This document shows, piece by piece, positions 1 to 64,000 of a stretch of 64,000 nt of DNA. The notes beneath the pieces are model-generated. The model was not told where the DNA came from, did no database searches, and saw only the letters and a list, made by a program, of their open reading frames with translations. The translations under genes and the position numbers were made by a program. Numbering within the stretch: position 1 is the first letter of the stretch; every line of letters begins with the position of its first letter. Origin of the DNA: a virus; IMG/VR virus record IMGVR_UViG_3300005805_000042. The stretch is one strand, 5' to 3'.

Positions 1-497
1 TCATCGATAGCATAATAACCCAAATTTTCAGGTTTTTCCAATTCAATTACTAAATCATATACACTTTGGTCATACAAAATCATATTAGTAGCAAAAATAC
101 CACGATGATGCTCTTCCTTTGGTGGCAGATTAGTAATATCCAATAACAAAGGGTATTTTTCACTACGATTGACAGGTCTATTTAGCGTAGGTGATAAATT
201 CATAATTCCAAATTGCAAATCAACAATTGATGGGTTTATTTGCTCTATTAATGATTTTGCATAAGGCATTATTGTACAATCATCCTCAATAATTAAAACA
301 CATTCTAAATTCAACTTCTTAGCTATTTTCAGGATATCTATATGAGAACGTGAACATCCTACATGACTGTTCGTATCAACAGCACTAAATCTTTCAAACT
401 CCCAACCAATATAATCCATTTCTAATTCTATTGATTTCATTCTATCAGACCTTCTATCAAGATTTACAATAAATTTTTTTACGTTATTAAGGTTCAT
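1..497 (-). CDS. Glycosyltransferase family 25, runs off window edge (not in ORF track)
   Basis: Manual translation from ATG at 497: MNLNNVKKFIVNLDRRSDRM...VGCSRSHIDIL...LIIEDD; no stop before position 1; GT25 motifs (INL..R.DR, GC..SH, EDD). Confidence 0.85.
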   Translation of the reverse strand, partial: MNLNNVKKFIVNLDRRSDRMKSIELEMDYIGWEFERFSAVDTNSHVGCSRSHIDILKIAKKLNLECVLIIEDDCTIMPYAKSLIEQINPSIVDLQFGIMNLSPTLNRPVNRSEKYPLLLDITNLPPKEEHHRGIFATNMILYDQSVYDLVIELEKPENLGYYAID

Positions 498-505
498 AGT
501 TTTAA

Positions 506-1240
506 TTAATTTTCTGTTGGGAAATTTTTCATGTTTCGAAGTCGATTCATATAGGAGTAGTCAGACATCTTATTCAAAATGTTGGAATAAGAGGGTCTTT
601 GATTAAATAGTTGTGGATAATGAAAATAAATCCTTAAATTATGTTTTAGTATTTCTTTTACCCCTTTCACACAGTTATCCATTTTCCAATGCTTTTTCAA
701 AGCTAGAACGCTGTAGTAACTATCGATTTGTTCGCCATAAACTACTAAGTCTTTGTCTAAATAGTTGAAATTATTAACAACATATTCAGCGAACTTAAGA
801 GAGGAAAGATATGCTGTTGTTTGAACAAATTTGTTTGGTTTGATTAAATTATTACTAACTAATTCAGCTGGCTCTAAAAGACAAGCACCCAAAAATAATA
901 AATCAAAATCTGTTGGATAAATCCCAACTAGCATTTCATTTGTAAGATTACGATTCAAATTGTCACAAATATCAAGATAAAAGTCATCTTCAAAAATAAT
1001 TACTTTTTCCCATTTGTTTTCGACCTGCATTCTTAGAATTTCCATGTGACTATGCGTACAACCACGAATAACCCAACCGGAATCACTATCTTCAGTAATT
1101 TTTATTGCGTCAAATCGCTCGACCCCAACAATGTTGTTCTTTTCGAATTCTTGAAGGGATTGGCTTAACCTATCTTCTCTTTCTTTGAGATTGATTAAAA
1201 AACCTTTATCGGCAATTTTGATATTGTTCCAAGTGACCAT
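506..1240 (-). CDS. Glycosyltransferase family 25
   Basis: FLINLKEREDRL, RGCTHSHMEIL, IIFEDD motifs. Confidence 0.85.
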   Translation of the reverse strand: MVTWNNIKIADKGFLINLKEREDRLSQSLQEFEKNNIVGVERFDAIKITEDSDSGWVIRGCTHSHMEILRMQVENKWEKVIIFEDDFYLDICDNLNRNLTNEMLVGIYPTDFDLLFLGACLLEPAELVSNNLIKPNKFVQTTAYLSSLKFAEYVVNNFNYLDKDLVVYGEQIDSYYSVLALKKHWKMDNCVKGVKEILKHNLRIYFHYPQLFNQRPSYSNILNKMSDYSYMNRLRNMKNFPTEN

Positions 1241-1243
1241 GAA

Positions 1244-2491
1244 TTACAAGTTTCCTGTTAAACGGTCACACCATCCTTTAGATTCAGAGTGGGGCCAAAC
1301 AACCCAATAAGCAGGTTTTTGAGTAGTTTGAAAATCTCTCCAAATTTTACAATATTTGTCAGGGTCATTCATCATTCTCGAAATCTCAGCTTTGTCCGCA
1401 TCTTTTCTAAACAATGTCGAATCATCCGAACCGTGAAAGGCAACAACCCAAAAATCATAGTCTTTTTCAGGTACACTAGCATAATTTACATCAATACAAT
1501 GTTTGAAGACTTGGGCAAAATCTTTTTTCCAATCTTCCTCAGTTTCATAGTTGTATGGATTAGGTGGGTAATTTTTATCTAAGGTATATTGTTGAACGGC
1601 ACGATTTTCAAACAACAGTCCAGAATATTTTTCATAATCCTTTAAAGTTCTTTCCGTTCCAAATCCAAAAGGTCCATCGTGACCCTCTTGAGTTTCACCA
1701 TCCATACCAAATAATTTTCTATTTGTAAGGTGAGACTTGTTGTTTTTATCAACCCACTGCTTGTCATCATCCCATTGTTTGGTCCTTCCCTTACGAGTGT
1801 ACTCGTGCCAAATAAGAACTTTATGGGGGTGAAACAAATCATAACCCCAAGTATATGCTCTTGCGGCAATTGAGATTTCCTCACCATGAAAATAATATTC
1901 AGGATTGTGTTGAACCTCCTTTGAGAATTGCCCAAGAGTGAACGCGTAATGCGCAGAATAAAATCTTGCGGTAACAGGTTCTTTCATATCTCTCCACCCT
2001 GGAATTGTTTCAGGAAGAAAAAATACAGCACCCTCGGGAATAAATCTATCAAACACCATTCTCCATGGTTCTTGAACTCTACCAGCTGGGTCGTTCTCAG
2101 GGTCAAATGATGAAACATATCCTGTTAACAAAGGCTTCTTATGTCCTTTCTTTTGTAGTTGTTTAACCATCTTAATCATTTCATCGTCCCAATTGGGTGC
2201 AAATCTCATGTGAGAATCAATTTGCATAGTGTACTCCTCACCCTCGTAAACTTGTTGAGTTAAATTTCTTGCCCAACAAACACCTTTAGACTCTTCGTAT
2301 GGAATATCTAAAATTCTAAAACGCTTATCATTTTTATATTCTGTTAAATCATCAAATTTATCCTCAGGATTAAATTGCCTTGCAATACCAAATCTGAGAT
2401 TCTTTGGCCTTTTTGCATTTGCAATCATATCCTTTAGAGTGCTGACAAGTTGGGGGTCTCTATAAGAGGCTATTTGAACAAATATTTTCAT
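1244..2491 (-). CDS. GT60-family (Gnt1/Gnt2-like) GlcNAc transferase with extra ~90 aa C-terminal domain
   Basis: IFVQIASYRD, GVCWARN, QIDSHMRF, HGEEISIAARAYTWGYD motifs typical of GT60; no signal peptide or TM segment. Confidence 0.85.
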   Translation of the reverse strand: MKIFVQIASYRDPQLVSTLKDMIANAKRPKNLRFGIARQFNPEDKFDDLTEYKNDKRFRILDIPYEESKGVCWARNLTQQVYEGEEYTMQIDSHMRFAPNWDDEMIKMVKQLQKKGHKKPLLTGYVSSFDPENDPAGRVQEPWRMVFDRFIPEGAVFFLPETIPGWRDMKEPVTARFYSAHYAFTLGQFSKEVQHNPEYYFHGEEISIAARAYTWGYDLFHPHKVLIWHEYTRKGRTKQWDDDKQWVDKNNKSHLTNRKLFGMDGETQEGHDGPFGFGTERTLKDYEKYSGLLFENRAVQQYTLDKNYPPNPYNYETEEDWKKDFAQVFKHCIDVNYASVPEKDYDFWVVAFHGSDDSTLFRKDADKAEISRMMNDPDKYCKIWRDFQTTQKPAYWVVWPHSESKGWCDRLTGNL

Positions 2492-2550
2492 TAAATAAAT
2501 TTTTAATAAAAATAAACATAAGGATAATAAACTGAATATTCCCTTAAAAC

Positions 2551-2580
2551 AAAAAACCCCTCACAAAAGAGGGGGGTTTT
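2551..2580 (-). terminator. Intrinsic terminator after the Thr/Pro-rich gene block
   Basis: Minus strand CCCCTC-TTTTGT-GAGGGG followed by T6. Confidence 0.75.
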
Positions 2581-2594
2581 ACTGTTTTAATATT

Positions 2595-3575
2595 TTAAAT
2601 TACCTGAAAATTAATGGTTTCTGAAGCACCTGACGCACCCCATTGAATCAAATAAGGACCACCGGGTACGGTAACTCCCAATGTTGCCAAAGTTGTTGCC
2701 GTAAATGTTCCAGTACCATTGAGAGCTCCTCCAACATATCCCAGAGGGACCACCAAATTACCGAATCCATCTATCCCGAAATTATTACCTGTTGAAATAT
2801 CTGCATTTATAGGTAGAAAACCACTTCCAAATGGTATTGGATTAAAAGTAGAACCTGAGTAGGTGCTGTAGTTACCTCCACTTCCCACACTAAATTGTCC
2901 CGTACTCGGTCTAATACCTGAACCAAAACCACTGAATGAATCTACGAAATTCAATGAAGACAGGTCTGCAGTACCTGTTCCTGATAAAACAACATCAGGT
3001 GCCACTTCTTGTATTGTAAAGAATAGACCTTGAATAGTTGGTGTTGCGGAAGGTGTTGGTGTCAATGTCGTTGTTGTGGTCGGAGTCGATGTTACAGTTG
3101 GGGTGTTGGTTGGGGTTTCTGTGGTAGTAGGTGTTGGAGTTTCTGTATTAGTTGGTGTTGGAGTGTTGGTTGGAGTTTCTGTATTAGTTGGTGTTGGAGT
3201 GTTGGTTGGGGTTTCTGTGTTAGTAGGTGTCGGAGTTTCTGTATTTGTTGGTGTTGCTGTCAAAGAAGCGGTTAAACTTACGGTTGGAGTATTAGATGGT
3301 GTTAATGATGGCGTGGGTGTGGGCGTTGGTGTTACATTCCCCGTTCCACTAACAGATGGTGTTGGTGGTATTACAAAAGGAAAATCACCCAAATCATCAA
3401 CACTAATTACACTTGATGATGCGGTACTATAAGTTCCTGTTATTAACCAAACATTTAATGTTGTGTTTGGCTCGATTAAAATATTATAGTTCCACATCTG
3501 ATTGGAACATTCCTGATATGAAAACACCCCATTAGAGCTGGTTGTGTTGGTTAAAATATATTTTCTACAAGCCAT
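2595..3575 (-). CDS. Thr/Pro-rich (mucin-like stalk) putative virion decoration protein
   Basis: ~110 aa PTPT/PTNT/TETP repeat between a Cys-containing N-terminal domain and a Gly/Ser/Thr-rich beta-type C-terminal domain; late-type motif variant upstream. Confidence 0.65.
   Translation of the reverse strand: MACRKYILTNTTSSNGVFSYQECSNQMWNYNILIEPNTTLNVWLITGTYSTASSSVISVDDLGDFPFVIPPTPSVSGTGNVTPTPTPTPSLTPSNTPTVSLTASLTATPTNTETPTPTNTETPTNTPTPTNTETPTNTPTPTNTETPTPTTTETPTNTPTVTSTPTTTTTLTPTPSATPTIQGLFFTIQEVAPDVVLSGTGTADLSSLNFVDSFSGFGSGIRPSTGQFSVGSGGNYSTYSGSTFNPIPFGSGFLPINADISTGNNFGIDGFGNLVVPLGYVGGALNGTGTFTATTLATLGVTVPGGPYLIQWGASGASETINFQVI
3040..3370 (-). repeat. Coding low-complexity tandem repeat ([10 protein letters not shown]), including an exact 36-bp duplication
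   Basis: GGAGTTTCTGTATTAGTTGGTGTTGGAGTGTTGGTT is identical at 3136-3171 and 3172-3207. Confidence 0.9.
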
Positions 3576-3622
3576 AATTTATGATTATAAAAGTAAATAT
3601 CTAAGATTTACAATTAGACCTA

Positions 3623-4189
3623 TTAACACGTACCAGTATTAATAATTAATGTGCCACTAATTTGGATAATTTTTACACCATCAGAAATTGTGAAGTTTGC
3701 ACCTATTGGTGGTATCGTCAATTCTCGGTTACCGTAAACATTGTCACCCACAGTTAATTGTCTAAAAGGTTTGGTTGAATACAATGTCACATTTGACGGA
3801 AACCCCCCGAATTGATTTATTTGCTGACATACATCCTGAAAATAACCACCAGTTTTTAAGTTTTGAATATAAACAGGTGAAGGAGTTACTGATGGTGTTA
3901 CTGTATTTGTTGGTGTTGGTGTTTGAGTTATTGGTGTGGAAGTCAAGCTTACCGTTGGTGTAACAGTTGGTGTTATAGAAGGTGTTGGTGTTGCAGATGG
4001 ACATGGTCCCAAATCATCAATTGTCAGAGGTGCACCATATAATTCAACAGTGATTAATTCAGCACATAGGGTTTCAGAAAATAGAGGTGATATTTGAGTT
4101 ATGTTTACACTACCAGTACAACCGGTCCATTTATAGTAACCATCTTGTACGGAATTATAATTTGTTATTCTGTAGTATAAACAAGACAT
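3623..4189 (-). CDS. Thr/Pro-rich putative virion protein
   Basis: Central PTPSITPTVTPTVS...[15 protein letters not shown] linker, Cys-containing flanks. Confidence 0.6.
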   Translation of the reverse strand: MSCLYYRITNYNSVQDGYYKWTGCTGSVNITQISPLFSETLCAELITVELYGAPLTIDDLGPCPSATPTPSITPTVTPTVSLTSTPITQTPTPTNTVTPSVTPSPVYIQNLKTGGYFQDVCQQINQFGGFPSNVTLYSTKPFRQLTVGDNVYGNRELTIPPIGANFTISDGVKIIQISGTLIINTGTC

Positions 4190-4201
4190 ATTTCAACTAA
4201 A

Positions 4202-4834
4202 TTAAAATGTCTTGTTCAAAACAAATAAATCACTGTAGATATAGTTCAATGGGGCGATAGTTTCAAATTGAACCGTTATATCCAATGTGTTTGATATCGT
4301 GGTGTCAAAATCAACATTATTTGTTGTTTGGAAAGCGGTTCCATATACTTGTCCATTACCTTTAACTACTTGAAAATTACCGTGAGTGGAAATCGACGCG
4401 ACTGTGGGACCACCTATACTACGAATGGTAAAAAAAACACTCATAAACCAATTATCACCACCTGCTGAAGGGTTAAAAGCACCACTTGTTGCAAGTATAA
4501 CAGAACCTGACTTAAGTCTTATTGTAATATCATCGTTAGTATTATCCAAAACACCTCCCATAATAAGTTGAAAACTATCACCAACAGAAAATCCATTTGC
4601 GGGAACATTTAATGTACCAACACCATTACCAATTATTGTTGTCTCAGAAGTTGTCCCACTTACTGTAACACTGTTACCAGTTTGGGAAAAGAGACCATAA
4701 ACTTGAGGATATGGGTTTAGAGAACCTTGTTTCACTCTGTATGTTGTACCGGATTGTGCAACAGCAAATTCCGCATCAGAAGTTATTCCTGAAGATAATA
4801 ACTCGGGAAGTTGGGAAATGGGTAAATTTGGCAT
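4202..4834 (-). CDS. Putative virion/fibre-associated protein
   Basis: N-terminal MPNLPISQLPEL...AVAQSGTTYRV resembles fibre attachment motifs; beta-rich, S/T/G-rich; TATTTATA 7 nt upstream. Confidence 0.55.
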   Translation of the reverse strand: MPNLPISQLPELLSSGITSDAEFAVAQSGTTYRVKQGSLNPYPQVYGLFSQTGNSVTVSGTTSETTIIGNGVGTLNVPANGFSVGDSFQLIMGGVLDNTNDDITIRLKSGSVILATSGAFNPSAGGDNWFMSVFFTIRSIGGPTVASISTHGNFQVVKGNGQVYGTAFQTTNNVDFDTTISNTLDITVQFETIAPLNYIYSDLFVLNKTF

Positions 4835-4860
4835 TTTATTTTATAAATAAATATATTGTT

Positions 4861-7800
4861 TTATAATCCGTATTTTGATTTATCGGCATTGAAGTTTTGT
4901 AATATTTGAGATGGTGTTAGTGATGTGCTATACATTCTTATAATTCCAACGGTTCCCTTAAATGGAACTTGTAAATTACCAGTAGTTGCCGCTACTCTAC
5001 CCGCAATACCAACAGGACTTGTATTACTTACTTGGTTAACACCAACTAAACTTGTTGTTCCGCCAGAAATACCATTTCGGTAAACCGTCAATGTGTCAGT
5101 TACAAAATCAAAGACTGCTACTAGTTGTACCCAAGTATCCACAGAAAATCCGGTCAAACTAACCGAAGGGAAATTACTTCCATCATAAGCGGCGACTAAC
5201 ATGCTACTCGCACCTTCATTAAATCTAATTGTGTAAGGATATCTTGATTCGTTATTTAAATTCCACTTTTCCAATAGTTCTGCTTCACCTGAGTTTGGTT
5301 GACCGTTTGAAGGGTTAAACCATATTTCAACCGTATATTGTTGGGTATTTGTAAAGTTTGTCACCCCGTCCACACTCGGTATTCTACCATAAGATGATGT
5401 TCCGTTAAATGTAAATCCACTTAATGCGTTGTAAGTTGGACTACCCGATAAAGTGGCATCTGTACTACCCACAGTTGTATCCCAAACAGTTCCTGAACCA
5501 ACATAACTACTTGGTAATAACTGTAGTTGTAAGTTTGATGTTACAATGTTAGGTGTTACTGATGGTGTAGGTGTAATAGTATTAGTTGGTGTTATTGTAT
5601 TTGTTGGAGTAACCGTAGGTGTTGATGTTGATGTAGGGGTGGGTGTTGGTTCAACAAATCTTGGTGCCAAGAAATTATATTGTTGTGTGATTTCAGAAAG
5701 CGACAATTGTCTATTGTAGAAATACATGTTGGCAACATGTCCCCAAGGCTGAGGAACAATATCATTATTACCCCATCCCCAATGTGTAGTTCCACCAGCA
5801 CCCTCATTGATTGTACTTCCCACCTGTGAACCATTTATGTAGAATGTTTGAGACGAGTTTGTCCCTACTACTGCATATTGAACCCAAACACTTGTTTCAC
5901 CTGATAAATCATACCCTGAACTTACGAATCCTGTTGCCCAATATCCTAATGTATTTGTTCCATCAGGTATTGTGATTGGTGTGATTTTAGGAGGTCCTTT
6001 TGTATAAAGCACTGTTCTAAATCCAGCATTACTAGATATCAATCTTGCCCAAGTAATATATGTGTATCCTGAATTTGGTAATAAAGGTCCTGTTGCATTG
6101 TAATCAACTCTATTAGTCCCTGTAGTACAATCAAAACATTTTATACCGTTAAGAACTGTGTAAGTTGCACCGATTAATGTGTGATTATACCCCCCTGTTA
6201 TATCATAAACTGTTGTACCTGTTCCAGGATAACTTGAGTTCTCGTACGCGTCAAGTTGTATAATTAATCCAGATGTAACCAAACTTGGTGTTGACGATGG
6301 TGTCAGTGTATTTGTTGGTGTTTGAGTATTTGTTGGTGTTTGAGTAATAGTGGGTGTATTAGTTGGTGTTGTAGTTTGTGTAGGAGTTGGTGTTGGTTGA
6401 ATTGGCTCTATCAAAATACCACTCTCATCTTCTTGGAGAATCATGAAATAGTTTTCTTGAAGAAGAAACCCTTCGTCAGGAAGTGTTGGTGTGACTGTTG
6501 GTGTTGGTGTGTTTGTTGGAGTACCCGTAGTTGTTTCAGAAGGAGTGTTCGTTGGGGTTTGTGTTGCTGTCGGCGTTTGAGTTTCCGTTGCTGTTGGAGT
6601 TAAACCAACAGTTGCTGTTGGAGTTGGTGTACTTGTTGGTGTTTCGGTTGGCGTATTTGTTGGTGTATCCGATGGAGTATTTGTAGGAGTTTCGGTTGGG
6701 GTGTTTGTAGGGCTATCCGAGGGGGTATTTGTTGGAGTTTCAGATGGAGTGTTAGTTGGTGTTTCAGTAGGCGTATTTGTGGGAGTTTCACTTGGAGTAT
6801 TTGTGGGAGTTTCAGTTGGGGTATTAGTTGGTGTCTCTGTATTGGTTGGAGTGTTTGTCGGAGTCTCTGTTGGAGTATTTGTTGGTGTTTCAGTGTTAGT
6901 TGGGGTAGGTGTATTGGTTGGGGTTTCCGTATTTGTTTGAGACGGAGTGTTAGTAGGTGTTTCTGTGTTGGTCGGAGTTACCGTAGGTGTTACGGTTGGA
7001 CTTGGAGTTGGTGGTATAATAACGAAACAATCAGGACAATCCGGGTCTAATAAATCATATTTGTTTTTTAGAATCCTAAAATTGTGTTTTACCTCAGAAG
7101 CATCTAAAGGTTCTACATACATCCTAAAGGAACTAATTTCACCAATAAAACTTCCACCAAAAACTTCTTCAAGAAATATGTTTGTTGTAAGTCCAGAATA
7201 TATGGTATTATCTAAATCTTCGGTAGTTAAACACTCGGGGTCTTGTTGGTATGTAATACCTGAGAGTTCTGCGGGACAACCCCCTGAGAAAGTTAAATTA
7301 TCTTTTAATCCTTGAGTACCACCCCCCACTGAAATATTAAAGGGTACACCAACCTGTCTTTCTTTAAAGGTATTAAGAGGTCTTGGAATTATTTCCTCAA
7401 AATCCTCACAAACCATAAAGAGTCTACCATTGACAAAAATCTTTAAAGTTCCGAGTCTGAACTCTCTCTGTTGTAACCAAAGGTCATCGATATAAACTTG
7501 AGTGGTTTTTGCCGGAGTATAACCCGAATAACCCTCCTCGTGGGTTATTGGTGGCATAACCAAACTCACACTATTATTGGCGGAAGTTGCGGTAAAGACC
7601 TGTTCAACAATTTGACTTAATCCACCCAGATAATCTAAATCTTTACAATCAAAATACACATTTCTTTCGAAGACAGCATCAATCTGTACCCAATGTTCAA
7701 TTTCACTATATTGAGTAAAACGACAGTCATCAAATATTCCTTTAGTTGAACACCATTCAACTGTTGTCACCCCTGTTACAAAACTTGTTCCTGTTAAACA

Positions 7801-8883
7801 AGTTCCTGATGGAATACAACTTCCAGTAATCAAATATTCTTTAACACAAATTCTTGGATTACCAGTGTCACCACTAAACCTAATTGACATTGCGTTTGAC
7901 ACACCATCATACAAGGGGTCCAATTCTTTAACTGACGCTTCTGTTGAACAACTACAAGGACAACCACAAGTACAATTCGATGATGTCACACCCGAGGGTT
8001 GATATACGGGAATACAGTCAGCACCTGTCCCCCCCGTTATAGAACATCCACAAGTGTGCATACATGTGAGACCTGAGGTCACTCTCGTGTAACCAGTATC
8101 TGAAGATGGACTTCCATCCGCATAGTGATAAAATTTGTTTTCGGCTCTACTTCCCATAAAAAAGAAGGTACCTTTGTTTTCAGGATAACGAGCGTTGAGT
8201 CCAATATTTGTATCCCCCGTAAATTGATATTTCAACAACATCTCCACGGACCAACCCTCACTTACCCTTGTTGGAAACACCTCGTAATCATATCCTTCGA
8301 GTTTGTAAAAACCTTGGTAAAATCCACCTTGGAGTTTCGCAACGGTTCCAATATCTCCTCCCGTATCAACATAAGAAAGTCCATAAGAATATGAGTTATC
8401 GTTCCATAATCTATTTTCAGATGTTGTATTACCTGAGATAGGGTGCATCTTAAACCTTCGGTCATAAACATATCTGTTATATGTGTCGGCAGTTGTGGTA
8501 TAAAGACCTGTATATGCCGTCATGGTAATACCTGACATTTCAGTGGTCAAACCATTGTCAATACCTGTTAAACCTACATCACAAATTTCGGTGGTTACAG
8601 GACAGAAGTTTGGGTCAATATCTAAAGGGTTATAATAGTTTTCTGAAACAACAGTATCATAAAGAAACTGACCCACTAAGGGTGATATAGTTGTGCCTGT
8701 TGAGTTAAAATCAAAGCTAAACGGCATTCTATTGCCATCATCTTCAGCAATCAATAAAGGTGAAAAAATAACCTCTTGATTGAAGTCTCGAGCGTCGTCT
8801 GCCAAACAGAAATCTGTGATTTCATTGACAGGTTTTAACCCAATCTTCCTGTAATTGTATTGATTGATATTTTGGTATGCCAT
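4861..8883 (-). CDS. 1340 aa virion protein: Cys-rich/LamG-like N-terminal part, long Thr/Pro stalks, two C-terminal LamG (concanavalin-like) domains
   Basis: [23 protein letters not shown] and [19 protein letters not shown] domain starts; [42 protein letters not shown] LamG-like ends. Confidence 0.75.
5555..7010 (-). repeat. Three Thr/Pro coding repeat tracts (approx. 5555-5650, 6290-6395, 6485-7010)
   Basis: Degenerate [16 protein letters not shown] units in the translation; codons vary between units. Confidence 0.85.
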
Positions 8884-8893
8884 AAACTATATG

Positions 8894-8921
8894 ATAAATA
8901 CCCTTCTTTTGAGTATTTATA
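8894..8921. promoter_or_regulatory. Back-to-back pair of putative late promoter motifs GTATTTAT
   Basis: ATAAATAC at 8894-8901 (GTATTTAT on minus, 10 nt from ATG 8883) and GTATTTATA at 8913-8921 (11 nt from ATG 8933). Confidence 0.65.
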
Positions 8922-8932
8922 GATAAAAAAGT

Positions 8933-9733
8933 ATGCTGAAATTAAACGAAGAATATTTCGGTTCAAATTATTACTTTCTTCTTCGAGAAAAGAAGGACGG
9001 TGGACATCTATGGTTTTCGGTTGCAAAGACAATCACCGAGGCTAGGAAGAAAGATGATTACATCAAAGTGCCAAAAGAGAAAATCGAAAAACTAAAAAAT
9101 CATTTAAATAAATTGATTAAAAGTAAAACGAAAAAGTCCCCCAAAGAAATTAAAGGTGAAATTGAAGAACTTGTGAATTCAGATGGAACTCTATCTAATT
9201 CTAATGTCCCAATCTTGGACCCTCGTTTACACCCAAGAAAAACTATGGACCAAACCGTTCAAGCAACAACACAACCAGGTAATTACTTGGCATGGTCTTA
9301 CAGGGGAGGTAAAACATACTATTCTGAATCAGAGGTAAAAGAAGAAGATATGTCTGCAGCTTTTGGGTATGAAGAAACAAAAGATATGACACCTGAGGAA
9401 ACAATTAAAACTCTCGAAAAAATGGGTGTGGAAAATCCTGTTGAAAGAGCAATTGAATTTGGAAAAGACCCAAAAATTTCTCAGGAGAACAAAAAAAAGG
9501 GTAGCGATATGAAAATTCGTCTTCAAGAAAAAGAAATTTTCAGACGAATTCAAAAAGAGCAAATGGCAAAAATTATCGAAGATATTTTGGTTAATAAGAA
9601 AAATAAAAAAGATATTGTCGATAAAAAAAAAGGTAGAGAAGTTTTTACTAAATCTGAGATTATTGATTTAATCAAAAAAAACGAACCCACTGATAATATT
9701 GATAAAGTAATTAAATCATCTCGTGAACAGTAA
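8933..9733 (+). CDS. Hypothetical charged protein, likely internal head protein
   Basis: Late motif upstream; several (I/L/V)xE sites (LNE, ITE, VKE, LQE); Lys-rich. Confidence 0.5.
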   Translation: MLKLNEEYFGSNYYFLLREKKDGGHLWFSVAKTITEARKKDDYIKVPKEKIEKLKNHLNKLIKSKTKKSPKEIKGEIEELVNSDGTLSNSNVPILDPRLHPRKTMDQTVQATTQPGNYLAWSYRGGKTYYSESEVKEEDMSAAFGYEETKDMTPEETIKTLEKMGVENPVERAIEFGKDPKISQENKKKGSDMKIRLQEKEIFRRIQKEQMAKIIEDILVNKKNKKDIVDKKKGREVFTKSEIIDLIKKNEPTDNIDKVIKSSREQ

Positions 9734-10211
9734 TCTCTATAATTCAAGTATTGGTGAAGTGTTAATTCCAAAAGAAATTAAACAACACCTTGTAAATTCT
9801 TTTGCCCAATCAGAAGGTGCCACTACAAACACTGAAGGATTCAGAAGAAATCAAGAATTACAAGGACAAGAAAAAATTACTTACAAACAACTCAAAAGAA
9901 TTAAAAACTTTTTTGATAACTATAAAGGTAAACCTACTGAATTACCTTTTATTTTGAATGGCGGTGTTCTGATGAAAAACTGGGTAAACAATACCCTTTC
10001 AAGTATGAGAAATAATACTCAGAATAACCAAGAAGATACGGCACCCGAAGACTCAAAAGTCAATTCAAGTGACCTAAAAAATAATGTAAAAGACTTGGTG
10101 AGACCATCAAAAGAACACAAACGAACCTCCCAAAAACATGCCTCAGCAACCTACGAACAAACAGTTGTTGAGAGTCTAAAAAGAATAAATGAATTAATCT
10201 CTAAAATCTAA
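9723..10211 (+). CDS. Hypothetical protein
   Basis: Tightly packed ORF; C-terminal VVESLKRINELISKI motif. Confidence 0.6.
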   Translation: MNSNLYNSSIGEVLIPKEIKQHLVNSFAQSEGATTNTEGFRRNQELQGQEKITYKQLKRIKNFFDNYKGKPTELPFILNGGVLMKNWVNNTLSSMRNNTQNNQEDTAPEDSKVNSSDLKNNVKDLVRPSKEHKRTSQKHASATYEQTVVESLKRINELISKI

Positions 10212-10519
10212 TGCCCGCTAACAACCCCAAGGTTTTCGAACCTTTAGACTTGAATCAAACTGAACAAAATAACTTAACGGCAATTGCTGAAATCGAAAGA
10301 AAACGATTAATTACCCGTAATGACTTTAAACAAGGTGCCGATGAATATGGTGTAACCAATTCACAGGCTCTTGCCGATGGTGATGATATGGGTAGAGGAA
10401 CCGGTGTTTTCTTGGATGTTTACAACGATGCCGCAGGTACCAGTGTTGATATCTTTGAAAGAAAAGACGATATCAAAATTAACAAATACAATAGATTTAA
10501 AACTTACCCTAACTTCTAA
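10211..10519 (+). CDS. Hypothetical protein
   Basis: Overlapping stop/start (TAATG) with both neighbours. Confidence 0.6.
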   Translation: MPANNPKVFEPLDLNQTEQNNLTAIAEIERKRLITRNDFKQGADEYGVTNSQALADGDDMGRGTGVFLDVYNDAAGTSVDIFERKDDIKINKYNRFKTYPNF

Positions 10520-10899
10520 TGAAACTTACAGAAGTTTTCAAATTGTTAATTACCGAAATTGCTTCTGTTGATTCGGTAAGAAAATCTATTGAAGACAAAC
10601 AAAAAATCATCATGTATTATGATGGTGATGAACCAGGTGGTAGAGGTTTGAGACTTATCGAGCCTGTTGCCCTTGGAAGAAGTAAAAGAGGAAATTTAGT
10701 TTTACGGGCTTGGGATGAAGAAGGTGCTTCACACCGAGGGTATTTGGGTACACGCCCAATGCCGGGATGGAGATTATTTAAACTCGATAAAATACTGTCT
10801 TACAAACCATCAGGTGAAAATTTTAACACACCAAGACCAAATTTTAACTCAACTGGTGACAAAGACATGACAAGTATTATTATTATAGCAAAATTCTAA
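10519..10899 (+). CDS. Stand-alone WYL-domain protein
   Basis: IIMYY...RLIEPVALG...LVLRAWD...WRLFKLDKI matches the WYL pattern (Y..R.VEP.L..YL.AW..R.FRLDRI); no HTH. Confidence 0.7.
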   Translation: MKLTEVFKLLITEIASVDSVRKSIEDKQKIIMYYDGDEPGGRGLRLIEPVALGRSKRGNLVLRAWDEEGASHRGYLGTRPMPGWRLFKLDKILSYKPSGENFNTPRPNFNSTGDKDMTSIIIIAKF

Positions 10900-10902
10900 G
10901 AA

Positions 10903-11487
10903 ATGGATTTAGAGAAAATTATGTTATCAAAGGCTATCATGGATAGACATAGCCAAATGGATTCGGGTAACACCCCTAAACCAAAATCTAACACGGTATT
11001 GGAAAACTATGATGCTCCTCAAGCAAAGTACAATATTCCACAAGAATTTATGACCGAAGCACCACAGAGAATGCAAATGCCCCAAACGGCTTCAATTCCT
11101 GTAAGCCCATTTTCTAACAAACCATACCCTGTAGCCTCGGCGGATGCTATTAAAAATTCTAAATTACCAGACGCAATCAAAAAGTTAATGATTGAACACC
11201 CTATCGAACAACCAAACTCAATGTCGGGTGGAGCGGTTTTATCTGATGAATTAGTTGAAAGAGCATCAAGGCTTATGGGAAATAGTAAAAAACCAATTGT
11301 AGAACAAGCCGTACCACAACAAAATACAAGTGACTTAAGAAGGGTTCTAAAAGAAGTTGTTCAAGAAGTTTTAACTGAAAATGGGTTATTGATGGAAGGG
11401 GCCGAAAAGTCCAACGAAGTGTTTAGGTTTCAAGTTGGTAAACATTTGTTTGAAGGAAAACTCACAAAAATCAAAAAGTTGACTTAG
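10903..11487 (+). CDS. Hypothetical protein
   Basis: ORF in operon; DLRRVLKEVVQEVLTE segment resembles the leader-motif family. Confidence 0.6.
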   Translation: MDLEKIMLSKAIMDRHSQMDSGNTPKPKSNTVLENYDAPQAKYNIPQEFMTEAPQRMQMPQTASIPVSPFSNKPYPVASADAIKNSKLPDAIKKLMIEHPIEQPNSMSGGAVLSDELVERASRLMGNSKKPIVEQAVPQQNTSDLRRVLKEVVQEVLTENGLLMEGAEKSNEVFRFQVGKHLFEGKLTKIKKLT

Positions 11488-11542
11488 GTACTTTTCATTT
11501 GTGTAATGATTTCTTATATTTTATGGAACTAAAATATAATTC

Positions 11543-12757
11543 ATGTCACAAATAAATGTATTAGTAGTACCATCTGACCGATTTGGTGTCGGAAAATTTA
11601 GGTCTATTGAACCCCACACTTTTTTACAAAATAAATTTCCTCAAGATTTTCACATTGAGATAGACCTAAACCCTCCTATGGATAACTTGGATTTTTATAA
11701 AAAATTCCAACTTGTTGTTTACCATAGAAGTATTACAAATGACTTTGAAAAGTCATACGAGCTTGTAGAAAATTTGAAAAAAATGGGTATTATCACAGTT
11801 TGTGATATGGATGACTATTGGAATCCAACAAAAGACCACCCAATTCACGATATTATTATTTACAATAAAATTAATGAAAAGATTGTTAATAGTATCAAAC
11901 AATCTAATTGGATTACAACAACAACACCACTTTTTGCTGAGGAAATTAGAAAATATAATAAAAATGTTTTTGTTCTCCCTAACGCAATCAATCCTAATGA
12001 AGCTCAGTTTAAAGAACCAACAATTGAACACGAAAAATTAAGGGTTGGATGGTTAGGAGGTTCATCACACTTATCGGACCTCCAACTTTTGGATTCTTCA
12101 TTTGCTAAATTAACCTCCCATTACAAGGACCTTCAATTTGTTATCTGTGGTTTTGATACAAGAGGAACCATTACTGAAATTAATGGTCAAACTGGTGAGC
12201 ACAAAAAAAGACCAATTCGTCCTGAAGAAACCGTTTGGGCTCGTTATGAAGAAATCTTCACACAAAATTACAAATATGTAAGCCCCGAATATGAAAAAGT
12301 TTTAAAAAAATATACCCAAGAAGAATACCCTGAATTTTCAGATGAGTCCTACCGAAGAGTGTGGACTCTACCGGTCACCTCATACGCGAGAAACTATGCA
12401 AAACTTGATGTATCTTTGGCTCCGATTAAAAATCATATGTTCAATAGAATGAAATCACAACTTAAAGTGATTGAGGCAGGATTCTACAAAAAAGCTTTGA
12501 TTGCTACTGATTTGGGTCCATATACAATTGATTTGAAACATTGTTTGAAAAATGGTGAGTTTACAGATGGAAATGCGATGTTAGTTGATGAAAACCGTAA
12601 TCATGGTGATTGGGCTAAATTTATCGTAAAACTAATTAAAAACCCAAATTTAGCAAAAGACATGGGTGAAAGATTATATGAGACAGTAAGTAAAAAATAC
12701 GATTTGAATATTGTAACAGCAGAAAGAGCAGAATTCTACAAAAGTTTAATTAAATAA
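11543..12757 (+). CDS. GT-B fold glycosyltransferase (GT4-like)
   Basis: DMDDYW, VLPNAI, RVGWLGGSSH, DVSLAP..FN..KSQLKVIEAG..KALIATDLGPY. Confidence 0.85.
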   Translation: MSQINVLVVPSDRFGVGKFRSIEPHTFLQNKFPQDFHIEIDLNPPMDNLDFYKKFQLVVYHRSITNDFEKSYELVENLKKMGIITVCDMDDYWNPTKDHPIHDIIIYNKINEKIVNSIKQSNWITTTTPLFAEEIRKYNKNVFVLPNAINPNEAQFKEPTIEHEKLRVGWLGGSSHLSDLQLLDSSFAKLTSHYKDLQFVICGFDTRGTITEINGQTGEHKKRPIRPEETVWARYEEIFTQNYKYVSPEYEKVLKKYTQEEYPEFSDESYRRVWTLPVTSYARNYAKLDVSLAPIKNHMFNRMKSQLKVIEAGFYKKALIATDLGPYTIDLKHCLKNGEFTDGNAMLVDENRNHGDWAKFIVKLIKNPNLAKDMGERLYETVSKKYDLNIVTAERAEFYKSLIK

Positions 12758-12765
12758 AAATCAAA

Positions 12766-13476
12766 ATGATTAAAACACCAATAAATAAAATCCTTTTTTT
12801 GGATATTGAAACCGTAGGTCTTGAAAAAAACTATGACGACCTACGCACCAATCATCCAAGAATTGCCGACCAATTTGACAAATATTTTGATTGGTTCTTA
12901 AAAAGATTTCCCGAAGATAAAGAAATTCAAGAAGACCAAAAAAATGTTGTTTTTGCAACTCGAGCAGCACTTGTACCTGAGTTTGCCAAAGTTGTTTGTG
13001 TCAGTGTTGCATTTGTTCTAATCAACGGAGAGGTAAAGAAACAATCATTTTCCGGAGATGATGAAAATCAATTGTTACGAGATTGTCAAAACCTATTAGA
13101 TAGATGTGGTAAATTGGACTTTTGGTTATGTGGACATAACCTAAAGAATTTTGATATTCCAATGTTGGCTAAAAGAATGTTGATTCAAAATATTCTTCCA
13201 CCCTCCATTCTTCCCTCTTACGATACGAAACCATGGGAAGTAAAAGCGATTGACACAAAAGAGGTGTGGCAATTCGGTGCATACACAGCAATCGGTTCAT
13301 TGGACTTACTATGTGCCTGTATGGATGTACCATCACCCAAAGAAGGGGAAGTTACTGGTTCTAAAGTTCACGACGCTTATTGGAATAAAAACATGTTAAA
13401 AGAAATTACCGAATACTGTGAACGAGATGTACAAGTATTGGTGGATGTAATTCAAAAATTAAAATCTTTAAAATGA
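12766..13476 (+). CDS. DEDD 3'-5' exonuclease related to the PolB proofreading domain
   Basis: LFLDIET (ExoI), GHNLKNFDIP (ExoII), YCERDV (ExoIII). Confidence 0.85.
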   Translation: MIKTPINKILFLDIETVGLEKNYDDLRTNHPRIADQFDKYFDWFLKRFPEDKEIQEDQKNVVFATRAALVPEFAKVVCVSVAFVLINGEVKKQSFSGDDENQLLRDCQNLLDRCGKLDFWLCGHNLKNFDIPMLAKRMLIQNILPPSILPSYDTKPWEVKAIDTKEVWQFGAYTAIGSLDLLCACMDVPSPKEGEVTGSKVHDAYWNKNMLKEITEYCERDVQVLVDVIQKLKSLK

Positions 13477-14102
13477 ACGACTATCAAGAAAACCAAGAAA
13501 ATATCGATGATTTAATCGACGCGGAGTTACAAAAGTTAATCGAAGAAGTTGAAAAATTAACTTTTAATTCCTTAAACTCTGAAACCGAATCTGAAGATGA
13601 GAAAACTTTGAACAAAAGTCTATCAGAATTAGATGATTTTATGGAACAAGAATTTTTAAAAATTGAATTGCCATTACAAAAACTTCACCACGATGCGATA
13701 GTACCTTCTTACGCGTATATTTTGGATTCGGGATTTGATTTATACAGCATCGAAGAAATTGAACTCTTACCATTCGGTAGAGCATTAGTCCCAACAGGTT
13801 TAGCCTTCGAAGTACCTGATGGTACAGAACTTCAGATTCGTAGTAAAAGTGGACTTGCAATAAACCAAGGTTTAATGGTGTTGAATAGTCCCGGCACTGT
13901 TGACTGTGGATATCTTGGTGAAATTAAGGTAATTGTTATGAATATGAACAACCATAGTGTTACAATAGAAAAAGGTACGAAAGTAGGTCAAGGGGTTTTA
14001 TGTCCAGTTTATAACGGTAAACGGCTTAAACTAATCGAAAAAGAAAGTTTAGGAACTTCTGACAGAGGAAATAAAGGTTTTGGTAGTACAGGTTTAAAAT
14101 GA
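13473..14102 (+). CDS. dut: dUTP diphosphatase with acidic N-terminal extension
   Basis: SGFDLY, VPTG, RSKSGLA, GTVDCGYLGEI, GQGVL, RGNKGFGSTG motifs. Confidence 0.95.
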   Translation: MNDYQENQENIDDLIDAELQKLIEEVEKLTFNSLNSETESEDEKTLNKSLSELDDFMEQEFLKIELPLQKLHHDAIVPSYAYILDSGFDLYSIEEIELLPFGRALVPTGLAFEVPDGTELQIRSKSGLAINQGLMVLNSPGTVDCGYLGEIKVIVMNMNNHSVTIEKGTKVGQGVLCPVYNGKRLKLIEKESLGTSDRGNKGFGSTGLK

Positions 14103-15733
14103 TTACAGTTGGATATTCCACAAGAAAGCATAATCCCGAATTAATTGAATACTTCAAAAAATCATCGGGAAATCCAAAATATGTTGAAGTTATTGAAAAA
14201 ATTAACAACGGGGAAAAATCTCTTTCTCAGGTTTATAATGAGATACTTGAAGAATCACAAAGTGACATTGTAATTTTTTGTCACGATGACATTTATTTTG
14301 ACACAAATGCTTGGTATTCAAAAGTTATAAGAAACTTTGAAAAAAATGATTTTGGAATTATTGGTGTCGCGGGTACACCAAATTTACCAAGTTCAGGTCA
14401 ATGGTGGGAAGACCGAAGAAAGATGGTTGGAATTGTCAATCACGAAAGTAACGGAAAAAAATGGGAATCAAAATATTCCTCGAATTTTGGTAATGAAATT
14501 AGACAAGTAGCTATTGTTGATGGTCTGTTTATCTCAGTCAACAAAAAAAGAATTAAGAAAAACTTTGTTGAGGAATTCCAAGGATTTCACTTTTATGATT
14601 TACCTTTCTGTCTTGAAAATCATTTAGAAGGGGTAAAAATCGGTGTTTGTACAAACATTAGAATTACTCACAAATCAATTGGGCAAACCAATACCCAATG
14701 GGAAGAAAATAGACAATTATTTATTAAAAAATATTCTCACAATCTACCAATCAAAATTCCTTTTGACCCTGAAAGACAAATGAAAGTTTTGATTTCTTGC
14801 ATGTTCTTTAGGACCTTTACGGGCTCCGAAATTTATGTTTATGAATTGGCAAGAGCACTTCAAAAACAAAATTGTCAAGTTACCGTACTTTCTCAAATAG
14901 GGGGTCCCCTCACTGATTTAGCGAAAAAAGAGGGTATTAAATGTTTACCATTTGAAGAATCACCAGGTTTTAAAATGGGAGATGGTAAATGGATGGTTAT
15001 GGGTCCTGATGGAAAACCACAAGTCTCAACACCAACTACTTTGTATAAAATATCTGAAGTTGATTTTGACATCATTCATGTTCAACACAAACCCGTTGCA
15101 GAAAGAATCATCAATCTATACCCTATGATTGATAAAATTTCAACAATTCATTCTGAAGTTATTGAATTAGAAGACCCTGTTATTCATGATTCAATAAAAC
15201 ACTATGTTGCCATTCGTCCTGAAATTAAACAATATTTAGTAAATAAATTCGAAATCCCTGAAAACAAAATTTCTATAATTTACAATCCTGTAGATAAAAA
15301 TAAATTTCCAACATCCCCTAAAAATGAAAAAGGTTACATTCTTTTTGTCGGTACAGTTGATTATCTTAGAGAATTAGCAATCAAAGATGCTGGCGAATAC
15401 GCGATTTCTCTTGGAAAAGAACTATGGTTAGTTGGTGAAGATAAATCTATTTATTTAAAAAGTTACTTGGAACATCCCGCAATTAAACATTTTCCTCCTA
15501 CATGGAATCTTAAACCTTTTATCGAAGGGGCTTATGAAACTGCTGGTATTCAATTAGGAAGGACAACAATAGAAAGTTGGATGAGTGGCAAAGATAGTTG
15601 GATTTATAAAGTTAACGAGAGCGGTGATATTATTTCTAAAGAAAAAACTTCACCACCCGAAGACATTGAAAAGTTTTATTCTGAAAATGTCGCAAAACAA
15701 ATCCGTGAATTATTTATAAAAGTTCTATCATAA
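14099..15733 (+). CDS. Two-domain glycosyltransferase (GT-A/GT2-like N-terminal + GT-B/GT4-like C-terminal)
   Basis: IFCHDD..., VAIVDGLFI, GFHFYD (GT-A); FTGSEIYVYELARAL, FVGTVD, GRTTIESW (GT-B). Confidence 0.8.
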   Translation: MITVGYSTRKHNPELIEYFKKSSGNPKYVEVIEKINNGEKSLSQVYNEILEESQSDIVIFCHDDIYFDTNAWYSKVIRNFEKNDFGIIGVAGTPNLPSSGQWWEDRRKMVGIVNHESNGKKWESKYSSNFGNEIRQVAIVDGLFISVNKKRIKKNFVEEFQGFHFYDLPFCLENHLEGVKIGVCTNIRITHKSIGQTNTQWEENRQLFIKKYSHNLPIKIPFDPERQMKVLISCMFFRTFTGSEIYVYELARALQKQNCQVTVLSQIGGPLTDLAKKEGIKCLPFEESPGFKMGDGKWMVMGPDGKPQVSTPTTLYKISEVDFDIIHVQHKPVAERIINLYPMIDKISTIHSEVIELEDPVIHDSIKHYVAIRPEIKQYLVNKFEIPENKISIIYNPVDKNKFPTSPKNEKGYILFVGTVDYLRELAIKDAGEYAISLGKELWLVGEDKSIYLKSYLEHPAIKHFPPTWNLKPFIEGAYETAGIQLGRTTIESWMSGKDSWIYKVNESGDIISKEKTSPPEDIEKFYSENVAKQIRELFIKVLS

Positions 15734-16449
15734 TGGTTATATTAACAACAACTTTCAACTGTGAAAATTATGTTGAACGCTCTTTAATGAGCATAATGAG
15801 CCAAAGATTTTCAGACTTTAGATGTTTTATCACAGATGATATGTCAACAGATAAAACCATCGATATAATTAAACAAACTGTTGGTAACGACCCTCGTTTC
15901 GTTTTAATTCAGAATGAGGAAAAAAAATTTCAACCAGGAAATTATGACCAAGTAATTCGAGGAATGGATATAGATGACAATGAAATTTGTGTTGAAGTTG
16001 ACGGCGATGACTGGTTACCTAATTCAAATGTTTTTTCTTATATCAACGAACTATACAATAAAAAAGATATTTGGTTAACAAGTGGCTCATTTAAATACCA
16101 TGACGGGAGAAAAGGTTTTGCTAATCCACCAACTAATTTTGAAAATTTAAGGGGTCAAACATTTACCTTGTCACACCTAAGGACTTGGAAAGCATGGCTA
16201 TGGAAAAAAATTAACCAGGATGACCTAAAAGATGAGAAAGGTAATTATTGGAATGTTGCCGGTGATTTATCTTTCATGTTCCCAATGATAGAAATGTCGG
16301 GAAAAGAACATTTTGAATTTATCGATGAGATTATGTACATATACAACGAATCTAACCCAATTAATGACCACAAAGTTAATATTCAAAATGTAATTTATAC
16401 CGCTAACAAAATAAGAACAAAAACACCTTACAAATTACTTATTAAGTAA
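15733..16449 (+). CDS. GT2-family glycosyltransferase
   Basis: ILTTTFNCENYVERSL, ITDDMSTD, VEVDGDDWL. Confidence 0.9.
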   Translation: MVILTTTFNCENYVERSLMSIMSQRFSDFRCFITDDMSTDKTIDIIKQTVGNDPRFVLIQNEEKKFQPGNYDQVIRGMDIDDNEICVEVDGDDWLPNSNVFSYINELYNKKDIWLTSGSFKYHDGRKGFANPPTNFENLRGQTFTLSHLRTWKAWLWKKINQDDLKDEKGNYWNVAGDLSFMFPMIEMSGKEHFEFIDEIMYIYNESNPINDHKVNIQNVIYTANKIRTKTPYKLLIK

Positions 16450-16491
16450 ATAAAAACTACAACAAAATAAAATAATCTTTATATTAAACCT

Positions 16492-17754
16492 ATGAATAAG
16501 AAAAACCCATATGAGTTGATTACGCCTTATAGATTTGACTTGATAATCAAATATTTGTATGCTAACTCAATCGTAAAAAATATAAAATCCGATGTTTATA
16601 AAAACTTTTATAAAGAACATTTAAGACTTTGGAATAATTTTAGAGAATATGATAACCCCAACAAAAATACATTTGAGGCTTTTGATGAAGATTTTCACAA
16701 AATAATAAATTCGTTCAAAACAGATGGGTTTAACCCAGAAATTTCTGAGGTACCAATTTTAGAGGATAAATATATTGTGAATGGTGCACATAGAGTCGCT
16801 GCAGCATTAGCAACAAACCAAGAAGTTTTTGTTAGAGATGCTAATATGCCACATGATGGTCAAAAGGATTGTTCATGGAAAAATCATTTTAGTACTTTGA
16901 GTTTACCAGAAAATATCTGCGATAGAACCGCAGTAGAATATGCAAAATTGAAAAAAAACACATATGTGTTGACTTTGTTCCCGACTGCTAAAGGAGAATA
17001 TCAAAAAGCAATTGATGTCATAAACCGATATGGTAGATTAGTTTATTATAAAAGATTAGACTTAAAAAAACATGCACCTTTAAATCTTATGCGAGAGTTT
17101 TATGCTGGGGAAGCCTGGGCTGGGGGACCGCACGACAATTGGCACGGATACCGAATGAAAGAAGGTCTCTGTTTCACTAATGATTCCCCAACCTACGCAT
17201 TTCTGATAGAACTTGACGAAATGGAAATTGGTAAATCAGTCAAAAATGATATTCGAAATATGTTTGGAGTCGGTAACCACTCGGTACATATAAACGATAC
17301 TCATGAACAAACTGTGAGACTTTCACAAATTGTTTTTAATGATAATAGTATTCACCATATAACTAATACTCCACCAGTTTTTTATTCGAAATTTCAAAGA
17401 GCTATTGAACGTTTTAAAAAATTCATTATCGACAATAATTTGGACATTGATGACTATGCAATTACGGCTAGCTCAGTATTGTCAATTTATGGTCTTAGGG
17501 AAGGTGATGATTTGGATTATTTGCATCATACTGATGTTTTGATACATGATGATGAAAATATGATTCATTCTCATAATCAATATGGCTTGGATTTATACGC
17601 ATTAAATTATGATGAAATAATTCACAACCCAGAAAATTATTTTTACTCCCAAGGGGTAAAATTTGTTTCACCAAAAATCATCAAAGATTTAAAGGTTAAA
17701 CGTAACGAACCAAAAGATGTTACAGATGTTGCTTTAATTGATTCAATTTTATGA
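16492..17754 (+). CDS. Multidomain protein: ParB/Srx-like N-terminal region and nucleotidyltransferase-like C-terminal region
   Basis: SFKTDGF...VPI...YIVNGAHRVAAA (ParB-like); ITASSVLSIYGLREGDDLDYL (Pol-beta-like D.D). Confidence 0.5.
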   Translation: MNKKNPYELITPYRFDLIIKYLYANSIVKNIKSDVYKNFYKEHLRLWNNFREYDNPNKNTFEAFDEDFHKIINSFKTDGFNPEISEVPILEDKYIVNGAHRVAAALATNQEVFVRDANMPHDGQKDCSWKNHFSTLSLPENICDRTAVEYAKLKKNTYVLTLFPTAKGEYQKAIDVINRYGRLVYYKRLDLKKHAPLNLMREFYAGEAWAGGPHDNWHGYRMKEGLCFTNDSPTYAFLIELDEMEIGKSVKNDIRNMFGVGNHSVHINDTHEQTVRLSQIVFNDNSIHHITNTPPVFYSKFQRAIERFKKFIIDNNLDIDDYAITASSVLSIYGLREGDDLDYLHHTDVLIHDDENMIHSHNQYGLDLYALNYDEIIHNPENYFYSQGVKFVSPKIIKDLKVKRNEPKDVTDVALIDSIL

Positions 17755-18623
17755 AAAAGATTTATTTCGCACCAACACCCTGGTCATCGAGCGCGAATGT
17801 TTTAGAAGATTATCGATTTCAAACCCCAAATAATTTGGGTGTCTGGGAAGATATTCAAGCAACAACAAGTATCGATGAGGCTGAGTATTTGGTGATTCAA
17901 GATGAATGTAATGATAAGAATATATTAGATAGGTTTGAACCCAAAAAAAGGTTGTACTTTAATAGAGAGGCTCTATCAACTCATTTGAAAAACAAATATC
18001 CGCAATCTGAATTTAATAGATTCAGTTTCTGGGATGGTAGTGGTTATTTACCAACCAGGTGGTGGTATGGAAACAACTGGAGTAGTGGTGGTATTAATAA
18101 AAATTATGATGAATTAATTGATTTTAATATTCCTGAAAAAACCGGAAATTTGTGTTGTATACTATCTAATAAAGTGATGAATGAAGGTCACGAACTAAGA
18201 AAAGATTTTACAAAAAAATTATTGGAAAAATATGATTTCGATTTATATGGTTCTGTAAGTTTTGCTAACAAAACATTACCAAATAATGACAAATTTGGTA
18301 CCGTAAAAAATTATAAGTACTGTCTTGGTTTTGACAACCAAGATTTTATTAAAGACTTTTTTGGGACCCCACTCACAGATTCTTTGTTGTCTTGGACGGT
18401 ACCTATTTTTTGGTGTGGACAAGACCTCAAAAAATATTTTCCAGAGGGTTCCTTTATTCAATTCGATGCTAGAAAAAAAGAAAGTGAAATGAATAGAATT
18501 ATTGAAATTATCGAAAACGATGATTACGAAAAAAGAATCCCTTTGATAAAGGAGGCTAGAGAAAACATTTTAAAAAAATATAATTTTTGGCCAACAATAA
18601 AAAAAGTTATTGATAATGATTAA
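17751..18623 (+). CDS. GT10 (alpha-1,3-fucosyltransferase-like) glycosyltransferase, variant motif
   Basis: GHELRK, FDLYG, YKYCLGFDN...LTDSLLSWTVPIFW...FPEGSFI. Confidence 0.7.
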   Translation: MKKIYFAPTPWSSSANVLEDYRFQTPNNLGVWEDIQATTSIDEAEYLVIQDECNDKNILDRFEPKKRLYFNREALSTHLKNKYPQSEFNRFSFWDGSGYLPTRWWYGNNWSSGGINKNYDELIDFNIPEKTGNLCCILSNKVMNEGHELRKDFTKKLLEKYDFDLYGSVSFANKTLPNNDKFGTVKNYKYCLGFDNQDFIKDFFGTPLTDSLLSWTVPIFWCGQDLKKYFPEGSFIQFDARKKESEMNRIIEIIENDDYEKRIPLIKEARENILKKYNFWPTIKKVIDND

Positions 18624-19428
18624 ACCTAATGTCTATATCACAACTTGTGATGCAAATATTTTTATAGTTAAGTATTTCCAATACTTTTTTAACAAGTATT
18701 GGGGAAAACACATTAAAGTAAAAATTTTAGGATTTTCACCACCAGATTTTGAATTGGCTGATAATTTTGAATTTATATCATTAGGGAAGGAACAAATCGG
18801 AGGTGCGAATGGCTGGTCAAATTATTTAATTGATTTTTTTAGTAGTATCGATGATGAATATTTTGTTTACGGATTAGATGATTTCATGATTGCTCGAAAT
18901 GTTGATGAAGAAGTTTTTGAAACAGCATTAAGCTTATTAGATAAAAATACTGGTAGAATAGATTTACAACCTTCATTACAATATGCAAGACCCCAACATT
19001 TTGTCAAAAACTACACAACAAAAAATGATATTGAATTCCTTTCTTTAGTAGAGTCTGGTCATGGAACAAATCTTTATCAAAATGCTGCAGCATTCTCTAT
19101 ATGGAATAGAAAATGGTTTTTAAAAAATATTAGAAGAGATTGGTCCCCCTGGGATTGGGAAATTACTGGTAGTATGAGTTTGGCTGATGGTGACGGTTTT
19201 AATGTTATTGGTTCCAAAAACAGATGGGCAATCAGAAAACTCGAGTTATTGAGTAGTCAATGGCCAGGTGTTATAAATGTCAGAGGAATTTTACCCGAGG
19301 ACGTTGAAGAAATGAAAAAATTGACCAGCAATTCAGATAGGATAACTAATTTAAAACCTATAATGGATGAAAAATGGTATTATGAAGTTCCCGGTGGAAA
19401 TTGGGAGCAAACTATCTTTAATAATTAA
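18616..19428 (+). CDS. Putative GT-A-like glycosyltransferase
   Basis: YFVYGLDDF acidic motif, SIWNRKW..WSPWDWE; located in glycan cluster; second ATG chosen as start. Confidence 0.45.
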   Translation: MIKPNVYITTCDANIFIVKYFQYFFNKYWGKHIKVKILGFSPPDFELADNFEFISLGKEQIGGANGWSNYLIDFFSSIDDEYFVYGLDDFMIARNVDEEVFETALSLLDKNTGRIDLQPSLQYARPQHFVKNYTTKNDIEFLSLVESGHGTNLYQNAAAFSIWNRKWFLKNIRRDWSPWDWEITGSMSLADGDGFNVIGSKNRWAIRKLELLSSQWPGVINVRGILPEDVEEMKKLTSNSDRITNLKPIMDEKWYYEVPGGNWEQTIFNN

Positions 19429-19433
19429 TTTTA

Positions 19434-20141
19434 ATGATTCTCGATAAATATAAATCAATTTATTTCCACGTACCAAAATGTGCTGGTAGCTCTATAAATA
19501 AATTTTTATTACCGTTTAGTGAAGATATCCCTTGGGAGAACAAACCTGTGAGATATGGTTCAATTATGATTAGAAGAGAATCTCAAGAAGACCATTCATA
19601 TTGGGGTGAGGGTTATATGCACGCAACTGCTTTAGAAATGCAAAAATTTATGGGTGATGAGAAATTTAAATCCTATTTTAAGTTTGCGGTTGTTAGGAAT
19701 ACATACGAAAGAATTTTATCCTTACTTTTTTGGGAAAGGGACCACAAAACTTTCGAATTAAATTCTGTCAAAGAAGTTATTCAATACAATGGTGTTAAAG
19801 GTGCTCATATTGTTGATTATAAAAATGCAAAAATACCTCAATCCCGCGGAGCGTCCCCAATTAATTTTTTCTTGTGCGATGAAAATGATAATCTCATGGT
19901 GGACAAAATAATTGATTGCTCAAATCTAGAACAAGAATTTAGTCAGCTTATGTCCACTTTAGGTTTACCAGAAACTAATTTCGATATAAAAGTTAATACA
20001 ACTAATCATAACCATTATTCAAATTATTACACTCAAGAAATTATTGATTTAATAGACGAGGTTTATGAACTTGAAATTAAGAAATTTGGATTTAAATTTG
20101 ATGATAAAAGCGGAAGAAATTTAAAAGGAATTCTTTCATAA
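19434..20141 (+). CDS. Sulfotransferase family 2 (carbohydrate sulfotransferase-like)
   Basis: YFHVPKCAGSSI (5'-PSB), FAVVRNTYERILS (3'-PB), C-terminal VYELEIKKFGFKF. Confidence 0.85.
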   Translation: MILDKYKSIYFHVPKCAGSSINKFLLPFSEDIPWENKPVRYGSIMIRRESQEDHSYWGEGYMHATALEMQKFMGDEKFKSYFKFAVVRNTYERILSLLFWERDHKTFELNSVKEVIQYNGVKGAHIVDYKNAKIPQSRGASPINFFLCDENDNLMVDKIIDCSNLEQEFSQLMSTLGLPETNFDIKVNTTNHNHYSNYYTQEIIDLIDEVYELEIKKFGFKFDDKSGRNLKGILS

Positions 20142-20153
20142 AAAATATAAAAA

Positions 20154-21017
20154 ATGGAAAAATATAATTTGAATGGAAAGCTAGTTTTGGTGACTGGTGG
20201 TACAGGTTTCTTAGGGAAACCATTAATTAAAGTGTTACTAAGTCTTGGTGCGCGCGTTAGAACAATAGCAAGGAATGAGGGTAAGTTAATTGAACTTAGT
20301 CAAATGTTTCCTCAGGTTGAAATCTTAACAGGGGATATTTCAGACCCATTCGATGCAAAACAAGCTATGAAAGGTGTTCAAGCAGTATTTCACCTAGCAG
20401 CATCCAAACACGTTGGTTTAGCAGAAAAACAAGTTAGAGAGTGCATTAAAACCAACACAATAGGAACCATGAATTTATTGGATAGTTCTCTCAATGAAGA
20501 ACTGGAATTCTTTATCAGCATTTCAACAGACAAAGCAGCTCAGGTTGCTGGAGTATATGGTGCTAGTAAGTTGTTGATGGAGCGACTTCATAATCAATAC
20601 GAAGTTCTAAATCCAAAATGTGATTACAGAATCGTTAGATATGGTAATGTATTATATTCAACTGGTTCTGTTTTATGTAAGTGGAAAGATTTGATTGAAC
20701 AAGACAAACCAGTAACAGTTACCGAACCAAAGGCAACTAGATTTTTTTGGACTGTTGACCAAGCAATTGATTTGATTTTTAATTGTTTAGAAAATTGTGA
20801 TAACACAAGTCCATTTGTTCCTGACATGAAAGCTATGAGTATCGAAAATCTATTACAGGCAATGTATCAAAAATACGGCAAAGAAAACCAAGAACAGAAA
20901 ATCAATGTAATTGGTCTCCAACCTGGTGAGAATTACCATGAAAAAATTCTTGAAAATGGACCATATTCATCTGAAGTCGAGGAGTTTACTATTGAAGAAA
21001 TAAAGATTTTAATATAA
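20154..21017 (+). CDS. UDP-GlcNAc 4,6-dehydratase-like SDR (PseB/CapD/FnlA family)
   Basis: TGGTGFLG, HLAASKHV, STDKA, YGASK, RYGNVLYSTGSV, GLQPGENYHE. Confidence 0.9.
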   Translation: MEKYNLNGKLVLVTGGTGFLGKPLIKVLLSLGARVRTIARNEGKLIELSQMFPQVEILTGDISDPFDAKQAMKGVQAVFHLAASKHVGLAEKQVRECIKTNTIGTMNLLDSSLNEELEFFISISTDKAAQVAGVYGASKLLMERLHNQYEVLNPKCDYRIVRYGNVLYSTGSVLCKWKDLIEQDKPVTVTEPKATRFFWTVDQAIDLIFNCLENCDNTSPFVPDMKAMSIENLLQAMYQKYGKENQEQKINVIGLQPGENYHEKILENGPYSSEVEEFTIEEIKILI

Positions 21018-21022
21018 TATCA

Positions 21023-21709
21023 GTGAAAACTATTGTTGAAATTGGGGCAAATAGAGGGCAAGACACGATTAATTTAGTTCAACAACCGGACTCATTTGTC
21101 TATTGTATAGAACCAGTACCACAACTATTTGAAAAATTAAAAGTGAAATTTTCAGAGAACCAAAACATCAAAATATTTCAATTAGCAATTGATAATTATG
21201 ATGGTAAATCAAATTTAGGTTTATCAGCACCCTATCATGGCCCTGGAACAGAATCTTCATATGCGTGTTCTTCATTAAATGAATTCTCAGACAATATAAG
21301 TGAAACATGGGGAAATCGTCCAGATTTTAAAATGACAGAATACGTTGAAGTTGAGGTGATGAAGCTGTCAACATTTATTGAAAAAGAGAATATTGAAGTG
21401 ATTGACTATTTGCATTGTGATGCCCAGTCAAGTGATTTGAATGTACTTAAATCATTAGGTGATAAAATTGAAATATTACAAAGTGGTCGTTGTGAGGGCT
21501 CCAACACAAAAAAACTTTACAAAAATATTGATAACAGTGTTGGTAGTATTTTGGAGTTTTTAGAGGAGAATAATTTTGAGATTACCGAATTAAAGGATGA
21601 ATTAGGTAATAAAATTGAAAATCCTGAATACGGATTAGATTCAAATGGGAAAAAATATTTACCGCACAGCACAGCAGAAATAGATATTTTTTTTAAAAGA
21701 AAGGGCTAG
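21023..21709 (+). CDS. FkbM-family methyltransferase
   Basis: VEIGANRG, CIEPVP, QLAI, IDYLHCDAQ; GTG start. Confidence 0.85.
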   Translation: MKTIVEIGANRGQDTINLVQQPDSFVYCIEPVPQLFEKLKVKFSENQNIKIFQLAIDNYDGKSNLGLSAPYHGPGTESSYACSSLNEFSDNISETWGNRPDFKMTEYVEVEVMKLSTFIEKENIEVIDYLHCDAQSSDLNVLKSLGDKIEILQSGRCEGSNTKKLYKNIDNSVGSILEFLEENNFEITELKDELGNKIENPEYGLDSNGKKYLPHSTAEIDIFFKRKG

Positions 21710-21712
21710 TTT

Positions 21713-22414
21713 ATGGAATTTACTTTTGGGATAATTACTGGAGGAGAAAAAAATCATAGAGAAGCACTTTCTAATAAAGAAGTTATAGCGAGAATAAAAA
21801 AAATAATTGAGACAATAGAATCTCAAAAAATTTCAAAATACGAAATAATAATTGTCGGTGGATTGAATGACTATCAAGATTTTAATTATGTCAAACATTT
21901 TGAATTTACTGAAAAAGGGAATCCTTGGATAACCCGAAAAAAAAACATAATAACACAAAACGCTTCATTTGAAAATGTTGTTTATATGCATGATTATTAT
22001 AGCCTTGATAAAGACTGGTATTCAAGCATGTTGGCTTATGGAAACAATTTCAAAATTTTAATGAACCAAATTTTGGATATAAATAACAATCGTTACCATG
22101 ATTGGGAAATTGTGGATTTTTTTGAACCTGGTGTATCATTATTACCATATGAAGTTAAAGACTTGACTAAATTTCAATACATAAATGGTGGATTTTGGAT
22201 TGCCAAAAAAAATGTAATGTTAGAATTCCCCTTAAATGAAACTTTAGGGTGGGGTTCGGGTGAAGATTTGGAATGGTCTTCCAGGGTTAAAACAAGATAT
22301 TGTTTTGAATTAAATGAAAAAGCTAAAATCCGTCTGTTAAAACCACGATTCATCGGTTCAGAAAGAAAAGTTTTAACTGAAGAGCAAGTTAATTTTTTGA
22401 GACAAAGACTATAG
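21713..22414 (+). CDS. GT2-like glycosyltransferase
   Basis: FGIIT, YEIIIVG, WITRKKN, YMHDY, GEDLEWS. Confidence 0.75.
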   Translation: MEFTFGIITGGEKNHREALSNKEVIARIKKIIETIESQKISKYEIIIVGGLNDYQDFNYVKHFEFTEKGNPWITRKKNIITQNASFENVVYMHDYYSLDKDWYSSMLAYGNNFKILMNQILDINNNRYHDWEIVDFFEPGVSLLPYEVKDLTKFQYINGGFWIAKKNVMLEFPLNETLGWGSGEDLEWSSRVKTRYCFELNEKAKIRLLKPRFIGSERKVLTEEQVNFLRQRL

Positions 22415-22417
22415 TTT

Positions 22418-23182
22418 ATGAAAATAGCTGTTTGTTTATATGGTAAATTCAGTGGGGAAAACGACCGGAGTAACATTCGAGGTTTCGAAAAATCTTTTGA
22501 ATTTTTGAAAAAAAATATATTATCGGACAATACGGATATTTTTATCCATGGTTGGGATGACAATCAAGGGGATACCCAAAAAATCGTTGAATTGTACAAA
22601 CCAAAAAAATTTATTTTAGAAAAACAAATACAATTTGACCACCCATATAAACATTATAATTTTATACCAGAAGGCCCTTGGGCAACAAAAAATTACATTA
22701 ACAATGATTACTCAAGATTTTTTTCAATAAAAAAAGTGGTTGAGCTTATTGAGGGCGATTATGATTTGGTTTTAATTGCAAGATTTGATACTGTTTTTTT
22801 CCAAAATTTTCCATGGGAACAAATGGATTGTAAAAATTTTTATGTAAGCCATTGGGGTCATAACAAACATAAAATGGGCTTTCAAGATGCCTGGTTCATA
22901 TCGGGCCTTGATTTGATGAAAAAATGGACACAAATCTATGATAGATTAGATGATTATTTTTCTTTAGATAGTGATTATTTTAAATTTATAAAAAACCATG
23001 GTGGTGATGAAACTAATTTACCATCAGGGCACGCAATAAGTCGATACAGAACAATCGAGCTTGGTTTGGAAGATGTAACCTTTTGTGTTGGAGCTTTGCC
23101 AGAAACTTGGACTTTAGAAAGATATCTTGATAGAGAAGTACGAGAAATAAATCCAGAACTCGGTATTCAAAAACTTAAGTAA
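22418..23182 (+). CDS. Glycan-locus protein (putative glycosyltransferase-like)
   Basis: MKIAVCLYG, DIFIHGW, YDLVLIARFD, GFQDAWF pattern seen in capsule-locus proteins. Confidence 0.55.
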   Translation: MKIAVCLYGKFSGENDRSNIRGFEKSFEFLKKNILSDNTDIFIHGWDDNQGDTQKIVELYKPKKFILEKQIQFDHPYKHYNFIPEGPWATKNYINNDYSRFFSIKKVVELIEGDYDLVLIARFDTVFFQNFPWEQMDCKNFYVSHWGHNKHKMGFQDAWFISGLDLMKKWTQIYDRLDDYFSLDSDYFKFIKNHGGDETNLPSGHAISRYRTIELGLEDVTFCVGALPETWTLERYLDREVREINPELGIQKLK

Positions 23183-23185
23183 CTT

Positions 23186-23620
23186 ATGATTTTAATTTCA
23201 CACCGTGGGAACATAGATGGTAGATTAGAAAATGTGGAAAATTCTCCAGATTACATAACTTTTGCATTGAATCAAGGGTATGATGTCGAAATAGATGTTT
23301 GGTACATTGATTCTAAATTTTATTTAGGACATGATGAGCCACTTTACAAAATTGAAGAGAAATTCTTAGAAAACCAAAATCTTTGGTGTCACGCTAAAAA
23401 CGAAAATGCGCTTTTTAAAATGTTACAAAATAAAAAAATACATTGTTTTTGGCATCAATCAGATGATTATACACTCACATCCAAAGGGATACCGTGGGTT
23501 TACCCCGGAAAAAAAGTTTCTGAAAAAGGAATCTGGGTTTTACCGGAACGTACCAATTACAAAAATATTAAAATAAATTGTTTGGGCATTTGTTCAGACT
23601 ATATTTCAAATTACACGTGA
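23186..23620 (+). CDS. Small GDPD/PLC-like phosphodiesterase-fold protein
   Basis: ISHRGN, ENSP, GYDVEIDVW, LWCHAK, GICSD. Confidence 0.75.
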   Translation: MILISHRGNIDGRLENVENSPDYITFALNQGYDVEIDVWYIDSKFYLGHDEPLYKIEEKFLENQNLWCHAKNENALFKMLQNKKIHCFWHQSDDYTLTSKGIPWVYPGKKVSEKGIWVLPERTNYKNIKINCLGICSDYISNYT

Positions 23621-24990
23621 TAAAACTAATTATTTTCGATTTGGATGGTGTTTTGGTAGAAGCTAAAAACATTCATTATGATGCTCTTAATCTAGCTATT
23701 GAGAAGTATGATAAAAATTGTGTGATTGACTGGAATGAACATTTGAGTAAATACGACGGCTTAAAAACCCAACAGAAACTAGAAATGTTAACAAAAGACA
23801 AAGGGCTTTCATCCAAATTTCATAAACTTATTTGGGATGAAAAACAAAAAATTACTCTAAGATTATTGAGTGATTTGAAAAAAAACAACGAGTTAATCGA
23901 GTTATTTTTTTTATTATCAGAAAATGGTTACAAAATTGCTTGTTGTAGTAATTCTATACGAAAAACAGTTCTCACTGTATTATCTAAATTAGGTATAATA
24001 GAATTTTTTGACTTAATTGTGTCAAATGAAGACGTATTAAATTCTAAGCCTCATCCAGAGATGTATTGGAAGTGCATATCAAAAATGTCTGTCTTACCAG
24101 AACAGACTTTGATTGTCGAGGACTCGCCTTATGGTTTGCTAGCAGCCTCAAGGACTAATTCGCATATCTTAAGAGTGCAAAACCCGGGTGAAGTTAATAA
24201 AAATAACATAAATAAAAAATTACAACAAATTGAAAAAAAATCATTTATGAAAACACCAAAATGGCATGATGATAAATTAAACATTTTAATACCGATGGCT
24301 GGGGCTGGGTCACGATTCGAAAAAGCGGGTTATACTTTCCCTAAACCATTGATTGATGTTGAGGGCGAACCCATGATTAAGTTGGTTTCGGAAAATCTAA
24401 ATATTAAGGCAAACTTTATTTATATTGTGCAAAAAAAACATAGAGAAAAATATAATCTAGATACTTTATTAAACTTAGTTTCTCCTGGATGTAGAATAGT
24501 CGAAATTGATGGGATAACTGAAGGTGCTGCTGTTACAACACTACTAGCTAAAGATTTAATAGATAACGACTCACCACTTATTATGGCTAACTCTGACCAA
24601 TTTGTTGAGTGGGATTCCAATGAATTTATGTACAAAATGGTTGAGACACAAGCTGATGGTGGTATAGTTACCTTCAAGGCAACGCATCCGAAGTGGTCAT
24701 TTGCTAAAATTGATGATAATGGTTATGTTACAGAAGTTGCAGAAAAAAACCCAATTTCAGATATTGCTACTGTGGGCATTTATTATTGGGCAAAAGGCTC
24801 TGATTATGTAAAATATGCTGAGCAAATGATACAGAAAGATATTCGCACAAATAATGAATTTTATGTTTGTCCAGTATTCAATGAAGCTATTTTAGGTGGA
24901 AAAAAAATCAGAACATATGAAATTGAAAAAATGTGGGGTTTAGGAACACCAGAGGATTTAAATGTTTACCTTAATAGAAAACAAAACTAA
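23617..24990 (+). CDS. HAD phosphatase fused to a sugar-phosphate nucleotidyltransferase
   Basis: IIFDLDGVL, KPHPE, IVEDS (HAD); LIPMAGAGSRF..PKPLI, NSDQ, VAEK, EFYVCP (NTP transferase); likely GTG start at 23617 overlapping the upstream TGA. Confidence 0.85.
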   Translation: MIKLIIFDLDGVLVEAKNIHYDALNLAIEKYDKNCVIDWNEHLSKYDGLKTQQKLEMLTKDKGLSSKFHKLIWDEKQKITLRLLSDLKKNNELIELFFLLSENGYKIACCSNSIRKTVLTVLSKLGIIEFFDLIVSNEDVLNSKPHPEMYWKCISKMSVLPEQTLIVEDSPYGLLAASRTNSHILRVQNPGEVNKNNINKKLQQIEKKSFMKTPKWHDDKLNILIPMAGAGSRFEKAGYTFPKPLIDVEGEPMIKLVSENLNIKANFIYIVQKKHREKYNLDTLLNLVSPGCRIVEIDGITEGAAVTTLLAKDLIDNDSPLIMANSDQFVEWDSNEFMYKMVETQADGGIVTFKATHPKWSFAKIDDNGYVTEVAEKNPISDIATVGIYYWAKGSDYVKYAEQMIQKDIRTNNEFYVCPVFNEAILGGKKIRTYEIEKMWGLGTPEDLNVYLNRKQN

Positions 24991-24998
24991 TTTTACTT

Positions 24999-26111
24999 AT
25001 GTCACAATATTCAATACCACAATTTCAACCGTACATTGATGAAAAAGAGTACGAAGCTATAAAATCTTGTTTTGACCTAAATTGGATAACTGAAGGTCCG
25101 AAATCAACAGAGTTTGTTAATAAACTTTTAGAAATGATGGGTGTAAAGTATGGTGTGTTAGCGCCTAATGGAACCTTATCGTTATACATGGCCCTGAAGG
25201 CTCTAGGCATTGGTAAAGGAGATGAAGTAATTGTTCCTAATTTTACATTTATAGCTTCCGCAAATGCAATAGAAATGGTGGGTGCTAAACCAATTTTCTG
25301 TGATGTTCAAGAATCCGATTTACATATTGATTTAAAAAAAGCTGAAAAACTTGTTACAAGAAAAACTAGAGCAATTATGCCTGTGCACATATATGGAATG
25401 GCATGTGATATGGATGCGGTAATGATGTTTGCCAAAAAACATAAACTTAAAGTTGTAGAAGATGCTGCTCAAGCAGTCGGTGTAAAATGGAACGGTAAAC
25501 AAGCCGGCACATTTGGAGACATTGGGAGTTTTTCGTTTTTTGCTGATAAAACTTTGACAACTGGTGAAGGTGGTTTGGTAGTAACTAATGATGAAGAAAT
25601 TTACAATAAACTTCTTTTTATGAGAAATCAGGGTAGAATTAATAGAGGTAGTTTTATTCACCCAGAAATTGGTTACAATTTTAGAATGACCGACCTCCAA
25701 ACTGCTATTGGTTTGGTTCAGCTTTCAAAGTTCCCAGAAATCGTTAAAAAGAAAAAAAAAATTATTGATACTTACAAAAAATACTTGAGCCCTAAAATCC
25801 GTATTATTGAACCCTTAGAAGGCTCGACACATATTCCTTTCAGAGTTTGTATTACAGTACCGGGAGGTAGTGACCAATTAATGTCTCACTTGAAAGATTT
25901 TGGAATAGAACCAAGAACTTTCTTTTATCCATTACACAAACAACCTTGTTATGAAGACAAATCTTTTTGGAGATTTTTAAAGACAAAAAATGATTTATCC
26001 GTGTCTGAAAAATTATATGAAGAAGGAGTATGTTTACCTTCCTGGGTTGGAATCTCAACAGAACAAGTAAAACTTATTTGTGACGCAATTAATAACTTCA
26101 AAAAATGGTAG
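24999..26111 (+). CDS. DegT/DnrJ/EryC1/StrS PLP-dependent sugar aminotransferase
   Basis: WITEGP, NGTLSL, PVHIYG, VVEDAAQA, FSFFADKTLTTGEGG, GYNFRMT. Confidence 0.95.
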   Translation: MSQYSIPQFQPYIDEKEYEAIKSCFDLNWITEGPKSTEFVNKLLEMMGVKYGVLAPNGTLSLYMALKALGIGKGDEVIVPNFTFIASANAIEMVGAKPIFCDVQESDLHIDLKKAEKLVTRKTRAIMPVHIYGMACDMDAVMMFAKKHKLKVVEDAAQAVGVKWNGKQAGTFGDIGSFSFFADKTLTTGEGGLVVTNDEEIYNKLLFMRNQGRINRGSFIHPEIGYNFRMTDLQTAIGLVQLSKFPEIVKKKKKIIDTYKKYLSPKIRIIEPLEGSTHIPFRVCITVPGGSDQLMSHLKDFGIEPRTFFYPLHKQPCYEDKSFWRFLKTKNDLSVSEKLYEEGVCLPSWVGISTEQVKLICDAINNFKKW

Positions 26112-26620
26112 TAGAAAAAAGTAAAATATTTGGTGAAGATGTAAAAATCATCCAACCTCAAATCTTTCAAGATTTTCGTGGTGAGTATGTTGAAACCTGG
26201 AATGTAGAACTCTACAAACAATTCGGCGTTGAATTCAAACAAGACGACATAAGTGTTTCTGTACGACATACCTTAAGAGGTTTTCATGGAGACCAAAACA
26301 CATATAAACTTATCTCATGTTTATATGGGAGTTTGTATCAAGTAATTGTTGATATGAGACCTAAAAGTCCAACATATCTTAAATGGGAAGCCTTTGCCCT
26401 AAATGATAAAAATAGAAAGCAAATATTGATACCACCTATGTTTGGTAACGCTCATTTGGTGATGAGTGATACTGCAATTTTCCACTACAAACAATCAACC
26501 CTTTATGAAGGGCAAGGAAAACAATTCACAATAAAATGGGATGACCCAAAAGTGGGGGCATATTTTCCAATAAAAAATCCGATTCTATCAGAACGGGATA
26601 CATTTGTCGATTATTTATGA
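26105..26620 (+). CDS. rmlC: dTDP-4-dehydrorhamnose 3,5-epimerase family
   Basis: FQDFRGEY.E, QDDIS.S..TLRGFHG, VDMRPKSPTY, GNAH, IKWDDP. Confidence 0.9.
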   Translation: MVVEKSKIFGEDVKIIQPQIFQDFRGEYVETWNVELYKQFGVEFKQDDISVSVRHTLRGFHGDQNTYKLISCLYGSLYQVIVDMRPKSPTYLKWEAFALNDKNRKQILIPPMFGNAHLVMSDTAIFHYKQSTLYEGQGKQFTIKWDDPKVGAYFPIKNPILSERDTFVDYL

Positions 26621-27549
26621 AAAAAATTTTAGTAACTGGTGGCGCAGGATACATTGGAAGTATATTAGTTCCAGAATTATTAAAAAAGGGGCACGAAGTA
26701 ACAGTATATGATAGTTTGTTGTTTGGGGGAAATAGTCTTTTAACAAATTTTTTAAATCCCAATTTTTATTTTATTCAAGGAGATATTAGAGATGAAGAAA
26801 AATTAAAAAAATGTTTAGTTGGTAAGGATATTATTATCCATCTGGCGGCAATTGTTGGATATCCCGCTTGTCAAAAAAACCCTCAATTAACAATAGATGT
26901 TAATTTGACAGCAACGAAAAAACTTGTTGATAATTTATTACCAGAGCAATACTTGCTTTTTGGGTCTACTGGTAGTAATTACGGGTCTGTTGAGGATGGT
27001 GTATGTACTGAAGAGACCGAGTTAAATCCACTAAGTCTTTATGGGGAAACCAAAACCGAGGCGGAAAAATATATTATATCTAACTCAAAATCCACAGCAT
27101 TTCGTTTCGCCACAGCATTTGGCTTGTCACCTCGTTTAAGGTTAGATTTGTTAATAAATGATTTTGTTAATAAAGCAATCAACCAAAAATATATTGTTGT
27201 TTATGAATCTCATTTTATGAGGACATTTATTCATGTTAAAGACATTGCGCGTTCATTTTTATTTGCAATAGAAAATGAAAAAAAAATGAGTAAACAGGTC
27301 TATAATGTTGGTGGTAATTCCATGAATTATAGTAAAAGACATGTTTGTAATTTAATACAAGATAAGATAGATTATTATTTACATTTGGCAGATATTGGTG
27401 CGGATGCAGACAAAAGAAATTATGTCGTTTCGTATGATAAAATAAATCGATTAGGATTTGAAACAACGATTTCATTAGAAGAAGGTATTGAAGAATTAGT
27501 AAAAGGAATTAAAATAATAAAACGAGAAGACCCATATTCGAATGCCTAA
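26617..27549 (+). CDS. NAD-dependent sugar epimerase/reductase (extended SDR)
   Basis: TGGAGYIG, HLAAIVG, STGSNYG, YGETK, RFATAFG. Confidence 0.9.
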   Translation: MKKILVTGGAGYIGSILVPELLKKGHEVTVYDSLLFGGNSLLTNFLNPNFYFIQGDIRDEEKLKKCLVGKDIIIHLAAIVGYPACQKNPQLTIDVNLTATKKLVDNLLPEQYLLFGSTGSNYGSVEDGVCTEETELNPLSLYGETKTEAEKYIISNSKSTAFRFATAFGLSPRLRLDLLINDFVNKAINQKYIVVYESHFMRTFIHVKDIARSFLFAIENEKKMSKQVYNVGGNSMNYSKRHVCNLIQDKIDYYLHLADIGADADKRNYVVSYDKINRLGFETTISLEEGIEELVKGIKIIKREDPYSNA

Positions 27550-28291
27550 AACCTATTTCGATAAATTCTCCAAATATTATGACATAATTCATAATGAAAA
27601 AAATTATGAAATTGAATGTAATTTGATTTTGAAATATTCAAATGGTAATAATACACTTTTAGATGTTGGTTGTGGTACGGGAAATCATTCAAAAATATTA
27701 TCTAACCATTTTAACGAAATTGTAGGATGCGATTATTCTGAATCTATGTTGAAAATTGCCAAGGAAAAGTTTGAAAAATTCAACATACAAAACGTTACAT
27801 TTACAAGCGAACCATTAGAGTTTATTAAAGGAAACTTTGACACTGTAATTTCTATGTTCAACGTTATCAATCACATTGAAAGTTTGGAAGAATTAATTAA
27901 TTTTTTCAGAGAAATAAAAAAAAAATTAATTCCTGGTGGTAAATTTATTTTTGATTGTTGGAACGGAACTGCCTGCAGAATAGAACCCCCCAAAAAAAAT
28001 AGTAAAAGATTTATTCACTACGACTGGTATTCATTAGAACTCGAAACAAAAACTGAAAACAATCTTTTTGAATCATTATCAAATGTTAAAACAAATGTGA
28101 AAATTTATTCAGAAACTGAAAAAGTTGATGAATTTGATTATGAAATATTGCATAAATTATGGACCCCTGATATTTTGATTTCAGTCGTGGAAATGGTTGG
28201 CATGAAAATAGAAAAAATTTTTCCATCAATATTTGATTCTGAAACAGCCAAAAAAAGCGATTATCGCATAACATTTATTTGTAAAAATTAA
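27542..28291 (+). CDS. Class I SAM methyltransferase (amino-sugar N-methyltransferase-like)
   Basis: YYDIIH..KNY, LDVGCGTG, CDYSESML, ISMFNVINH, LIPGGKFIFD. Confidence 0.8.
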   Translation: MPKTYFDKFSKYYDIIHNEKNYEIECNLILKYSNGNNTLLDVGCGTGNHSKILSNHFNEIVGCDYSESMLKIAKEKFEKFNIQNVTFTSEPLEFIKGNFDTVISMFNVINHIESLEELINFFREIKKKLIPGGKFIFDCWNGTACRIEPPKKNSKRFIHYDWYSLELETKTENNLFESLSNVKTNVKIYSETEKVDEFDYEILHKLWTPDILISVVEMVGMKIEKIFPSIFDSETAKKSDYRITFICKN

Positions 28292-28292
28292 A

Positions 28293-28796
28293 ATGATTAC
28301 AATTCCAGTAAGTCTGGGAGAATTGATAGATAAACTATCTATACTCCAAGTCAAAAAAAAGAAAATTTCCGAACAAGAAAAACTAAATGAAGTTGAAAAA
28401 GAATTATATTTTCTTAAAACAAACGCAGAACATTTACTTGGTGATAAAGCTCTATTCAATCTATATGACGATTTAATACAAGTTAATACTCAACTTTGGG
28501 ATATTGAGGACAACATTCGAATTTTAGAAAAAAATAAAGATTTTGGGCCCGAATTTATTAAACTTGCTAGGTCTGTTTATTATACTAATGATAAAAGATT
28601 CGAAATTAAAAATAAAATAAATCAAATGACTAATTCAGAAATAAAAGAACAAAAAAGTTATCAAGACTATAAAATTGATGATAACAATATAATAAAAGAC
28701 AAAACTTACATATTTGAAAGTCCAGATGGGGGTCAAACAATTTACCGAAGAGAATTTGGTTACCCACATGATACGAGAGAGTTAATTAAAAAATAA
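28293..28796 (+). CDS. DUF6165-like helical protein with extra C-terminal module
   Basis: IPVSLGELIDKLSIL..K, LWDIED.IR, FIKLARSVY.TND.R..IK..IN. Confidence 0.7.
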   Translation: MITIPVSLGELIDKLSILQVKKKKISEQEKLNEVEKELYFLKTNAEHLLGDKALFNLYDDLIQVNTQLWDIEDNIRILEKNKDFGPEFIKLARSVYYTNDKRFEIKNKINQMTNSEIKEQKSYQDYKIDDNNIIKDKTYIFESPDGGQTIYRREFGYPHDTRELIKK

Positions 28797-29521
28797 TGAG
28801 AAAAAAACCATCTCCAACACCATCTTACATGGTACAAGAAACCTCTAAAACCAAAAAGGAAATTATCGGCTCTATTTTAAAGAAAAAAACAAAAGAAAAA
28901 TTTTTAACTGAAAGTCAAAAAGAATATTATAAAAAATTAAACGAAGCACAGATAACAATTTGTGCGGGTCCTGCTGGTGTTGGAAAAAGTTACATAGCCA
29001 TGAAAGCGGCAATTGACTTGTTGGTAGACCCTTTGAGTCCTTATGAAAAAATTATTATTGTTCGACCTGCAGTTGAGGCGGAAGAAAAACTTGGTTCACT
29101 ACCAGGTAATGTCGAAGAAAAACTCGACCCATACATTTTCCCAACATACTACCTCCTTAATAAAATTATCGGTAAAGATGCAAGGGAAAAATTGAAGGAG
29201 CTTGAAGTCATCGAAGTTTTCGCTCTTGCATATATGAGAGGGATGAACATTGATAACTCGATTTTAATTTTTGAGGAGGCTCAAAACTCCACACCAAATC
29301 AAATGAAACTTCTTTTAACAAGAATTGGTTTTAATTCCAAATTCTTTATTTCAGGTGATTTGGAACAAACAGACCGATACAAAGACAAAACGCATTCAGG
29401 TCTCTATGATGCAATTACTCGATTTAAATCGGTTGACTCAATCTTGTGTCATGAGTTTAGTCAATCAGATGTTGTTAGAAATTCATTAATAACAAAAATC
29501 TTAGAAAAATACGACCAATGA
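28796..29521 (+). CDS. phoH: PhoH-family ATPase
   Basis: GPAGVGKS, RPAVE, LGSLPG, LAYMRG, EEAQN, LTRIG, GDLEQ.D, VVRN. Confidence 0.95.
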   Translation: MRKKPSPTPSYMVQETSKTKKEIIGSILKKKTKEKFLTESQKEYYKKLNEAQITICAGPAGVGKSYIAMKAAIDLLVDPLSPYEKIIIVRPAVEAEEKLGSLPGNVEEKLDPYIFPTYYLLNKIIGKDAREKLKELEVIEVFALAYMRGMNIDNSILIFEEAQNSTPNQMKLLLTRIGFNSKFFISGDLEQTDRYKDKTHSGLYDAITRFKSVDSILCHEFSQSDVVRNSLITKILEKYDQ

Positions 29522-30117
29522 AAATTGCTATAGAAATTAACGGTGTTCTAAGAGATACCGTTAAAAAAATTGAACAGGTATACGAAAAGTTTTATGTTGA
29601 GAATATTCTCAATGAAAAAAGAGATTTTGAGTACGAGATTCTTTCACCAATAACTTCATTGAGATTACAAGACCATCTAAAGTTCAGAGACAACGACGAA
29701 CTTTATGATTTTCTTTATACCGAACATTGTATGGAAATCTTCGGTCACGCATCGTCAACTGAATACAGTACTTTTATCGACTTAAATGATTTCTATGTAG
29801 ACATGAGGGACAACCACGATATCATACTTATTTCTGATGAAATTGGAAAGTCAAAACCCGCAACATTATTTTTCCTTTCCAAGTTTGGTTGCCAGATAGA
29901 AAAAATCGTTTTCTATAGCCAATTTACTCTACAAACAGTTTGGAACGAAATAGACCTTTTACTTACGGCAAATCCCGACTTATTATTAAATCATCCTACA
30001 GATAAAAAAATTATCAAGTATAATACAAACTATAACACTAATATAACAGATTTACCGAACATTGATAATATCAAAGAACTTAAAAATTTAATAGAAAATG
30101 ATACCAATTTGGAATGA
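29518..30117 (+). CDS. HAD-fold 5'(3')-nucleotidase-like protein with degenerate motif I
   Basis: IAIEINGVLRD in place of DxDGV. Confidence 0.55.
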   Translation: MKIAIEINGVLRDTVKKIEQVYEKFYVENILNEKRDFEYEILSPITSLRLQDHLKFRDNDELYDFLYTEHCMEIFGHASSTEYSTFIDLNDFYVDMRDNHDIILISDEIGKSKPATLFFLSKFGCQIEKIVFYSQFTLQTVWNEIDLLLTANPDLLLNHPTDKKIIKYNTNYNTNITDLPNIDNIKELKNLIENDTNLE

Positions 30118-30376
30118 AAATTACTACATCGATTTAGAAAGAATCGAAGAATTCATTGATTTAACTAATGTTATCAATGAAGAGCTCAGTGGTAACACTA
30201 ACGAACATAAAATTAATGTTGTCAAGTTTGAAATGGTAAAGATGATGTTAGAGGTCATTATGACTGAACATCCTGAAGGTGATGAAAAACTCGGAATTAA
30301 AAATTCAGAATTATCCATACCATTTAGATTAGCGTTTAACTCGTTACTAAATAAAAAAATTATTAACAAATATTAA
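30098..30376 (+). CDS. Hypothetical protein
   Basis: Packed ORF in operon. Confidence 0.6.
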   Translation: MIPIWNENYYIDLERIEEFIDLTNVINEELSGNTNEHKINVVKFEMVKMMLEVIMTEHPEGDEKLGIKNSELSIPFRLAFNSLLNKKIINKY

Positions 30377-30377
30377 A

Positions 30378-31433
30378 ATGGACCAACCACAAATAGACAA
30401 AGTCAAACTTTCGATTAGTAATCTAAGAGAGAAAAAATCAAAACTATATTTTTTCATTCACGATACTAAAGGTAATGCCAAATCCTCTATCAAATACATT
30501 TATGATTTGGCATTCACACTTAAACGCAGTGGATTTAATTCAATTATCCTACATGAGAAACCCGATTATACAGGAGTTGGTTCATGGTTGGGTGAAGAAT
30601 ATATGACTGAAATTCCACACCAAGTAATCGATGGGCAAAATGTTGAAATTGCACCTGAAGATTTCTTGATTGTCCCCGAAATTTTTGGTTTTATGATGGA
30701 CCAAGTTAAAAACCTACCTTGTGGTAAAATTGTGTTGACACAGTCTTACGCATATATGTTGGAAACTCTTCAACCTGGTCAGACTTGGAATCAGTATGGA
30801 TTCTTTAAAACCATTACCACATCTGAAGTACAAAAAGATTACATCAATAAAGTAATGAGAGGTCAATCCTATGATATCATCGAACCATTTATTTCTGATA
30901 TTTTCAAAAAAAGAAATTTACCACCACTACCTATTATTGGTATTCACTCGAGAGAACAAGAAGACACTATCAATCTTATCAAAACATTTTATCTAAGATT
31001 TCCACAATACAGATGGTTTACCTTCCGTGATTTAAGGGGTCTTTCTCAAGAAGAGTTTGCTAATGCAATTTCAGAGTGTTTCGTTTCAGTTTGGATTGAC
31101 AGACAAAGTGCTTACGGTACTTTCCCATTAGAATCGATGAAAGTAGGTGTTCCAGTAATTGGTATTACACCCAACTTGGTCCCTGAGTGGATGAATGAAA
31201 ATAACGGAATTTGGATAAAGGATGAAATTCTTCTATCAGACATTATTGCTGATTGGACCCAAAATTGGTTGGAAGATAACATTTCTGAAGAAATGTATAC
31301 GAATATGCAAGAAACTGTCGATAAACTTCCGACAAAAGAACAGTTCGAAAATAAAACCATAGATTTATTCACAGAATATCTCGAATTAAGAGCACAATCT
31401 ATGGAAGAACAAATCTCTAAATTTAACGATTAA
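30378..31433 (+). CDS. GT-B glycosyltransferase (GT4-like)
   Basis: IVPEIFG, LSQEEFANAISECFVSVWID...GTFPLESMKVGVPVIG. Confidence 0.75.
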   Translation: MDQPQIDKVKLSISNLREKKSKLYFFIHDTKGNAKSSIKYIYDLAFTLKRSGFNSIILHEKPDYTGVGSWLGEEYMTEIPHQVIDGQNVEIAPEDFLIVPEIFGFMMDQVKNLPCGKIVLTQSYAYMLETLQPGQTWNQYGFFKTITTSEVQKDYINKVMRGQSYDIIEPFISDIFKKRNLPPLPIIGIHSREQEDTINLIKTFYLRFPQYRWFTFRDLRGLSQEEFANAISECFVSVWIDRQSAYGTFPLESMKVGVPVIGITPNLVPEWMNENNGIWIKDEILLSDIIADWTQNWLEDNISEEMYTNMQETVDKLPTKEQFENKTIDLFTEYLELRAQSMEEQISKFND

Positions 31434-31435
31434 TT

Positions 31436-32242
31436 ATGAACACACCTTTAGACATTACAATTGTATTACCAATTAAATCTGCGGTATCCCGAGATTTCGA
31501 AGATTACTTCGAAAAAGCGATTACATCGATAAAGAATCAAAAAGTATCTGTAAAAGAACTATTGATTGTTACTACAACAGAAGAAAAATTAAACAATCAT
31601 GTTGATGGATTCGATTTTGGGGAAATTAATATGAGAAAAATTGTTTGGGACAAGGAAGCCACCTTTGCATCTCAAGTTAACTTTGGTATCGAAAATGCAA
31701 CTACAAAATGGGTTTCATTTTTCGAGTTTGATGATGAATACTCAACAATTTGGTTTGACAATGTTCGTAAGTACATGGGATATTACCCAATGGTACAGGC
31801 ATTCCTACCAGTTGTTGTTGATACCGATGAAAAAGGTACCTTCGCTGGTTTTACAAATGAAGCGGTATTTGCTGCAAACTTCGCACAAGAAGTTGGTTTT
31901 TTGACTAATGATATCCTTCAAGACTATCAAAATTTCCAAACCTCAGGTATGGTTATTCGTAAAGATGTTATTGATGATTTTGGTGGTTTTAAATCATCAA
32001 TCAAATTGACTTTTGTATATGAGTTCTTACTTAGACTTACATACAATTCTACATCAATTATGACAATTCCAAAACTTGGATACAAACACACCAATATGAG
32101 AGAGGGTTCTCTATTTTGGAATTACAAATTCGGTCAAGAAAAAATGTTGGATGAAGAAGTTAAGTTTTGGGTTCAATCGGCAAAAAAAGAGTACTTCTTC
32201 AAAGAAGATAGAACAATAAATTTCCAAGCAAGTAATGATTGA
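31436..32242 (+). CDS. GT2-like glycosyltransferase
   Basis: ITIVLP, QVNFG, VSFFEFDD, YEFLLR. Confidence 0.75.
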   Translation: MNTPLDITIVLPIKSAVSRDFEDYFEKAITSIKNQKVSVKELLIVTTTEEKLNNHVDGFDFGEINMRKIVWDKEATFASQVNFGIENATTKWVSFFEFDDEYSTIWFDNVRKYMGYYPMVQAFLPVVVDTDEKGTFAGFTNEAVFAANFAQEVGFLTNDILQDYQNFQTSGMVIRKDVIDDFGGFKSSIKLTFVYEFLLRLTYNSTSIMTIPKLGYKHTNMREGSLFWNYKFGQEKMLDEEVKFWVQSAKKEYFFKEDRTINFQASND

Positions 32243-32988
32243 TGTTAGAAACATTAACGGCAAATACCGAAGATGTTTCATCAAAAAAAAGGGGTAGAAA
32301 AGCAACTACTACCAACTATTTTGATGTTCGAGAGGAAGATGCGGTAAAAGCCTTCCTTTTAGAGGAAGACTATGAGGAAAGAAATAAGATTTATAATGAA
32401 TTTTTAAAAGACCCTTTGGATAAAATGATTTCATCAATTATCCGAAGGTATAAATTATATCGTAAAGATATGGATTTCAGAGAAATTCATGTGGATACTC
32501 ATTCATTTTTAATAACTAAAGTTGATAAGTTTCAACCAGCAAAAAACAAAAAGGCATATTCCTATTTTGGTACCATTTGTAAAAATTATTTGATGGGTCA
32601 AATCATCAAAGACCAAAAAGATATGAATCGAAAAGTTTCGTATGAAGATATTTCACTTTCATTGGAACAAAGACCTGATATGATTTATACTATTGATTCC
32701 GACCAACTTGATATGGAGGTTGTAATCAAGAAATATTTGAATGATTTAAGAGAATTCATTAATTCAGAATCTTTGTCCGACAACGAAGTTAAATTGGGAT
32801 ATGCCTTAATAGACCTATTCGAAAACTACGAAAGTATTTTTTCAAGTACTGACAATAACAAATTCAACAAAAATATTATTCTTCTGTCTCTGAGAGAAAT
32901 GACAAATTTATCAACAAAGGAGATAAGAAATTCGATGAAAAAGTTCAAAAAGTTGTATACTGTTCTACAAACAAAGATGAAATATTAA
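32239..32988 (+). CDS. Late-transcription sigma factor (T4 gp55-like)
   Basis: N-terminal basic NYF motif; DKF.P.K.KKAYSYFGTICKNY resembles the gp55 region 2 motif (AF.YFT.I..NA). Confidence 0.7.
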   Translation: MMLETLTANTEDVSSKKRGRKATTTNYFDVREEDAVKAFLLEEDYEERNKIYNEFLKDPLDKMISSIIRRYKLYRKDMDFREIHVDTHSFLITKVDKFQPAKNKKAYSYFGTICKNYLMGQIIKDQKDMNRKVSYEDISLSLEQRPDMIYTIDSDQLDMEVVIKKYLNDLREFINSESLSDNEVKLGYALIDLFENYESIFSSTDNNKFNKNIILLSLREMTNLSTKEIRNSMKKFKKLYTVLQTKMKY

Positions 32989-33023
32989 CTTTTCGTTTTT
33001 TTAAGTGATATTATAGTTAATAC

Positions 33024-33031
33024 TATTTATA
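33024..33031 (+). promoter_or_regulatory. Putative late promoter TATTTATA
   Basis: 3 nt before ATG 33035, within a co-directional gene run. Confidence 0.6.
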
Positions 33032-33034
33032 AGT

Positions 33035-33400
33035 ATGCCAAGACCGCAACGAAAAGAAATTAAATTTTCCAAGGACTCAATTTTGTCTTTGATGCAAGAG
33101 ATTTACAATGAACTTGTAGAACAAAGAAACACTGCCATAAGGATTCAAAACAAAATGATATCTATGATGAAAGACGCCGATGATATGAAAGAAATTGGAA
33201 CTGTGTTAGAAAAACAACAAAAAATTGTTAATGATTGTGTAGAGAAAAAAATTAGTCTATCTCGACTACAAAGCTCGATTTGGGAAAAAACTACCAATCA
33301 AGAAGAGTCTTTCTCACTTTCAGATATGGATGATGATTTATTTGAAAAACTTTTAGAAAAGGATTCCGATGTTTCGGATGAACCAAAATATCGAATGTAA
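33035..33400 (+). CDS. Hypothetical coiled-coil protein
   Basis: ORF after late motif. Confidence 0.65.
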   Translation: MPRPQRKEIKFSKDSILSLMQEIYNELVEQRNTAIRIQNKMISMMKDADDMKEIGTVLEKQQKIVNDCVEKKISLSRLQSSIWEKTTNQEESFSLSDMDDDLFEKLLEKDSDVSDEPKYRM

Positions 33401-33405
33401 TATCC

Positions 33406-35562
33406 ATGCCAATATTCAACAATCAATCTATAGACATCTCAAGTGGGTTTGAAAGTATCTCATCAAGGATATCAGCGCTTCAAGCCTACAATGAAGCTCG
33501 TCAAGGTCAAATAGAGAGTGATAAAACTCGAGGAGACAGTTTAGCCCGTTCGTTAGAAATATTGGCAGGACAAAAGTCATCGGTTGAGGCAAATCAGTCA
33601 AGAAATAAAAGAAATCAAGAATCGAGTTTCGATAAATTAATTTCTTTGATTAATCAAAGTACTTCAGGTTCAACATTCTCAAGTACTAATGCACTTATTA
33701 GAAAAGAACTTTTAGGATTGGTTTTTAAAATGAAAGACGAGATAAAAAAAATTATTTCCGAGGAAGCTTTTAAAGTACTCAACTGTGCACAACAAGAAAC
33801 TTATCAAGGATTTCCAACCTCACTTCTTGCTACTGGTTCAACATTTTCACTTTTACCACAACAAGATGGAATTTATGTAAAGGTAAGTGAGGTTGATTTC
33901 AATAGTTCGTTAAAGATAAAACCACAAACTCAAATAGGTAAATTATACTACGAAACCACTGGTATAACATCCTTGGCGGTTTACAATAACTATGCGGGCA
34001 GACAACCTTTTCCAATGAACTTTGAACTCAATCAAAGGATACAGCAACAAAATACTACCTTTCGTGATGAATTTTCAGTTCCTTATAATGGTAGAAGTAG
34101 ACAAGGTGTTTTTGATATTGAGTACACCACTCAAGATAGTTTTGGTGCAACAGGTGACTATTTTCGAGTTTTTTTGTTAGATAGAGAAGGTACAACCCCA
34201 CCCCCCACAGGAGGCACCGTTAGTCAGTTACTATATTCTGCAAATACAATTGCAGATTCGTTGGGTGATTATTACCAATCAATTGAAATATACAACTCCA
34301 AAATATTTTTGGGTAATTTATTAAATTTGGTTTCGGGTACTCTTTCACAATCCCTTTCAATTCAACAAATTGAAAATCAAAATAGATTTGTGACGATTCT
34401 CAATAGAATTATAGGTCGTTGTGAACCAGGTCAAAGTGAAATTGATGTTTCAGGTGTTGCTAAACTTTCGGAGTTGGACTTAGATGATGATGAATTTTTC
34501 ACATTTACAGAAACAGAATTAAACGATATTAATACAGAATCAGTAAATCAAAAACAAGGGGTAATTGAATTTATAGATTGTGATACGGTAAAACTCCCAA
34601 TAAATAATAGTATTTTACTTCAAGAGGCACAAAATCTTGCAGATAACATAGACAACCTTAGTGTCGAACAACAGGTTGTTGAGATTGATAGAATTTTAGA
34701 TTCAATAACCCAAGAGTTTTCACAAACTGGTTTTGGTGGTGTTTCGTTCAATGCTACCAACCCGTTTAACGAAAGTCTGTTAAAAAAAATTCTGTTGGCT
34801 TTATTATCATCACTTTTCACTCCTAAGGTCTTACTACCAATTTTTGTTTTCAAACAATATCTTAACAACCAAGTTGTAGGATTTGCAAACACACTTATTA
34901 CATCCGCCAACACGATAATCACCTCAGCAAATACCTTAATTAATTCCGCAAACACAATTAATAATATAATTGCCACCCAAATTAATAATGGTGTCGATTT
35001 TGCTCGCCAATACAAAAAGTTTATATTCAATGTTGTGGGGAGAATCGTAAATAGATTTTTGGAACTTCTTTTCAATATGTTAAAAAAGAATCTGTTAAAA
35101 CTTTTAAGAGAGATTTTAAGGGATATTGCTAGAACAAGCAAGAATGCAAAACTTAAAGCTATTAATGCAATATTGGACTATGCCCAACCCCTAATACAAG
35201 GGTTTTTAAACTATAGAGAATGTAAGTCTTTAATACAACAAATTCAAAGAATCATTTCCCTACTTAGAGGTACACCAAGAACTCCACCATCAGGGGTTAA
35301 TTTGGCACTTTTAGCTTTGTCAGATTTTCTTCCAGGTATAAGTCCCGAAAGGGGTGTCTTGAATTCCATTGAATATATGGAGGCGTACGGACTTAAAGTA
35401 GGCCCGTTACCTGATGGTTCACCAAACAGAATAATAAGATTTACAACGGCAATACAAAAAGGTGGTTACGACGAATTTATTCAAAATGGGAAAATAAACG
35501 GTGGTGTGATTGTACCACCAGTAACTGGCGGTATTGTTAAAATATTTGGTAAAGCATTTTGA
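33406..35562 (+). CDS. Large putative structural (baseplate-region) protein
   Basis: 718 aa, directly upstream of the gp5-like gene; carries [ST]GxT motifs. Confidence 0.55.
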   Translation: MPIFNNQSIDISSGFESISSRISALQAYNEARQGQIESDKTRGDSLARSLEILAGQKSSVEANQSRNKRNQESSFDKLISLINQSTSGSTFSSTNALIRKELLGLVFKMKDEIKKIISEEAFKVLNCAQQETYQGFPTSLLATGSTFSLLPQQDGIYVKVSEVDFNSSLKIKPQTQIGKLYYETTGITSLAVYNNYAGRQPFPMNFELNQRIQQQNTTFRDEFSVPYNGRSRQGVFDIEYTTQDSFGATGDYFRVFLLDREGTTPPPTGGTVSQLLYSANTIADSLGDYYQSIEIYNSKIFLGNLLNLVSGTLSQSLSIQQIENQNRFVTILNRIIGRCEPGQSEIDVSGVAKLSELDLDDDEFFTFTETELNDINTESVNQKQGVIEFIDCDTVKLPINNSILLQEAQNLADNIDNLSVEQQVVEIDRILDSITQEFSQTGFGGVSFNATNPFNESLLKKILLALLSSLFTPKVLLPIFVFKQYLNNQVVGFANTLITSANTIITSANTLINSANTINNIIATQINNGVDFARQYKKFIFNVVGRIVNRFLELLFNMLKKNLLKLLREILRDIARTSKNAKLKAINAILDYAQPLIQGFLNYRECKSLIQQIQRIISLLRGTPRTPPSGVNLALLALSDFLPGISPERGVLNSIEYMEAYGLKVGPLPDGSPNRIIRFTTAIQKGGYDEFIQNGKINGGVIVPPVTGGIVKIFGKAF

Positions 35563-35563
35563 T

Positions 35564-35773
35564 ATGACACAAGAAGAATTTAAAATATTAGTGGAGGTTG
35601 CAAAAGACGCAAAGAATGTTCCCAATATGAGGTTAGAACAGACTATGGACCAATTATCAAAGGAATTTGAAACAACAAAACAGAGTATTTTGGGGTTAAG
35701 TTTTTATTTGGACAAAATTGAGGAACTGTATAACACAATGTTAAAAGAGTACCAAGAAAGAAATGGCGAGTAG
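35564..35773 (+). CDS. Small hypothetical helical protein
   Basis: ATG right after the upstream TGA; MTQEEFK... Confidence 0.55.
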   Translation: MTQEEFKILVEVAKDAKNVPNMRLEQTMDQLSKEFETTKQSILGLSFYLDKIEELYNTMLKEYQERNGE

Positions 35774-37262
35774 AATTTGGTTTTATGCCGTAGTAATTGA
35801 TAACCAAGACCCCCTTAACTTGGGTAGAGTCCGAGCAAATCTGCTTACTGATGATGTCAGTGCTATCAAAAAAAGTTATGATGGTTTTGGTCCTCAAGAC
35901 TATTGGACAGCAAAAGACCCTTTTGTATTTAATTCACTCTTACCACTTTATGTTTGGACCGTACCGAAAGTTGATGAGTTAATTCAAATTTATTATCACG
36001 AGCCAGAAACAACTCAGTTTCTCAACGCATACTACATCCAAGGACCTTTCAACAGGATACAGAATATAGTACAAGAAAACTTTAATGAATCTCAAAAGTA
36101 CACCGATATCTCAGGGGTTCAAATCATTGGAGCTCAGAATTTAAGAAATCCTGATGGCACCTACAAAAATCCTGACCCTGATGGGGTATTTCCTGACCCA
36201 GGTGATGTAGCCGTATTAGGTAGAGGAAGTACCGATATTATTTTTAAAGAACATACAACCCTTATAAGGGCTGGAAAATATTCAGGTGAGTTAGTATCAA
36301 ACCGAGACCCCAAAGGAAACAAGAACAGAGCATTTATTCAACTGAGCAAATTTCAGAACAAAACATCAATTGGGGATACTGTAAGACAAGCCGACATTGG
36401 TATTCAAAACTTACAGGTAAATTACCTTATAGAGTACGATATCAACAACCCTGAGAATACATTTAACCTTTTCAACGGAACAATCCGTCTTTATAGACTC
36501 ACACCCAACACAGCAACCACATCTCAGAATCTAAAGGTAGATTCCGATGTTGAACAATATAAGTTTATCAAAGCTTCTCAGAGTTTTAGTTTTTTAAATT
36601 TAGACAACACCATTAAATTTATTAATCAATTCATTAGTGATTGTAACAGTAAATTAAAAACCGAAACAGGTGTTGTATTGTTCAATGTATTGGATGAGAA
36701 ATTCCCGATGTATTTTAGACCATCAATAAATTTCTACAACCAAATGAAAACCACATCACAGAATGTGATTAGACAAAACCTTACAACAATATTTTCAAAG
36801 GTTAAACTCATCCCCACCGATAAAGTGGGGGGTTATGGTTTGATATTTCAACAAGGAAGAGTCGGAGACCCGATTAAAATTACACCCAAGAGTTTCAGAA
36901 AAATCGAAACAAATGCGTTACCTGAAACTTATGGTTCATTTGGTGCCCAACATGTTTACCTCCTTTCCCAACTTTCTCAAATACCGGGAAAAGGAAAAAT
37001 TAATTTTGACAATAGTCTCTACGGAATCGACGAACAAAAATTTTCATTAGAAATTGAACCTAACACCTCAAGTATGGTAAGGGGTGAAGAACTACTTCAA
37101 CTACTTAATGTAATTGTAAGGTTCTTAGTTTCACACACCCACGGATTTCCTGGTGAACCCCCAATTTCAATTACCGAGGACGGTTCAACTGTTGACAACC
37201 TTATCAGAGAACTCAATGACGCATATAATAAAGTATTGAATCAATATATTCGTTTGAATTGA
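35763..37262 (+). CDS. Baseplate hub/spike protein (gp5/gpV-like)
   Basis: N-terminal VVIDNQDPLNLGRVRA OB-fold motif, VPKVDELI; C-terminal VRGEEL..L...SHTH. Confidence 0.75.
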   Translation: MASRIWFYAVVIDNQDPLNLGRVRANLLTDDVSAIKKSYDGFGPQDYWTAKDPFVFNSLLPLYVWTVPKVDELIQIYYHEPETTQFLNAYYIQGPFNRIQNIVQENFNESQKYTDISGVQIIGAQNLRNPDGTYKNPDPDGVFPDPGDVAVLGRGSTDIIFKEHTTLIRAGKYSGELVSNRDPKGNKNRAFIQLSKFQNKTSIGDTVRQADIGIQNLQVNYLIEYDINNPENTFNLFNGTIRLYRLTPNTATTSQNLKVDSDVEQYKFIKASQSFSFLNLDNTIKFINQFISDCNSKLKTETGVVLFNVLDEKFPMYFRPSINFYNQMKTTSQNVIRQNLTTIFSKVKLIPTDKVGGYGLIFQQGRVGDPIKITPKSFRKIETNALPETYGSFGAQHVYLLSQLSQIPGKGKINFDNSLYGIDEQKFSLEIEPNTSSMVRGEELLQLLNVIVRFLVSHTHGFPGEPPISITEDGSTVDNLIRELNDAYNKVLNQYIRLN

Positions 37263-37270
37263 TATTTATA
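37263..37270 (+). promoter_or_regulatory. Putative late promoter TATTTATA
   Basis: 13 nt before ATG 37284. Confidence 0.6.
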
Positions 37271-37283
37271 AAGAAAAAGTATA

Positions 37284-38798
37284 ATGTCAATTTATCGGTC
37301 GTATTTCAATAGAAATAATACTTTATTATCGAATCTCTACACCAACACCGCGAGAAACCCCGTGGTACAACTCAATTTTGGTAGTAGTGACCTTGTTGTA
37401 CCCAATTTTGGATTCACCCGTTTTATATTTGATTTGGACTTAGAGGGTCTAGAGGAAATGATTGCCGATAAGGTTATCTCCACAGGTTGTACCACAGGGA
37501 TGACACACACACTTATGATGACAAACACATCATCATTTGACGATGAACTCCTTAACACCAACATGACTGACGGAAGAAAAAGAGCAACATCATTTGATTT
37601 AATACTCTTTAGAATACCAAAATTCTCAGGAACCACAGGTTCACCACAAATATGGGATGAAGGTGTTGGATACGACTATAATGATTTTGGGACAACCCAA
37701 AATGGTCTTGCAGGGATGCAATCATCATTGGAACAACTTAACAATAAAAGTTTTTCTTTAAGACCATCAAACTGGTACCAAACAACTACCGTAACAAATT
37801 GGTCTGAACCGGGAATCTACAACAATACAAACTCCCTTACAGGACTTACAGGTCTTAACTACTCATCAATTACAATTGTAGATGAACAAAGATTTGAATT
37901 GGGTAACGAAGATATCCAATTTGATATGACCAATGAAATCAACGGAATCTTAAACGGGTCAATAACAGGAGTTACAGGATGGGGTATCGCCTATAAACCC
38001 GATATCGAAAACATCACAGGTCTAACAGAATCATATTCTGTTGGATTTTTTGGAAAATATACACAGACATTCTATCAACCATATCTTCTTACCGATTACG
38101 ATGATTTGATTAAAGACGACAGAAACCTGTTCCTTAAAAACCAAACAAACAGACTCTACCTTTATGTTTACCAAAATGGTGATTTTGCCAATTTAGATAA
38201 TCTACCGGGTGTAAACATAGAAAACCAAAATGGGGACATCGTGCAGGGGGGGTCAGGGCTTACAACTTGTCAGGTCACAAAAGGTGTGTATGAGGTTACT
38301 GTTCCAAATATTTTTACCAATCAACCTGTACCATGTTTGTTTTATGATATATGGACAGGTCTTACAATCAACGGACAATCCTTACCTAATGTAACAAACC
38401 AATTTGTTCTTCAAGCCTACAGTGCGGGAATTCAAATAGGTAGTAACTCCCAAGAACCGAGTAAATACGGATTCAGTTTCTACGGTATTTTACAAAATGA
38501 AAAAGTACTCAATACAGAAATTAGAAAGATTGGAGTTGTTGCTAAGAAACAATGGACTTCCCAACATCAGTTGGAAAACATTGACATTTACTATAGAGTT
38601 TATGTGAGAGAGGGAACTACTGAAGTTCAGGTACAAAATTGGACCCCTGTAAATCGTACTCCTAATGAATATTATTTCATCTTTGATATGAAAGACAAGA
38701 TTCCGAATGAATATTTTGTTGACATCCGAGTGAATACTAGTGGTGAAAAAGATATTTATAAAGACACAATTCAATTCCAAATTGTTAACAAAAAATGA
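37284..38798 (+). CDS. Putative virion structural protein rich in [ST]GxT motifs
   Basis: Late motif upstream; beta-rich composition; 8 [ST]GxT copies by hand count. Confidence 0.6.
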   Translation: MSIYRSYFNRNNTLLSNLYTNTARNPVVQLNFGSSDLVVPNFGFTRFIFDLDLEGLEEMIADKVISTGCTTGMTHTLMMTNTSSFDDELLNTNMTDGRKRATSFDLILFRIPKFSGTTGSPQIWDEGVGYDYNDFGTTQNGLAGMQSSLEQLNNKSFSLRPSNWYQTTTVTNWSEPGIYNNTNSLTGLTGLNYSSITIVDEQRFELGNEDIQFDMTNEINGILNGSITGVTGWGIAYKPDIENITGLTESYSVGFFGKYTQTFYQPYLLTDYDDLIKDDRNLFLKNQTNRLYLYVYQNGDFANLDNLPGVNIENQNGDIVQGGSGLTTCQVTKGVYEVTVPNIFTNQPVPCLFYDIWTGLTINGQSLPNVTNQFVLQAYSAGIQIGSNSQEPSKYGFSFYGILQNEKVLNTEIRKIGVVAKKQWTSQHQLENIDIYYRVYVREGTTEVQVQNWTPVNRTPNEYYFIFDMKDKIPNEYFVDIRVNTSGEKDIYKDTIQFQIVNKK

Positions 38799-39274
38799 GA
38801 AAAGTTATCAGACTAACCGAAACAGATATTAAAAATATAGTTCTAAGAGCTTTAAAAGAGGCGGAACATGAACATAACCGTTACATGTTTTTTAGTAACT
38901 TAGAACAACTAAAAAGACAGGCTGAGAGGTTATTAGAACTTGACTCAGACGAAATTCATTCTATTTTGGAGGATGGACACGATTGGGCAGATGACCATAT
39001 CACCGTTGCTAAAGAAAATCTTGACCAAGTATTTGATTTCATGATGAATGAAATTCACGGGGAAGGGGACGAAGACATGATGATTGATGATATTGCTGTT
39101 ATGGAAGGTAGGAAAAAAACGGGTACAAAATTATGTGCACGTGGTAAAGCAGCGGCTAAAGCTAAGTACGATGTCTACCCCTCAGCTTATGCAAATGGTT
39201 ACGCAGTACAAGTCTGTAAAGGAAAACAACCTGGTCTTGACGGTAAGAAAAGATGTTCAGGAGCCTATTGTTAA
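38795..39274 (+). CDS. Leader-motif protein with basic Cys-containing C-terminal module
   Basis: MRKVIRLTETDIKNIVLRALKE leader; LCARGKAAAKAKYDVYPSAYANGYAVQVCKG. Confidence 0.65.
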   Translation: MRKVIRLTETDIKNIVLRALKEAEHEHNRYMFFSNLEQLKRQAERLLELDSDEIHSILEDGHDWADDHITVAKENLDQVFDFMMNEIHGEGDEDMMIDDIAVMEGRKKTGTKLCARGKAAAKAKYDVYPSAYANGYAVQVCKGKQPGLDGKKRCSGAYC

Positions 39275-39298
39275 TTTGAAAAGTTTTATTTACCTTTG
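39268..39298 (+). promoter_or_regulatory. Bacteroidota sigma70-type promoter TTG-N20-TACCTTTG
   Basis: TTG 39268-39270; TACCTTTG 39291-39298 matches TAnnTTTG. Confidence 0.7.
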
Positions 39299-39310
39299 TT
39301 GTCAAATACA

Positions 39311-39718
39311 ATGGTAATGAAAAATCTTAACCACACATTTCGTCGTTTTATTCAAAAACAGGCTTTGAAGTTATTTCGGTATCTGAATACTGAACAAGAA
39401 AGGTCAATCTATGAACGGGATTGTATTGCCGTTTGTAAAAAGTTTATTTATGAACCCGATTCAATAATGTTATTGACTCCGATTACTGGTAAAAGATACA
39501 TTAGAAGTGAAAACAATCAAATTTTTATTATTTTAGAATCACATCGTGTAAAAATTATCAACCATGTATATGCTTATGATGTCCTTATGAATGACAGGTC
39601 ATGGAATCAATTAATCAAACTTTTTGATAACGAAGTCGAAAAACGAAGGGAAGACTTCGAAAAACAAATCACGAAAAATATTAAAACTTCACTCCAAAAA
39701 ATTATTGCCGAAAAATGA
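39311..39718 (+). CDS. Hypothetical protein (early/middle)
   Basis: ATG downstream of the host-type promoter; the track's TTG start overlaps the -7 box. Confidence 0.6.
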   Translation: MVMKNLNHTFRRFIQKQALKLFRYLNTEQERSIYERDCIAVCKKFIYEPDSIMLLTPITGKRYIRSENNQIFIILESHRVKIINHVYAYDVLMNDRSWNQLIKLFDNEVEKRREDFEKQITKNIKTSLQKIIAEK

Positions 39719-40083
39719 AACATCCATTTCACACCCTATACTATACAGGTCTCTCCGTTCTAATTTCACTATTAATTTTTGGTGGATTATTAATTTATAA
39801 TCTTTCAAATATTGTACACCTTATACCAAAAGAAAAAATATCTAAAAAACATTCTGATTTAGTAATGAACCCTGTTGTGTTAGAAACATCAATACCTAAA
39901 CCATTTGTTGAGTTGAATAATTCCAAAGTAGGAAAAAAAGGGATTACTAATGCTGAAATAATAAAATCAAATACTGAGGATACTAATAATACTCACAATA
40001 ACATGAATAGTGAAACATCGAATACATTAAACAACCAAGATACAAGTCAAGGTACTAAAGATACTATCTCAGAGATTCCTTAA
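39715..40083 (+). CDS. Hypothetical membrane-anchored protein
   Basis: N-terminal hydrophobic segment GLSVLISLLIFGGLLIY. Confidence 0.5.
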   Translation: MKHPFHTLYYTGLSVLISLLIFGGLLIYNLSNIVHLIPKEKISKKHSDLVMNPVVLETSIPKPFVELNNSKVGKKGITNAEIIKSNTEDTNNTHNNMNSETSNTLNNQDTSQGTKDTISEIP

Positions 40084-40687
40084 GAACTTTTTGAATTAAG
40101 TCTCTCAATCCCTCATTTTTTTTCTTTGGGTTGTAAGAGGTCATAGTTGGTTTGTTTCCCTTACCAACTTTAGGGTCCTTTTTTTCTGCGGCTCTTTTTT
40201 GTGCACATGCAGCTTTCTTTTGTGCATCAGTCATCTTGGAAGCAACTCCCGCAGCTCGACATTTGGGATAACCCTTTGATTCACCCTCAGGTCTTCCACA
40301 AGGAGGATGTCCACCCCCTTCTTTTTTTCTACAAATATTAACCCAAGGACCTGAAGGTTGTTTACTTCCTTTAGGTTTTTTTTTGGTACCAAACCAAACT
40401 GCTAAATCCTCTTTCAAAATATCTTCTTTAAAAATTTTCTTTCTCATTTTTTCAACTTTTTTAACATTTGATTTAGTTTGTTTTTCATCTTTGGCAATTT
40501 CTTGTTTTGTTTTTTTTATCTCACCATCATACGAATCAAAGGCGGTTCCATTATTGATATAACCCGAAACTTTTTCGGTGTAAGGTATGAGTTGTTCATT
40601 CTTCCAAACCCGTGGTGTGATATTTAATTTGCCCTTAAACACACCATCACTTGATGAGGTGGTACTCTCGTTGATTTTTTCTTCCAT
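40064..40687 (-). CDS. Basic Cys-containing putative internal head protein
   Basis: ILKE|DLAVWFG...PWVNIC...PCGR...YPKCR...CAQKR; C-terminal LRDLIQKVLKES. Confidence 0.6.
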   Translation of the reverse strand: MEEKINESTTSSSDGVFKGKLNITPRVWKNEQLIPYTEKVSGYINNGTAFDSYDGEIKKTKQEIAKDEKQTKSNVKKVEKMRKKIFKEDILKEDLAVWFGTKKKPKGSKQPSGPWVNICRKKEGGGHPPCGRPEGESKGYPKCRAAGVASKMTDAQKKAACAQKRAAEKKDPKVGKGNKPTMTSYNPKKKNEGLRDLIQKVLKESLR

Positions 40688-40700
40688 AACCCTATATTTT

Positions 40701-40713
40701 AATAAATATTTAC
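40701..40713. promoter_or_regulatory. Overlapping bidirectional late-type element AATAAATATTTAC
   Basis: ATATTTATT on minus and ATATTTAC on plus, between divergent ATGs at 40687 and 40720. Confidence 0.5.
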
Positions 40714-40719
40714 ATTTTT

Positions 40720-40956
40720 ATGCAAGACTTAAATTCTTTCCCTTTATTCGATAGAATTCAAATTCAAAATTCAGAAGATTTTGATAATTTAATAGACACT
40801 CTGACAAAGGAACAGGGAGATTATATTATTAAAATTGCTCTTGAGAAGGCGTTCAATTCAGGTATCTATAGTTTAAGCGAAAGTGAAATACTTTCAAAAT
40901 CTCTCAGATTAAAAAATAAAAATACTGAAACAATTTCAGAAAATGACACTGAATGA
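40720..40956 (+). CDS. Hypothetical protein
   Basis: Short ORF divergent from the 40064 gene. Confidence 0.55.
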   Translation: MQDLNSFPLFDRIQIQNSEDFDNLIDTLTKEQGDYIIKIALEKAFNSGIYSLSESEILSKSLRLKNKNTETISENDTE

Positions 40957-41128
40957 GATAAGTAAAAGAATAATAGATGGGGAATACATTTTAACCGAAG
41001 TTGTCAGAAATGGACACAAACCTTTTTTTGGTGATGAATATGAAAAAATAAGAACTGAAGTTGGTGTATTAAGGTGTCTATATTTTGGTGAAGATTCACC
41101 ATATTGTAATTCAAGATATAAAAAATAA
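40943..41128 (+). CDS. Hypothetical protein
   Basis: Short ORF ending at the terminator. Confidence 0.5.
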   Translation: MTLNEISKRIIDGEYILTEVVRNGHKPFFGDEYEKIRTEVGVLRCLYFGEDSPYCNSRYKK

Positions 41129-41130
41129 AA

Positions 41131-41152
41131 AAAGGGGACCGAAGTCCCCTTT
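41131..41152. terminator. Bidirectional terminator downstream of the capsid gene
   Basis: Minus strand AAAGGGGAC-TTCG-GTCCCCTTT plus T-tract. Confidence 0.85.
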
Positions 41153-41171
41153 CCTTTTGTATATTGAGATA

Positions 41172-43007
41172 TTATCTCAATTCTCTCAAGTCGAATGTTC
41201 TAACACCATCAACTGTGATTCTACCATAGAACCTGTTATTTACAACCTTCTTAGCGTATCTGGTCATGATACCCTTGATAGGTGTAAAGTTGAATGGGTT
41301 GTACATTGTTGGAGTGAGTTGTAAAGGTACATATGGAGCGTAGATGTATCCAGTATCCAATAATGAAGTACCTTTGTGTCCTAACAACACCTGGTTTGCA
41401 GGGAAGTAAGGGTCACGGTAAACTTGGTATCTACCAGCTAATGTTCCAACTCTCTCAATACCCATGTTATATTGGTCTTGCTCAGGAGCCGCGTTTGATA
41501 CGTGGAAGTACTCCAAGTCATCAAAGATTGCAGAAACCTCAGAAGATACAACAATCCAGTTTGCGCCACCTCTAAGAGTTGACTTGTGGATTTGAGCTGA
41601 AATTTGGTTGATTGCAGTGATAAGAGTTTGGTTCCAGTCCTTTTGAGTGTAAGGAGTTGTACCAGCGTTAAATCTCTTCCATCCGTTGTAGTCCCAACGC
41701 AGGTTCCAAGATGCAGCCTTTCTCAAGTCTCTTAAGATTTCACGGTCAATTTCCGCAGCAACTTGCTCCGACAACAAAGCTGTAAGCTCAGCTTCAGCGT
41801 CGATGTTGTGGAATGCAGCTACGTCTTGAGCCATTTCAGGAGACCATTGTGCTCTAAGTTTTCTTTCAGTAACCGAAACAGTCACAGACTGAAGGTCAAA
41901 TGAAACTTCACCAATTTTATCTTCGAATTCAAGACTCTTATAGATTCTATAAGTCGCCAAGAATGCGTTGTTGTTAGCAGTTGAAGAAGAGAATGTAGAA
42001 CCGGTATATCCGTCAAGTGAAGAATCTCCACAAGTAATACATACAGGAACCTGTAAATCAACTTCAAGGTAAATTTTACCATCTGCAGTACAAGTATCGT
42101 AATATCCACCACCACCAGTCCTACTTTGAGGAAAAGCTAAAGTTTCATTCGAACCATATTGTACAATACCCTTACCGTATTTTTGAGTGACAACTCTGAA
42201 CAAGTAGTTATTTGAAGTGTTTGCAGAAGTTGTAGTGTTTCCTGAAAAACCACGAATTTGAAGGTCAGTTAAGAATTCTTCAGTATCCATTGGTTGACCA
42301 TTTGGACCAATCAATTGACCAGCGCCAGCAGATGCGAAACCATTCAATTCAATTAGAACTTTTCTGTAGTCACTCAAACCGTATCCAGAAACTGCTAATT
42401 GGTCACCAACCCAAACTACTGTTTTAACACCACCAGCAATTGGGGTAGAACCGTCTTCGCTAATTGTGACACCTGGAGTTAAAGCTGAAAATGAACCCTT
42501 AGAGTAGTCGTAAAGACCTGGAGGGTCTAAAGCAGGTTCGTTACCTTCGTAGAATCTATCGTAAAGGTCTTTTTGTGTGTTATAGTCATAACCACTGCTT
42601 GGAGTTTGGTCCGAATTTGCGTTAGGTGCCCCAAAAGGTGCGAAGTGCTCATTCAAAGCTCCTGTTTGATAAGACTGAATGTTTGGTACAAAGTAGAACA
42701 ACTTACCGATAGGAAGATTCATTGCTTGTACTGAAACGATGTCGTTAGCCAAAAGCTTAGAGAATACTCTCCTTACAATTGGGAATACAACAGTTTCGAA
42801 TGAACCGGTATCAGCAGTCGAAGCTGCTTCGTTAATCAAATATGACGCTTGGTTTTCATACAACTGTGCGATATTTTCTTTTAGGTGTCCGTTAAGCCCG
42901 TCAAGGAAACCTAACTTGTCCCATTTGTTAATTGTATCTTCTTTGATAACTTTAAGGTGCTTAAGACCGATGTTACCAACAAGACCACTTTCTAATAATG
43001 CTCCCAT
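41172..43007 (-). CDS. gp23: Major capsid protein (T4 gp23-like) with a large central insertion
   Basis: IVSVQAMNLPIGKLFY, KLRAQWSPEMAQD, EAELTALLSEQVAAEIDREI, IYAPYVPL, GIMTRYA; probable maturation site LINE|AAST. Confidence 0.97.
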   Translation of the reverse strand: MGALLESGLVGNIGLKHLKVIKEDTINKWDKLGFLDGLNGHLKENIAQLYENQASYLINEAASTADTGSFETVVFPIVRRVFSKLLANDIVSVQAMNLPIGKLFYFVPNIQSYQTGALNEHFAPFGAPNANSDQTPSSGYDYNTQKDLYDRFYEGNEPALDPPGLYDYSKGSFSALTPGVTISEDGSTPIAGGVKTVVWVGDQLAVSGYGLSDYRKVLIELNGFASAGAGQLIGPNGQPMDTEEFLTDLQIRGFSGNTTTSANTSNNYLFRVVTQKYGKGIVQYGSNETLAFPQSRTGGGGYYDTCTADGKIYLEVDLQVPVCITCGDSSLDGYTGSTFSSSTANNNAFLATYRIYKSLEFEDKIGEVSFDLQSVTVSVTERKLRAQWSPEMAQDVAAFHNIDAEAELTALLSEQVAAEIDREILRDLRKAASWNLRWDYNGWKRFNAGTTPYTQKDWNQTLITAINQISAQIHKSTLRGGANWIVVSSEVSAIFDDLEYFHVSNAAPEQDQYNMGIERVGTLAGRYQVYRDPYFPANQVLLGHKGTSLLDTGYIYAPYVPLQLTPTMYNPFNFTPIKGIMTRYAKKVVNNRFYGRITVDGVRTFDLRELR

Positions 43008-43037
43008 TTTAATTTTTGTTTTTAGGAATTTATATTT

Positions 43038-44561
43038 TTAGAGTTTATTCATTAAATCCTTAATTCTTAAGAATTGTGGATTTTCATATGTTTTAGACTC
43101 AATCAAGGTTGTAGATGAACCAGAAGTTTTTGCTGTGTTCAACTGCCTTTCAACACTTTCAGAAATATTTTTCGTTTCAGTGTTGGAAAGTTCATCCTTG
43201 ACAGTTTTGTAGAGTTGTTTTGATTCTTTAAGTGATTCTACAGAATCAAATCTTCTCAGGATATTTATTTTTTCTTTTTTGGTAGTGGAATGCTCAGTAA
43301 ACAATCTTGTAGCATATGCCAAGTTCGAGTTAAAAACAGCAACTTCGTTGAGTTTTTCTCTAAAGACATTAAGAGCCTTTCTGTACTCTTCATTCTTTTC
43401 TCTTAACAAATTTAATTCTACTTCAACAGCTTCTACTTTTACACCATTATCACCATAAACATAATTTCTGTTATTTGTGATACCTTTTCTTAACCCTCTA
43501 CCTTCTTTCGACCCCATACCATAAGTTCTAGCAGCCTCTTTTGTTTCCTCCTTGGTTTCATAGTCTTTCTTGCCATGATTCGTTTCAGATTTGTCACCTT
43601 TGTTACCACCAAACTTTCCTTCGTAGTCTTTGTAGTGTCCATCTTTACCCTCACCAGCTTTCTTTTCAACACCGTCTACTTTCTTACGTCTGTATTCGCG
43701 TTTCTTAGAATCTTCTCCTATTTCACCCTCTTTGAATTCAAATTTTGCTTTACCAGTACCCATAGCTTTAGGTCCAGCCTTTTTGTGGTCATCAAATCCT
43801 TTTTTTGGTAAAGTACTATCGTACTTAAATTTAGGATGACCCATACCTACGCCTTTTGGTTTTACAGTCATTTTAGCTTCTTCAAGGTTATATTCCTCAT
43901 GTGAGGATTCTCCCATCTCTTCCATAGATTCTTCATCCATGTATTCAGAGAGGTCCAATTCTTCCTCATCCATTTCTATCTCATACATGACTTCGTCTTC
44001 TTCCATAGTTTCAGACGACGAATAAAGAGCATCCAAAACAGCATCCAAGTCAGGGTCTTCTTCAACATCAAGTTCGTCGAATTCCATTTCTTGTTCTTCT
44101 ATTTCCATCTCTTCCATCATATCCTCTTCATCATCCATTTCAGACTCGTCGAGTTTTACAATGTATTCAACATCTTCATTATCGTCGGTAATGTGAACCA
44201 TACCTTCGTCTTTTACAACTACGATTCCATCTTCAGGTCCCATAGCTTTAAAAGCCTTAATAACTTCATCATCAGACATATCTGTCATATCGATAGTTTC
44301 TTCATCCGAATCAAAATCCATATTGAATTCATTATCAGAATCTTCCATATTATCAACATCGCTATCCATATCAAAATCCATGTCTAGCTCAGTATCAACT
44401 TCAACCTCATCTTCTTGTTCGGAAAGAGATTCCTTTACTAACTGACTGATTTCTTCCTTCATTGTAGAAGCAAGTATTCCTTTTGCGTTTTCGGCAATGA
44501 CTTCTTCAACATTTCTCATTTGAATAAGTGCCTCTTCAACTAAATTTTTAGTTTCTTGCAT
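43038..44561 (-). CDS. Prohead scaffold/core protein (gp22-like), highly acidic
   Basis: Between protease and capsid; D/E/M-rich; C-terminal coiled coil; many (I/L/V)xE sites. Confidence 0.75.
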   Translation of the reverse strand: MQETKNLVEEALIQMRNVEEVIAENAKGILASTMKEEISQLVKESLSEQEDEVEVDTELDMDFDMDSDVDNMEDSDNEFNMDFDSDEETIDMTDMSDDEVIKAFKAMGPEDGIVVVKDEGMVHITDDNEDVEYIVKLDESEMDDEEDMMEEMEIEEQEMEFDELDVEEDPDLDAVLDALYSSSETMEEDEVMYEIEMDEEELDLSEYMDEESMEEMGESSHEEYNLEEAKMTVKPKGVGMGHPKFKYDSTLPKKGFDDHKKAGPKAMGTGKAKFEFKEGEIGEDSKKREYRRKKVDGVEKKAGEGKDGHYKDYEGKFGGNKGDKSETNHGKKDYETKEETKEAARTYGMGSKEGRGLRKGITNNRNYVYGDNGVKVEAVEVELNLLREKNEEYRKALNVFREKLNEVAVFNSNLAYATRLFTEHSTTKKEKINILRRFDSVESLKESKQLYKTVKDELSNTETKNISESVERQLNTAKTSGSSTTLIESKTYENPQFLRIKDLMNKL

Positions 44562-44583
44562 AAAAATTGTTTTTAATTTACCT

Positions 44584-44591
44584 TATAAATA
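44584..44591 (-). promoter_or_regulatory. Putative late promoter TATTTATA for the scaffold-capsid unit
   Basis: 22 nt upstream of ATG 44561. Confidence 0.6.
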
Positions 44592-44602
44592 GTTCTGTAA
44601 AT

Positions 44603-44680
44603 AAAAAAATCCGTTTATAAACCCCCTTCTTTACGAAAAAGATTTAAAACGGACAAAAAAAAGGTGGAAAACCACCTTTT
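44603..44680 (-). terminator. Two tandem intrinsic terminators
   Basis: Minus strand GGTGG-TTTT-CCACC+T8 (44655-44680), then imperfect hairpin TCCGTTT...AAACGGA+T7 (44603-44653). Confidence 0.65.
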
Positions 44681-44683
44681 AAG

Positions 44684-44893
44684 TTATTCGATTACTTCGT
44701 CAATTTTGCTTTCCACAACTGAAACGATACGCCATTCGTGTTGGAACCCCGTATATTTCTTTGTTACTTTAGCTTCGACATCGGTAACTGAGAAACCATT
44801 AACAAGTTTCTCTTCTCTGATTTTTTTAATTCGTCCTGAATTTTCATCAGGTAAATCATAAACCACTTTAGCTACAAAAAATTTCTCATCCAT
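44684..44893 (-). CDS. DUF4494-like small protein (Bacteroidota family)
   Basis: F.AKV.Y...G..KK..E..LV...S.T..EA pattern. Confidence 0.6.
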   Translation of the reverse strand: MDEKFFVAKVVYDLPDENSGRIKKIREEKLVNGFSVTDVEAKVTKKYTGFQHEWRIVSVVESKIDEVIE

Positions 44894-44912
44894 AATTATT
44901 AATTCATTTTAG

Positions 44913-45629
44913 TTAACGATTTAAATAATCGGTTAATTTTTTCATTAAATCAACTGACTTGCTCATTCCTGAGTCAGAAATTTTTTGATTTTTTTCTTCA
45001 TCGAGGTTTTCCTCGTACATTGACCTCTCTTCGGGGGAGTTAAATAGGTAAGCACCAGGGGTTGACGGGGAAGAGACCAAGTCAAAACAAATTAACTCAA
45101 AATCGTCTTGAACTTCATTTTGTTCTCCTTTTTTTGCCAATGACCCTACACCACGAGATGAAACACCCATTGTCACACCTTGTCTAATGAGGTTTGCGGC
45201 GATATCTCCCTTAGTTGATACAATACCACTCTCGTGAAACCCAGGAGATGTTAGAAGTTTTAATTTACCCATAAGAATGTGACCATCCCACCATATGTCT
45301 GTAATAAGGTGCGATACTCTATCCAAATCAATCAATGATGATTCTGGATGATTTAACTCAGAGGTTGATAAACCTTTTTTGATTGCGGTTTTGTATCTAT
45401 CGGATTCTCTTTTTAAAATTCTTTCAGGGTATACTCTTCCATTTCTATTTGGGACACCGTATTTTTGAAGAACAGCATAAAATTCAAATGGGTTTCTATA
45501 ATCCATTTGTTTTTGTTCCTTCAAAAAAGATTCGTTAAGTGGGTCAGATGGTGAAATGTAACCTGCGTCCATTTCAATTAAAATTCCCTTACCTGTTTCT
45601 CTTGGCCCAAGAATGTGTAAATCTTTCAT
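44913..45629 (-). CDS. gp21: Prohead maturation protease (T4 gp21-like)
   Basis: NRNGRVYP, ELNHP (His), GVSSRGVGSL (Ser), FDLVSSPSTPGA. Confidence 0.95.
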   Translation of the reverse strand: MKDLHILGPRETGKGILIEMDAGYISPSDPLNESFLKEQKQMDYRNPFEFYAVLQKYGVPNRNGRVYPERILKRESDRYKTAIKKGLSTSELNHPESSLIDLDRVSHLITDIWWDGHILMGKLKLLTSPGFHESGIVSTKGDIAANLIRQGVTMGVSSRGVGSLAKKGEQNEVQDDFELICFDLVSSPSTPGAYLFNSPEERSMYEENLDEEKNQKISDSGMSKSVDLMKKLTDYLNR

Positions 45630-45655
45630 TATATTGTTTTAAAATAAATATAATG

Positions 45656-46108
45656 TTAGTTCATAGTTTTTATTTTTATCTTTTCTTTACTCGAAGTAAA
45701 TGTGAAGTAATCATTTTTAATAACACAATCTTTATAAATTTCTCTTATAATTTTTTTTATTGCATCTTTAAGAATTGAACCTTTGAAATCTATTTCTGTT
45801 TTTGTAAAAAGATTTATCTCAAGATTCATAAAAGATTTTTTACCTAATTGAATCCCACTAGTTCTAAGGTCTAAATCAACAATAAATTTTTCTGCGAAAA
45901 GTTCTCTATTAATACTCTCATAAACACTGTGTTTAACATTTCTTGAAAGACCACCCACTATACGGTCCCAATTTTCCATTTCGACTTTTGGGGCTACCCA
46001 TGTTTGCATGTTTATGTAAAGTGATTTTAGCTGTTTTGAATCTACTGTTCCGTATTGAGTTTTAATTGATTCATATTGGTTAATCTTAACCGTTTTTCCT
46101 TTTTTCAT
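45656..46108 (-). CDS. Hypothetical protein of the head module
   Basis: ORF between bS21 and the protease. Confidence 0.65.
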   Translation of the reverse strand: MKKGKTVKINQYESIKTQYGTVDSKQLKSLYINMQTWVAPKVEMENWDRIVGGLSRNVKHSVYESINRELFAEKFIVDLDLRTSGIQLGKKSFMNLEINLFTKTEIDFKGSILKDAIKKIIREIYKDCVIKNDYFTFTSSKEKIKIKTMN

Positions 46109-46186
46109 TCATATTCAGATTGGAATCTGTTTATTTTTTTATAAATCATAACAAACTTTTACCCCAAATCCAAATATTTCTATTAT

Positions 46187-46372
46187 ATGTTAATAGTACA
46201 GGTAGACAAAAATATTGAAAAAGCACTCAAGATGCTCAAGTCTAAAGTAATTAAAACCAAACAGAATCAGAAACTAAATTCTTTAAAAGAATACCAAAAA
46301 AAATCTGTTAAAATAAGAGCCGAAAAAATCAAAGCTTCTTATCTTCAAAAGTTTAAGAATCAAGAAGAATAG
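46187..46372 (+). CDS. rpsU: Ribosomal protein bS21, antisense to the head module
   Basis: MLIVQVDKNIEKALK.LK.K...L...KEY.K.SV..R....KASYLQ aligns with Bacteroidota bS21 (MLII...NI.RALK...F.KPSV..R....KA.Y.Q). Confidence 0.88.
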   Translation: MLIVQVDKNIEKALKMLKSKVIKTKQNQKLNSLKEYQKKSVKIRAEKIKASYLQKFKNQEE

Positions 46373-47060
46373 ACTCTTCTAATCTCTTTAACTTTACATA
46401 ATTAACTTGGTCAAATTTTTCAATTTCAATCCTTTCAATCGTTTCGTTAATTTTGGATTTAATATCCGATTCCTCTTGTTTGGTAAGTAATACTTTCAAT
46501 TTGTTAATTGTCGATTCTTTAAGTGTTGTGTACTCAATTTCTAAGTCTTCATTCTTTGATGCCAAAATATAGAATACCTCTTTTTTTGTTGCCTCATCTA
46601 AACTCTCAATATATTTTCCAATAGTTTGATTGGCAATCGAAACCATTGATTTTAAAGGAATTTTAGGACTTTCATTTAAACCTTTTGTGGTTAACATAAG
46701 ATTATCGATTAACATTTTCTTTGACGACAACCTTTCGTGAATATTCACATTTTCAAAATATACCAAATTATCAATATTTTGGTAAATATTTGGGGATTTT
46801 TCCCCATTTTTTGGTAATGAAGTATTTTCTAATAAATGTCTAATTACATTTACAGACTCTTCTAAGAATTCTTTAGCATCGTTTTCAGATAAACCTTGTG
46901 GTATATTAAGGTCATCATAAATGGAATAAACCTTTGAAAATGATTTATTGTTCAAAACATTATGTTTGAATTCTTTTAATGTTTGCTTGAAAGTAGAGGA
47001 ATCTTTGTAAGACTCTACCAAGTTTTTTTCGATAATAGATTTAATTTGTCCGAAAGTCAT
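46353..47060 (-). CDS. Hypothetical helical protein of the head module
   Basis: Follows the portal; MTFGQIKSIIE; many (I/L)xE sites. Confidence 0.65.
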   Translation of the reverse strand: MTFGQIKSIIEKNLVESYKDSSTFKQTLKEFKHNVLNNKSFSKVYSIYDDLNIPQGLSENDAKEFLEESVNVIRHLLENTSLPKNGEKSPNIYQNIDNLVYFENVNIHERLSSKKMLIDNLMLTTKGLNESPKIPLKSMVSIANQTIGKYIESLDEATKKEVFYILASKNEDLEIEYTTLKESTINKLKVLLTKQEESDIKSKINETIERIEIEKFDQVNYVKLKRLEESILLDS

Positions 47061-47087
47061 GAGGTCGTATTTATTCTCTAATAAATA

Positions 47088-48953
47088 TTAGGAATTTAAC
47101 AACTTATCTAACTCGTCTTCTATTTTACCTAAACTTTGTTGTGCAATACCTAAATTTAGAAACTGATTACCATACAAACCAGTTTCTATCAAAATATTCA
47201 TATCTTTATTTTGTGTTGATTCTGGCGTAATTTCACCTTCTTCAGGGGTTGTTGCACCCAAGTCTGGTGTTTCACCAGTTAAGTCACCACCAAGGTCCGC
47301 ACCAAGGTCCGCACCAGCATCAAAACCACCACCACCAAACGCTGCTGCGGCTGGTTCAGAGGTTTCTCCAGGAGGTGCTTGTGGCGCCCCTTCACCAGGT
47401 TTATTTCCATACAACTTATCAAGTTGGTCAAACAATCCTGTTTTAGAGATTACTGTCGGAGTGTTTTTTAATTCCTCACCAATGGCTCTTTCCATTCTCT
47501 GTTGTAGAAGGTCAGTTCTTATTTCATCATCTGACCAATTGAAAATGTGTTTCTTAGCCCATGTAGATGAAGCTGGTTGAATACCATTTCCGGGGTCTGA
47601 AACTAAATCACGATACAAAAGAACTTTTTCTTTCCATATATCAACCTTCAGTAAGTCAGCTTGTGTTGATGGATTTGTAAGACCTAAAGTAAAATTAGAA
47701 ATTTCTTCTTCAAAACCAAGTAGAAATAAATGGATAATTGCAACCTTATTAAGTTCTTGCAACATCGACTTTTGAATTCTATTAATGGTTCTCGCAAATC
47801 GGATATCCATCAATGCTAAAGTTTTACCGTCACCAACAACTTCTTCAAAACCTAAAAAGGCCTTGGGAATTCTAAGTGCGGTAACAAGTTTTTTCTGAAT
47901 GTATTCAATGTCAGCAATCTCTGAAAGATTCTGTGCTCCAGGCAAAGTTTCAATTGGAGATGGTTGTGCTGGGTCTCTAACAGGAATGAAAAAATCTTGG
48001 TCTACAGCCATTTGGTTAAACCTCATATCAACATTGCCTGTTTTGGAATCAACAATTTGTTCCCTTTTGAACTTGTTAGCAACCCGTTGTACATAAGCCT
48101 CGACATCATCATCGTTCATGTTTCCAACATAAACTTTGAAAATTCTTCTTTCAGGGGCTCGTGAGGTACGATAAATCAACATCGCATCTTCAGATAACAA
48201 AAGTTGTTTCCAAATGCGACGAGATTTTTCCAACATTGAGGTACCATATGGGAGTTTTCTGTCGTCCCCTAATAATCTGAAGTGAGCAATTTCCCAAGTT
48301 TGAAATTCCATATTTTGGGTTTTCCAAGTAAACCTTAACCCTTTGTCTTCAGTATCATTTTTTGTGACACCAACCGATGCATTTCTTGTTGACAAACCTT
48401 GTTCAAATCTCTCAATTTCGATGTTAGGTAGTTGTTGACATCCAACAACACCTTTTTCAGGGTCTAATCTCATATAAACGAAATTATCACCGTACTTACA
48501 GGTGTTTCTTGTCCACATGGGTAGATTAGTGTTGATGTCTAAAGAATTATTAAATAAATCTGATAAAACGGATTTGATTCTTTTTGATTCAGAATAAATT
48601 TGAAGAATTTGACCATCTTCGTTTGGTGTGGTAGATTCTTCAGCGTAGATATCTAAGGCCGCAGAAATTTCCGGAGTGTACTCCATAGATTCGTAATCGT
48701 AATACGAAGCCAAACGATTTGGTTCATAATATACGGCTTGAGTGTAGAGGTTATTTTCAACTTTAGCAAATTGATTTGCTAAATAAAATGATTGTTTGGC
48801 TTGAAGTTTTTCCCTTTCGTATTCAGTTTTATCAGTAGTTCTGAGTAATTCCTTTTTATCTAACTTGTAAACAGGAAAATCTTGATTCATCAAGGCATTA
48901 GGACCCAAAGCCCTTGTTAACCTCTGCCAAACCGTTAAATTTCTATTTTCCAT
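47088..48953 (-). CDS. gp20: Portal protein (T4 gp20-like)
   Basis: YESME.TPEIS.ALD, YGTSMLE, EDAMLIYR.SRAPERRIF.V.VGN, DFFIP.R, IETLPGAQNL..I.DIEY. Confidence 0.95.
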   Translation of the reverse strand: MENRNLTVWQRLTRALGPNALMNQDFPVYKLDKKELLRTTDKTEYEREKLQAKQSFYLANQFAKVENNLYTQAVYYEPNRLASYYDYESMEYTPEISAALDIYAEESTTPNEDGQILQIYSESKRIKSVLSDLFNNSLDINTNLPMWTRNTCKYGDNFVYMRLDPEKGVVGCQQLPNIEIERFEQGLSTRNASVGVTKNDTEDKGLRFTWKTQNMEFQTWEIAHFRLLGDDRKLPYGTSMLEKSRRIWKQLLLSEDAMLIYRTSRAPERRIFKVYVGNMNDDDVEAYVQRVANKFKREQIVDSKTGNVDMRFNQMAVDQDFFIPVRDPAQPSPIETLPGAQNLSEIADIEYIQKKLVTALRIPKAFLGFEEVVGDGKTLALMDIRFARTINRIQKSMLQELNKVAIIHLFLLGFEEEISNFTLGLTNPSTQADLLKVDIWKEKVLLYRDLVSDPGNGIQPASSTWAKKHIFNWSDDEIRTDLLQQRMERAIGEELKNTPTVISKTGLFDQLDKLYGNKPGEGAPQAPPGETSEPAAAAFGGGGFDAGADLGADLGGDLTGETPDLGATTPEEGEITPESTQNKDMNILIETGLYGNQFLNLGIAQQSLGKIEDELDKLLNS

Positions 48954-48984
48954 TCTTACTCAAACTTAATCCCTTATGGATTAT

Positions 48985-48993
48985 TATAAATAC
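48985..48993 (-). promoter_or_regulatory. Putative late promoter GTATTTATA for the portal
   Basis: 31 nt upstream of ATG 48953, immediately after the terminase stop. Confidence 0.6.
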
Positions 48994-48995
48994 TT

Positions 48996-50756
48996 TTACC
49001 TTCCAAATAACCAACCATACTTTTGATAATCATTTCGGGTAGCCTGATAATTTTTAGAGTGATTCATCCCCGAATGATTAAATTGTGGTAAAGAAGGATT
49101 AAAATATTCGGATTTTTCTTTATTTTCGGTAACAATAGTAGACCAAGAATCCAACATTGCTTTTGTATGGTTTACAACCTTAACCAATGAGGGGAATGCC
49201 GCTTCCGCAACATAAGTCGCCATTGCAATTGACATAATACAATCATCATGGTGACCTTTTTGGTGGTCAGGTCGACCATTGATATAAATAAAAGTCCCCA
49301 TTTCATTTACCAACCTACTCGACCTTACTTTAAATTCATGACGGAGGGATTCTTCAAAGGAAGCGATGATTTGAACCCTTTTATTGTTAAAATTAATTCC
49401 AGGTATTTTTTCCTTGACTCTTGGGTCATATTTCCATTTATTTGACATGTCAACCCCATCATAGAAAAAATTTTCATAACCCATTTCTTGGAGTTTTCTT
49501 GCCGTTGCGACCCCCATACCACCAGTCAAATCTATAACACACAATGCACTATACATAATACCCCACTTGTATGCAATTTCGGCTAATGTATCGGGCGGTA
49601 ATTTTCCAACAAATTCTAATACTTGTTCTTTTTCATCAAAATCAATAATTACAAAACAAGAAAAGTCTTCAGAGTCTCCCCGAGAAACATCTATACCCAT
49701 AACATATTTGTGACCATTTACAGGTTCTTTCCAAATCCATAACTGTCCACCTATCAATTTGGCACTTGGTTCCTTAATATCATTTTTTTGGATATTCTGT
49801 AAAAGTTCGGAATCAAACACATTGTCACCTGAACCCAAAAAGTTACATTCTAATTCTTGTGCAACTTTTCTTCTATCATATTTTAGTTTTTTAACCATAC
49901 TTTCTAACCAAGATGAGCATGGTTTATAACCGTCTTCAATATATTTGTGTAAAGTATCTAAATTTCTTTCTTTTCTATTTTCAAGTGATAAATCAATAAT
50001 ACTATCTAATGGGTATTCATGTTTGTTAAGAAGGTAATGAACTAAGTCTTTAGTTTTAACCATATACAAATCTTTTGTATATCGAGGGTCACGATACCAA
50101 TACATTTCAGTGATTTTGAAATCATTCATACCACGAAGAGCTTGGTCATAAATTTCATAGTAAATTGCGTCAAAACCATTAGGTGTTGAAATTACAACAA
50201 CTTTACCACCTGTAGAAAGAGATGCCATACAAGCCGCCCAAAAATCACTATCAGCCTCAATAAACGCGGCTTCGTCAAAAATTAATGTTGTGGGGGTGTA
50301 ACCACGAAGTGCATCTTTTGAAGTTGCAACAGCTTTTACTTCACATCCGTTTGATAGTTTAAAGTGACGAGCGGAATTTTTTTCAGGTGCAAACCCAATT
50401 CCGACCCAACTTGGCCATTGTTCGGTGAATCCACGAATTTTGTTCGCAAATTCTACCGAAGTATCTAATTTATTTGCAATTATAAGAACTTTTTCAGGTT
50501 TTTCTTTTCTCGCAAATGCTAGTCGTTTACTTGCCCAAGCGGCGGTAACTGTCGATACCCCTGCTTGACGATACTTCAGGGCAATATTTTCATTGTACTC
50601 CTCATAATCTTCGACAAGCTGAACTTGGTCTTGAAACAATTCCAAAGGTACATACCGAGAGACCGTATTATCGTAAGTTTGTAAATAAGTCTTCAGCGCA
50701 TACGGAGTGCTTTTCATGCACTTTTTATACTCAATAATAACTTGTTCTTTTGTCAT
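48996..50756 (-). CDS. gp17: Terminase large subunit (T4 gp17-like)
   Basis: KYRQAGVST (Walker A), LIFDEAAF (Walker B), ISTPNG, QELEC.F, GIDVSRG, HDDCIMS. Confidence 0.95.
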   Translation of the reverse strand: MTKEQVIIEYKKCMKSTPYALKTYLQTYDNTVSRYVPLELFQDQVQLVEDYEEYNENIALKYRQAGVSTVTAAWASKRLAFARKEKPEKVLIIANKLDTSVEFANKIRGFTEQWPSWVGIGFAPEKNSARHFKLSNGCEVKAVATSKDALRGYTPTTLIFDEAAFIEADSDFWAACMASLSTGGKVVVISTPNGFDAIYYEIYDQALRGMNDFKITEMYWYRDPRYTKDLYMVKTKDLVHYLLNKHEYPLDSIIDLSLENRKERNLDTLHKYIEDGYKPCSSWLESMVKKLKYDRRKVAQELECNFLGSGDNVFDSELLQNIQKNDIKEPSAKLIGGQLWIWKEPVNGHKYVMGIDVSRGDSEDFSCFVIIDFDEKEQVLEFVGKLPPDTLAEIAYKWGIMYSALCVIDLTGGMGVATARKLQEMGYENFFYDGVDMSNKWKYDPRVKEKIPGINFNNKRVQIIASFEESLRHEFKVRSSRLVNEMGTFIYINGRPDHQKGHHDDCIMSIAMATYVAEAAFPSLVKVVNHTKAMLDSWSTIVTENKEKSEYFNPSLPQFNHSGMNHSKNYQATRNDYQKYGWLFGR

Positions 50757-50762
50757 AATTTC

Positions 50763-52052
50763 TTAGTCAGGACGGGAAATTCCCAAACCTGATAAGAAAT
50801 CTAAACCATCATCTTCGGAATCTTCGTCCGTGTCAAAACTTTCGTATTCCTCCTTATTTTGTTTTGCAATTGTAATCAACTCACGAAAAGAGTCGGTAGC
50901 CTTTGCAATTTTTTTGGTGTCTTCGGAAATTGCATTTCCAACAATTTCTAAAAATTCCTCAGCAGGGAGTTTATAAAGTTCCATTTGGAACCAATTAATC
51001 AAACCTTTGTTTTGTTCATCATAAACTTCATCAGGTAACGCAAAACGAATTTTTTCAACAATTTGCGGTCCAATTCTAAGGGACCATGCTTCCATAGGTA
51101 AAGTATCGGTTTGACCCATAACTTTTTCACGAGTTGTGGGGTCTTCAGGTAAACCATAACGACCTTTAGCCTCTTCCAATCCTTTGATTATTTCATGACA
51201 CACAATGGGAAACAACATCCCGTAAGCTTTAATTACGGTATCGGGAGAACTATCACCATCCTCGTCTTCAAAACCATCATCTCCGGCGTCCTCAAGTTCA
51301 ACCTTGCCAGCAACTCCTTGACCTGTAGCACCCATCATCTCAATCATTTGTTCCATGGTAAAGTACATAAAATCATTCAAGGACATTATCTCCAAATATG
51401 CGGGATAAAGTCTTGGGTCTATTTCATCGAGTTTTTTTCTAATTTCAGGTTTTTGAAAAAGATAGTGACCTTTTTTTGCTGACCCTTGGATAATTGCGTT
51501 AATAATATTTCTCTTATGCTTTTCTAATTCTAAAACTTCTTCAGGGGTTACCTCATCGATGTCAAAACCTGAATCAATCATAATCTTTTGAGCGTCCTCT
51601 TCGTTTTTTTCCTCTAACTCCTCGGCTTCGTATCTAAAGTTACTAACATCGATTGTTTCACGATTCAAATTTGCCTCAACAATAAACCAATCAGAGGGTA
51701 CTTGGGTATCTTCCAAACAAGCCTCGATTGCCAAGTTTTCCAAATCATCCCTGTGTCTTGATTCAATTTGCATAACTTGGGGTACTTTCTGATACATTTC
51801 AGAAATTAACATCCTTCCCAACATTTGAGAATTAATTGTTTCTCTTCCTGTAACCTCTCGAACTTTGTCCACAACTTGTTTAAATCGGTTTGTAACCAAT
51901 CTTTGTACATCTTCAGAACCTTTTCCCATTGCAGGATTTTTTGCGTAAGGACTCTCAGGGTCTCGGAGTTTTCTTTCGAGACTTGGGTCCATACGCTCGG
52001 GATAATCCCCGTAATCGATTTGTTCTTGAATTTTTCTATTTTTTGCCATCAC
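50763..52052 (-). CDS. Hypothetical acidic protein of the head module
   Basis: 429 aa ORF directly upstream of the terminase. Confidence 0.65.
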   Translation of the reverse strand: MMAKNRKIQEQIDYGDYPERMDPSLERKLRDPESPYAKNPAMGKGSEDVQRLVTNRFKQVVDKVREVTGRETINSQMLGRMLISEMYQKVPQVMQIESRHRDDLENLAIEACLEDTQVPSDWFIVEANLNRETIDVSNFRYEAEELEEKNEEDAQKIMIDSGFDIDEVTPEEVLELEKHKRNIINAIIQGSAKKGHYLFQKPEIRKKLDEIDPRLYPAYLEIMSLNDFMYFTMEQMIEMMGATGQGVAGKVELEDAGDDGFEDEDGDSSPDTVIKAYGMLFPIVCHEIIKGLEEAKGRYGLPEDPTTREKVMGQTDTLPMEAWSLRIGPQIVEKIRFALPDEVYDEQNKGLINWFQMELYKLPAEEFLEIVGNAISEDTKKIAKATDSFRELITIAKQNKEEYESFDTDEDSEDDGLDFLSGLGISRPD

Positions 52053-52905
52053 GAAGAATACTTTGAATTAGTTGTAATACATCTTTTTTAGCACCTTCCA
52101 TTTCTTTATTAGAGGCCTTTGGTTTGGGATTTGGTCCTTCGAATGGTTTTTTACCAGGATGTGCAGGACGAATAGAGGGTCTCGTACCAGGTTTGGTAGT
52201 TGGTTTAACAGGTGCAGTTTCAGTTTCTGCCTCACCCATAGATTGTAACATCCCTAAATCCCCAATAGGACGACTCATACGAACGCTCTTTCCTCTTTTA
52301 GATTTTGGTTTGTAAACCGAGCGACGAATGACACCTTGTTCGGCAATCATATTCAATATTTCTGTTTTTGTCATTTTTGGTTCTAAATAATTTTCAACCA
52401 AAGATACAATTTCTTCTTCAATAAAAAAATCCATCGGAGATTTTCCTTCCTTTAAACTTTTTTTAACTTGTTTAACACATCTTTCAAACTTGGCGTTTTT
52501 CTTAGGACCTAATTGTGCGTGGCATATAGCCCAAGGATTGTTTTCATCTTTTTCTTCTTCTGACATATCCTCCTTTTTATCAATCTCAGTATCACCTAAA
52601 TCACCCATACCATCAGGAGCTTGAACTTGGTGTGGTGCTTGAGTGGTGGCACCACCTTGAGCACTACCCATATAGTCCACATCATCTTCAGTCATCTCAG
52701 TTTCGATACGAACATTAATACCTCTTGAAGTTAAATCTTTAAGTTTCTGTGGTTCCGCTTTTTCAGCGGAAATCATAACAGCGCCTTGTTCTAAGATTGC
52801 AAGTTTTTCTAAGAGCACATCGATTTGAGTTTCATTCAATTTTACAACGGTTGTTGGTGATAATCCCATTTCTACCAATTTAACAATTTTTTCCTTAGTT
52901 TTCAT
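52036..52905 (-). CDS. Putative internal head protein
   Basis: Likely start MKTKEK (52905); LNE/LEQ/MTE/LKE sites; NPWAIC...KFERCVKQVK module; Pro/Lys-rich tail. Confidence 0.55.
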   Translation of the reverse strand: MKTKEKIVKLVEMGLSPTTVVKLNETQIDVLLEKLAILEQGAVMISAEKAEPQKLKDLTSRGINVRIETEMTEDDVDYMGSAQGGATTQAPHQVQAPDGMGDLGDTEIDKKEDMSEEEKDENNPWAICHAQLGPKKNAKFERCVKQVKKSLKEGKSPMDFFIEEEIVSLVENYLEPKMTKTEILNMIAEQGVIRRSVYKPKSKRGKSVRMSRPIGDLGMLQSMGEAETETAPVKPTTKPGTRPSIRPAHPGKKPFEGPNPKPKASNKEMEGAKKDVLQLIQSILRDGKK

Positions 52906-53290
52906 ATACAACTTTTTTTTCGAACTCAAGAATTAGGTCTTTTTCGTAAAGTTTATTTTTTACCGATTCTTCTTCTTCACCAAATTTAAACACCAATCGA
53001 TTGTTTTCATCGTACTCTTCAATTTCCCAACCTAAAGCAATAACACCGTCCATGGCATCGGACATATTGAAATAATCTGAGTTTTGAACAAGTTCCAATT
53101 TGACATCTGAGTTTCTAAGTACTCCGACTTTATTGATATGTTCCAATTTAGGTGGTGTGGGATATCCACCAGAAGGTGACGACTCCCATGAATCACCCCA
53201 CACATCTAAGTTTTCAGAAAATATAAATTCGTAGAGATTGTTTCCCTTATAATCAGGACCTAGTCCATTGATATAAGTTAGATATCTCAT
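52895..53290 (-). CDS. Hypothetical protein
   Basis: Packed ORF. Confidence 0.65.
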   Translation of the reverse strand: MRYLTYINGLGPDYKGNNLYEFIFSENLDVWGDSWESSPSGGYPTPPKLEHINKVGVLRNSDVKLELVQNSDYFNMSDAMDGVIALGWEIEEYDENNRLVFKFGEEEESVKNKLYEKDLILEFEKKVVYEN

Positions 53291-54453
53291 AAAACTATTC
53301 CTTCGACAGAGATTTTAATTTGTTTATTTTTATTTTCAAATACCAAATTCTTTTTATTTGTTCTACCAACAAATTCAAAATTTGAGTTTTCTTCTAAAAA
53401 CTTCTTACTTGCCAACTCTTGTTCGATGGTCTCTGATAAAGTTTCAATTTTTGAAATAAACGAATTAACTTTTTTCTTGTTTTCACTTTTTCTTTCCTCA
53501 AACAACTTTTTTGAAAGTTCTACTTCTGAATCCGTGACCTCAAAATACTTACTGAGGACTTTGTCGATATTGCTTTCCCTAACCGAGTTGTAGTCATAGT
53601 CTTCAGAACCCATACCTTCCATAGGTTCTTCCATAGAAACTTCATCCTCAAAATCTAAATCCATTTCAGTTTCTCCACCCATATCTGAATCCATTTCAAC
53701 ATCAGCTTCCACATCTTCAAACTTAGACATAATGTCCTCCATGTCCTCAGGGTCTAATTTAGTCAAATCAAGAGCTGAAAGAACCATGTTAATAACATAT
53801 TTAATATCCTCAGAGGACATTCCTTCTTGGTCTTCGAGGGCTCTCATTTTTTGGGTCAATTTACCAGTAAGTTTTTGAATTACTTTAAAAGAAACTCTTT
53901 CTTCCATATCTTCACCACCTGTCATAGGTTCTTCAGCGGGAACATCCAAATTAAGTTCTGTGTCCATACCTAAATCGAGTTCATCGTCACCACCCATGTC
54001 GTCCATAGGTAGTTCAGGCGCCGGAAGTGCCATTGGTTCTGCGGGAACCGCAGGTGTAACAACTTCAGGTGTTGGTGGGGTTGGTGTTTTTAAAACAAAT
54101 TTCTTTTGTTCACCAAACAATTTAACTTCTTCGTTTTGTCCGTTAAGCTCATTGTTTTCTTTAATTATTAAATTTAACTTTCTAAGAGCTTGTGAGTATG
54201 AGGAGTGATACTTTCTATTTTTCATTGGTTCCATGTAATCTAAAGTGGATTCGTTAATCCCCTTTTTGATAATGTAACCTTGTTTCTCTTTTACAATGTG
54301 GTAATCCATTCCATCAGGTAAATTAATGGAATATTCTGTTGCACCTTCTTTAATGCCTGTTGATGACGTACGGTAGGTGGCAATCTCCATAATTCTTTTT
54401 AATTTATCGGCTCCTTCGAGTTTTTCGCTACCGATTGCTTTTAATTTTGCCAT
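53287..54453 (-). CDS. Acidic putative prohead core protein
   Basis: D/E/M-rich tracts like the scaffold; many (I/V/L)xE sites. Confidence 0.55.
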   Translation of the reverse strand: MAKLKAIGSEKLEGADKLKRIMEIATYRTSSTGIKEGATEYSINLPDGMDYHIVKEKQGYIIKKGINESTLDYMEPMKNRKYHSSYSQALRKLNLIIKENNELNGQNEEVKLFGEQKKFVLKTPTPPTPEVVTPAVPAEPMALPAPELPMDDMGGDDELDLGMDTELNLDVPAEEPMTGGEDMEERVSFKVIQKLTGKLTQKMRALEDQEGMSSEDIKYVINMVLSALDLTKLDPEDMEDIMSKFEDVEADVEMDSDMGGETEMDLDFEDEVSMEEPMEGMGSEDYDYNSVRESNIDKVLSKYFEVTDSEVELSKKLFEERKSENKKKVNSFISKIETLSETIEQELASKKFLEENSNFEFVGRTNKKNLVFENKNKQIKISVEGIVL

Positions 54454-54472
54454 GGTTTTTTTTTATTAATTT

Positions 54473-55282
54473 TTAGTTGTTAAGGCCGTGCATACCCCCT
54501 AGTTGTACCGCACTTAAATCGATTACTGTCCCTTGTTTTTCTCCATCGGGACCAACAGGAACCCAATCGGCTGGATGTGGGTATGGAGCAGTGGTTGGTG
54601 CAGCATCTCCACAAGTTACACAAGCCTCGGCTTCATACTGAACATTTACATCAAATACACCAAAAGGTGTTGGTGTAGGTGTTGGAGTTGAAGTTGTTGT
54701 TGCCGTAGGACTAGCGGTAATACTCGGAGTCGGTGTATTTGTGAGTGTTGTTGTGGGTGTTGGAGTTTTAGTTGCGGTGTTAGTTGGTGTATTAGTTACA
54801 GTTGCAGTATTTGTAGGTGTTTGAGTAACTGTTGGTGTTGGGGTACTTGTGGTCGTACTACTTGGTGTTTGTGTTTGAGTATTTGTTGGAGTGGTGGTTG
54901 GTGTACTAGTATTTGTGGGCGTTGCAGTGGCGGATGATGTTATACTTGGTGTTGGTGTACGGGAAGCTGTTATACTTGGTGTTGGAGTCACCGTGTTCGT
55001 AGGGGTGTTTGTTGGTGTTTGTGTGGGTGTAGATGTTGGTGATTCCGTTGGTGTTGGTGTTAAGTCTCCCAAACAATCAACACAATTTTCCCATGGACCA
55101 TTGAATACTGTTACAATTTGTGCAAGTGGAGTTTCATCAAAAGTAGTAAGGGTCCAACAACCAATGTTTGTTGCCCCTGCTAATAATTCATAAATTCTAC
55201 CCGAAACAATTGTAGATTCAGTAGCTAAATATCTGAAGGGTTGCCCCGTACAAGAAATTCCAATAAAATAATTCAACGCCAT
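54473..55282 (-). CDS. Thr/Pro-rich putative capsid decoration protein
   Basis: ~130 aa PTPT/PTNT repeat; CVDC before and CVTCGD after it; ATATTTATA 12 nt upstream. Confidence 0.6.
54660..55060 (-). repeat. Thr/Pro/Ser coding repeat tract
   Basis: [19 protein letters not shown]...TPTPTPTP in the translation. Confidence 0.85.
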
Positions 55283-55347
55283 GGACTTTTTTTCTATAAA
55301 TATTGTCGGTTAATAATAACTTTAATAAATAAATATCTAAAATGGTA

Positions 55348-56100
55348 TTAATCTACCAATTTTACTTCAACTGATAATTCTTTGTCTGTTTGACGACTAA
55401 CAGTATTATAGAGTTTTTCCAGCAATCCTGACCTACGAAGGTACTTAAACACTAAATTTTCATAGGAATATTCCCCCTCTTTTTCGAGTCCCGACTTACG
55501 ATAATCTTTTAATTTTTTTTTCAGTTTCTCAACTTTTTCTTCGTTGGCTTTGAGTCCTTCTTTTTTGATGTTGGTAATAAGATTCTCTATTTTGTCTTTC
55601 CAACCATCGATTTTGGTGGTTAGAACACCTCTTTCGAGTTGTGGTTTTTCTTTCGAGGGTTTAGAAATCCACTCATCATTTAACACCGAATATACTCCCG
55701 AGGCAAAATGCATCTCCTCAGAATCTTGTGGGTATAGTTCAACTTCGTATCCAAAAATTTTGATGTCGTGTTTGTCGTTAAATATCTGTTTTTTAAGACC
55801 AAATAAATCTCTGTAAAGTTGAGATTGTTTTCCGAATTGTTTGTAATCGATAATAAGATGTAGGTCAAAGTCTGAATATTCTGACCAGTTGTAGTTTGAT
55901 AGACTACCTGTTAGGACTACATCTTCAACTTCCAAGTCATCTATTAATGTATCCCCAAATGCTTCGGCAATTTTCATAAGAGCTTCTCTTACTTTTGGTT
56001 TAATCACCGCTTCTGAGGCATCGTCATAGTTTTCCCATACCTTTGGGTTAAGGGTGTCTCTAACTGTGAAGCTCTGAAGTATGGTTGATAGTTGGGCCAT
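55348..56100 (-). CDS. Pol-beta superfamily nucleotidyltransferase
   Basis: VLTGSLSNYNWSEYSDFDLH (hGS..DxD), third acidic residue in YEVELY; C-terminal helical YSYENLVFKYLRR. Confidence 0.8.
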   Translation of the reverse strand: MAQLSTILQSFTVRDTLNPKVWENYDDASEAVIKPKVREALMKIAEAFGDTLIDDLEVEDVVLTGSLSNYNWSEYSDFDLHLIIDYKQFGKQSQLYRDLFGLKKQIFNDKHDIKIFGYEVELYPQDSEEMHFASGVYSVLNDEWISKPSKEKPQLERGVLTTKIDGWKDKIENLITNIKKEGLKANEEKVEKLKKKLKDYRKSGLEKEGEYSYENLVFKYLRRSGLLEKLYNTVSRQTDKELSVEVKLVD

Positions 56101-56120
56101 CTGAGATAAATACCTACTTA

Positions 56121-56363
56121 TTAGAGTTTGGTGTATTTAAATTTTTTGGCAATATCACTTGAGAAGTATTTCCCTTGAGATTCTGCCATTCTAAACTTTG
56201 TGTAGGTTTGATGTGGAACTTCATTATATTGGTATTTTGTTCCATTTTTAAATTCTACGACCATTTCTTTAGACTCGGTATCATAGACACTTTTAATGAT
56301 TGTTGTTGAATCAATCTCATTGATGATTTTTGTTCCGTCTATAGTTTCTTTTTTTACTCCCAT
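56121..56363 (-). CDS. KTSC-domain protein
   Basis: STTI..V.YD.....VEFKNG..YQY..VP...Y..F..AES.GKYF...I. Confidence 0.85.
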   Translation of the reverse strand: MGVKKETIDGTKIINEIDSTTIIKSVYDTESKEMVVEFKNGTKYQYNEVPHQTYTKFRMAESQGKYFSSDIAKKFKYTKL

Positions 56364-56417
56364 TGTAAAGATGTTTTTATAAGTTAATTTACTAGTGTAT
56401 TGTTAATTGATAAATAC

Positions 56418-56444
56418 AAAAAACCCTCAACTTACGCTGAGGGT
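56418..56444 (-). terminator. Intrinsic terminator after the UVR gene
   Basis: Minus strand ACCCTCA-GCGTAAGT-TGAGGGT plus T-tract. Confidence 0.75.
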
Positions 56445-56465
56445 CAAAAACAGGGTCTTTGATTA

Positions 56466-56891
56466 TTAGGAAAGTTTCTTTATTTCATCTCTTAGTTCAA
56501 TTGCTTTTTCATAGTCTTGTTGGTCAACTGCTTTTGTTAGTTGTAAGTTAAGGTTTTCGAGTTTAACTTTATTGTCTTCCAAGTTTTTAATCTTGTCACG
56601 AAGCTCCACCGCTTTTTCAAACTCTTGAAGGTTCACCGCATTTTGGAGTTCTTTTCTAAGACGCTCCAAGGTATTTTGTTCTGCGGGTTGTGGAGAGTTC
56701 CCGTAGGTTGACCTAAAAATCGTTGTAAATTGAATCATACCATCTTCAGAGGTAAAGGTTTCTTTTGACCAATCACCATTCTCATCCTTACCATTCTCTT
56801 TTTGTGTTTTACCTTTAAAGATAAATGGGTCTTGGTTTAACAGTGAGTTAAAAAGGTTGTCAAATTCATTAAATAATTTTCTTCTAAACAT
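56466..56891 (-). CDS. Protein with two tandem UvrB/UvrC (UVR) coiled-coil motifs
   Basis: LQNAVNLQEFEKAVELRDKIK and LTKAVDQQDYEKAIELRDEIK. Confidence 0.85.
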   Translation of the reverse strand: MFRRKLFNEFDNLFNSLLNQDPFIFKGKTQKENGKDENGDWSKETFTSEDGMIQFTTIFRSTYGNSPQPAEQNTLERLRKELQNAVNLQEFEKAVELRDKIKNLEDNKVKLENLNLQLTKAVDQQDYEKAIELRDEIKKLS

Positions 56892-56929
56892 TTTTTATAT
56901 TTTTTAATTTTTTTATTTGACCCTAATAA

Positions 56930-56946
56930 GTCAATCCCCGTACCAA
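56930..56946 (-). promoter_or_regulatory. Possible sigma54-type promoter TTGGTACG-N4-TTGAC
   Basis: -24 GG box and -12-like TTGA at canonical spacing, 39 nt upstream of the UVR ATG; -12 GC is replaced by GA. Confidence 0.4.
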
Positions 56947-56957
56947 ATCAAAGTAAC

Positions 56958-57032
56958 TGACAAAATGTCTGAATTAGTTTTATTTAGAAATATTTTTATG
57001 ACATCTTGTCAATTACTAACAAAATTCTGACA
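56958..57032. promoter_or_regulatory. Repeated TGACA-N3-TGTCA operator-like boxes
   Basis: TGACA-AAA-TGTCT 56958-56970; perfect TGACA-TCT-TGTCA 56999-57011; half site TGACA 57028-57032. Confidence 0.5.
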
Positions 57033-57036
57033 GGGG

Positions 57037-57068
57037 TTTGGAATTGTCCTTTTTTTGATTAACCTTTG
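57037..57068 (+). promoter_or_regulatory. Bacteroidota-type promoter TTTG-N20-AACCTTTG for clpC
   Basis: One mismatch to TAnnTTTG. Confidence 0.5.
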
Positions 57069-57089
57069 TACAAATCAATTCTATAAATT

Positions 57090-59090
57090 ATGAACGACAC
57101 ATTAGGCGACGACGATAAGACACTCTCAAGGAAGAAACCTACCTCTGAATCGGGTACTCCCGTATTGGATAACTTTTCTCGTGACTTGAACAAATTGGCA
57201 GAACAAGGAAAACTTGACCCAGTAATAGGTCGGGAGAAAGAGATTATTCGTATTGCTCAAATCCTTTCCCGTAGAAAGAAGAACAACCCTATTATCTTGG
57301 GGGAGCCAGGCTCAGGTAAAACCGCTTTGATTGAGGGATTAGCGTCTCTTATTATCAATGGAGAATGTCCCAAAAATCTTCTTGACAAGCGTATTGTCAA
57401 TTTAGACCTTACCGCTGTGGTGGCAGGGACAAAGTATCGTGGTCAGTTCGAGGAGCGTCTAAAGGTTATCCTTGAGGAACTCTCCAACAATCCCAACATC
57501 ATTGTCTTTATCGATGAGATACACACATTGATTGGTTCAGGTAACTCAACAGGTAGTTTAGACGGTTCAAACATCTTTAAACCCGCACTTGCTCGTGGAG
57601 AAATTCAATGTATCGGTGCCACTACCTTGGATGAGTATCGTAAGTCATTTGAAAAAGACGGGGCTTTGGAGCGTAGATTCCAAAAGGTCATTGTAGACCC
57701 CTCATCAGTTGAGGAAACCATTCAAATTCTCACTCACATCAAAGACCGATACGAATCGTTCCACAAAGTGTCCTACTCTCAAGAAGTAATCGAACTTTGC
57801 GTGAAGCTCGCAGACCGATATATCACCGACCGTGAGTTCCCCGACAAAGCCTTTGACATCTTGGATGAAGTCGGTGCTCGTAGTCAAACCGAGCAAAAAA
57901 TTCCTGAAGTAATTGAAGAACTAAAACTCAAGGCTTCGGAAATCAAACAACAAAAAATGGATGTTGTAAAGAAACAGAACTACGAAGAAGCGGCAGCACT
58001 AAGGGATAAGGAGCGTAAAATCCTTGCTAAACTCGAAGAGGAAAAGCGGAAATACGCTGAAGAATCCTCAACAACTCGTATCCCAATTTCGGTGGAACAA
58101 GTCTACGATGTTGTTTCCAACATGACCAAAATCCCTGTGAGTAAAATGTCAGTTGACGATATTAACGCTCTTATTAATATGGACAAAACCCTTATGGAAA
58201 AGGTAATTGGTCAAGACGATGCGGTGTCTAAAATTGTCAAATCAATCCGTCGTAACCGAATCGGAATCAAAGACCCTAACCGTCCTATTGGTTCATTTAT
58301 CTTCTTAGGTTCAACAGGTGTGGGTAAGACCCACTTGGCAAAACAGATTGCTAAGGAGATGTTCGGGTCAGAGGATGCGTTGATTCGAGTCGACATGAGT
58401 GAATATCAAGAGAAACACACACTGTCTCGTTTGGTGGGAGCACCTCCAGGATATGTCGGTTACGAAGAAGGTGGACAGCTTACCGAGCAGGTGAAAAACA
58501 AACCATATGCGGTTATCCTATTCGATGAGGTTGAGAAAGCCCACAAGGACATTTTCTCAATTCTCCTTCAGATTCTTGACGATGGTCACGCCACCGATTC
58601 CCTCGGTCGAAAAATCAACTTTAAGAACACCCTTATCATCATGACCACCAACCTCGGAGTCAAGAAACTTCAAGACTTTGGAGCTGGTATCGGGTTCTCC
58701 TCTAACAAGTACTCAAACGAGGAGGCTAAGAAGCAAATCTTGATGAAGGAAATGAAGAACTTCTTTTCCCCCGAGTTCCTAAACCGTATCGATGACACCA
58801 TTGTGTTCCAAACACTCACAAAGGAGAATATCGATAAGATTGTAGGACTAGAACTTAGTAAACTCTCCAAGCGACTAGGTCACATGAAGTACAAAGTGGT
58901 GATGGACCCTACCCTCACTGAGTACATCGCAAAAGTCGGTTTCGATGATGAATACGGAGCTCGTCCAGTAAAACGAGCCATCCAAGACAAAATCGAAGAT
59001 TACCTATCGGAACTTATCCTAATAGGTAAACTTAAAGAAAATCGAAAATACACCCTAAAGGTGGTAAATGAAGAGGTAAAAATCTCTTAA
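57090..59090 (+). CDS. clpC: ClpC-type AAA+ unfoldase lacking the N-terminal Clp repeat domain
   Basis: LDPVIGR, GEPGSGKT, FIDEIH, GATT..EY, short UVR M-domain (QNYEEAAALRD), GSTGVGKT, LFDEVEKAH, GIGF ClpP-docking loop. Confidence 0.9.
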   Translation: MNDTLGDDDKTLSRKKPTSESGTPVLDNFSRDLNKLAEQGKLDPVIGREKEIIRIAQILSRRKKNNPIILGEPGSGKTALIEGLASLIINGECPKNLLDKRIVNLDLTAVVAGTKYRGQFEERLKVILEELSNNPNIIVFIDEIHTLIGSGNSTGSLDGSNIFKPALARGEIQCIGATTLDEYRKSFEKDGALERRFQKVIVDPSSVEETIQILTHIKDRYESFHKVSYSQEVIELCVKLADRYITDREFPDKAFDILDEVGARSQTEQKIPEVIEELKLKASEIKQQKMDVVKKQNYEEAAALRDKERKILAKLEEEKRKYAEESSTTRIPISVEQVYDVVSNMTKIPVSKMSVDDINALINMDKTLMEKVIGQDDAVSKIVKSIRRNRIGIKDPNRPIGSFIFLGSTGVGKTHLAKQIAKEMFGSEDALIRVDMSEYQEKHTLSRLVGAPPGYVGYEEGGQLTEQVKNKPYAVILFDEVEKAHKDIFSILLQILDDGHATDSLGRKINFKNTLIIMTTNLGVKKLQDFGAGIGFSSNKYSNEEAKKQILMKEMKNFFSPEFLNRIDDTIVFQTLTKENIDKIVGLELSKLSKRLGHMKYKVVMDPTLTEYIAKVGFDDEYGARPVKRAIQDKIEDYLSELILIGKLKENRKYTLKVVNEEVKIS

Positions 59091-59093
59091 CAT

Positions 59094-59122
59094 AAAAGGG
59101 GGGACGAAAGTCTCCCTTTTTT
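59094..59122 (+). terminator. Intrinsic terminator after clpC
   Basis: GGGGGAC-GAAA-GTCTCCC plus T-tract. Confidence 0.8.
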
Positions 59123-59156
59123 ATTTCTACGAGGTATTTATTACAAAAATACTTTA

Positions 59157-59498
59157 ATGAAAAAAATCGTTAAATTGACCGAAAGTGACCTTACAAGAAT
59201 TATTGAGAGAGTCATTTCAGAACAAGAAAAGATAGAACTACCTGCAAAGGAGTTAAAATCGGTTATCGAACCAGCCAAAGTTGCTCAAATTAAATCTCAA
59301 GCAGATGTATTGGCTCAAGACACAGAGTTAATCAAAAATACATTGGATTTAATTAGAAGAATTGACCCTGAGGCGTATCGTATGATTACCAAGGGACAAA
59401 CAACAAGCCCTAAAAGAACCGTTTTGGGGGATGCAATTATCGGTGGAACTTTATTGTCATTAATTTACACCATAATGGCTGAACTAAAAGGTCAATAA
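59157..59498 (+). CDS. Leader-motif protein with hydrophobic C-terminus
   Basis: MKKIVKLTESDLTRIIERVISE; GTATTTATT upstream at 59134. Confidence 0.7.
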   Translation: MKKIVKLTESDLTRIIERVISEQEKIELPAKELKSVIEPAKVAQIKSQADVLAQDTELIKNTLDLIRRIDPEAYRMITKGQTTSPKRTVLGDAIIGGTLLSLIYTIMAELKGQ

Positions 59499-59499
59499 T

Positions 59500-60072
59500 A
59501 TGAAAATTTTAATTTCAGAATCACAATATAAAGTTCTTGTTGAACAAGAAAGTGATGATGTGTGTGTACAAGATGAACTTGACACATTAAACGATTTCTT
59601 AGGTGGCATTGTCACGGTTGAACCCGAAGACATCGGTGGAGAACTCAGTCACGAAGATTTACTTTCCACAGTTACCGACCCCAAAGAAAAAAACATGTTG
59701 ACCAAGGTTTTAAATAACCTTTCACAAATGAACATGGAACAACTCAGAGACCAACTTAAAAAGGTTATGTCCATGAAAAATCTCAAAGAACAAGAAACTC
59801 CTTATATGGATAGAACAACCGAAATCGGTGGAGTTCAAGTTCCAACAGCGGTAGTTCATGGGTCATTAGGTTTATTGGCAATTGCAATTCTCACCAAAAT
59901 GATTAAAGGTCTCTCAGGTATGGGTACTGGTGGTAGAAGAGGTGGAAGACGAGGTCGTCTTGCATCAAGAGCTACAGGATGTCAAGGAGGAGCCGCAAGA
60001 GCAAAACTCGTTAGAATGAGAAGAAGAAGAGAATCATGGAGACGATTCCTTAAAAAAATCGGATTAAGATAA
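59500..60072 (+). CDS. Leader-motif protein with hydrophobic helix and Arg-rich tail
   Basis: MKILISESQYKVLVE; GSLGLLAIAILTKMI then GRRGGRRGR...RMRRRRESWRRF. Confidence 0.7.
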   Translation: MKILISESQYKVLVEQESDDVCVQDELDTLNDFLGGIVTVEPEDIGGELSHEDLLSTVTDPKEKNMLTKVLNNLSQMNMEQLRDQLKKVMSMKNLKEQETPYMDRTTEIGGVQVPTAVVHGSLGLLAIAILTKMIKGLSGMGTGGRRGGRRGRLASRATGCQGGAARAKLVRMRRRRESWRRFLKKIGLR

Positions 60073-60093
60073 AAAAATAAAAAAAAAACAAAA

Positions 60094-60393
60094 ATGAACA
60101 AAGTTATCAGACTTACAGAATCAGATTTGGCTAACATCGTTAAACGAGTTATTAGTGAATCTAAAAAGAAACCAAGTAAATCTGAGATATTAAATATGTC
60201 AAAAGATGAACTAAAAGATGTTTATGGTGAATTGGAAGTAAAAGGTGAATATCACGGAAAAAAAGGAACATTCCACCACTTCAAAAGAACTGCAATCGGA
60301 GATGTTGTTTGTAGTTTTAGAACTGACGACACAACACCATCAGGATTAAAAAGAAATACTCAAGGAATTAAAGTAAAAAATTTAGATTTTTAA
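60094..60393 (+). CDS. Leader-motif small basic protein
   Basis: MNKVIRLTESDLANIVKRVISE. Confidence 0.7.
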   Translation: MNKVIRLTESDLANIVKRVISESKKKPSKSEILNMSKDELKDVYGELEVKGEYHGKKGTFHHFKRTAIGDVVCSFRTDDTTPSGLKRNTQGIKVKNLDF

Positions 60394-60397
60394 TATT

Positions 60398-60871
60398 ATG
60401 AAAAAAATAATAAGACTTACAGAATCAGATTTGACAAGAATCATCAAAAGAGTTATTGAAGAACAACAAGAAAACTCTGAAAAATGTCAAAATTTTGCGA
60501 AAAAACGCAAATCCTATAAAGCAAAAGGAGACCGTATTATCAGACTTGCTCCCAAAAAAGCTCAAAATATGCTTAGCTCAATTTTCAATACAGGTTTGGA
60601 AAAAGGTCCCGAAGCGTTTAAAAACGCAGTTCCACAAAATATTAAAGCAGAGTTTCAAAAGAAAATTGCAACACTTAAAAAACCGAAATCTGATATGGAG
60701 GTAGAATCAATGATATCAGATGTTGAAAATGAAGTTAAAAACATTCAAGAACAATTTTACGCCCCAGCTTGGTTTATGCCAGCAGTCATGATTCTCTCAG
60801 TCTTGTTAATCTTAGTTGTGTTGATTTGGGGTATGGAGGATGCTCCACTCTGTGCGGCGTACAGATATTAA
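60398..60871 (+). CDS. Leader-motif protein with C-terminal TM helix
   Basis: MKKIIRLTESDLTRIIKRVIEE; AVMILSVLLILVVLIWG. Confidence 0.7.
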   Translation: MKKIIRLTESDLTRIIKRVIEEQQENSEKCQNFAKKRKSYKAKGDRIIRLAPKKAQNMLSSIFNTGLEKGPEAFKNAVPQNIKAEFQKKIATLKKPKSDMEVESMISDVENEVKNIQEQFYAPAWFMPAVMILSVLLILVVLIWGMEDAPLCAAYRY

Positions 60872-60891
60872 AATTTTATCATTACAAACTT

Positions 60892-60928
60892 AAACCCTCC
60901 CTCAAAAAAAGGGGGGGTTTATTTTTTT
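60892..60928 (+). terminator. Intrinsic terminator
   Basis: AAACCCTCCCT-loop-AGGGGGGGTTT followed by T-tract. Confidence 0.7.
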
Positions 60929-60949
60929 ATGCCTCTATATTTATCAAAG

Positions 60950-61639
60950 ATGAAAGACCTTATTCTCAAAGTTCTTCGTGAGGAGGTAAGCAACGGAAAA
61001 GTAACGTGCGACAATTGTGGTTGGTCTTGGAGTTTGAAAGATGGTGGTCATGACCCATATATTTGTCATCAGTGTAACCACAACAACGAACCCAAAAATT
61101 TAAAAGAATCTTACAAACACCCCAATCAAGAAAGTTTTGACAAATACTTTCTTATAGTAAAAAAATATTGGGATAAAGTTGGTCTTTCTCGGAAATCGGA
61201 AAAAATGGCTGGTAAATATATTTTAGATTCTTCACTAACATTTCCTTTTGCCATAGAGTATCTTGGTGGTACCAAAAAATTTATAAAAGAAATATCAGAT
61301 AAAATTCAAAATCAAGTTTTTGATTGTAAAGAATGTGGGGGATATAATTTCAAGTATTATGTTGATGAGTTTGATGTGGAAAGAAACTACAATTTTCACG
61401 AAATTAATGTTTCGGTAGTCGTTGACACCTCAATATCAGGTAGAACTTACAGCTCCGAAAATTTCAGTTTTACAAATGTAGATTACCAAATATTGTCAAA
61501 CTTGGAAGGTTCTGAATTTTATAGTGAGGTAATCCAAGAACTCAAGGCAATAATTAGTGAAGAATTAGAAAAAAAAATAGATGCACCGTTTGAACTTTGG
61601 GCGGACATTGTACGATTAGATTTTAAAACTTTTGATTAG
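60950..61639 (+). CDS. Leader-motif protein with CxxC...CxxC zinc-ribbon
   Basis: Likely start MKDLILKVLREE, 4 nt after TATTTATC; CDNCGWSW...YICHQC. Confidence 0.6.
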   Translation: MKDLILKVLREEVSNGKVTCDNCGWSWSLKDGGHDPYICHQCNHNNEPKNLKESYKHPNQESFDKYFLIVKKYWDKVGLSRKSEKMAGKYILDSSLTFPFAIEYLGGTKKFIKEISDKIQNQVFDCKECGGYNFKYYVDEFDVERNYNFHEINVSVVVDTSISGRTYSSENFSFTNVDYQILSNLEGSEFYSEVIQELKAIISEELEKKIDAPFELWADIVRLDFKTFD

Positions 61640-62463
61640 AACACCCAAGAATTGATTTGGGGTTTCAAATCTTTTTGATGTTTACGATATCCCAATTTCT
61701 CAATCATCTTTTTACCCATCTCAATTCCATTGAAAACATCTTCGATTACGACATATTCGTTGGGTGTGTGGTAGTCGTAGTACCCAATAGAGAAATTAAT
61801 ACAGGAGATGTCAAATTTACCCCGTAAAGCCCATACATCTGTATAGGGGTGAACCATATACTCTAAGTCTTCACCAATACCCTCAGTTAAAATGTTATTA
61901 CAAACATCAAAGAATTCAGAATCACGGTTGAACAATTGCTGACCCCAACAATATTCAGTCACCATCCAATTTTCGGGAGCATCGAACTGAATACCATATC
62001 CAACATTTTCAAAGAACTCGGGACTAGCTTTTTTTGAACCATGACAACCCGTTTCTTCAGAAACAAAAAATGTCGCTTTCAGATTCGGTAGTTCCTCCAA
62101 TAATTCCAAACAAGCAAAAACACCCGCCTTATCATCACCACCAATTCCTGTGGGTTCTCCATGGTCGTTATATGCTTTGAGTGAAGGTCGTTGTTCTCCT
62201 TGAGCGTTAACCAAAAATTCTTCACGAATATTAATTGGACCCAGTCCATGTACGGTGTCGGTGTGGGAAATTACACAAGGGAAATACTCGATATTCTCAT
62301 CAGTTTGTTTAGTTGCATAAACATTTAGATGTTCATCCACGAAATATGGGATTTGTTTTTCCTTTAGCCACTCACAAATAAACTCGACCATCATACCCTC
62401 TCGGTATGTTGCGGTTGGAACGGATAAGACTTTCTTTAAGAATTCAATTTTACTGTGAGTCAT
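61636..62463 (-). CDS. Zn-dependent peptidase (M28/M20/M42 clan)
   Basis: SHTDTV, GGDDKAG, SEETG, FD, YHTPNE. Confidence 0.85.
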   Translation of the reverse strand: MTHSKIEFLKKVLSVPTATYREGMMVEFICEWLKEKQIPYFVDEHLNVYATKQTDENIEYFPCVISHTDTVHGLGPINIREEFLVNAQGEQRPSLKAYNDHGEPTGIGGDDKAGVFACLELLEELPNLKATFFVSEETGCHGSKKASPEFFENVGYGIQFDAPENWMVTEYCWGQQLFNRDSEFFDVCNNILTEGIGEDLEYMVHPYTDVWALRGKFDISCINFSIGYYDYHTPNEYVVIEDVFNGIEMGKKMIEKLGYRKHQKDLKPQINSWVF

Positions 62464-63598
62464 GAGATAATATTTTACGCAAAGATAGTAAAATATTCTT
62501 TGATTCCAAAGTCAGCTCATAATTGTGGTACCAGTTGTAAAAATTCTGAGGGGATATTTTTAGTTCATCACTACTCCATCTACGAATCGGTAAATCAGAA
62601 TAACTACCGTCTGTTACCTTATTAACAAAAAGAATGAGTTTATTAGAACCTGCGTCATAGTGACTTATCGCGAATTTGATATTCTTCTGTGGTACATTGA
62701 TGGGTTTACCCGTTCCGAATTGTTTTAATATTTTTGTCAAAATTTCTGTTCTCTGAGGTGAAACTTCCTCGTTTACTTTCTCAAGCAAGTCCGTAATCAT
62801 TTGGTTAGTTTCCGAAACATACCTCGGATTTTTCTGAAATTCATTAACATCAATGTTCCATCTTTCTTCTTCCCAACCCCCAATTTTTTTTCCTCGAGTC
62901 AATCCATTCATTGCTGAATAGATACTTACCGAATCTGATTGTCCCTCTTCTTTGTTCGGATAAATTTTCATCAAATAGTATAAATTTCCAGCTGGTATAG
63001 ATACATTGAAATAATTACTATATCTCCCAACGGTTTCTATATTCACACCATAAGGTCCTAATACCTCACTCAATTGATTTGATATCAGTTTCCCCATTTT
63101 TTCGGTAAACTCCTCATTTTGATATTCATAAATGACATCTAAAATTTGATTAATTTCTCTTGGATATGATTTTAAGATTGTTTCGTTGATAGGCCTTGTA
63201 TCCGTATTTGCGGTAAAATCTTCGTTGAACTTCCGATACAACTTCAAAATCATCTGATATTCCTCACCGTTTCTATCGAAATAATCTCCAAGGAAAAAAT
63301 CATTCTCCGCCATCCTATCATCGATGATATCAGGACCTTCATACTCCATATTACCTCCATCCAAAAACCTAGATAACCACCAATAATCAAACTCGTCAAA
63401 ATTAAAAAAATCTACCAACTCGTTACCATCCATTTTGAATTTAAAAATAGATTTTACCCTATTGGAATCTACTATGATTTTGTCTACCATACTTTGAGCT
63501 AAAACATCCTCGGAAGATACTCTACCCTTAATGTAGTCGTAAACCAACTGAGGAAAATCCTTAGTACTTTCTGAAATTATTGTTCGGGACTTGGTCAT
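62450..63598 (-). CDS. Hypothetical protein (late-type)
   Basis: GTATTTATA 5 nt upstream; N-terminal MTKSRTIISE. Confidence 0.65.
   Translation of the reverse strand: MTKSRTIISESTKDFPQLVYDYIKGRVSSEDVLAQSMVDKIIVDSNRVKSIFKFKMDGNELVDFFNFDEFDYWWLSRFLDGGNMEYEGPDIIDDRMAENDFFLGDYFDRNGEEYQMILKLYRKFNEDFTANTDTRPINETILKSYPREINQILDVIYEYQNEEFTEKMGKLISNQLSEVLGPYGVNIETVGRYSNYFNVSIPAGNLYYLMKIYPNKEEGQSDSVSIYSAMNGLTRGKKIGGWEEERWNIDVNEFQKNPRYVSETNQMITDLLEKVNEEVSPQRTEILTKILKQFGTGKPINVPQKNIKFAISHYDAGSNKLILFVNKVTDGSYSDLPIRRWSSDELKISPQNFYNWYHNYELTLESKNILLSLRKILSHDSQ
62480..62511 (-). promoter_or_regulatory. Consensus Bacteroidota sigma70 promoter TTTG-N20-TATCTTTG
   Basis: Exact -33/-7 match on the minus strand, 16 nt upstream of the peptidase ATG, inside the 3' end of the upstream gene. 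Confidence 0.8.
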
Positions 63599-63621
63599 AT
63601 CAATATAAATACTTATATTTG
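63591..63621 (+). promoter_or_regulatory. Bacteroidota-type promoter for tmRNA, TTG-N20-TATATTTG
   Basis: -7 box at 63614-63621; overlaps the opposite-strand late motif at 63604-63612. Confidence 0.65.
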
Positions 63622-63639
63622 TAGAGTTCTTTGAAATAT

Positions 63640-64000
63640 GGGGGTGAACGGTATTGATTGGCAGGGTTAATCATACGGGGCATGCAGTGAGATGTTTCCT
63701 ATCACTTTAATCTATGGGAGTGCTTTTTAAGTGGCAACACTTTTGAAAAGCTTCAGGCTGTAGGTCTTCTTACAACTGAAGCAGTTACTGTAGCTTAGGC
63801 TATAATAACCGTGGGTCGATGGGGACATATACCTTGAAACAGAAGTCCTTATGGTGTGGTTTCTACCTTAAAAGGAATGGAGGTAATGTTTGGTGTTCTA
63901 CCGATTTGAGTGAACACCCCACAGTTTCTGATGACGATGGCAAAATAGGAATCAGATATTTCGGAGGGTTAAACAAACCCTGACCTAAGCATGTAGTCCT
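63640..64000 (+). ncRNA. ssrA: tmRNA, 3' end beyond the window; tag ORF 63733-63798 = GNTFEKLQAVGLLTTEAVTVA*
   Basis: 5' GGGGGTGAACGGTATTGATT; helix-2 pair GCATGC (63680) with CTAAGCATGTAG (63985-63996); TAAGT-GGC resume context; Ala-ending hydrophobic tag. Confidence 0.88.

What the first reader, a model, noticed from the sequence alone, without database searches (positions are those of the whole stretch)
1..32242. Candidate phage-encoded mucin-type virion glycocalyx: GT60 initiator, Thr/Pro-repeat virion proteins and a 20 kb glycan-building cluster
Seen: a cytoplasmic GT60 homologue (1244-2491) and two GT25s lie directly beside late-type proteins with long [16 protein letters not shown] tracts (2595, 3623, 4861; a fourth at 54473 beside the head module). 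About ten more GTs plus NDP-sugar, amino-, methyl- and sulfotransferases follow at 11.5-32.2 kb. No flippase, polymerase or lipid-carrier initiating transferase is visible in the window. Established: eukaryotic GT60 enzymes (Dictyostelium Gnt2, Trypanosoma cruzi OGNT2) start mucin-type O-glycans by adding GlcNAc to Thr in Thr/Pro-rich repeats, including PTVT repeats. Glycosylated virions are known in giant viruses and some mycobacteriophages. Inference: this Bacteroidota phage O-GlcNAcylates its own mucin-like stalks in the cytoplasm and extends them into a complex coat, possibly for shielding, adhesion or receptor mimicry. Caveat: a terminator (2551-2580) separates GT60 from the repeat genes, so they are linked but not co-transcribed.
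Basis: partly seen in the sequence, partly recalled or inferred. Interest (0 to 1): 0.88.

Follow-up and report, generated by a model that had tools for sequence, protein, structure and literature searches.

The report
Phage mucin-like proteins beside GT60 glycosyltransferase
A large uncultured lake phage encodes fibre-like proteins with long threonine/proline tracts directly beside a soluble enzyme of the family that starts mucin-type sugar chains in protists. The same pairing recurs independently in other phages and in bacteria, so the phage probably sugar-coats its own proteins, but no sugar has been measured.

Summary
ORF 1244-2491(-) is a full-length PF11397/GT60 homologue with no membrane segment. 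It has the DxH motif plus a distal His, and its predicted fold is closest to animal mucin-initiating GalNAc-transferases. Two GT25 genes follow it. Four late-type ORFs (2595, 3623, 4861, 54473) carry 46-259-residue Thr/Pro tracts. A sugar-gene island at 11.5-32.2 kb has no membrane machinery, but only 6 ORFs (7 domains) are detectable glycosyltransferases, not about ten.

- In 47 of 47 related phage contigs, a T/P-tract gene lies just upstream of GT60.
- XacN1-type jumbo phages acquired GT60 separately and are also full of T/P tracts. XacN1 virions have published PAS-positive glycoprotein bands.
- Eight large phages without GT60 gave 0-1 T/P pattern hits.
- Bacterial homologues in about 7 lineages sit beside T/P-rich proteins with Tat-like signals or PqqD peptide-binding domains.
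- Of 31 viral contigs chosen only for T/P tracts, 15 carry GT60.

Unproven: the sugar, the acceptor residue (Thr or hydroxyproline), virion location, and any role of the strain-variable 20 kb island. GT60 is not obligatory, since 5 of 9 complete T/P-bearing viral genomes lack it.

This scan reached the same reading on at least 8 other genomes.

The parts
3..497 (-). GT25 glycosyltransferase, truncated by the window edge; last gene visible in the GT60 operon
   Evidence: PF01755 E 8.7e-12. Homologues lie downstream of GT60 in 53 related phage loci.
506..1240 (-). GT25 glycosyltransferase, 3 bp downstream of GT60
   Evidence: PF01755 E 3.1e-10. Found in 24 related loci.
1244..2491 (-). Soluble GT60-family (PF11397) candidate polypeptide HexNAc-transferase
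   Evidence: PF11397 E 7.9e-69. D92-x-H94 and H229 are invariant in 33 homologues. AlphaFold model pLDDT 95.5. The top ~30 PDB folds are nearly all GT27 polypeptide GalNAc-transferases. No TM segment.
2551..2580 (-). Intrinsic-terminator-like hairpin plus T-run between the T/P genes and GT60
   Evidence: Sequence read.
2595..3575 (-). 326-aa protein: small N-terminal module, 103-residue T/P tract, Gly/Ser-rich C-terminal domain
   Evidence: No signal peptide. phrog_15511. N-terminal module 30% identical to that of 3623.
3623..4189 (-). 188-aa protein with a 46-residue T/P tract; length conserved (175-190 aa) in many relatives
4202..4834 (-). 210-aa fibre-cluster protein without a T/P tract; preceded by TATTTAT
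   Evidence: 44% identity to a Flavobacterium phage elemoA ORF.
4861..8883 (-). 1340-aa fibre-like protein: conserved N-terminal 620 aa, three T/P tracts (259 residues), two ConA-like (Laminin_G_3) domains
   Evidence: PF13385 E 1e-20. phrog_8510 'virion structural protein'. N-terminus 65-90% conserved while the distal parts vary.
8894..8900 (-). TATTTAT promoter-like motif 17 nt upstream of the fibre gene
   Evidence: 18 of 36 motif copies lie within 45 nt upstream of genes, against 0.9 expected; these include the portal and protease genes.
11543..12757 (+). GT-B glycosyltransferase; start of the sugar island
   Evidence: phrog_7162 E 8e-44. Weak GT1 Pfam hit.
14099..16449 (+). Bifunctional GT2_5+GT4 glycosyltransferase (14099-15733) and a GT2 (15733-16449)
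   Evidence: The fusion is conserved in 5 of 5 relatives.
17751..21709 (+). GT10 fucosyltransferase-like ORF, unassigned ORF, sulfotransferase, PseB/FnlA-like UDP-GlcNAc 4,6-dehydratase, FkbM methyltransferase
   Evidence: The sulfotransferase has no close copy in relatives.
23578..28291 (+). NDP-sugar block: beta-PGM-like HAD fused to a nucleotidyltransferase, LegC/PseC-like aminotransferase, RmlC-like epimerase, SDR epimerase/dehydratase, SAM methyltransferase
   Evidence: The aminotransferase is not conserved in relatives.
30378..32242 (+). Weak GT1-like ORF and a GT2; end of the island
54473..55282 (-). 269-aa protein with a 122-residue T/P tract inside the head-gene block; preceded by TATTTAT
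   Evidence: Its wider neighbourhood is the head-gene block: prohead protease 44913, portal 47088, TerL 48996.

Best explanation
The window comes from a T4-like jumbo phage of freshwater Bacteroidota, probably with a Saprospiraceae-type host. ORF 1244-2491 encodes a soluble, metal-dependent GT-A enzyme of the GT60 family.

Proposed mechanism (inferred): late in infection this enzyme transfers a HexNAc from a UDP-sugar onto hydroxyl groups in the Thr/Pro tracts of the phage's own fibre-like proteins (2595, 3623, 4861 and probably 54473). This happens in the cytoplasm, before or during assembly. The co-operonic GT25 enzymes, and an HtrL+GT2 bifunctional transferase that lies just beyond the window edge in relatives, would then extend the first sugar into a short oligosaccharide. 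The result would be stiff, protease-resistant, mucin-like stalks between the globular domains.

Shown here: family, motif and fold of the enzyme; the tracts; the conserved linkage; recurrence in independent lineages.
Inferred: the acceptor, the sugar, the virion location and the function.

The strain-variable 11.5-32 kb island may supply unusual NDP-sugars and further transferases for the same glycans. That link is the weakest step (about 0.35).
For: (1) Enzyme.
- PF11397 at 233 bits.
- DxH plus a distal His are invariant; this motif is diagnostic of GT27/GT60 (PMC7185993).
- High-confidence model whose top ~30 PDB matches are nearly all polypeptide GalNAc-transferases.
- No TM segment or signal peptide.

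(2) Linkage in the phage clade.
- In 47 of 47 related IMG/VR loci with at least 3 kb of upstream sequence, a T/P-tract ORF lies upstream on the same strand, usually 55-150 bp away. There are almost none downstream.
- GT60 stays 78-99% identical while the T/P proteins range from 118 to 2194 aa.

(3) An independent phage lineage.
- XacN1, Xoo-sp13 and CM1 carry GT60 and the HtrL-GT2 partner.
- The tree puts XacN1 and Xoo-sp13 with Betaproteobacteria, and the window clade with Saprospiria.
- T/P DNA-pattern hits: 59 in XacN1, 110 in relative G002, 22 in Xoo-sp13 and 4 in CM1 (these two with a longer pattern), with controls at 0-1. Eight large phages without GT60 gave 0-1 hits.
- In XacN1 the tracts lie in ORF325 (next to the baseplate wedge), ORF369 (next to the tail-sheath stabiliser), ORF232-237 and ORF384.
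- XacN1 virions show at least two PAS-positive glycoprotein bands (PMC5852040).

(4) Bacteria.
- 11 of 80 GT60 loci, from about 7 lineages, have an immediate neighbour with a T/P tract of at least 40 residues.
- 8 of 12 such proteins (the 11 neighbours plus L110) carry a twin-arginine-like signal. The Saprospiria ones add a T9SS tail. Gemmatimonadota and Acidimicrobiia link a PqqD peptide-binding domain to the T/P tail or to GT60 itself.

(5) Reverse test. Of 31 viral contigs selected only by a long T/P pattern, 15 encode PF11397. In cultured phage records the frequency is 4 of 50,697.

(6) Co-regulation. A TATTTAT motif is shared by the T/P genes and the head genes.
Against: - There is no biochemical or proteomic evidence for this phage or its clade.
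- Within the clade the adjacency may simply be inherited synteny.
- Only two independent phage lineages were compared, and bacterial adjacency is seen in only 11 of 80 loci.
- 5 of 9 viral genomes that are at least 90% complete and carry T/P tracts lack GT60, so the tracts do not need it.
- A terminator separates GT60 from the T/P genes, and GT60 lacks the exact late motif.
- GT25 and HtrL families are best known from LPS core synthesis.
- Virion location of the T/P proteins rests on a ConA-like domain, a PHROG label and gene position; the fibre model failed (pLDDT 30).
- The identity of the XacN1 glycoproteins was not reported.
- P4H-type oxygenases in relatives leave the acceptor residue open.
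Confidence: 0.55

Rival explanations
1. The glycosyltransferases act on the host rather than the virion. The GT60 operon and the sugar island would remodel host LPS, capsule or the host's own secreted T/P-rich glycoproteins during infection, for example for superinfection exclusion or receptor masking. The phage T/P tracts would then be ordinary unglycosylated linkers.
For: - GT25 and HtrL_YibB families are typical of LOS/LPS core loci.
- The likely host lineage has its own GT60 module beside secreted T9SS T/P proteins, so a captured copy could act on those.
- The island varies between strains, as O-antigen loci do.
- GT60 is not under the late motif.
Against: - No lipid-carrier transferase, flippase, polymerase or any polytopic membrane protein occurs in 64 kb.
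- T/P tracts are abundant in the phages' own genomes exactly where GT60 is present, and absent in 8 large phages without GT60.
- XacN1 virions contain glycoproteins.
- The GT60 fold is of the polypeptide-transferase type.
Confidence: 0.15
2. GT60 glycosylates a different peptide or protein, and the T/P tracts are bare flexible spacers. The target might be a small RiPP-like peptide or a non-structural phage or host protein. The adjacency to fibre genes would be inherited gene order.
For: - PqqD/RRE domains and HprK-like genes in the Gemmatimonadota and related loci resemble RiPP clusters.
- 69 of 80 bacterial loci show no adjacent T/P protein.
- 5 of 9 complete T/P-bearing viral genomes lack GT60.
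- Pro/Thr linkers are common in secreted bacterial enzymes (general knowledge).
Against: - In the PqqD cases, the PqqD domain is fused to a T/P tail or is directly followed by a T/P protein. This points to the tract as the substrate.
- GT60 is strongly enriched among T/P-bearing viral contigs.
- Co-occurrence arose twice independently in phages.
Confidence: 0.15
3. The sugar genes hypermodify phage DNA, by glycosylating modified bases to evade restriction.
For: - A dUTPase/dCTP-deaminase-like ORF, an exonuclease and PhoH lie inside the island.
- In relatives the GT60 operon abuts the DNA polymerase gene.
- Phage DNA glycosylation by diverse glycosyltransferases is documented (Pyle et al. 2024, as cited in PMC12619734).
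Against: - No base-hydroxymethylase or known DNA-glycosyltransferase family was detected in the window.
- The GT60 family, fold and bacterial contexts are protein-directed.
- Sulfo- and methyltransferases and a GT10 suggest a complex glycan rather than a base adduct.
Confidence: 0.05

Closest known systems
Protist GT60 polypeptide alpha-GlcNAc-transferases (T. cruzi mucin pp-alpha-GlcNAcT; Dictyostelium Golgi enzyme; cytoplasmic Gnt1 acting on Skp1 hydroxyproline)
   Same: - Same Pfam family, PF11397.
- DxH motif.
- GT-A fold next to GT27.
- Candidate acceptors are Thr/Pro-rich repeats, as in T. cruzi mucins, where alpha-GlcNAc is added to Thr (PMC3769586).
- Soluble and cytoplasmic, like Gnt1.
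   Different: - Prokaryotic/viral and not membrane-anchored in a Golgi.
- Has an extra ~115-residue beta-rich C-terminal domain that is conserved in bacteria and phages.
- Activity, donor sugar and acceptor residue are untested.
- Its partners are GT25 and HtrL+GT2 enzymes, not the protist extension enzymes.
Xanthomonas jumbo phage XacN1 (with Xoo-sp13 and Stenotrophomonas phages CM1/RAS14)
   Same: - Encodes a 45-48% identical GT60 homologue (ORF334); the HtrL+GT2 partner was confirmed in XacN1 and Xoo-sp13.
- Many proteins with long T/P tracts, some next to baseplate and tail genes.
- Virions stain PAS-positive (PMC5852040).
   Different: - GT60 was acquired separately, from a proteobacterial lineage.
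- The operon holds a carbamoyltransferase instead of GT25s.
- T/P genes are dispersed rather than directly upstream.
- The paper did not link ORF334 to T/P tracts or identify the glycoproteins.
Mycobacteriophage virion glycosylation (Freeman et al. 2023, Cell Host Microbe 31:1216; cited in PMC12619734)
   Same: Phage-encoded glycosyltransferases near structural genes modify the phage's own virion proteins in the cytoplasm.
   Different: - According to the account quoted in PMC12619734, the acceptors there are the C-termini of the capsid and tail-tube subunits, not mucin-like tandem repeats in fibres.
- Whether those enzymes share a family with GT60 was not checked here.
- That case is experimentally proven; this one is not.
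Animal GT27 polypeptide GalNAc-transferases (GalNAc-T1, -T2, -T4, -T10)
   Same: - Closest solved folds.
- Same DxH-His metal site.
- Initiate dense O-glycans on Pro/Thr/Ser tandem repeats.
   Different: - Only 10-16% sequence identity.
- Different CAZy family.
- No ricin-type lectin domain was identified.
- Those enzymes are Golgi type II membrane proteins.
Gram-positive serine-rich-repeat adhesin glycosylation (GtfA/GtfB with accessory Sec; from general knowledge, not tested here)
   Same: Cytoplasmic O-HexNAc addition to long hydroxy-amino-acid repeats of a surface fibre before export. This is analogous to the bacterial GT60 plus Tat-signal T/P-protein modules seen here.
   Different: - Uses GT4-family enzymes, Ser-rich rather than Thr/Pro repeats, and SecA2/Y2 export.
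- None of these components is present in the window.

Membership tests
CAZy GT60 / Pfam PF11397 | Significant full-length match to the family profile | tested here: met
   PF11397 E 7.9e-69, 233 bits against a cut-off of 21, covering profile positions up to 350 of 352. 4534 homologue clusters in the 1.8-billion-protein library. The CAZy/dbCAN assignment itself was not run.
CAZy GT60 / Pfam PF11397 | DxH motif in place of DxD, plus a distal His for metal binding (shared with GT27) | tested here: met
   D92, H94 and H229 are invariant in 33 homologues at 35-50% identity. The motif is described in PMC7185993.
CAZy GT60 / Pfam PF11397 | GT-A fold closest to the GT27 polypeptide transferases | tested here: met
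   Model pLDDT 95.5. Foldseek top hits are GalNAc-T4, -T2, -T10, -T1 and TgGalNAc-T3, with E down to 2e-10.
CAZy GT60 / Pfam PF11397 | Retaining transfer of alpha-GlcNAc from UDP-GlcNAc | not testable with these tools
   Needs an enzyme assay.
CAZy GT60 / Pfam PF11397 | Polypeptide acceptor (Thr/Ser, or hydroxyproline) | tested here: inconclusive
   Indirect evidence only: adjacency to and co-occurrence with T/P tracts and PqqD fusions. P4H-type genes in relatives keep hydroxyproline open.
Mucin-type O-glycosylation system | Pro/Thr/Ser tandem-repeat acceptor domains | tested here: met
   Tracts of 46-259 residues in four ORFs, encoded by imperfect tandem repeats.
Mucin-type O-glycosylation system | Dense O-glycans actually attached to the repeats | not testable with these tools
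   No proteomic data exist for this clade. XacN1 has only PAS staining of unidentified bands.
Phage virion glycosylation (mycobacteriophage type) | The glycosylated proteins are virion components | tested here: inconclusive
   - ConA-like domains, a phrog_8510 label and a conserved N-terminus with variable C-terminus give a fibre-like architecture; the genes also share the late motif.
- The fold prediction failed and no isolate homologue was found for the N-terminus.
Lipid-carrier (Wzx/Wzy or ABC) surface-polysaccharide pathway | Initiating phosphoglycosyl transferase, flippase and polymerase with multiple TM helices | tested here: not met
   None of the 74 non-overlapping ORFs has more than one hydrophobic segment. 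No Pfam hit to such families.

The most novel reading that the evidence does not exclude
GT60 plus the HtrL/GT2 bifunctional transferase would form a widespread, undescribed prokaryotic pathway for cytoplasmic mucin-type O-glycosylation of Thr/Pro-rich proteins. Bacteria would export the pre-glycosylated products through Tat (and T9SS in Saprospiria). Jumbo phages would have captured the pathway at least twice to coat their own fibres, and this lake-phage clade would diversify the glycan through a strain-variable sugar island, giving a 'serotyped' virion glycocalyx.
Probability: 0.35. Interest if true: 0.85.

Novelty: new variant of a known kind. Interest (0 to 1): 0.7.

Why it matters
Phage-encoded glycosylation of virion proteins has been demonstrated experimentally only for a few mycobacteriophages, and PAS-positive virion bands have been reported for XacN1. 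A mucin-type version, with a GT60 initiator acting on Thr/Pro tandem repeats, would have several consequences.

- It would extend this biology to abundant freshwater jumbo phages.
- It would give a function to prokaryotic GT60 enzymes, for which I found no functional study in the papers searched here.
- It would explain the T/P tracts that litter large-phage fibre genes.
- It would suggest a new layer of host-range, stability or anti-defence variation, namely glycan 'serotypes' of virions.

The bacterial side is potentially as interesting: cytoplasmic glycosylation coupled to Tat export.

XacN1 is cultured and carries the same module, so the idea can be tested directly now.

Tried and rejected
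- AlphaFold of the fibre N-terminal 620 aa, with an 18-sequence alignment, gave pLDDT 30.5. It was unusable, so no fold search was run.
- tblastn of the fibre N-terminus against cultured phages found no match. The protein-atlas look-up returned only unnamed viral clusters.
- The GT60 sequence has no sequence homologue in the PDB; only the fold search was informative.
- NCBIfam gave no specific name for GT60, the T/P proteins or the unassigned island ORFs. PHROGs named only one more glycosyltransferase.
- TATAAATA, the T4 late promoter, is not the relevant motif. Its hits upstream of minus-strand genes are on the wrong strand; the real motif is TATTTAT.
- Blast of the Lewinellaceae 2OG-oxygenase against the window and all phage loci found nothing. 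A family search then found P4H-type genes elsewhere in relatives.
- I began fetching whole genomes of related isolates to count T/P proteins, then switched to DNA-pattern counts on whole records.
- Literature searches for GT60 in phages or bacteria found no functional study.
- No complex prediction was attempted, because an enzyme with a disordered substrate is a poor case for that tool.

Full report
WHAT THE WINDOW IS

The window is part of a T4-like large phage. It encodes:
- a major head protein (41172-43007, phrog_138, E 2e-67);
- a portal (47088-48953);
- a large terminase (48996-50756);
- a T4-type prohead protease (44913-45629).

The nearest cultured relatives by capsid protein are distant, at 41-44% identity over about half the protein. 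They are Flavobacterium phage immuto, Microcystis phage Mel-JY01 and a 484-kb uncultured phage. Earlier notes of this scan describe the same genome as an uncultured lake jumbo phage.

CHECKING THE OBSERVATION

The GT60 homologue. ORF 1244-2491(-) matches Pfam PF11397 at E 7.9e-69 and a phage family, phrog_24687, at E 3e-166. It has no hydrophobic segment.

The flanking genes. Two GT25 ORFs follow it on the same strand. Upstream on that strand lie four ORFs:
- 2595-3575, with 103 T/P-tract residues;
- 3623-4189, with 46;
- 4202-4834, with none;
- 4861-8883, with 259 T/P residues in three tracts separating two ConA-like Laminin_G_3 domains.

A fourth T/P protein, 54473-55282 (122 residues in tract), lies among the head genes. 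Apart from two short 13-14-residue stretches (ORFs 33406-35562 and 53287-54453), no other ORF in the 64 kb has a T/P tract. The tracts are encoded by imperfect tandem repeats of 12-48 nt. The terminator between 2595 and GT60 is real.

The sugar island at 11.5-32.2 kb contains:
- six ORFs (seven domains) with glycosyltransferase signatures;
- a GT10-like ORF, which is one of those six;
- a sulfotransferase and two methyltransferases;
- a PseB/FnlA-like dehydratase and a LegC/PseC-like aminotransferase;
- an RmlC-like epimerase and an SDR epimerase/dehydratase;
- a beta-PGM-like HAD fused to a nucleotidyltransferase.

This is fewer than the 'about ten' glycosyltransferases claimed. About six island ORFs stay unassigned. 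The island is interrupted by an exonuclease, a dUTPase and PhoH.

THE ENZYME

Thirty-three homologues at 35-50% identity keep D92, H94 and H229 invariant. This is the DxH-plus-His metal site that distinguishes GT27 and GT60 from other GT-A families (PMC7185993).

An AlphaFold model built on that alignment is confident, at pLDDT 95.5. Its top ~30 matches in the PDB are nearly all polypeptide GalNAc-transferases, the animal and Toxoplasma enzymes that initiate mucin O-glycans. There is no sequence-level PDB homologue.

The family is large in prokaryotes, with 4534 clusters at 50% identity. I found no functional study of a bacterial or phage member.

IS GT60 LINKED TO T/P TRACTS? FOUR TESTS

1. 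Within the clade. IMG/VR holds at least 383 relatives of this GT60, and the best 80 (78-99% identity) were examined.
- In all 47 loci with at least 3 kb of upstream sequence, a T/P-tract ORF lies upstream on the same strand, usually 55-150 bp away.
- T/P ORFs are essentially absent from the 10 kb downstream.
- The T/P proteins vary from 118 to 2194 aa, while GT60 and the N-terminal 620 aa of the long fibre are conserved. A conserved base with a variable tip is typical of fibres.
- This result could still be inherited synteny.

2. A second phage lineage. Only four cultured phages carry a homologue: XacN1, Xoo-sp13, CM1 and RAS14.
- A maximum-likelihood tree puts XacN1 and Xoo-sp13 beside Betaproteobacteria (100/100). 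It puts the window clade beside a Saprospiraceae/Lewinellaceae clade (94/90). The two acquisitions are therefore independent.
- A DNA pattern for T-P-T-x-T-x-T-P gave 110 hits in a 98%-complete relative and 59 in XacN1 (controls 0-1). It gave 0 in immuto, Mel-JY01 and the 484-kb phage.
- It gave 0-1 hits in five jumbo phages that are the next relatives of XacN1 and lack GT60.
- A longer pattern gave 22 hits in Xoo-sp13 and 4 in CM1.
- The XacN1 tracts are long and of the same style. They lie in ORF325 (3313 aa, after the baseplate wedge genes), ORF369 (beside the tail-sheath stabiliser), ORF232-237 and ORF384.
- The XacN1 paper reports at least two PAS-positive glycoprotein bands in virions. 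It names ORF334, the GT60 homologue, as one of two glycosyltransferases (PMC5852040). It does not identify the bands.

3. Bacteria. Eighty genomic loci with homologues were fetched.
- Eleven, from about seven lineages, have an immediate neighbour with a T/P tract of at least 40 residues. Only 24 such ORFs occur in the other ~1.2 Mb of flanks.
- The neighbours are real proteins.
- In Saprospiraceae and Lewinellaceae they have a twin-arginine-like signal, T/S/P repeats and a T9SS C-terminal domain.
- In Gemmatimonadota a PqqD domain is fused to a T/P tail.
- In an Acidimicrobiaceae MAG, PqqD is fused to GT60 itself and is followed by a Tat-signal T/P protein.
- PqqD domains are peptide-binding modules, so this points to a polypeptide substrate.

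4. The reverse test. Viral contigs were selected only by a long T/P pattern. Of the 31 searched, 15 carry PF11397, and 4 of the 9 that are at least 90% complete do so. Among cultured phage records the frequency is 4 of 50,697. Many of the 15 may belong to the window's clade, so they are not independent. The five complete genomes without GT60 show that T/P tracts do not require it.

A CONSERVED PARTNER

An HtrL_YibB+GT2 bifunctional protein of about 560 aa lies just downstream of GT60 in three settings:
- 30 of 80 bacterial loci;
- 76 of 80 phage loci;
- XacN1 and Xoo-sp13.

In the window it would fall beyond coordinate 1. In the 99%-identical contig L003 the gene order is: T/P genes, GT60, GT25, a 294-aa ORF, HtrL-GT2, then DNA polymerase. 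GT60 plus HtrL-GT2 therefore looks like the core module, and the GT25s look like clade-specific additions.

THE 20 KB ISLAND

The GT2_5+GT4 fusion is conserved in 5 of 5 relatives. The sulfotransferase and the aminotransferase have only ~30%-identical counterparts, or none, and none in the 98%-complete genome. The island therefore has a conserved core and a variable complement, like a serotype locus.

Nothing ties the island to the T/P proteins except position and the absence of membrane machinery. I give that link about 0.35.

REGULATION

The motif TATTTAT occurs 36 times in the window. Eighteen copies lie within 45 nt upstream of 17 genes, against 0.9 expected. Those genes include the portal, the prohead protease, 43038, 46353, the fibre gene 4861, 4202 and 54473. 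GT60 and the island lack it. This fits late expression of the T/P proteins and a different, possibly earlier, schedule for the enzymes. That is inference.

WHAT REMAINS OPEN

- The donor sugar.
- The acceptor residue. One Lewinellaceae locus places a P4H-type 2OG oxygenase beside the T/P protein. Relatives of this phage carry two or three PF13640 genes far from GT60. GT60 includes the Skp1 hydroxyproline GlcNAc-transferase (general knowledge).
- Whether the T/P proteins are in the virion. The fibre fold attempt failed.
- The biological role.

COMPARISON WITH KNOWN SYSTEMS

By profile, motif and fold the enzyme is a member of the GT60/PF11397 family. Activity is untested.

The proposed system would work like protist mucin initiation, in which alpha-GlcNAc is added to Thr of T. 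cruzi mucins (PMC3769586). It would also resemble mycobacteriophage virion glycosylation, but it differs from both in enzyme partners, acceptors and cellular setting.

It is best called a new variant of a known kind. The same theme was reached independently by this scan on at least eight other genomes. I consulted those notes only. I do not count them as evidence.

Noticed in passing
L085:8504-13092, L089:7374-12887, L097:8743-12972, L121:9923-12243, L135:9944-12129: Bacterial three-part module found across phyla: a T/P/S-rich protein, GT60, and an HtrL+GT2 bifunctional transferase. The T/P proteins carry twin-arginine-like signals. In Saprospiria they also have a T9SS C-terminal domain; in Gemmatimonadota they carry PqqD and are preceded by an HprK-like gene. 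This suggests cytoplasmic glycosylation followed by Tat export.
   Followed up: partly
L089:7374-7997: A P4H-type 2OG-Fe(II) oxygenase (PF13640) lies directly beside the T/P-rich protein of a Lewinellaceae GT60 locus. Relatives of the window's phage carry 2-3 PF13640 genes far from GT60 (G001, G002, G003). Hydroxyproline-linked glycosylation cannot be excluded.
   Followed up: partly
window, e.g. 8894-8900(-), upstream of 4202, 43038, 44913, 46353, 47088, 54473, 62450: The promoter-like motif TATTTAT lies 5-42 nt upstream of 17 of 74 genes (18 of 36 copies, against 0.9 expected). Most are head, fibre or unknown late-looking genes. It is not the T4 TATAAATA late promoter.
   Followed up: partly
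window 41172-43007(-): The major head protein is 611 aa. It aligns to T4-type capsid proteins in two pieces covering only 52-64% of its length, so it probably carries a large lineage-specific extension or insertion.
   Followed up: no
window 57090-59090(+): A 666-aa FtsH-like ATP-dependent protease (phrog_4871, E 3e-238) is encoded next to the head module.
   Followed up: no
window 23578-24990(+): A beta-phosphoglucomutase-like HAD domain is fused to an RmlA-like sugar-1-phosphate nucleotidyltransferase. This is an unusual fusion that could channel a beta-sugar-phosphate into NDP-sugar synthesis.
   Followed up: no
G007, G013, G019, G026, G030 (records behind L177, L218, L194, L193, L253): Five viral genomes that are at least 90% complete carry long T/P tracts but no PF11397 gene. 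Either another glycosyltransferase family serves them or their tracts are bare.
   Followed up: no
P0002, P0003, P0005, P0014 and others: Many GT60 homologues in the protein library are giant proteins of 1300-2460 aa with 2-4 tandem GT60 domains. Their origin and role were not examined.
   Followed up: no
window 2595-3575, 3623-4189, 4202-4834: The small fibre-cluster proteins look weakly paralogous. The N-terminal ~65 aa of 2595 and 3623 are 30% identical, and the C-terminal domain of 2595 weakly resembles 4202. This suggests a family of short modular fibres that differ in whether they contain a T/P spacer.
   Followed up: partly
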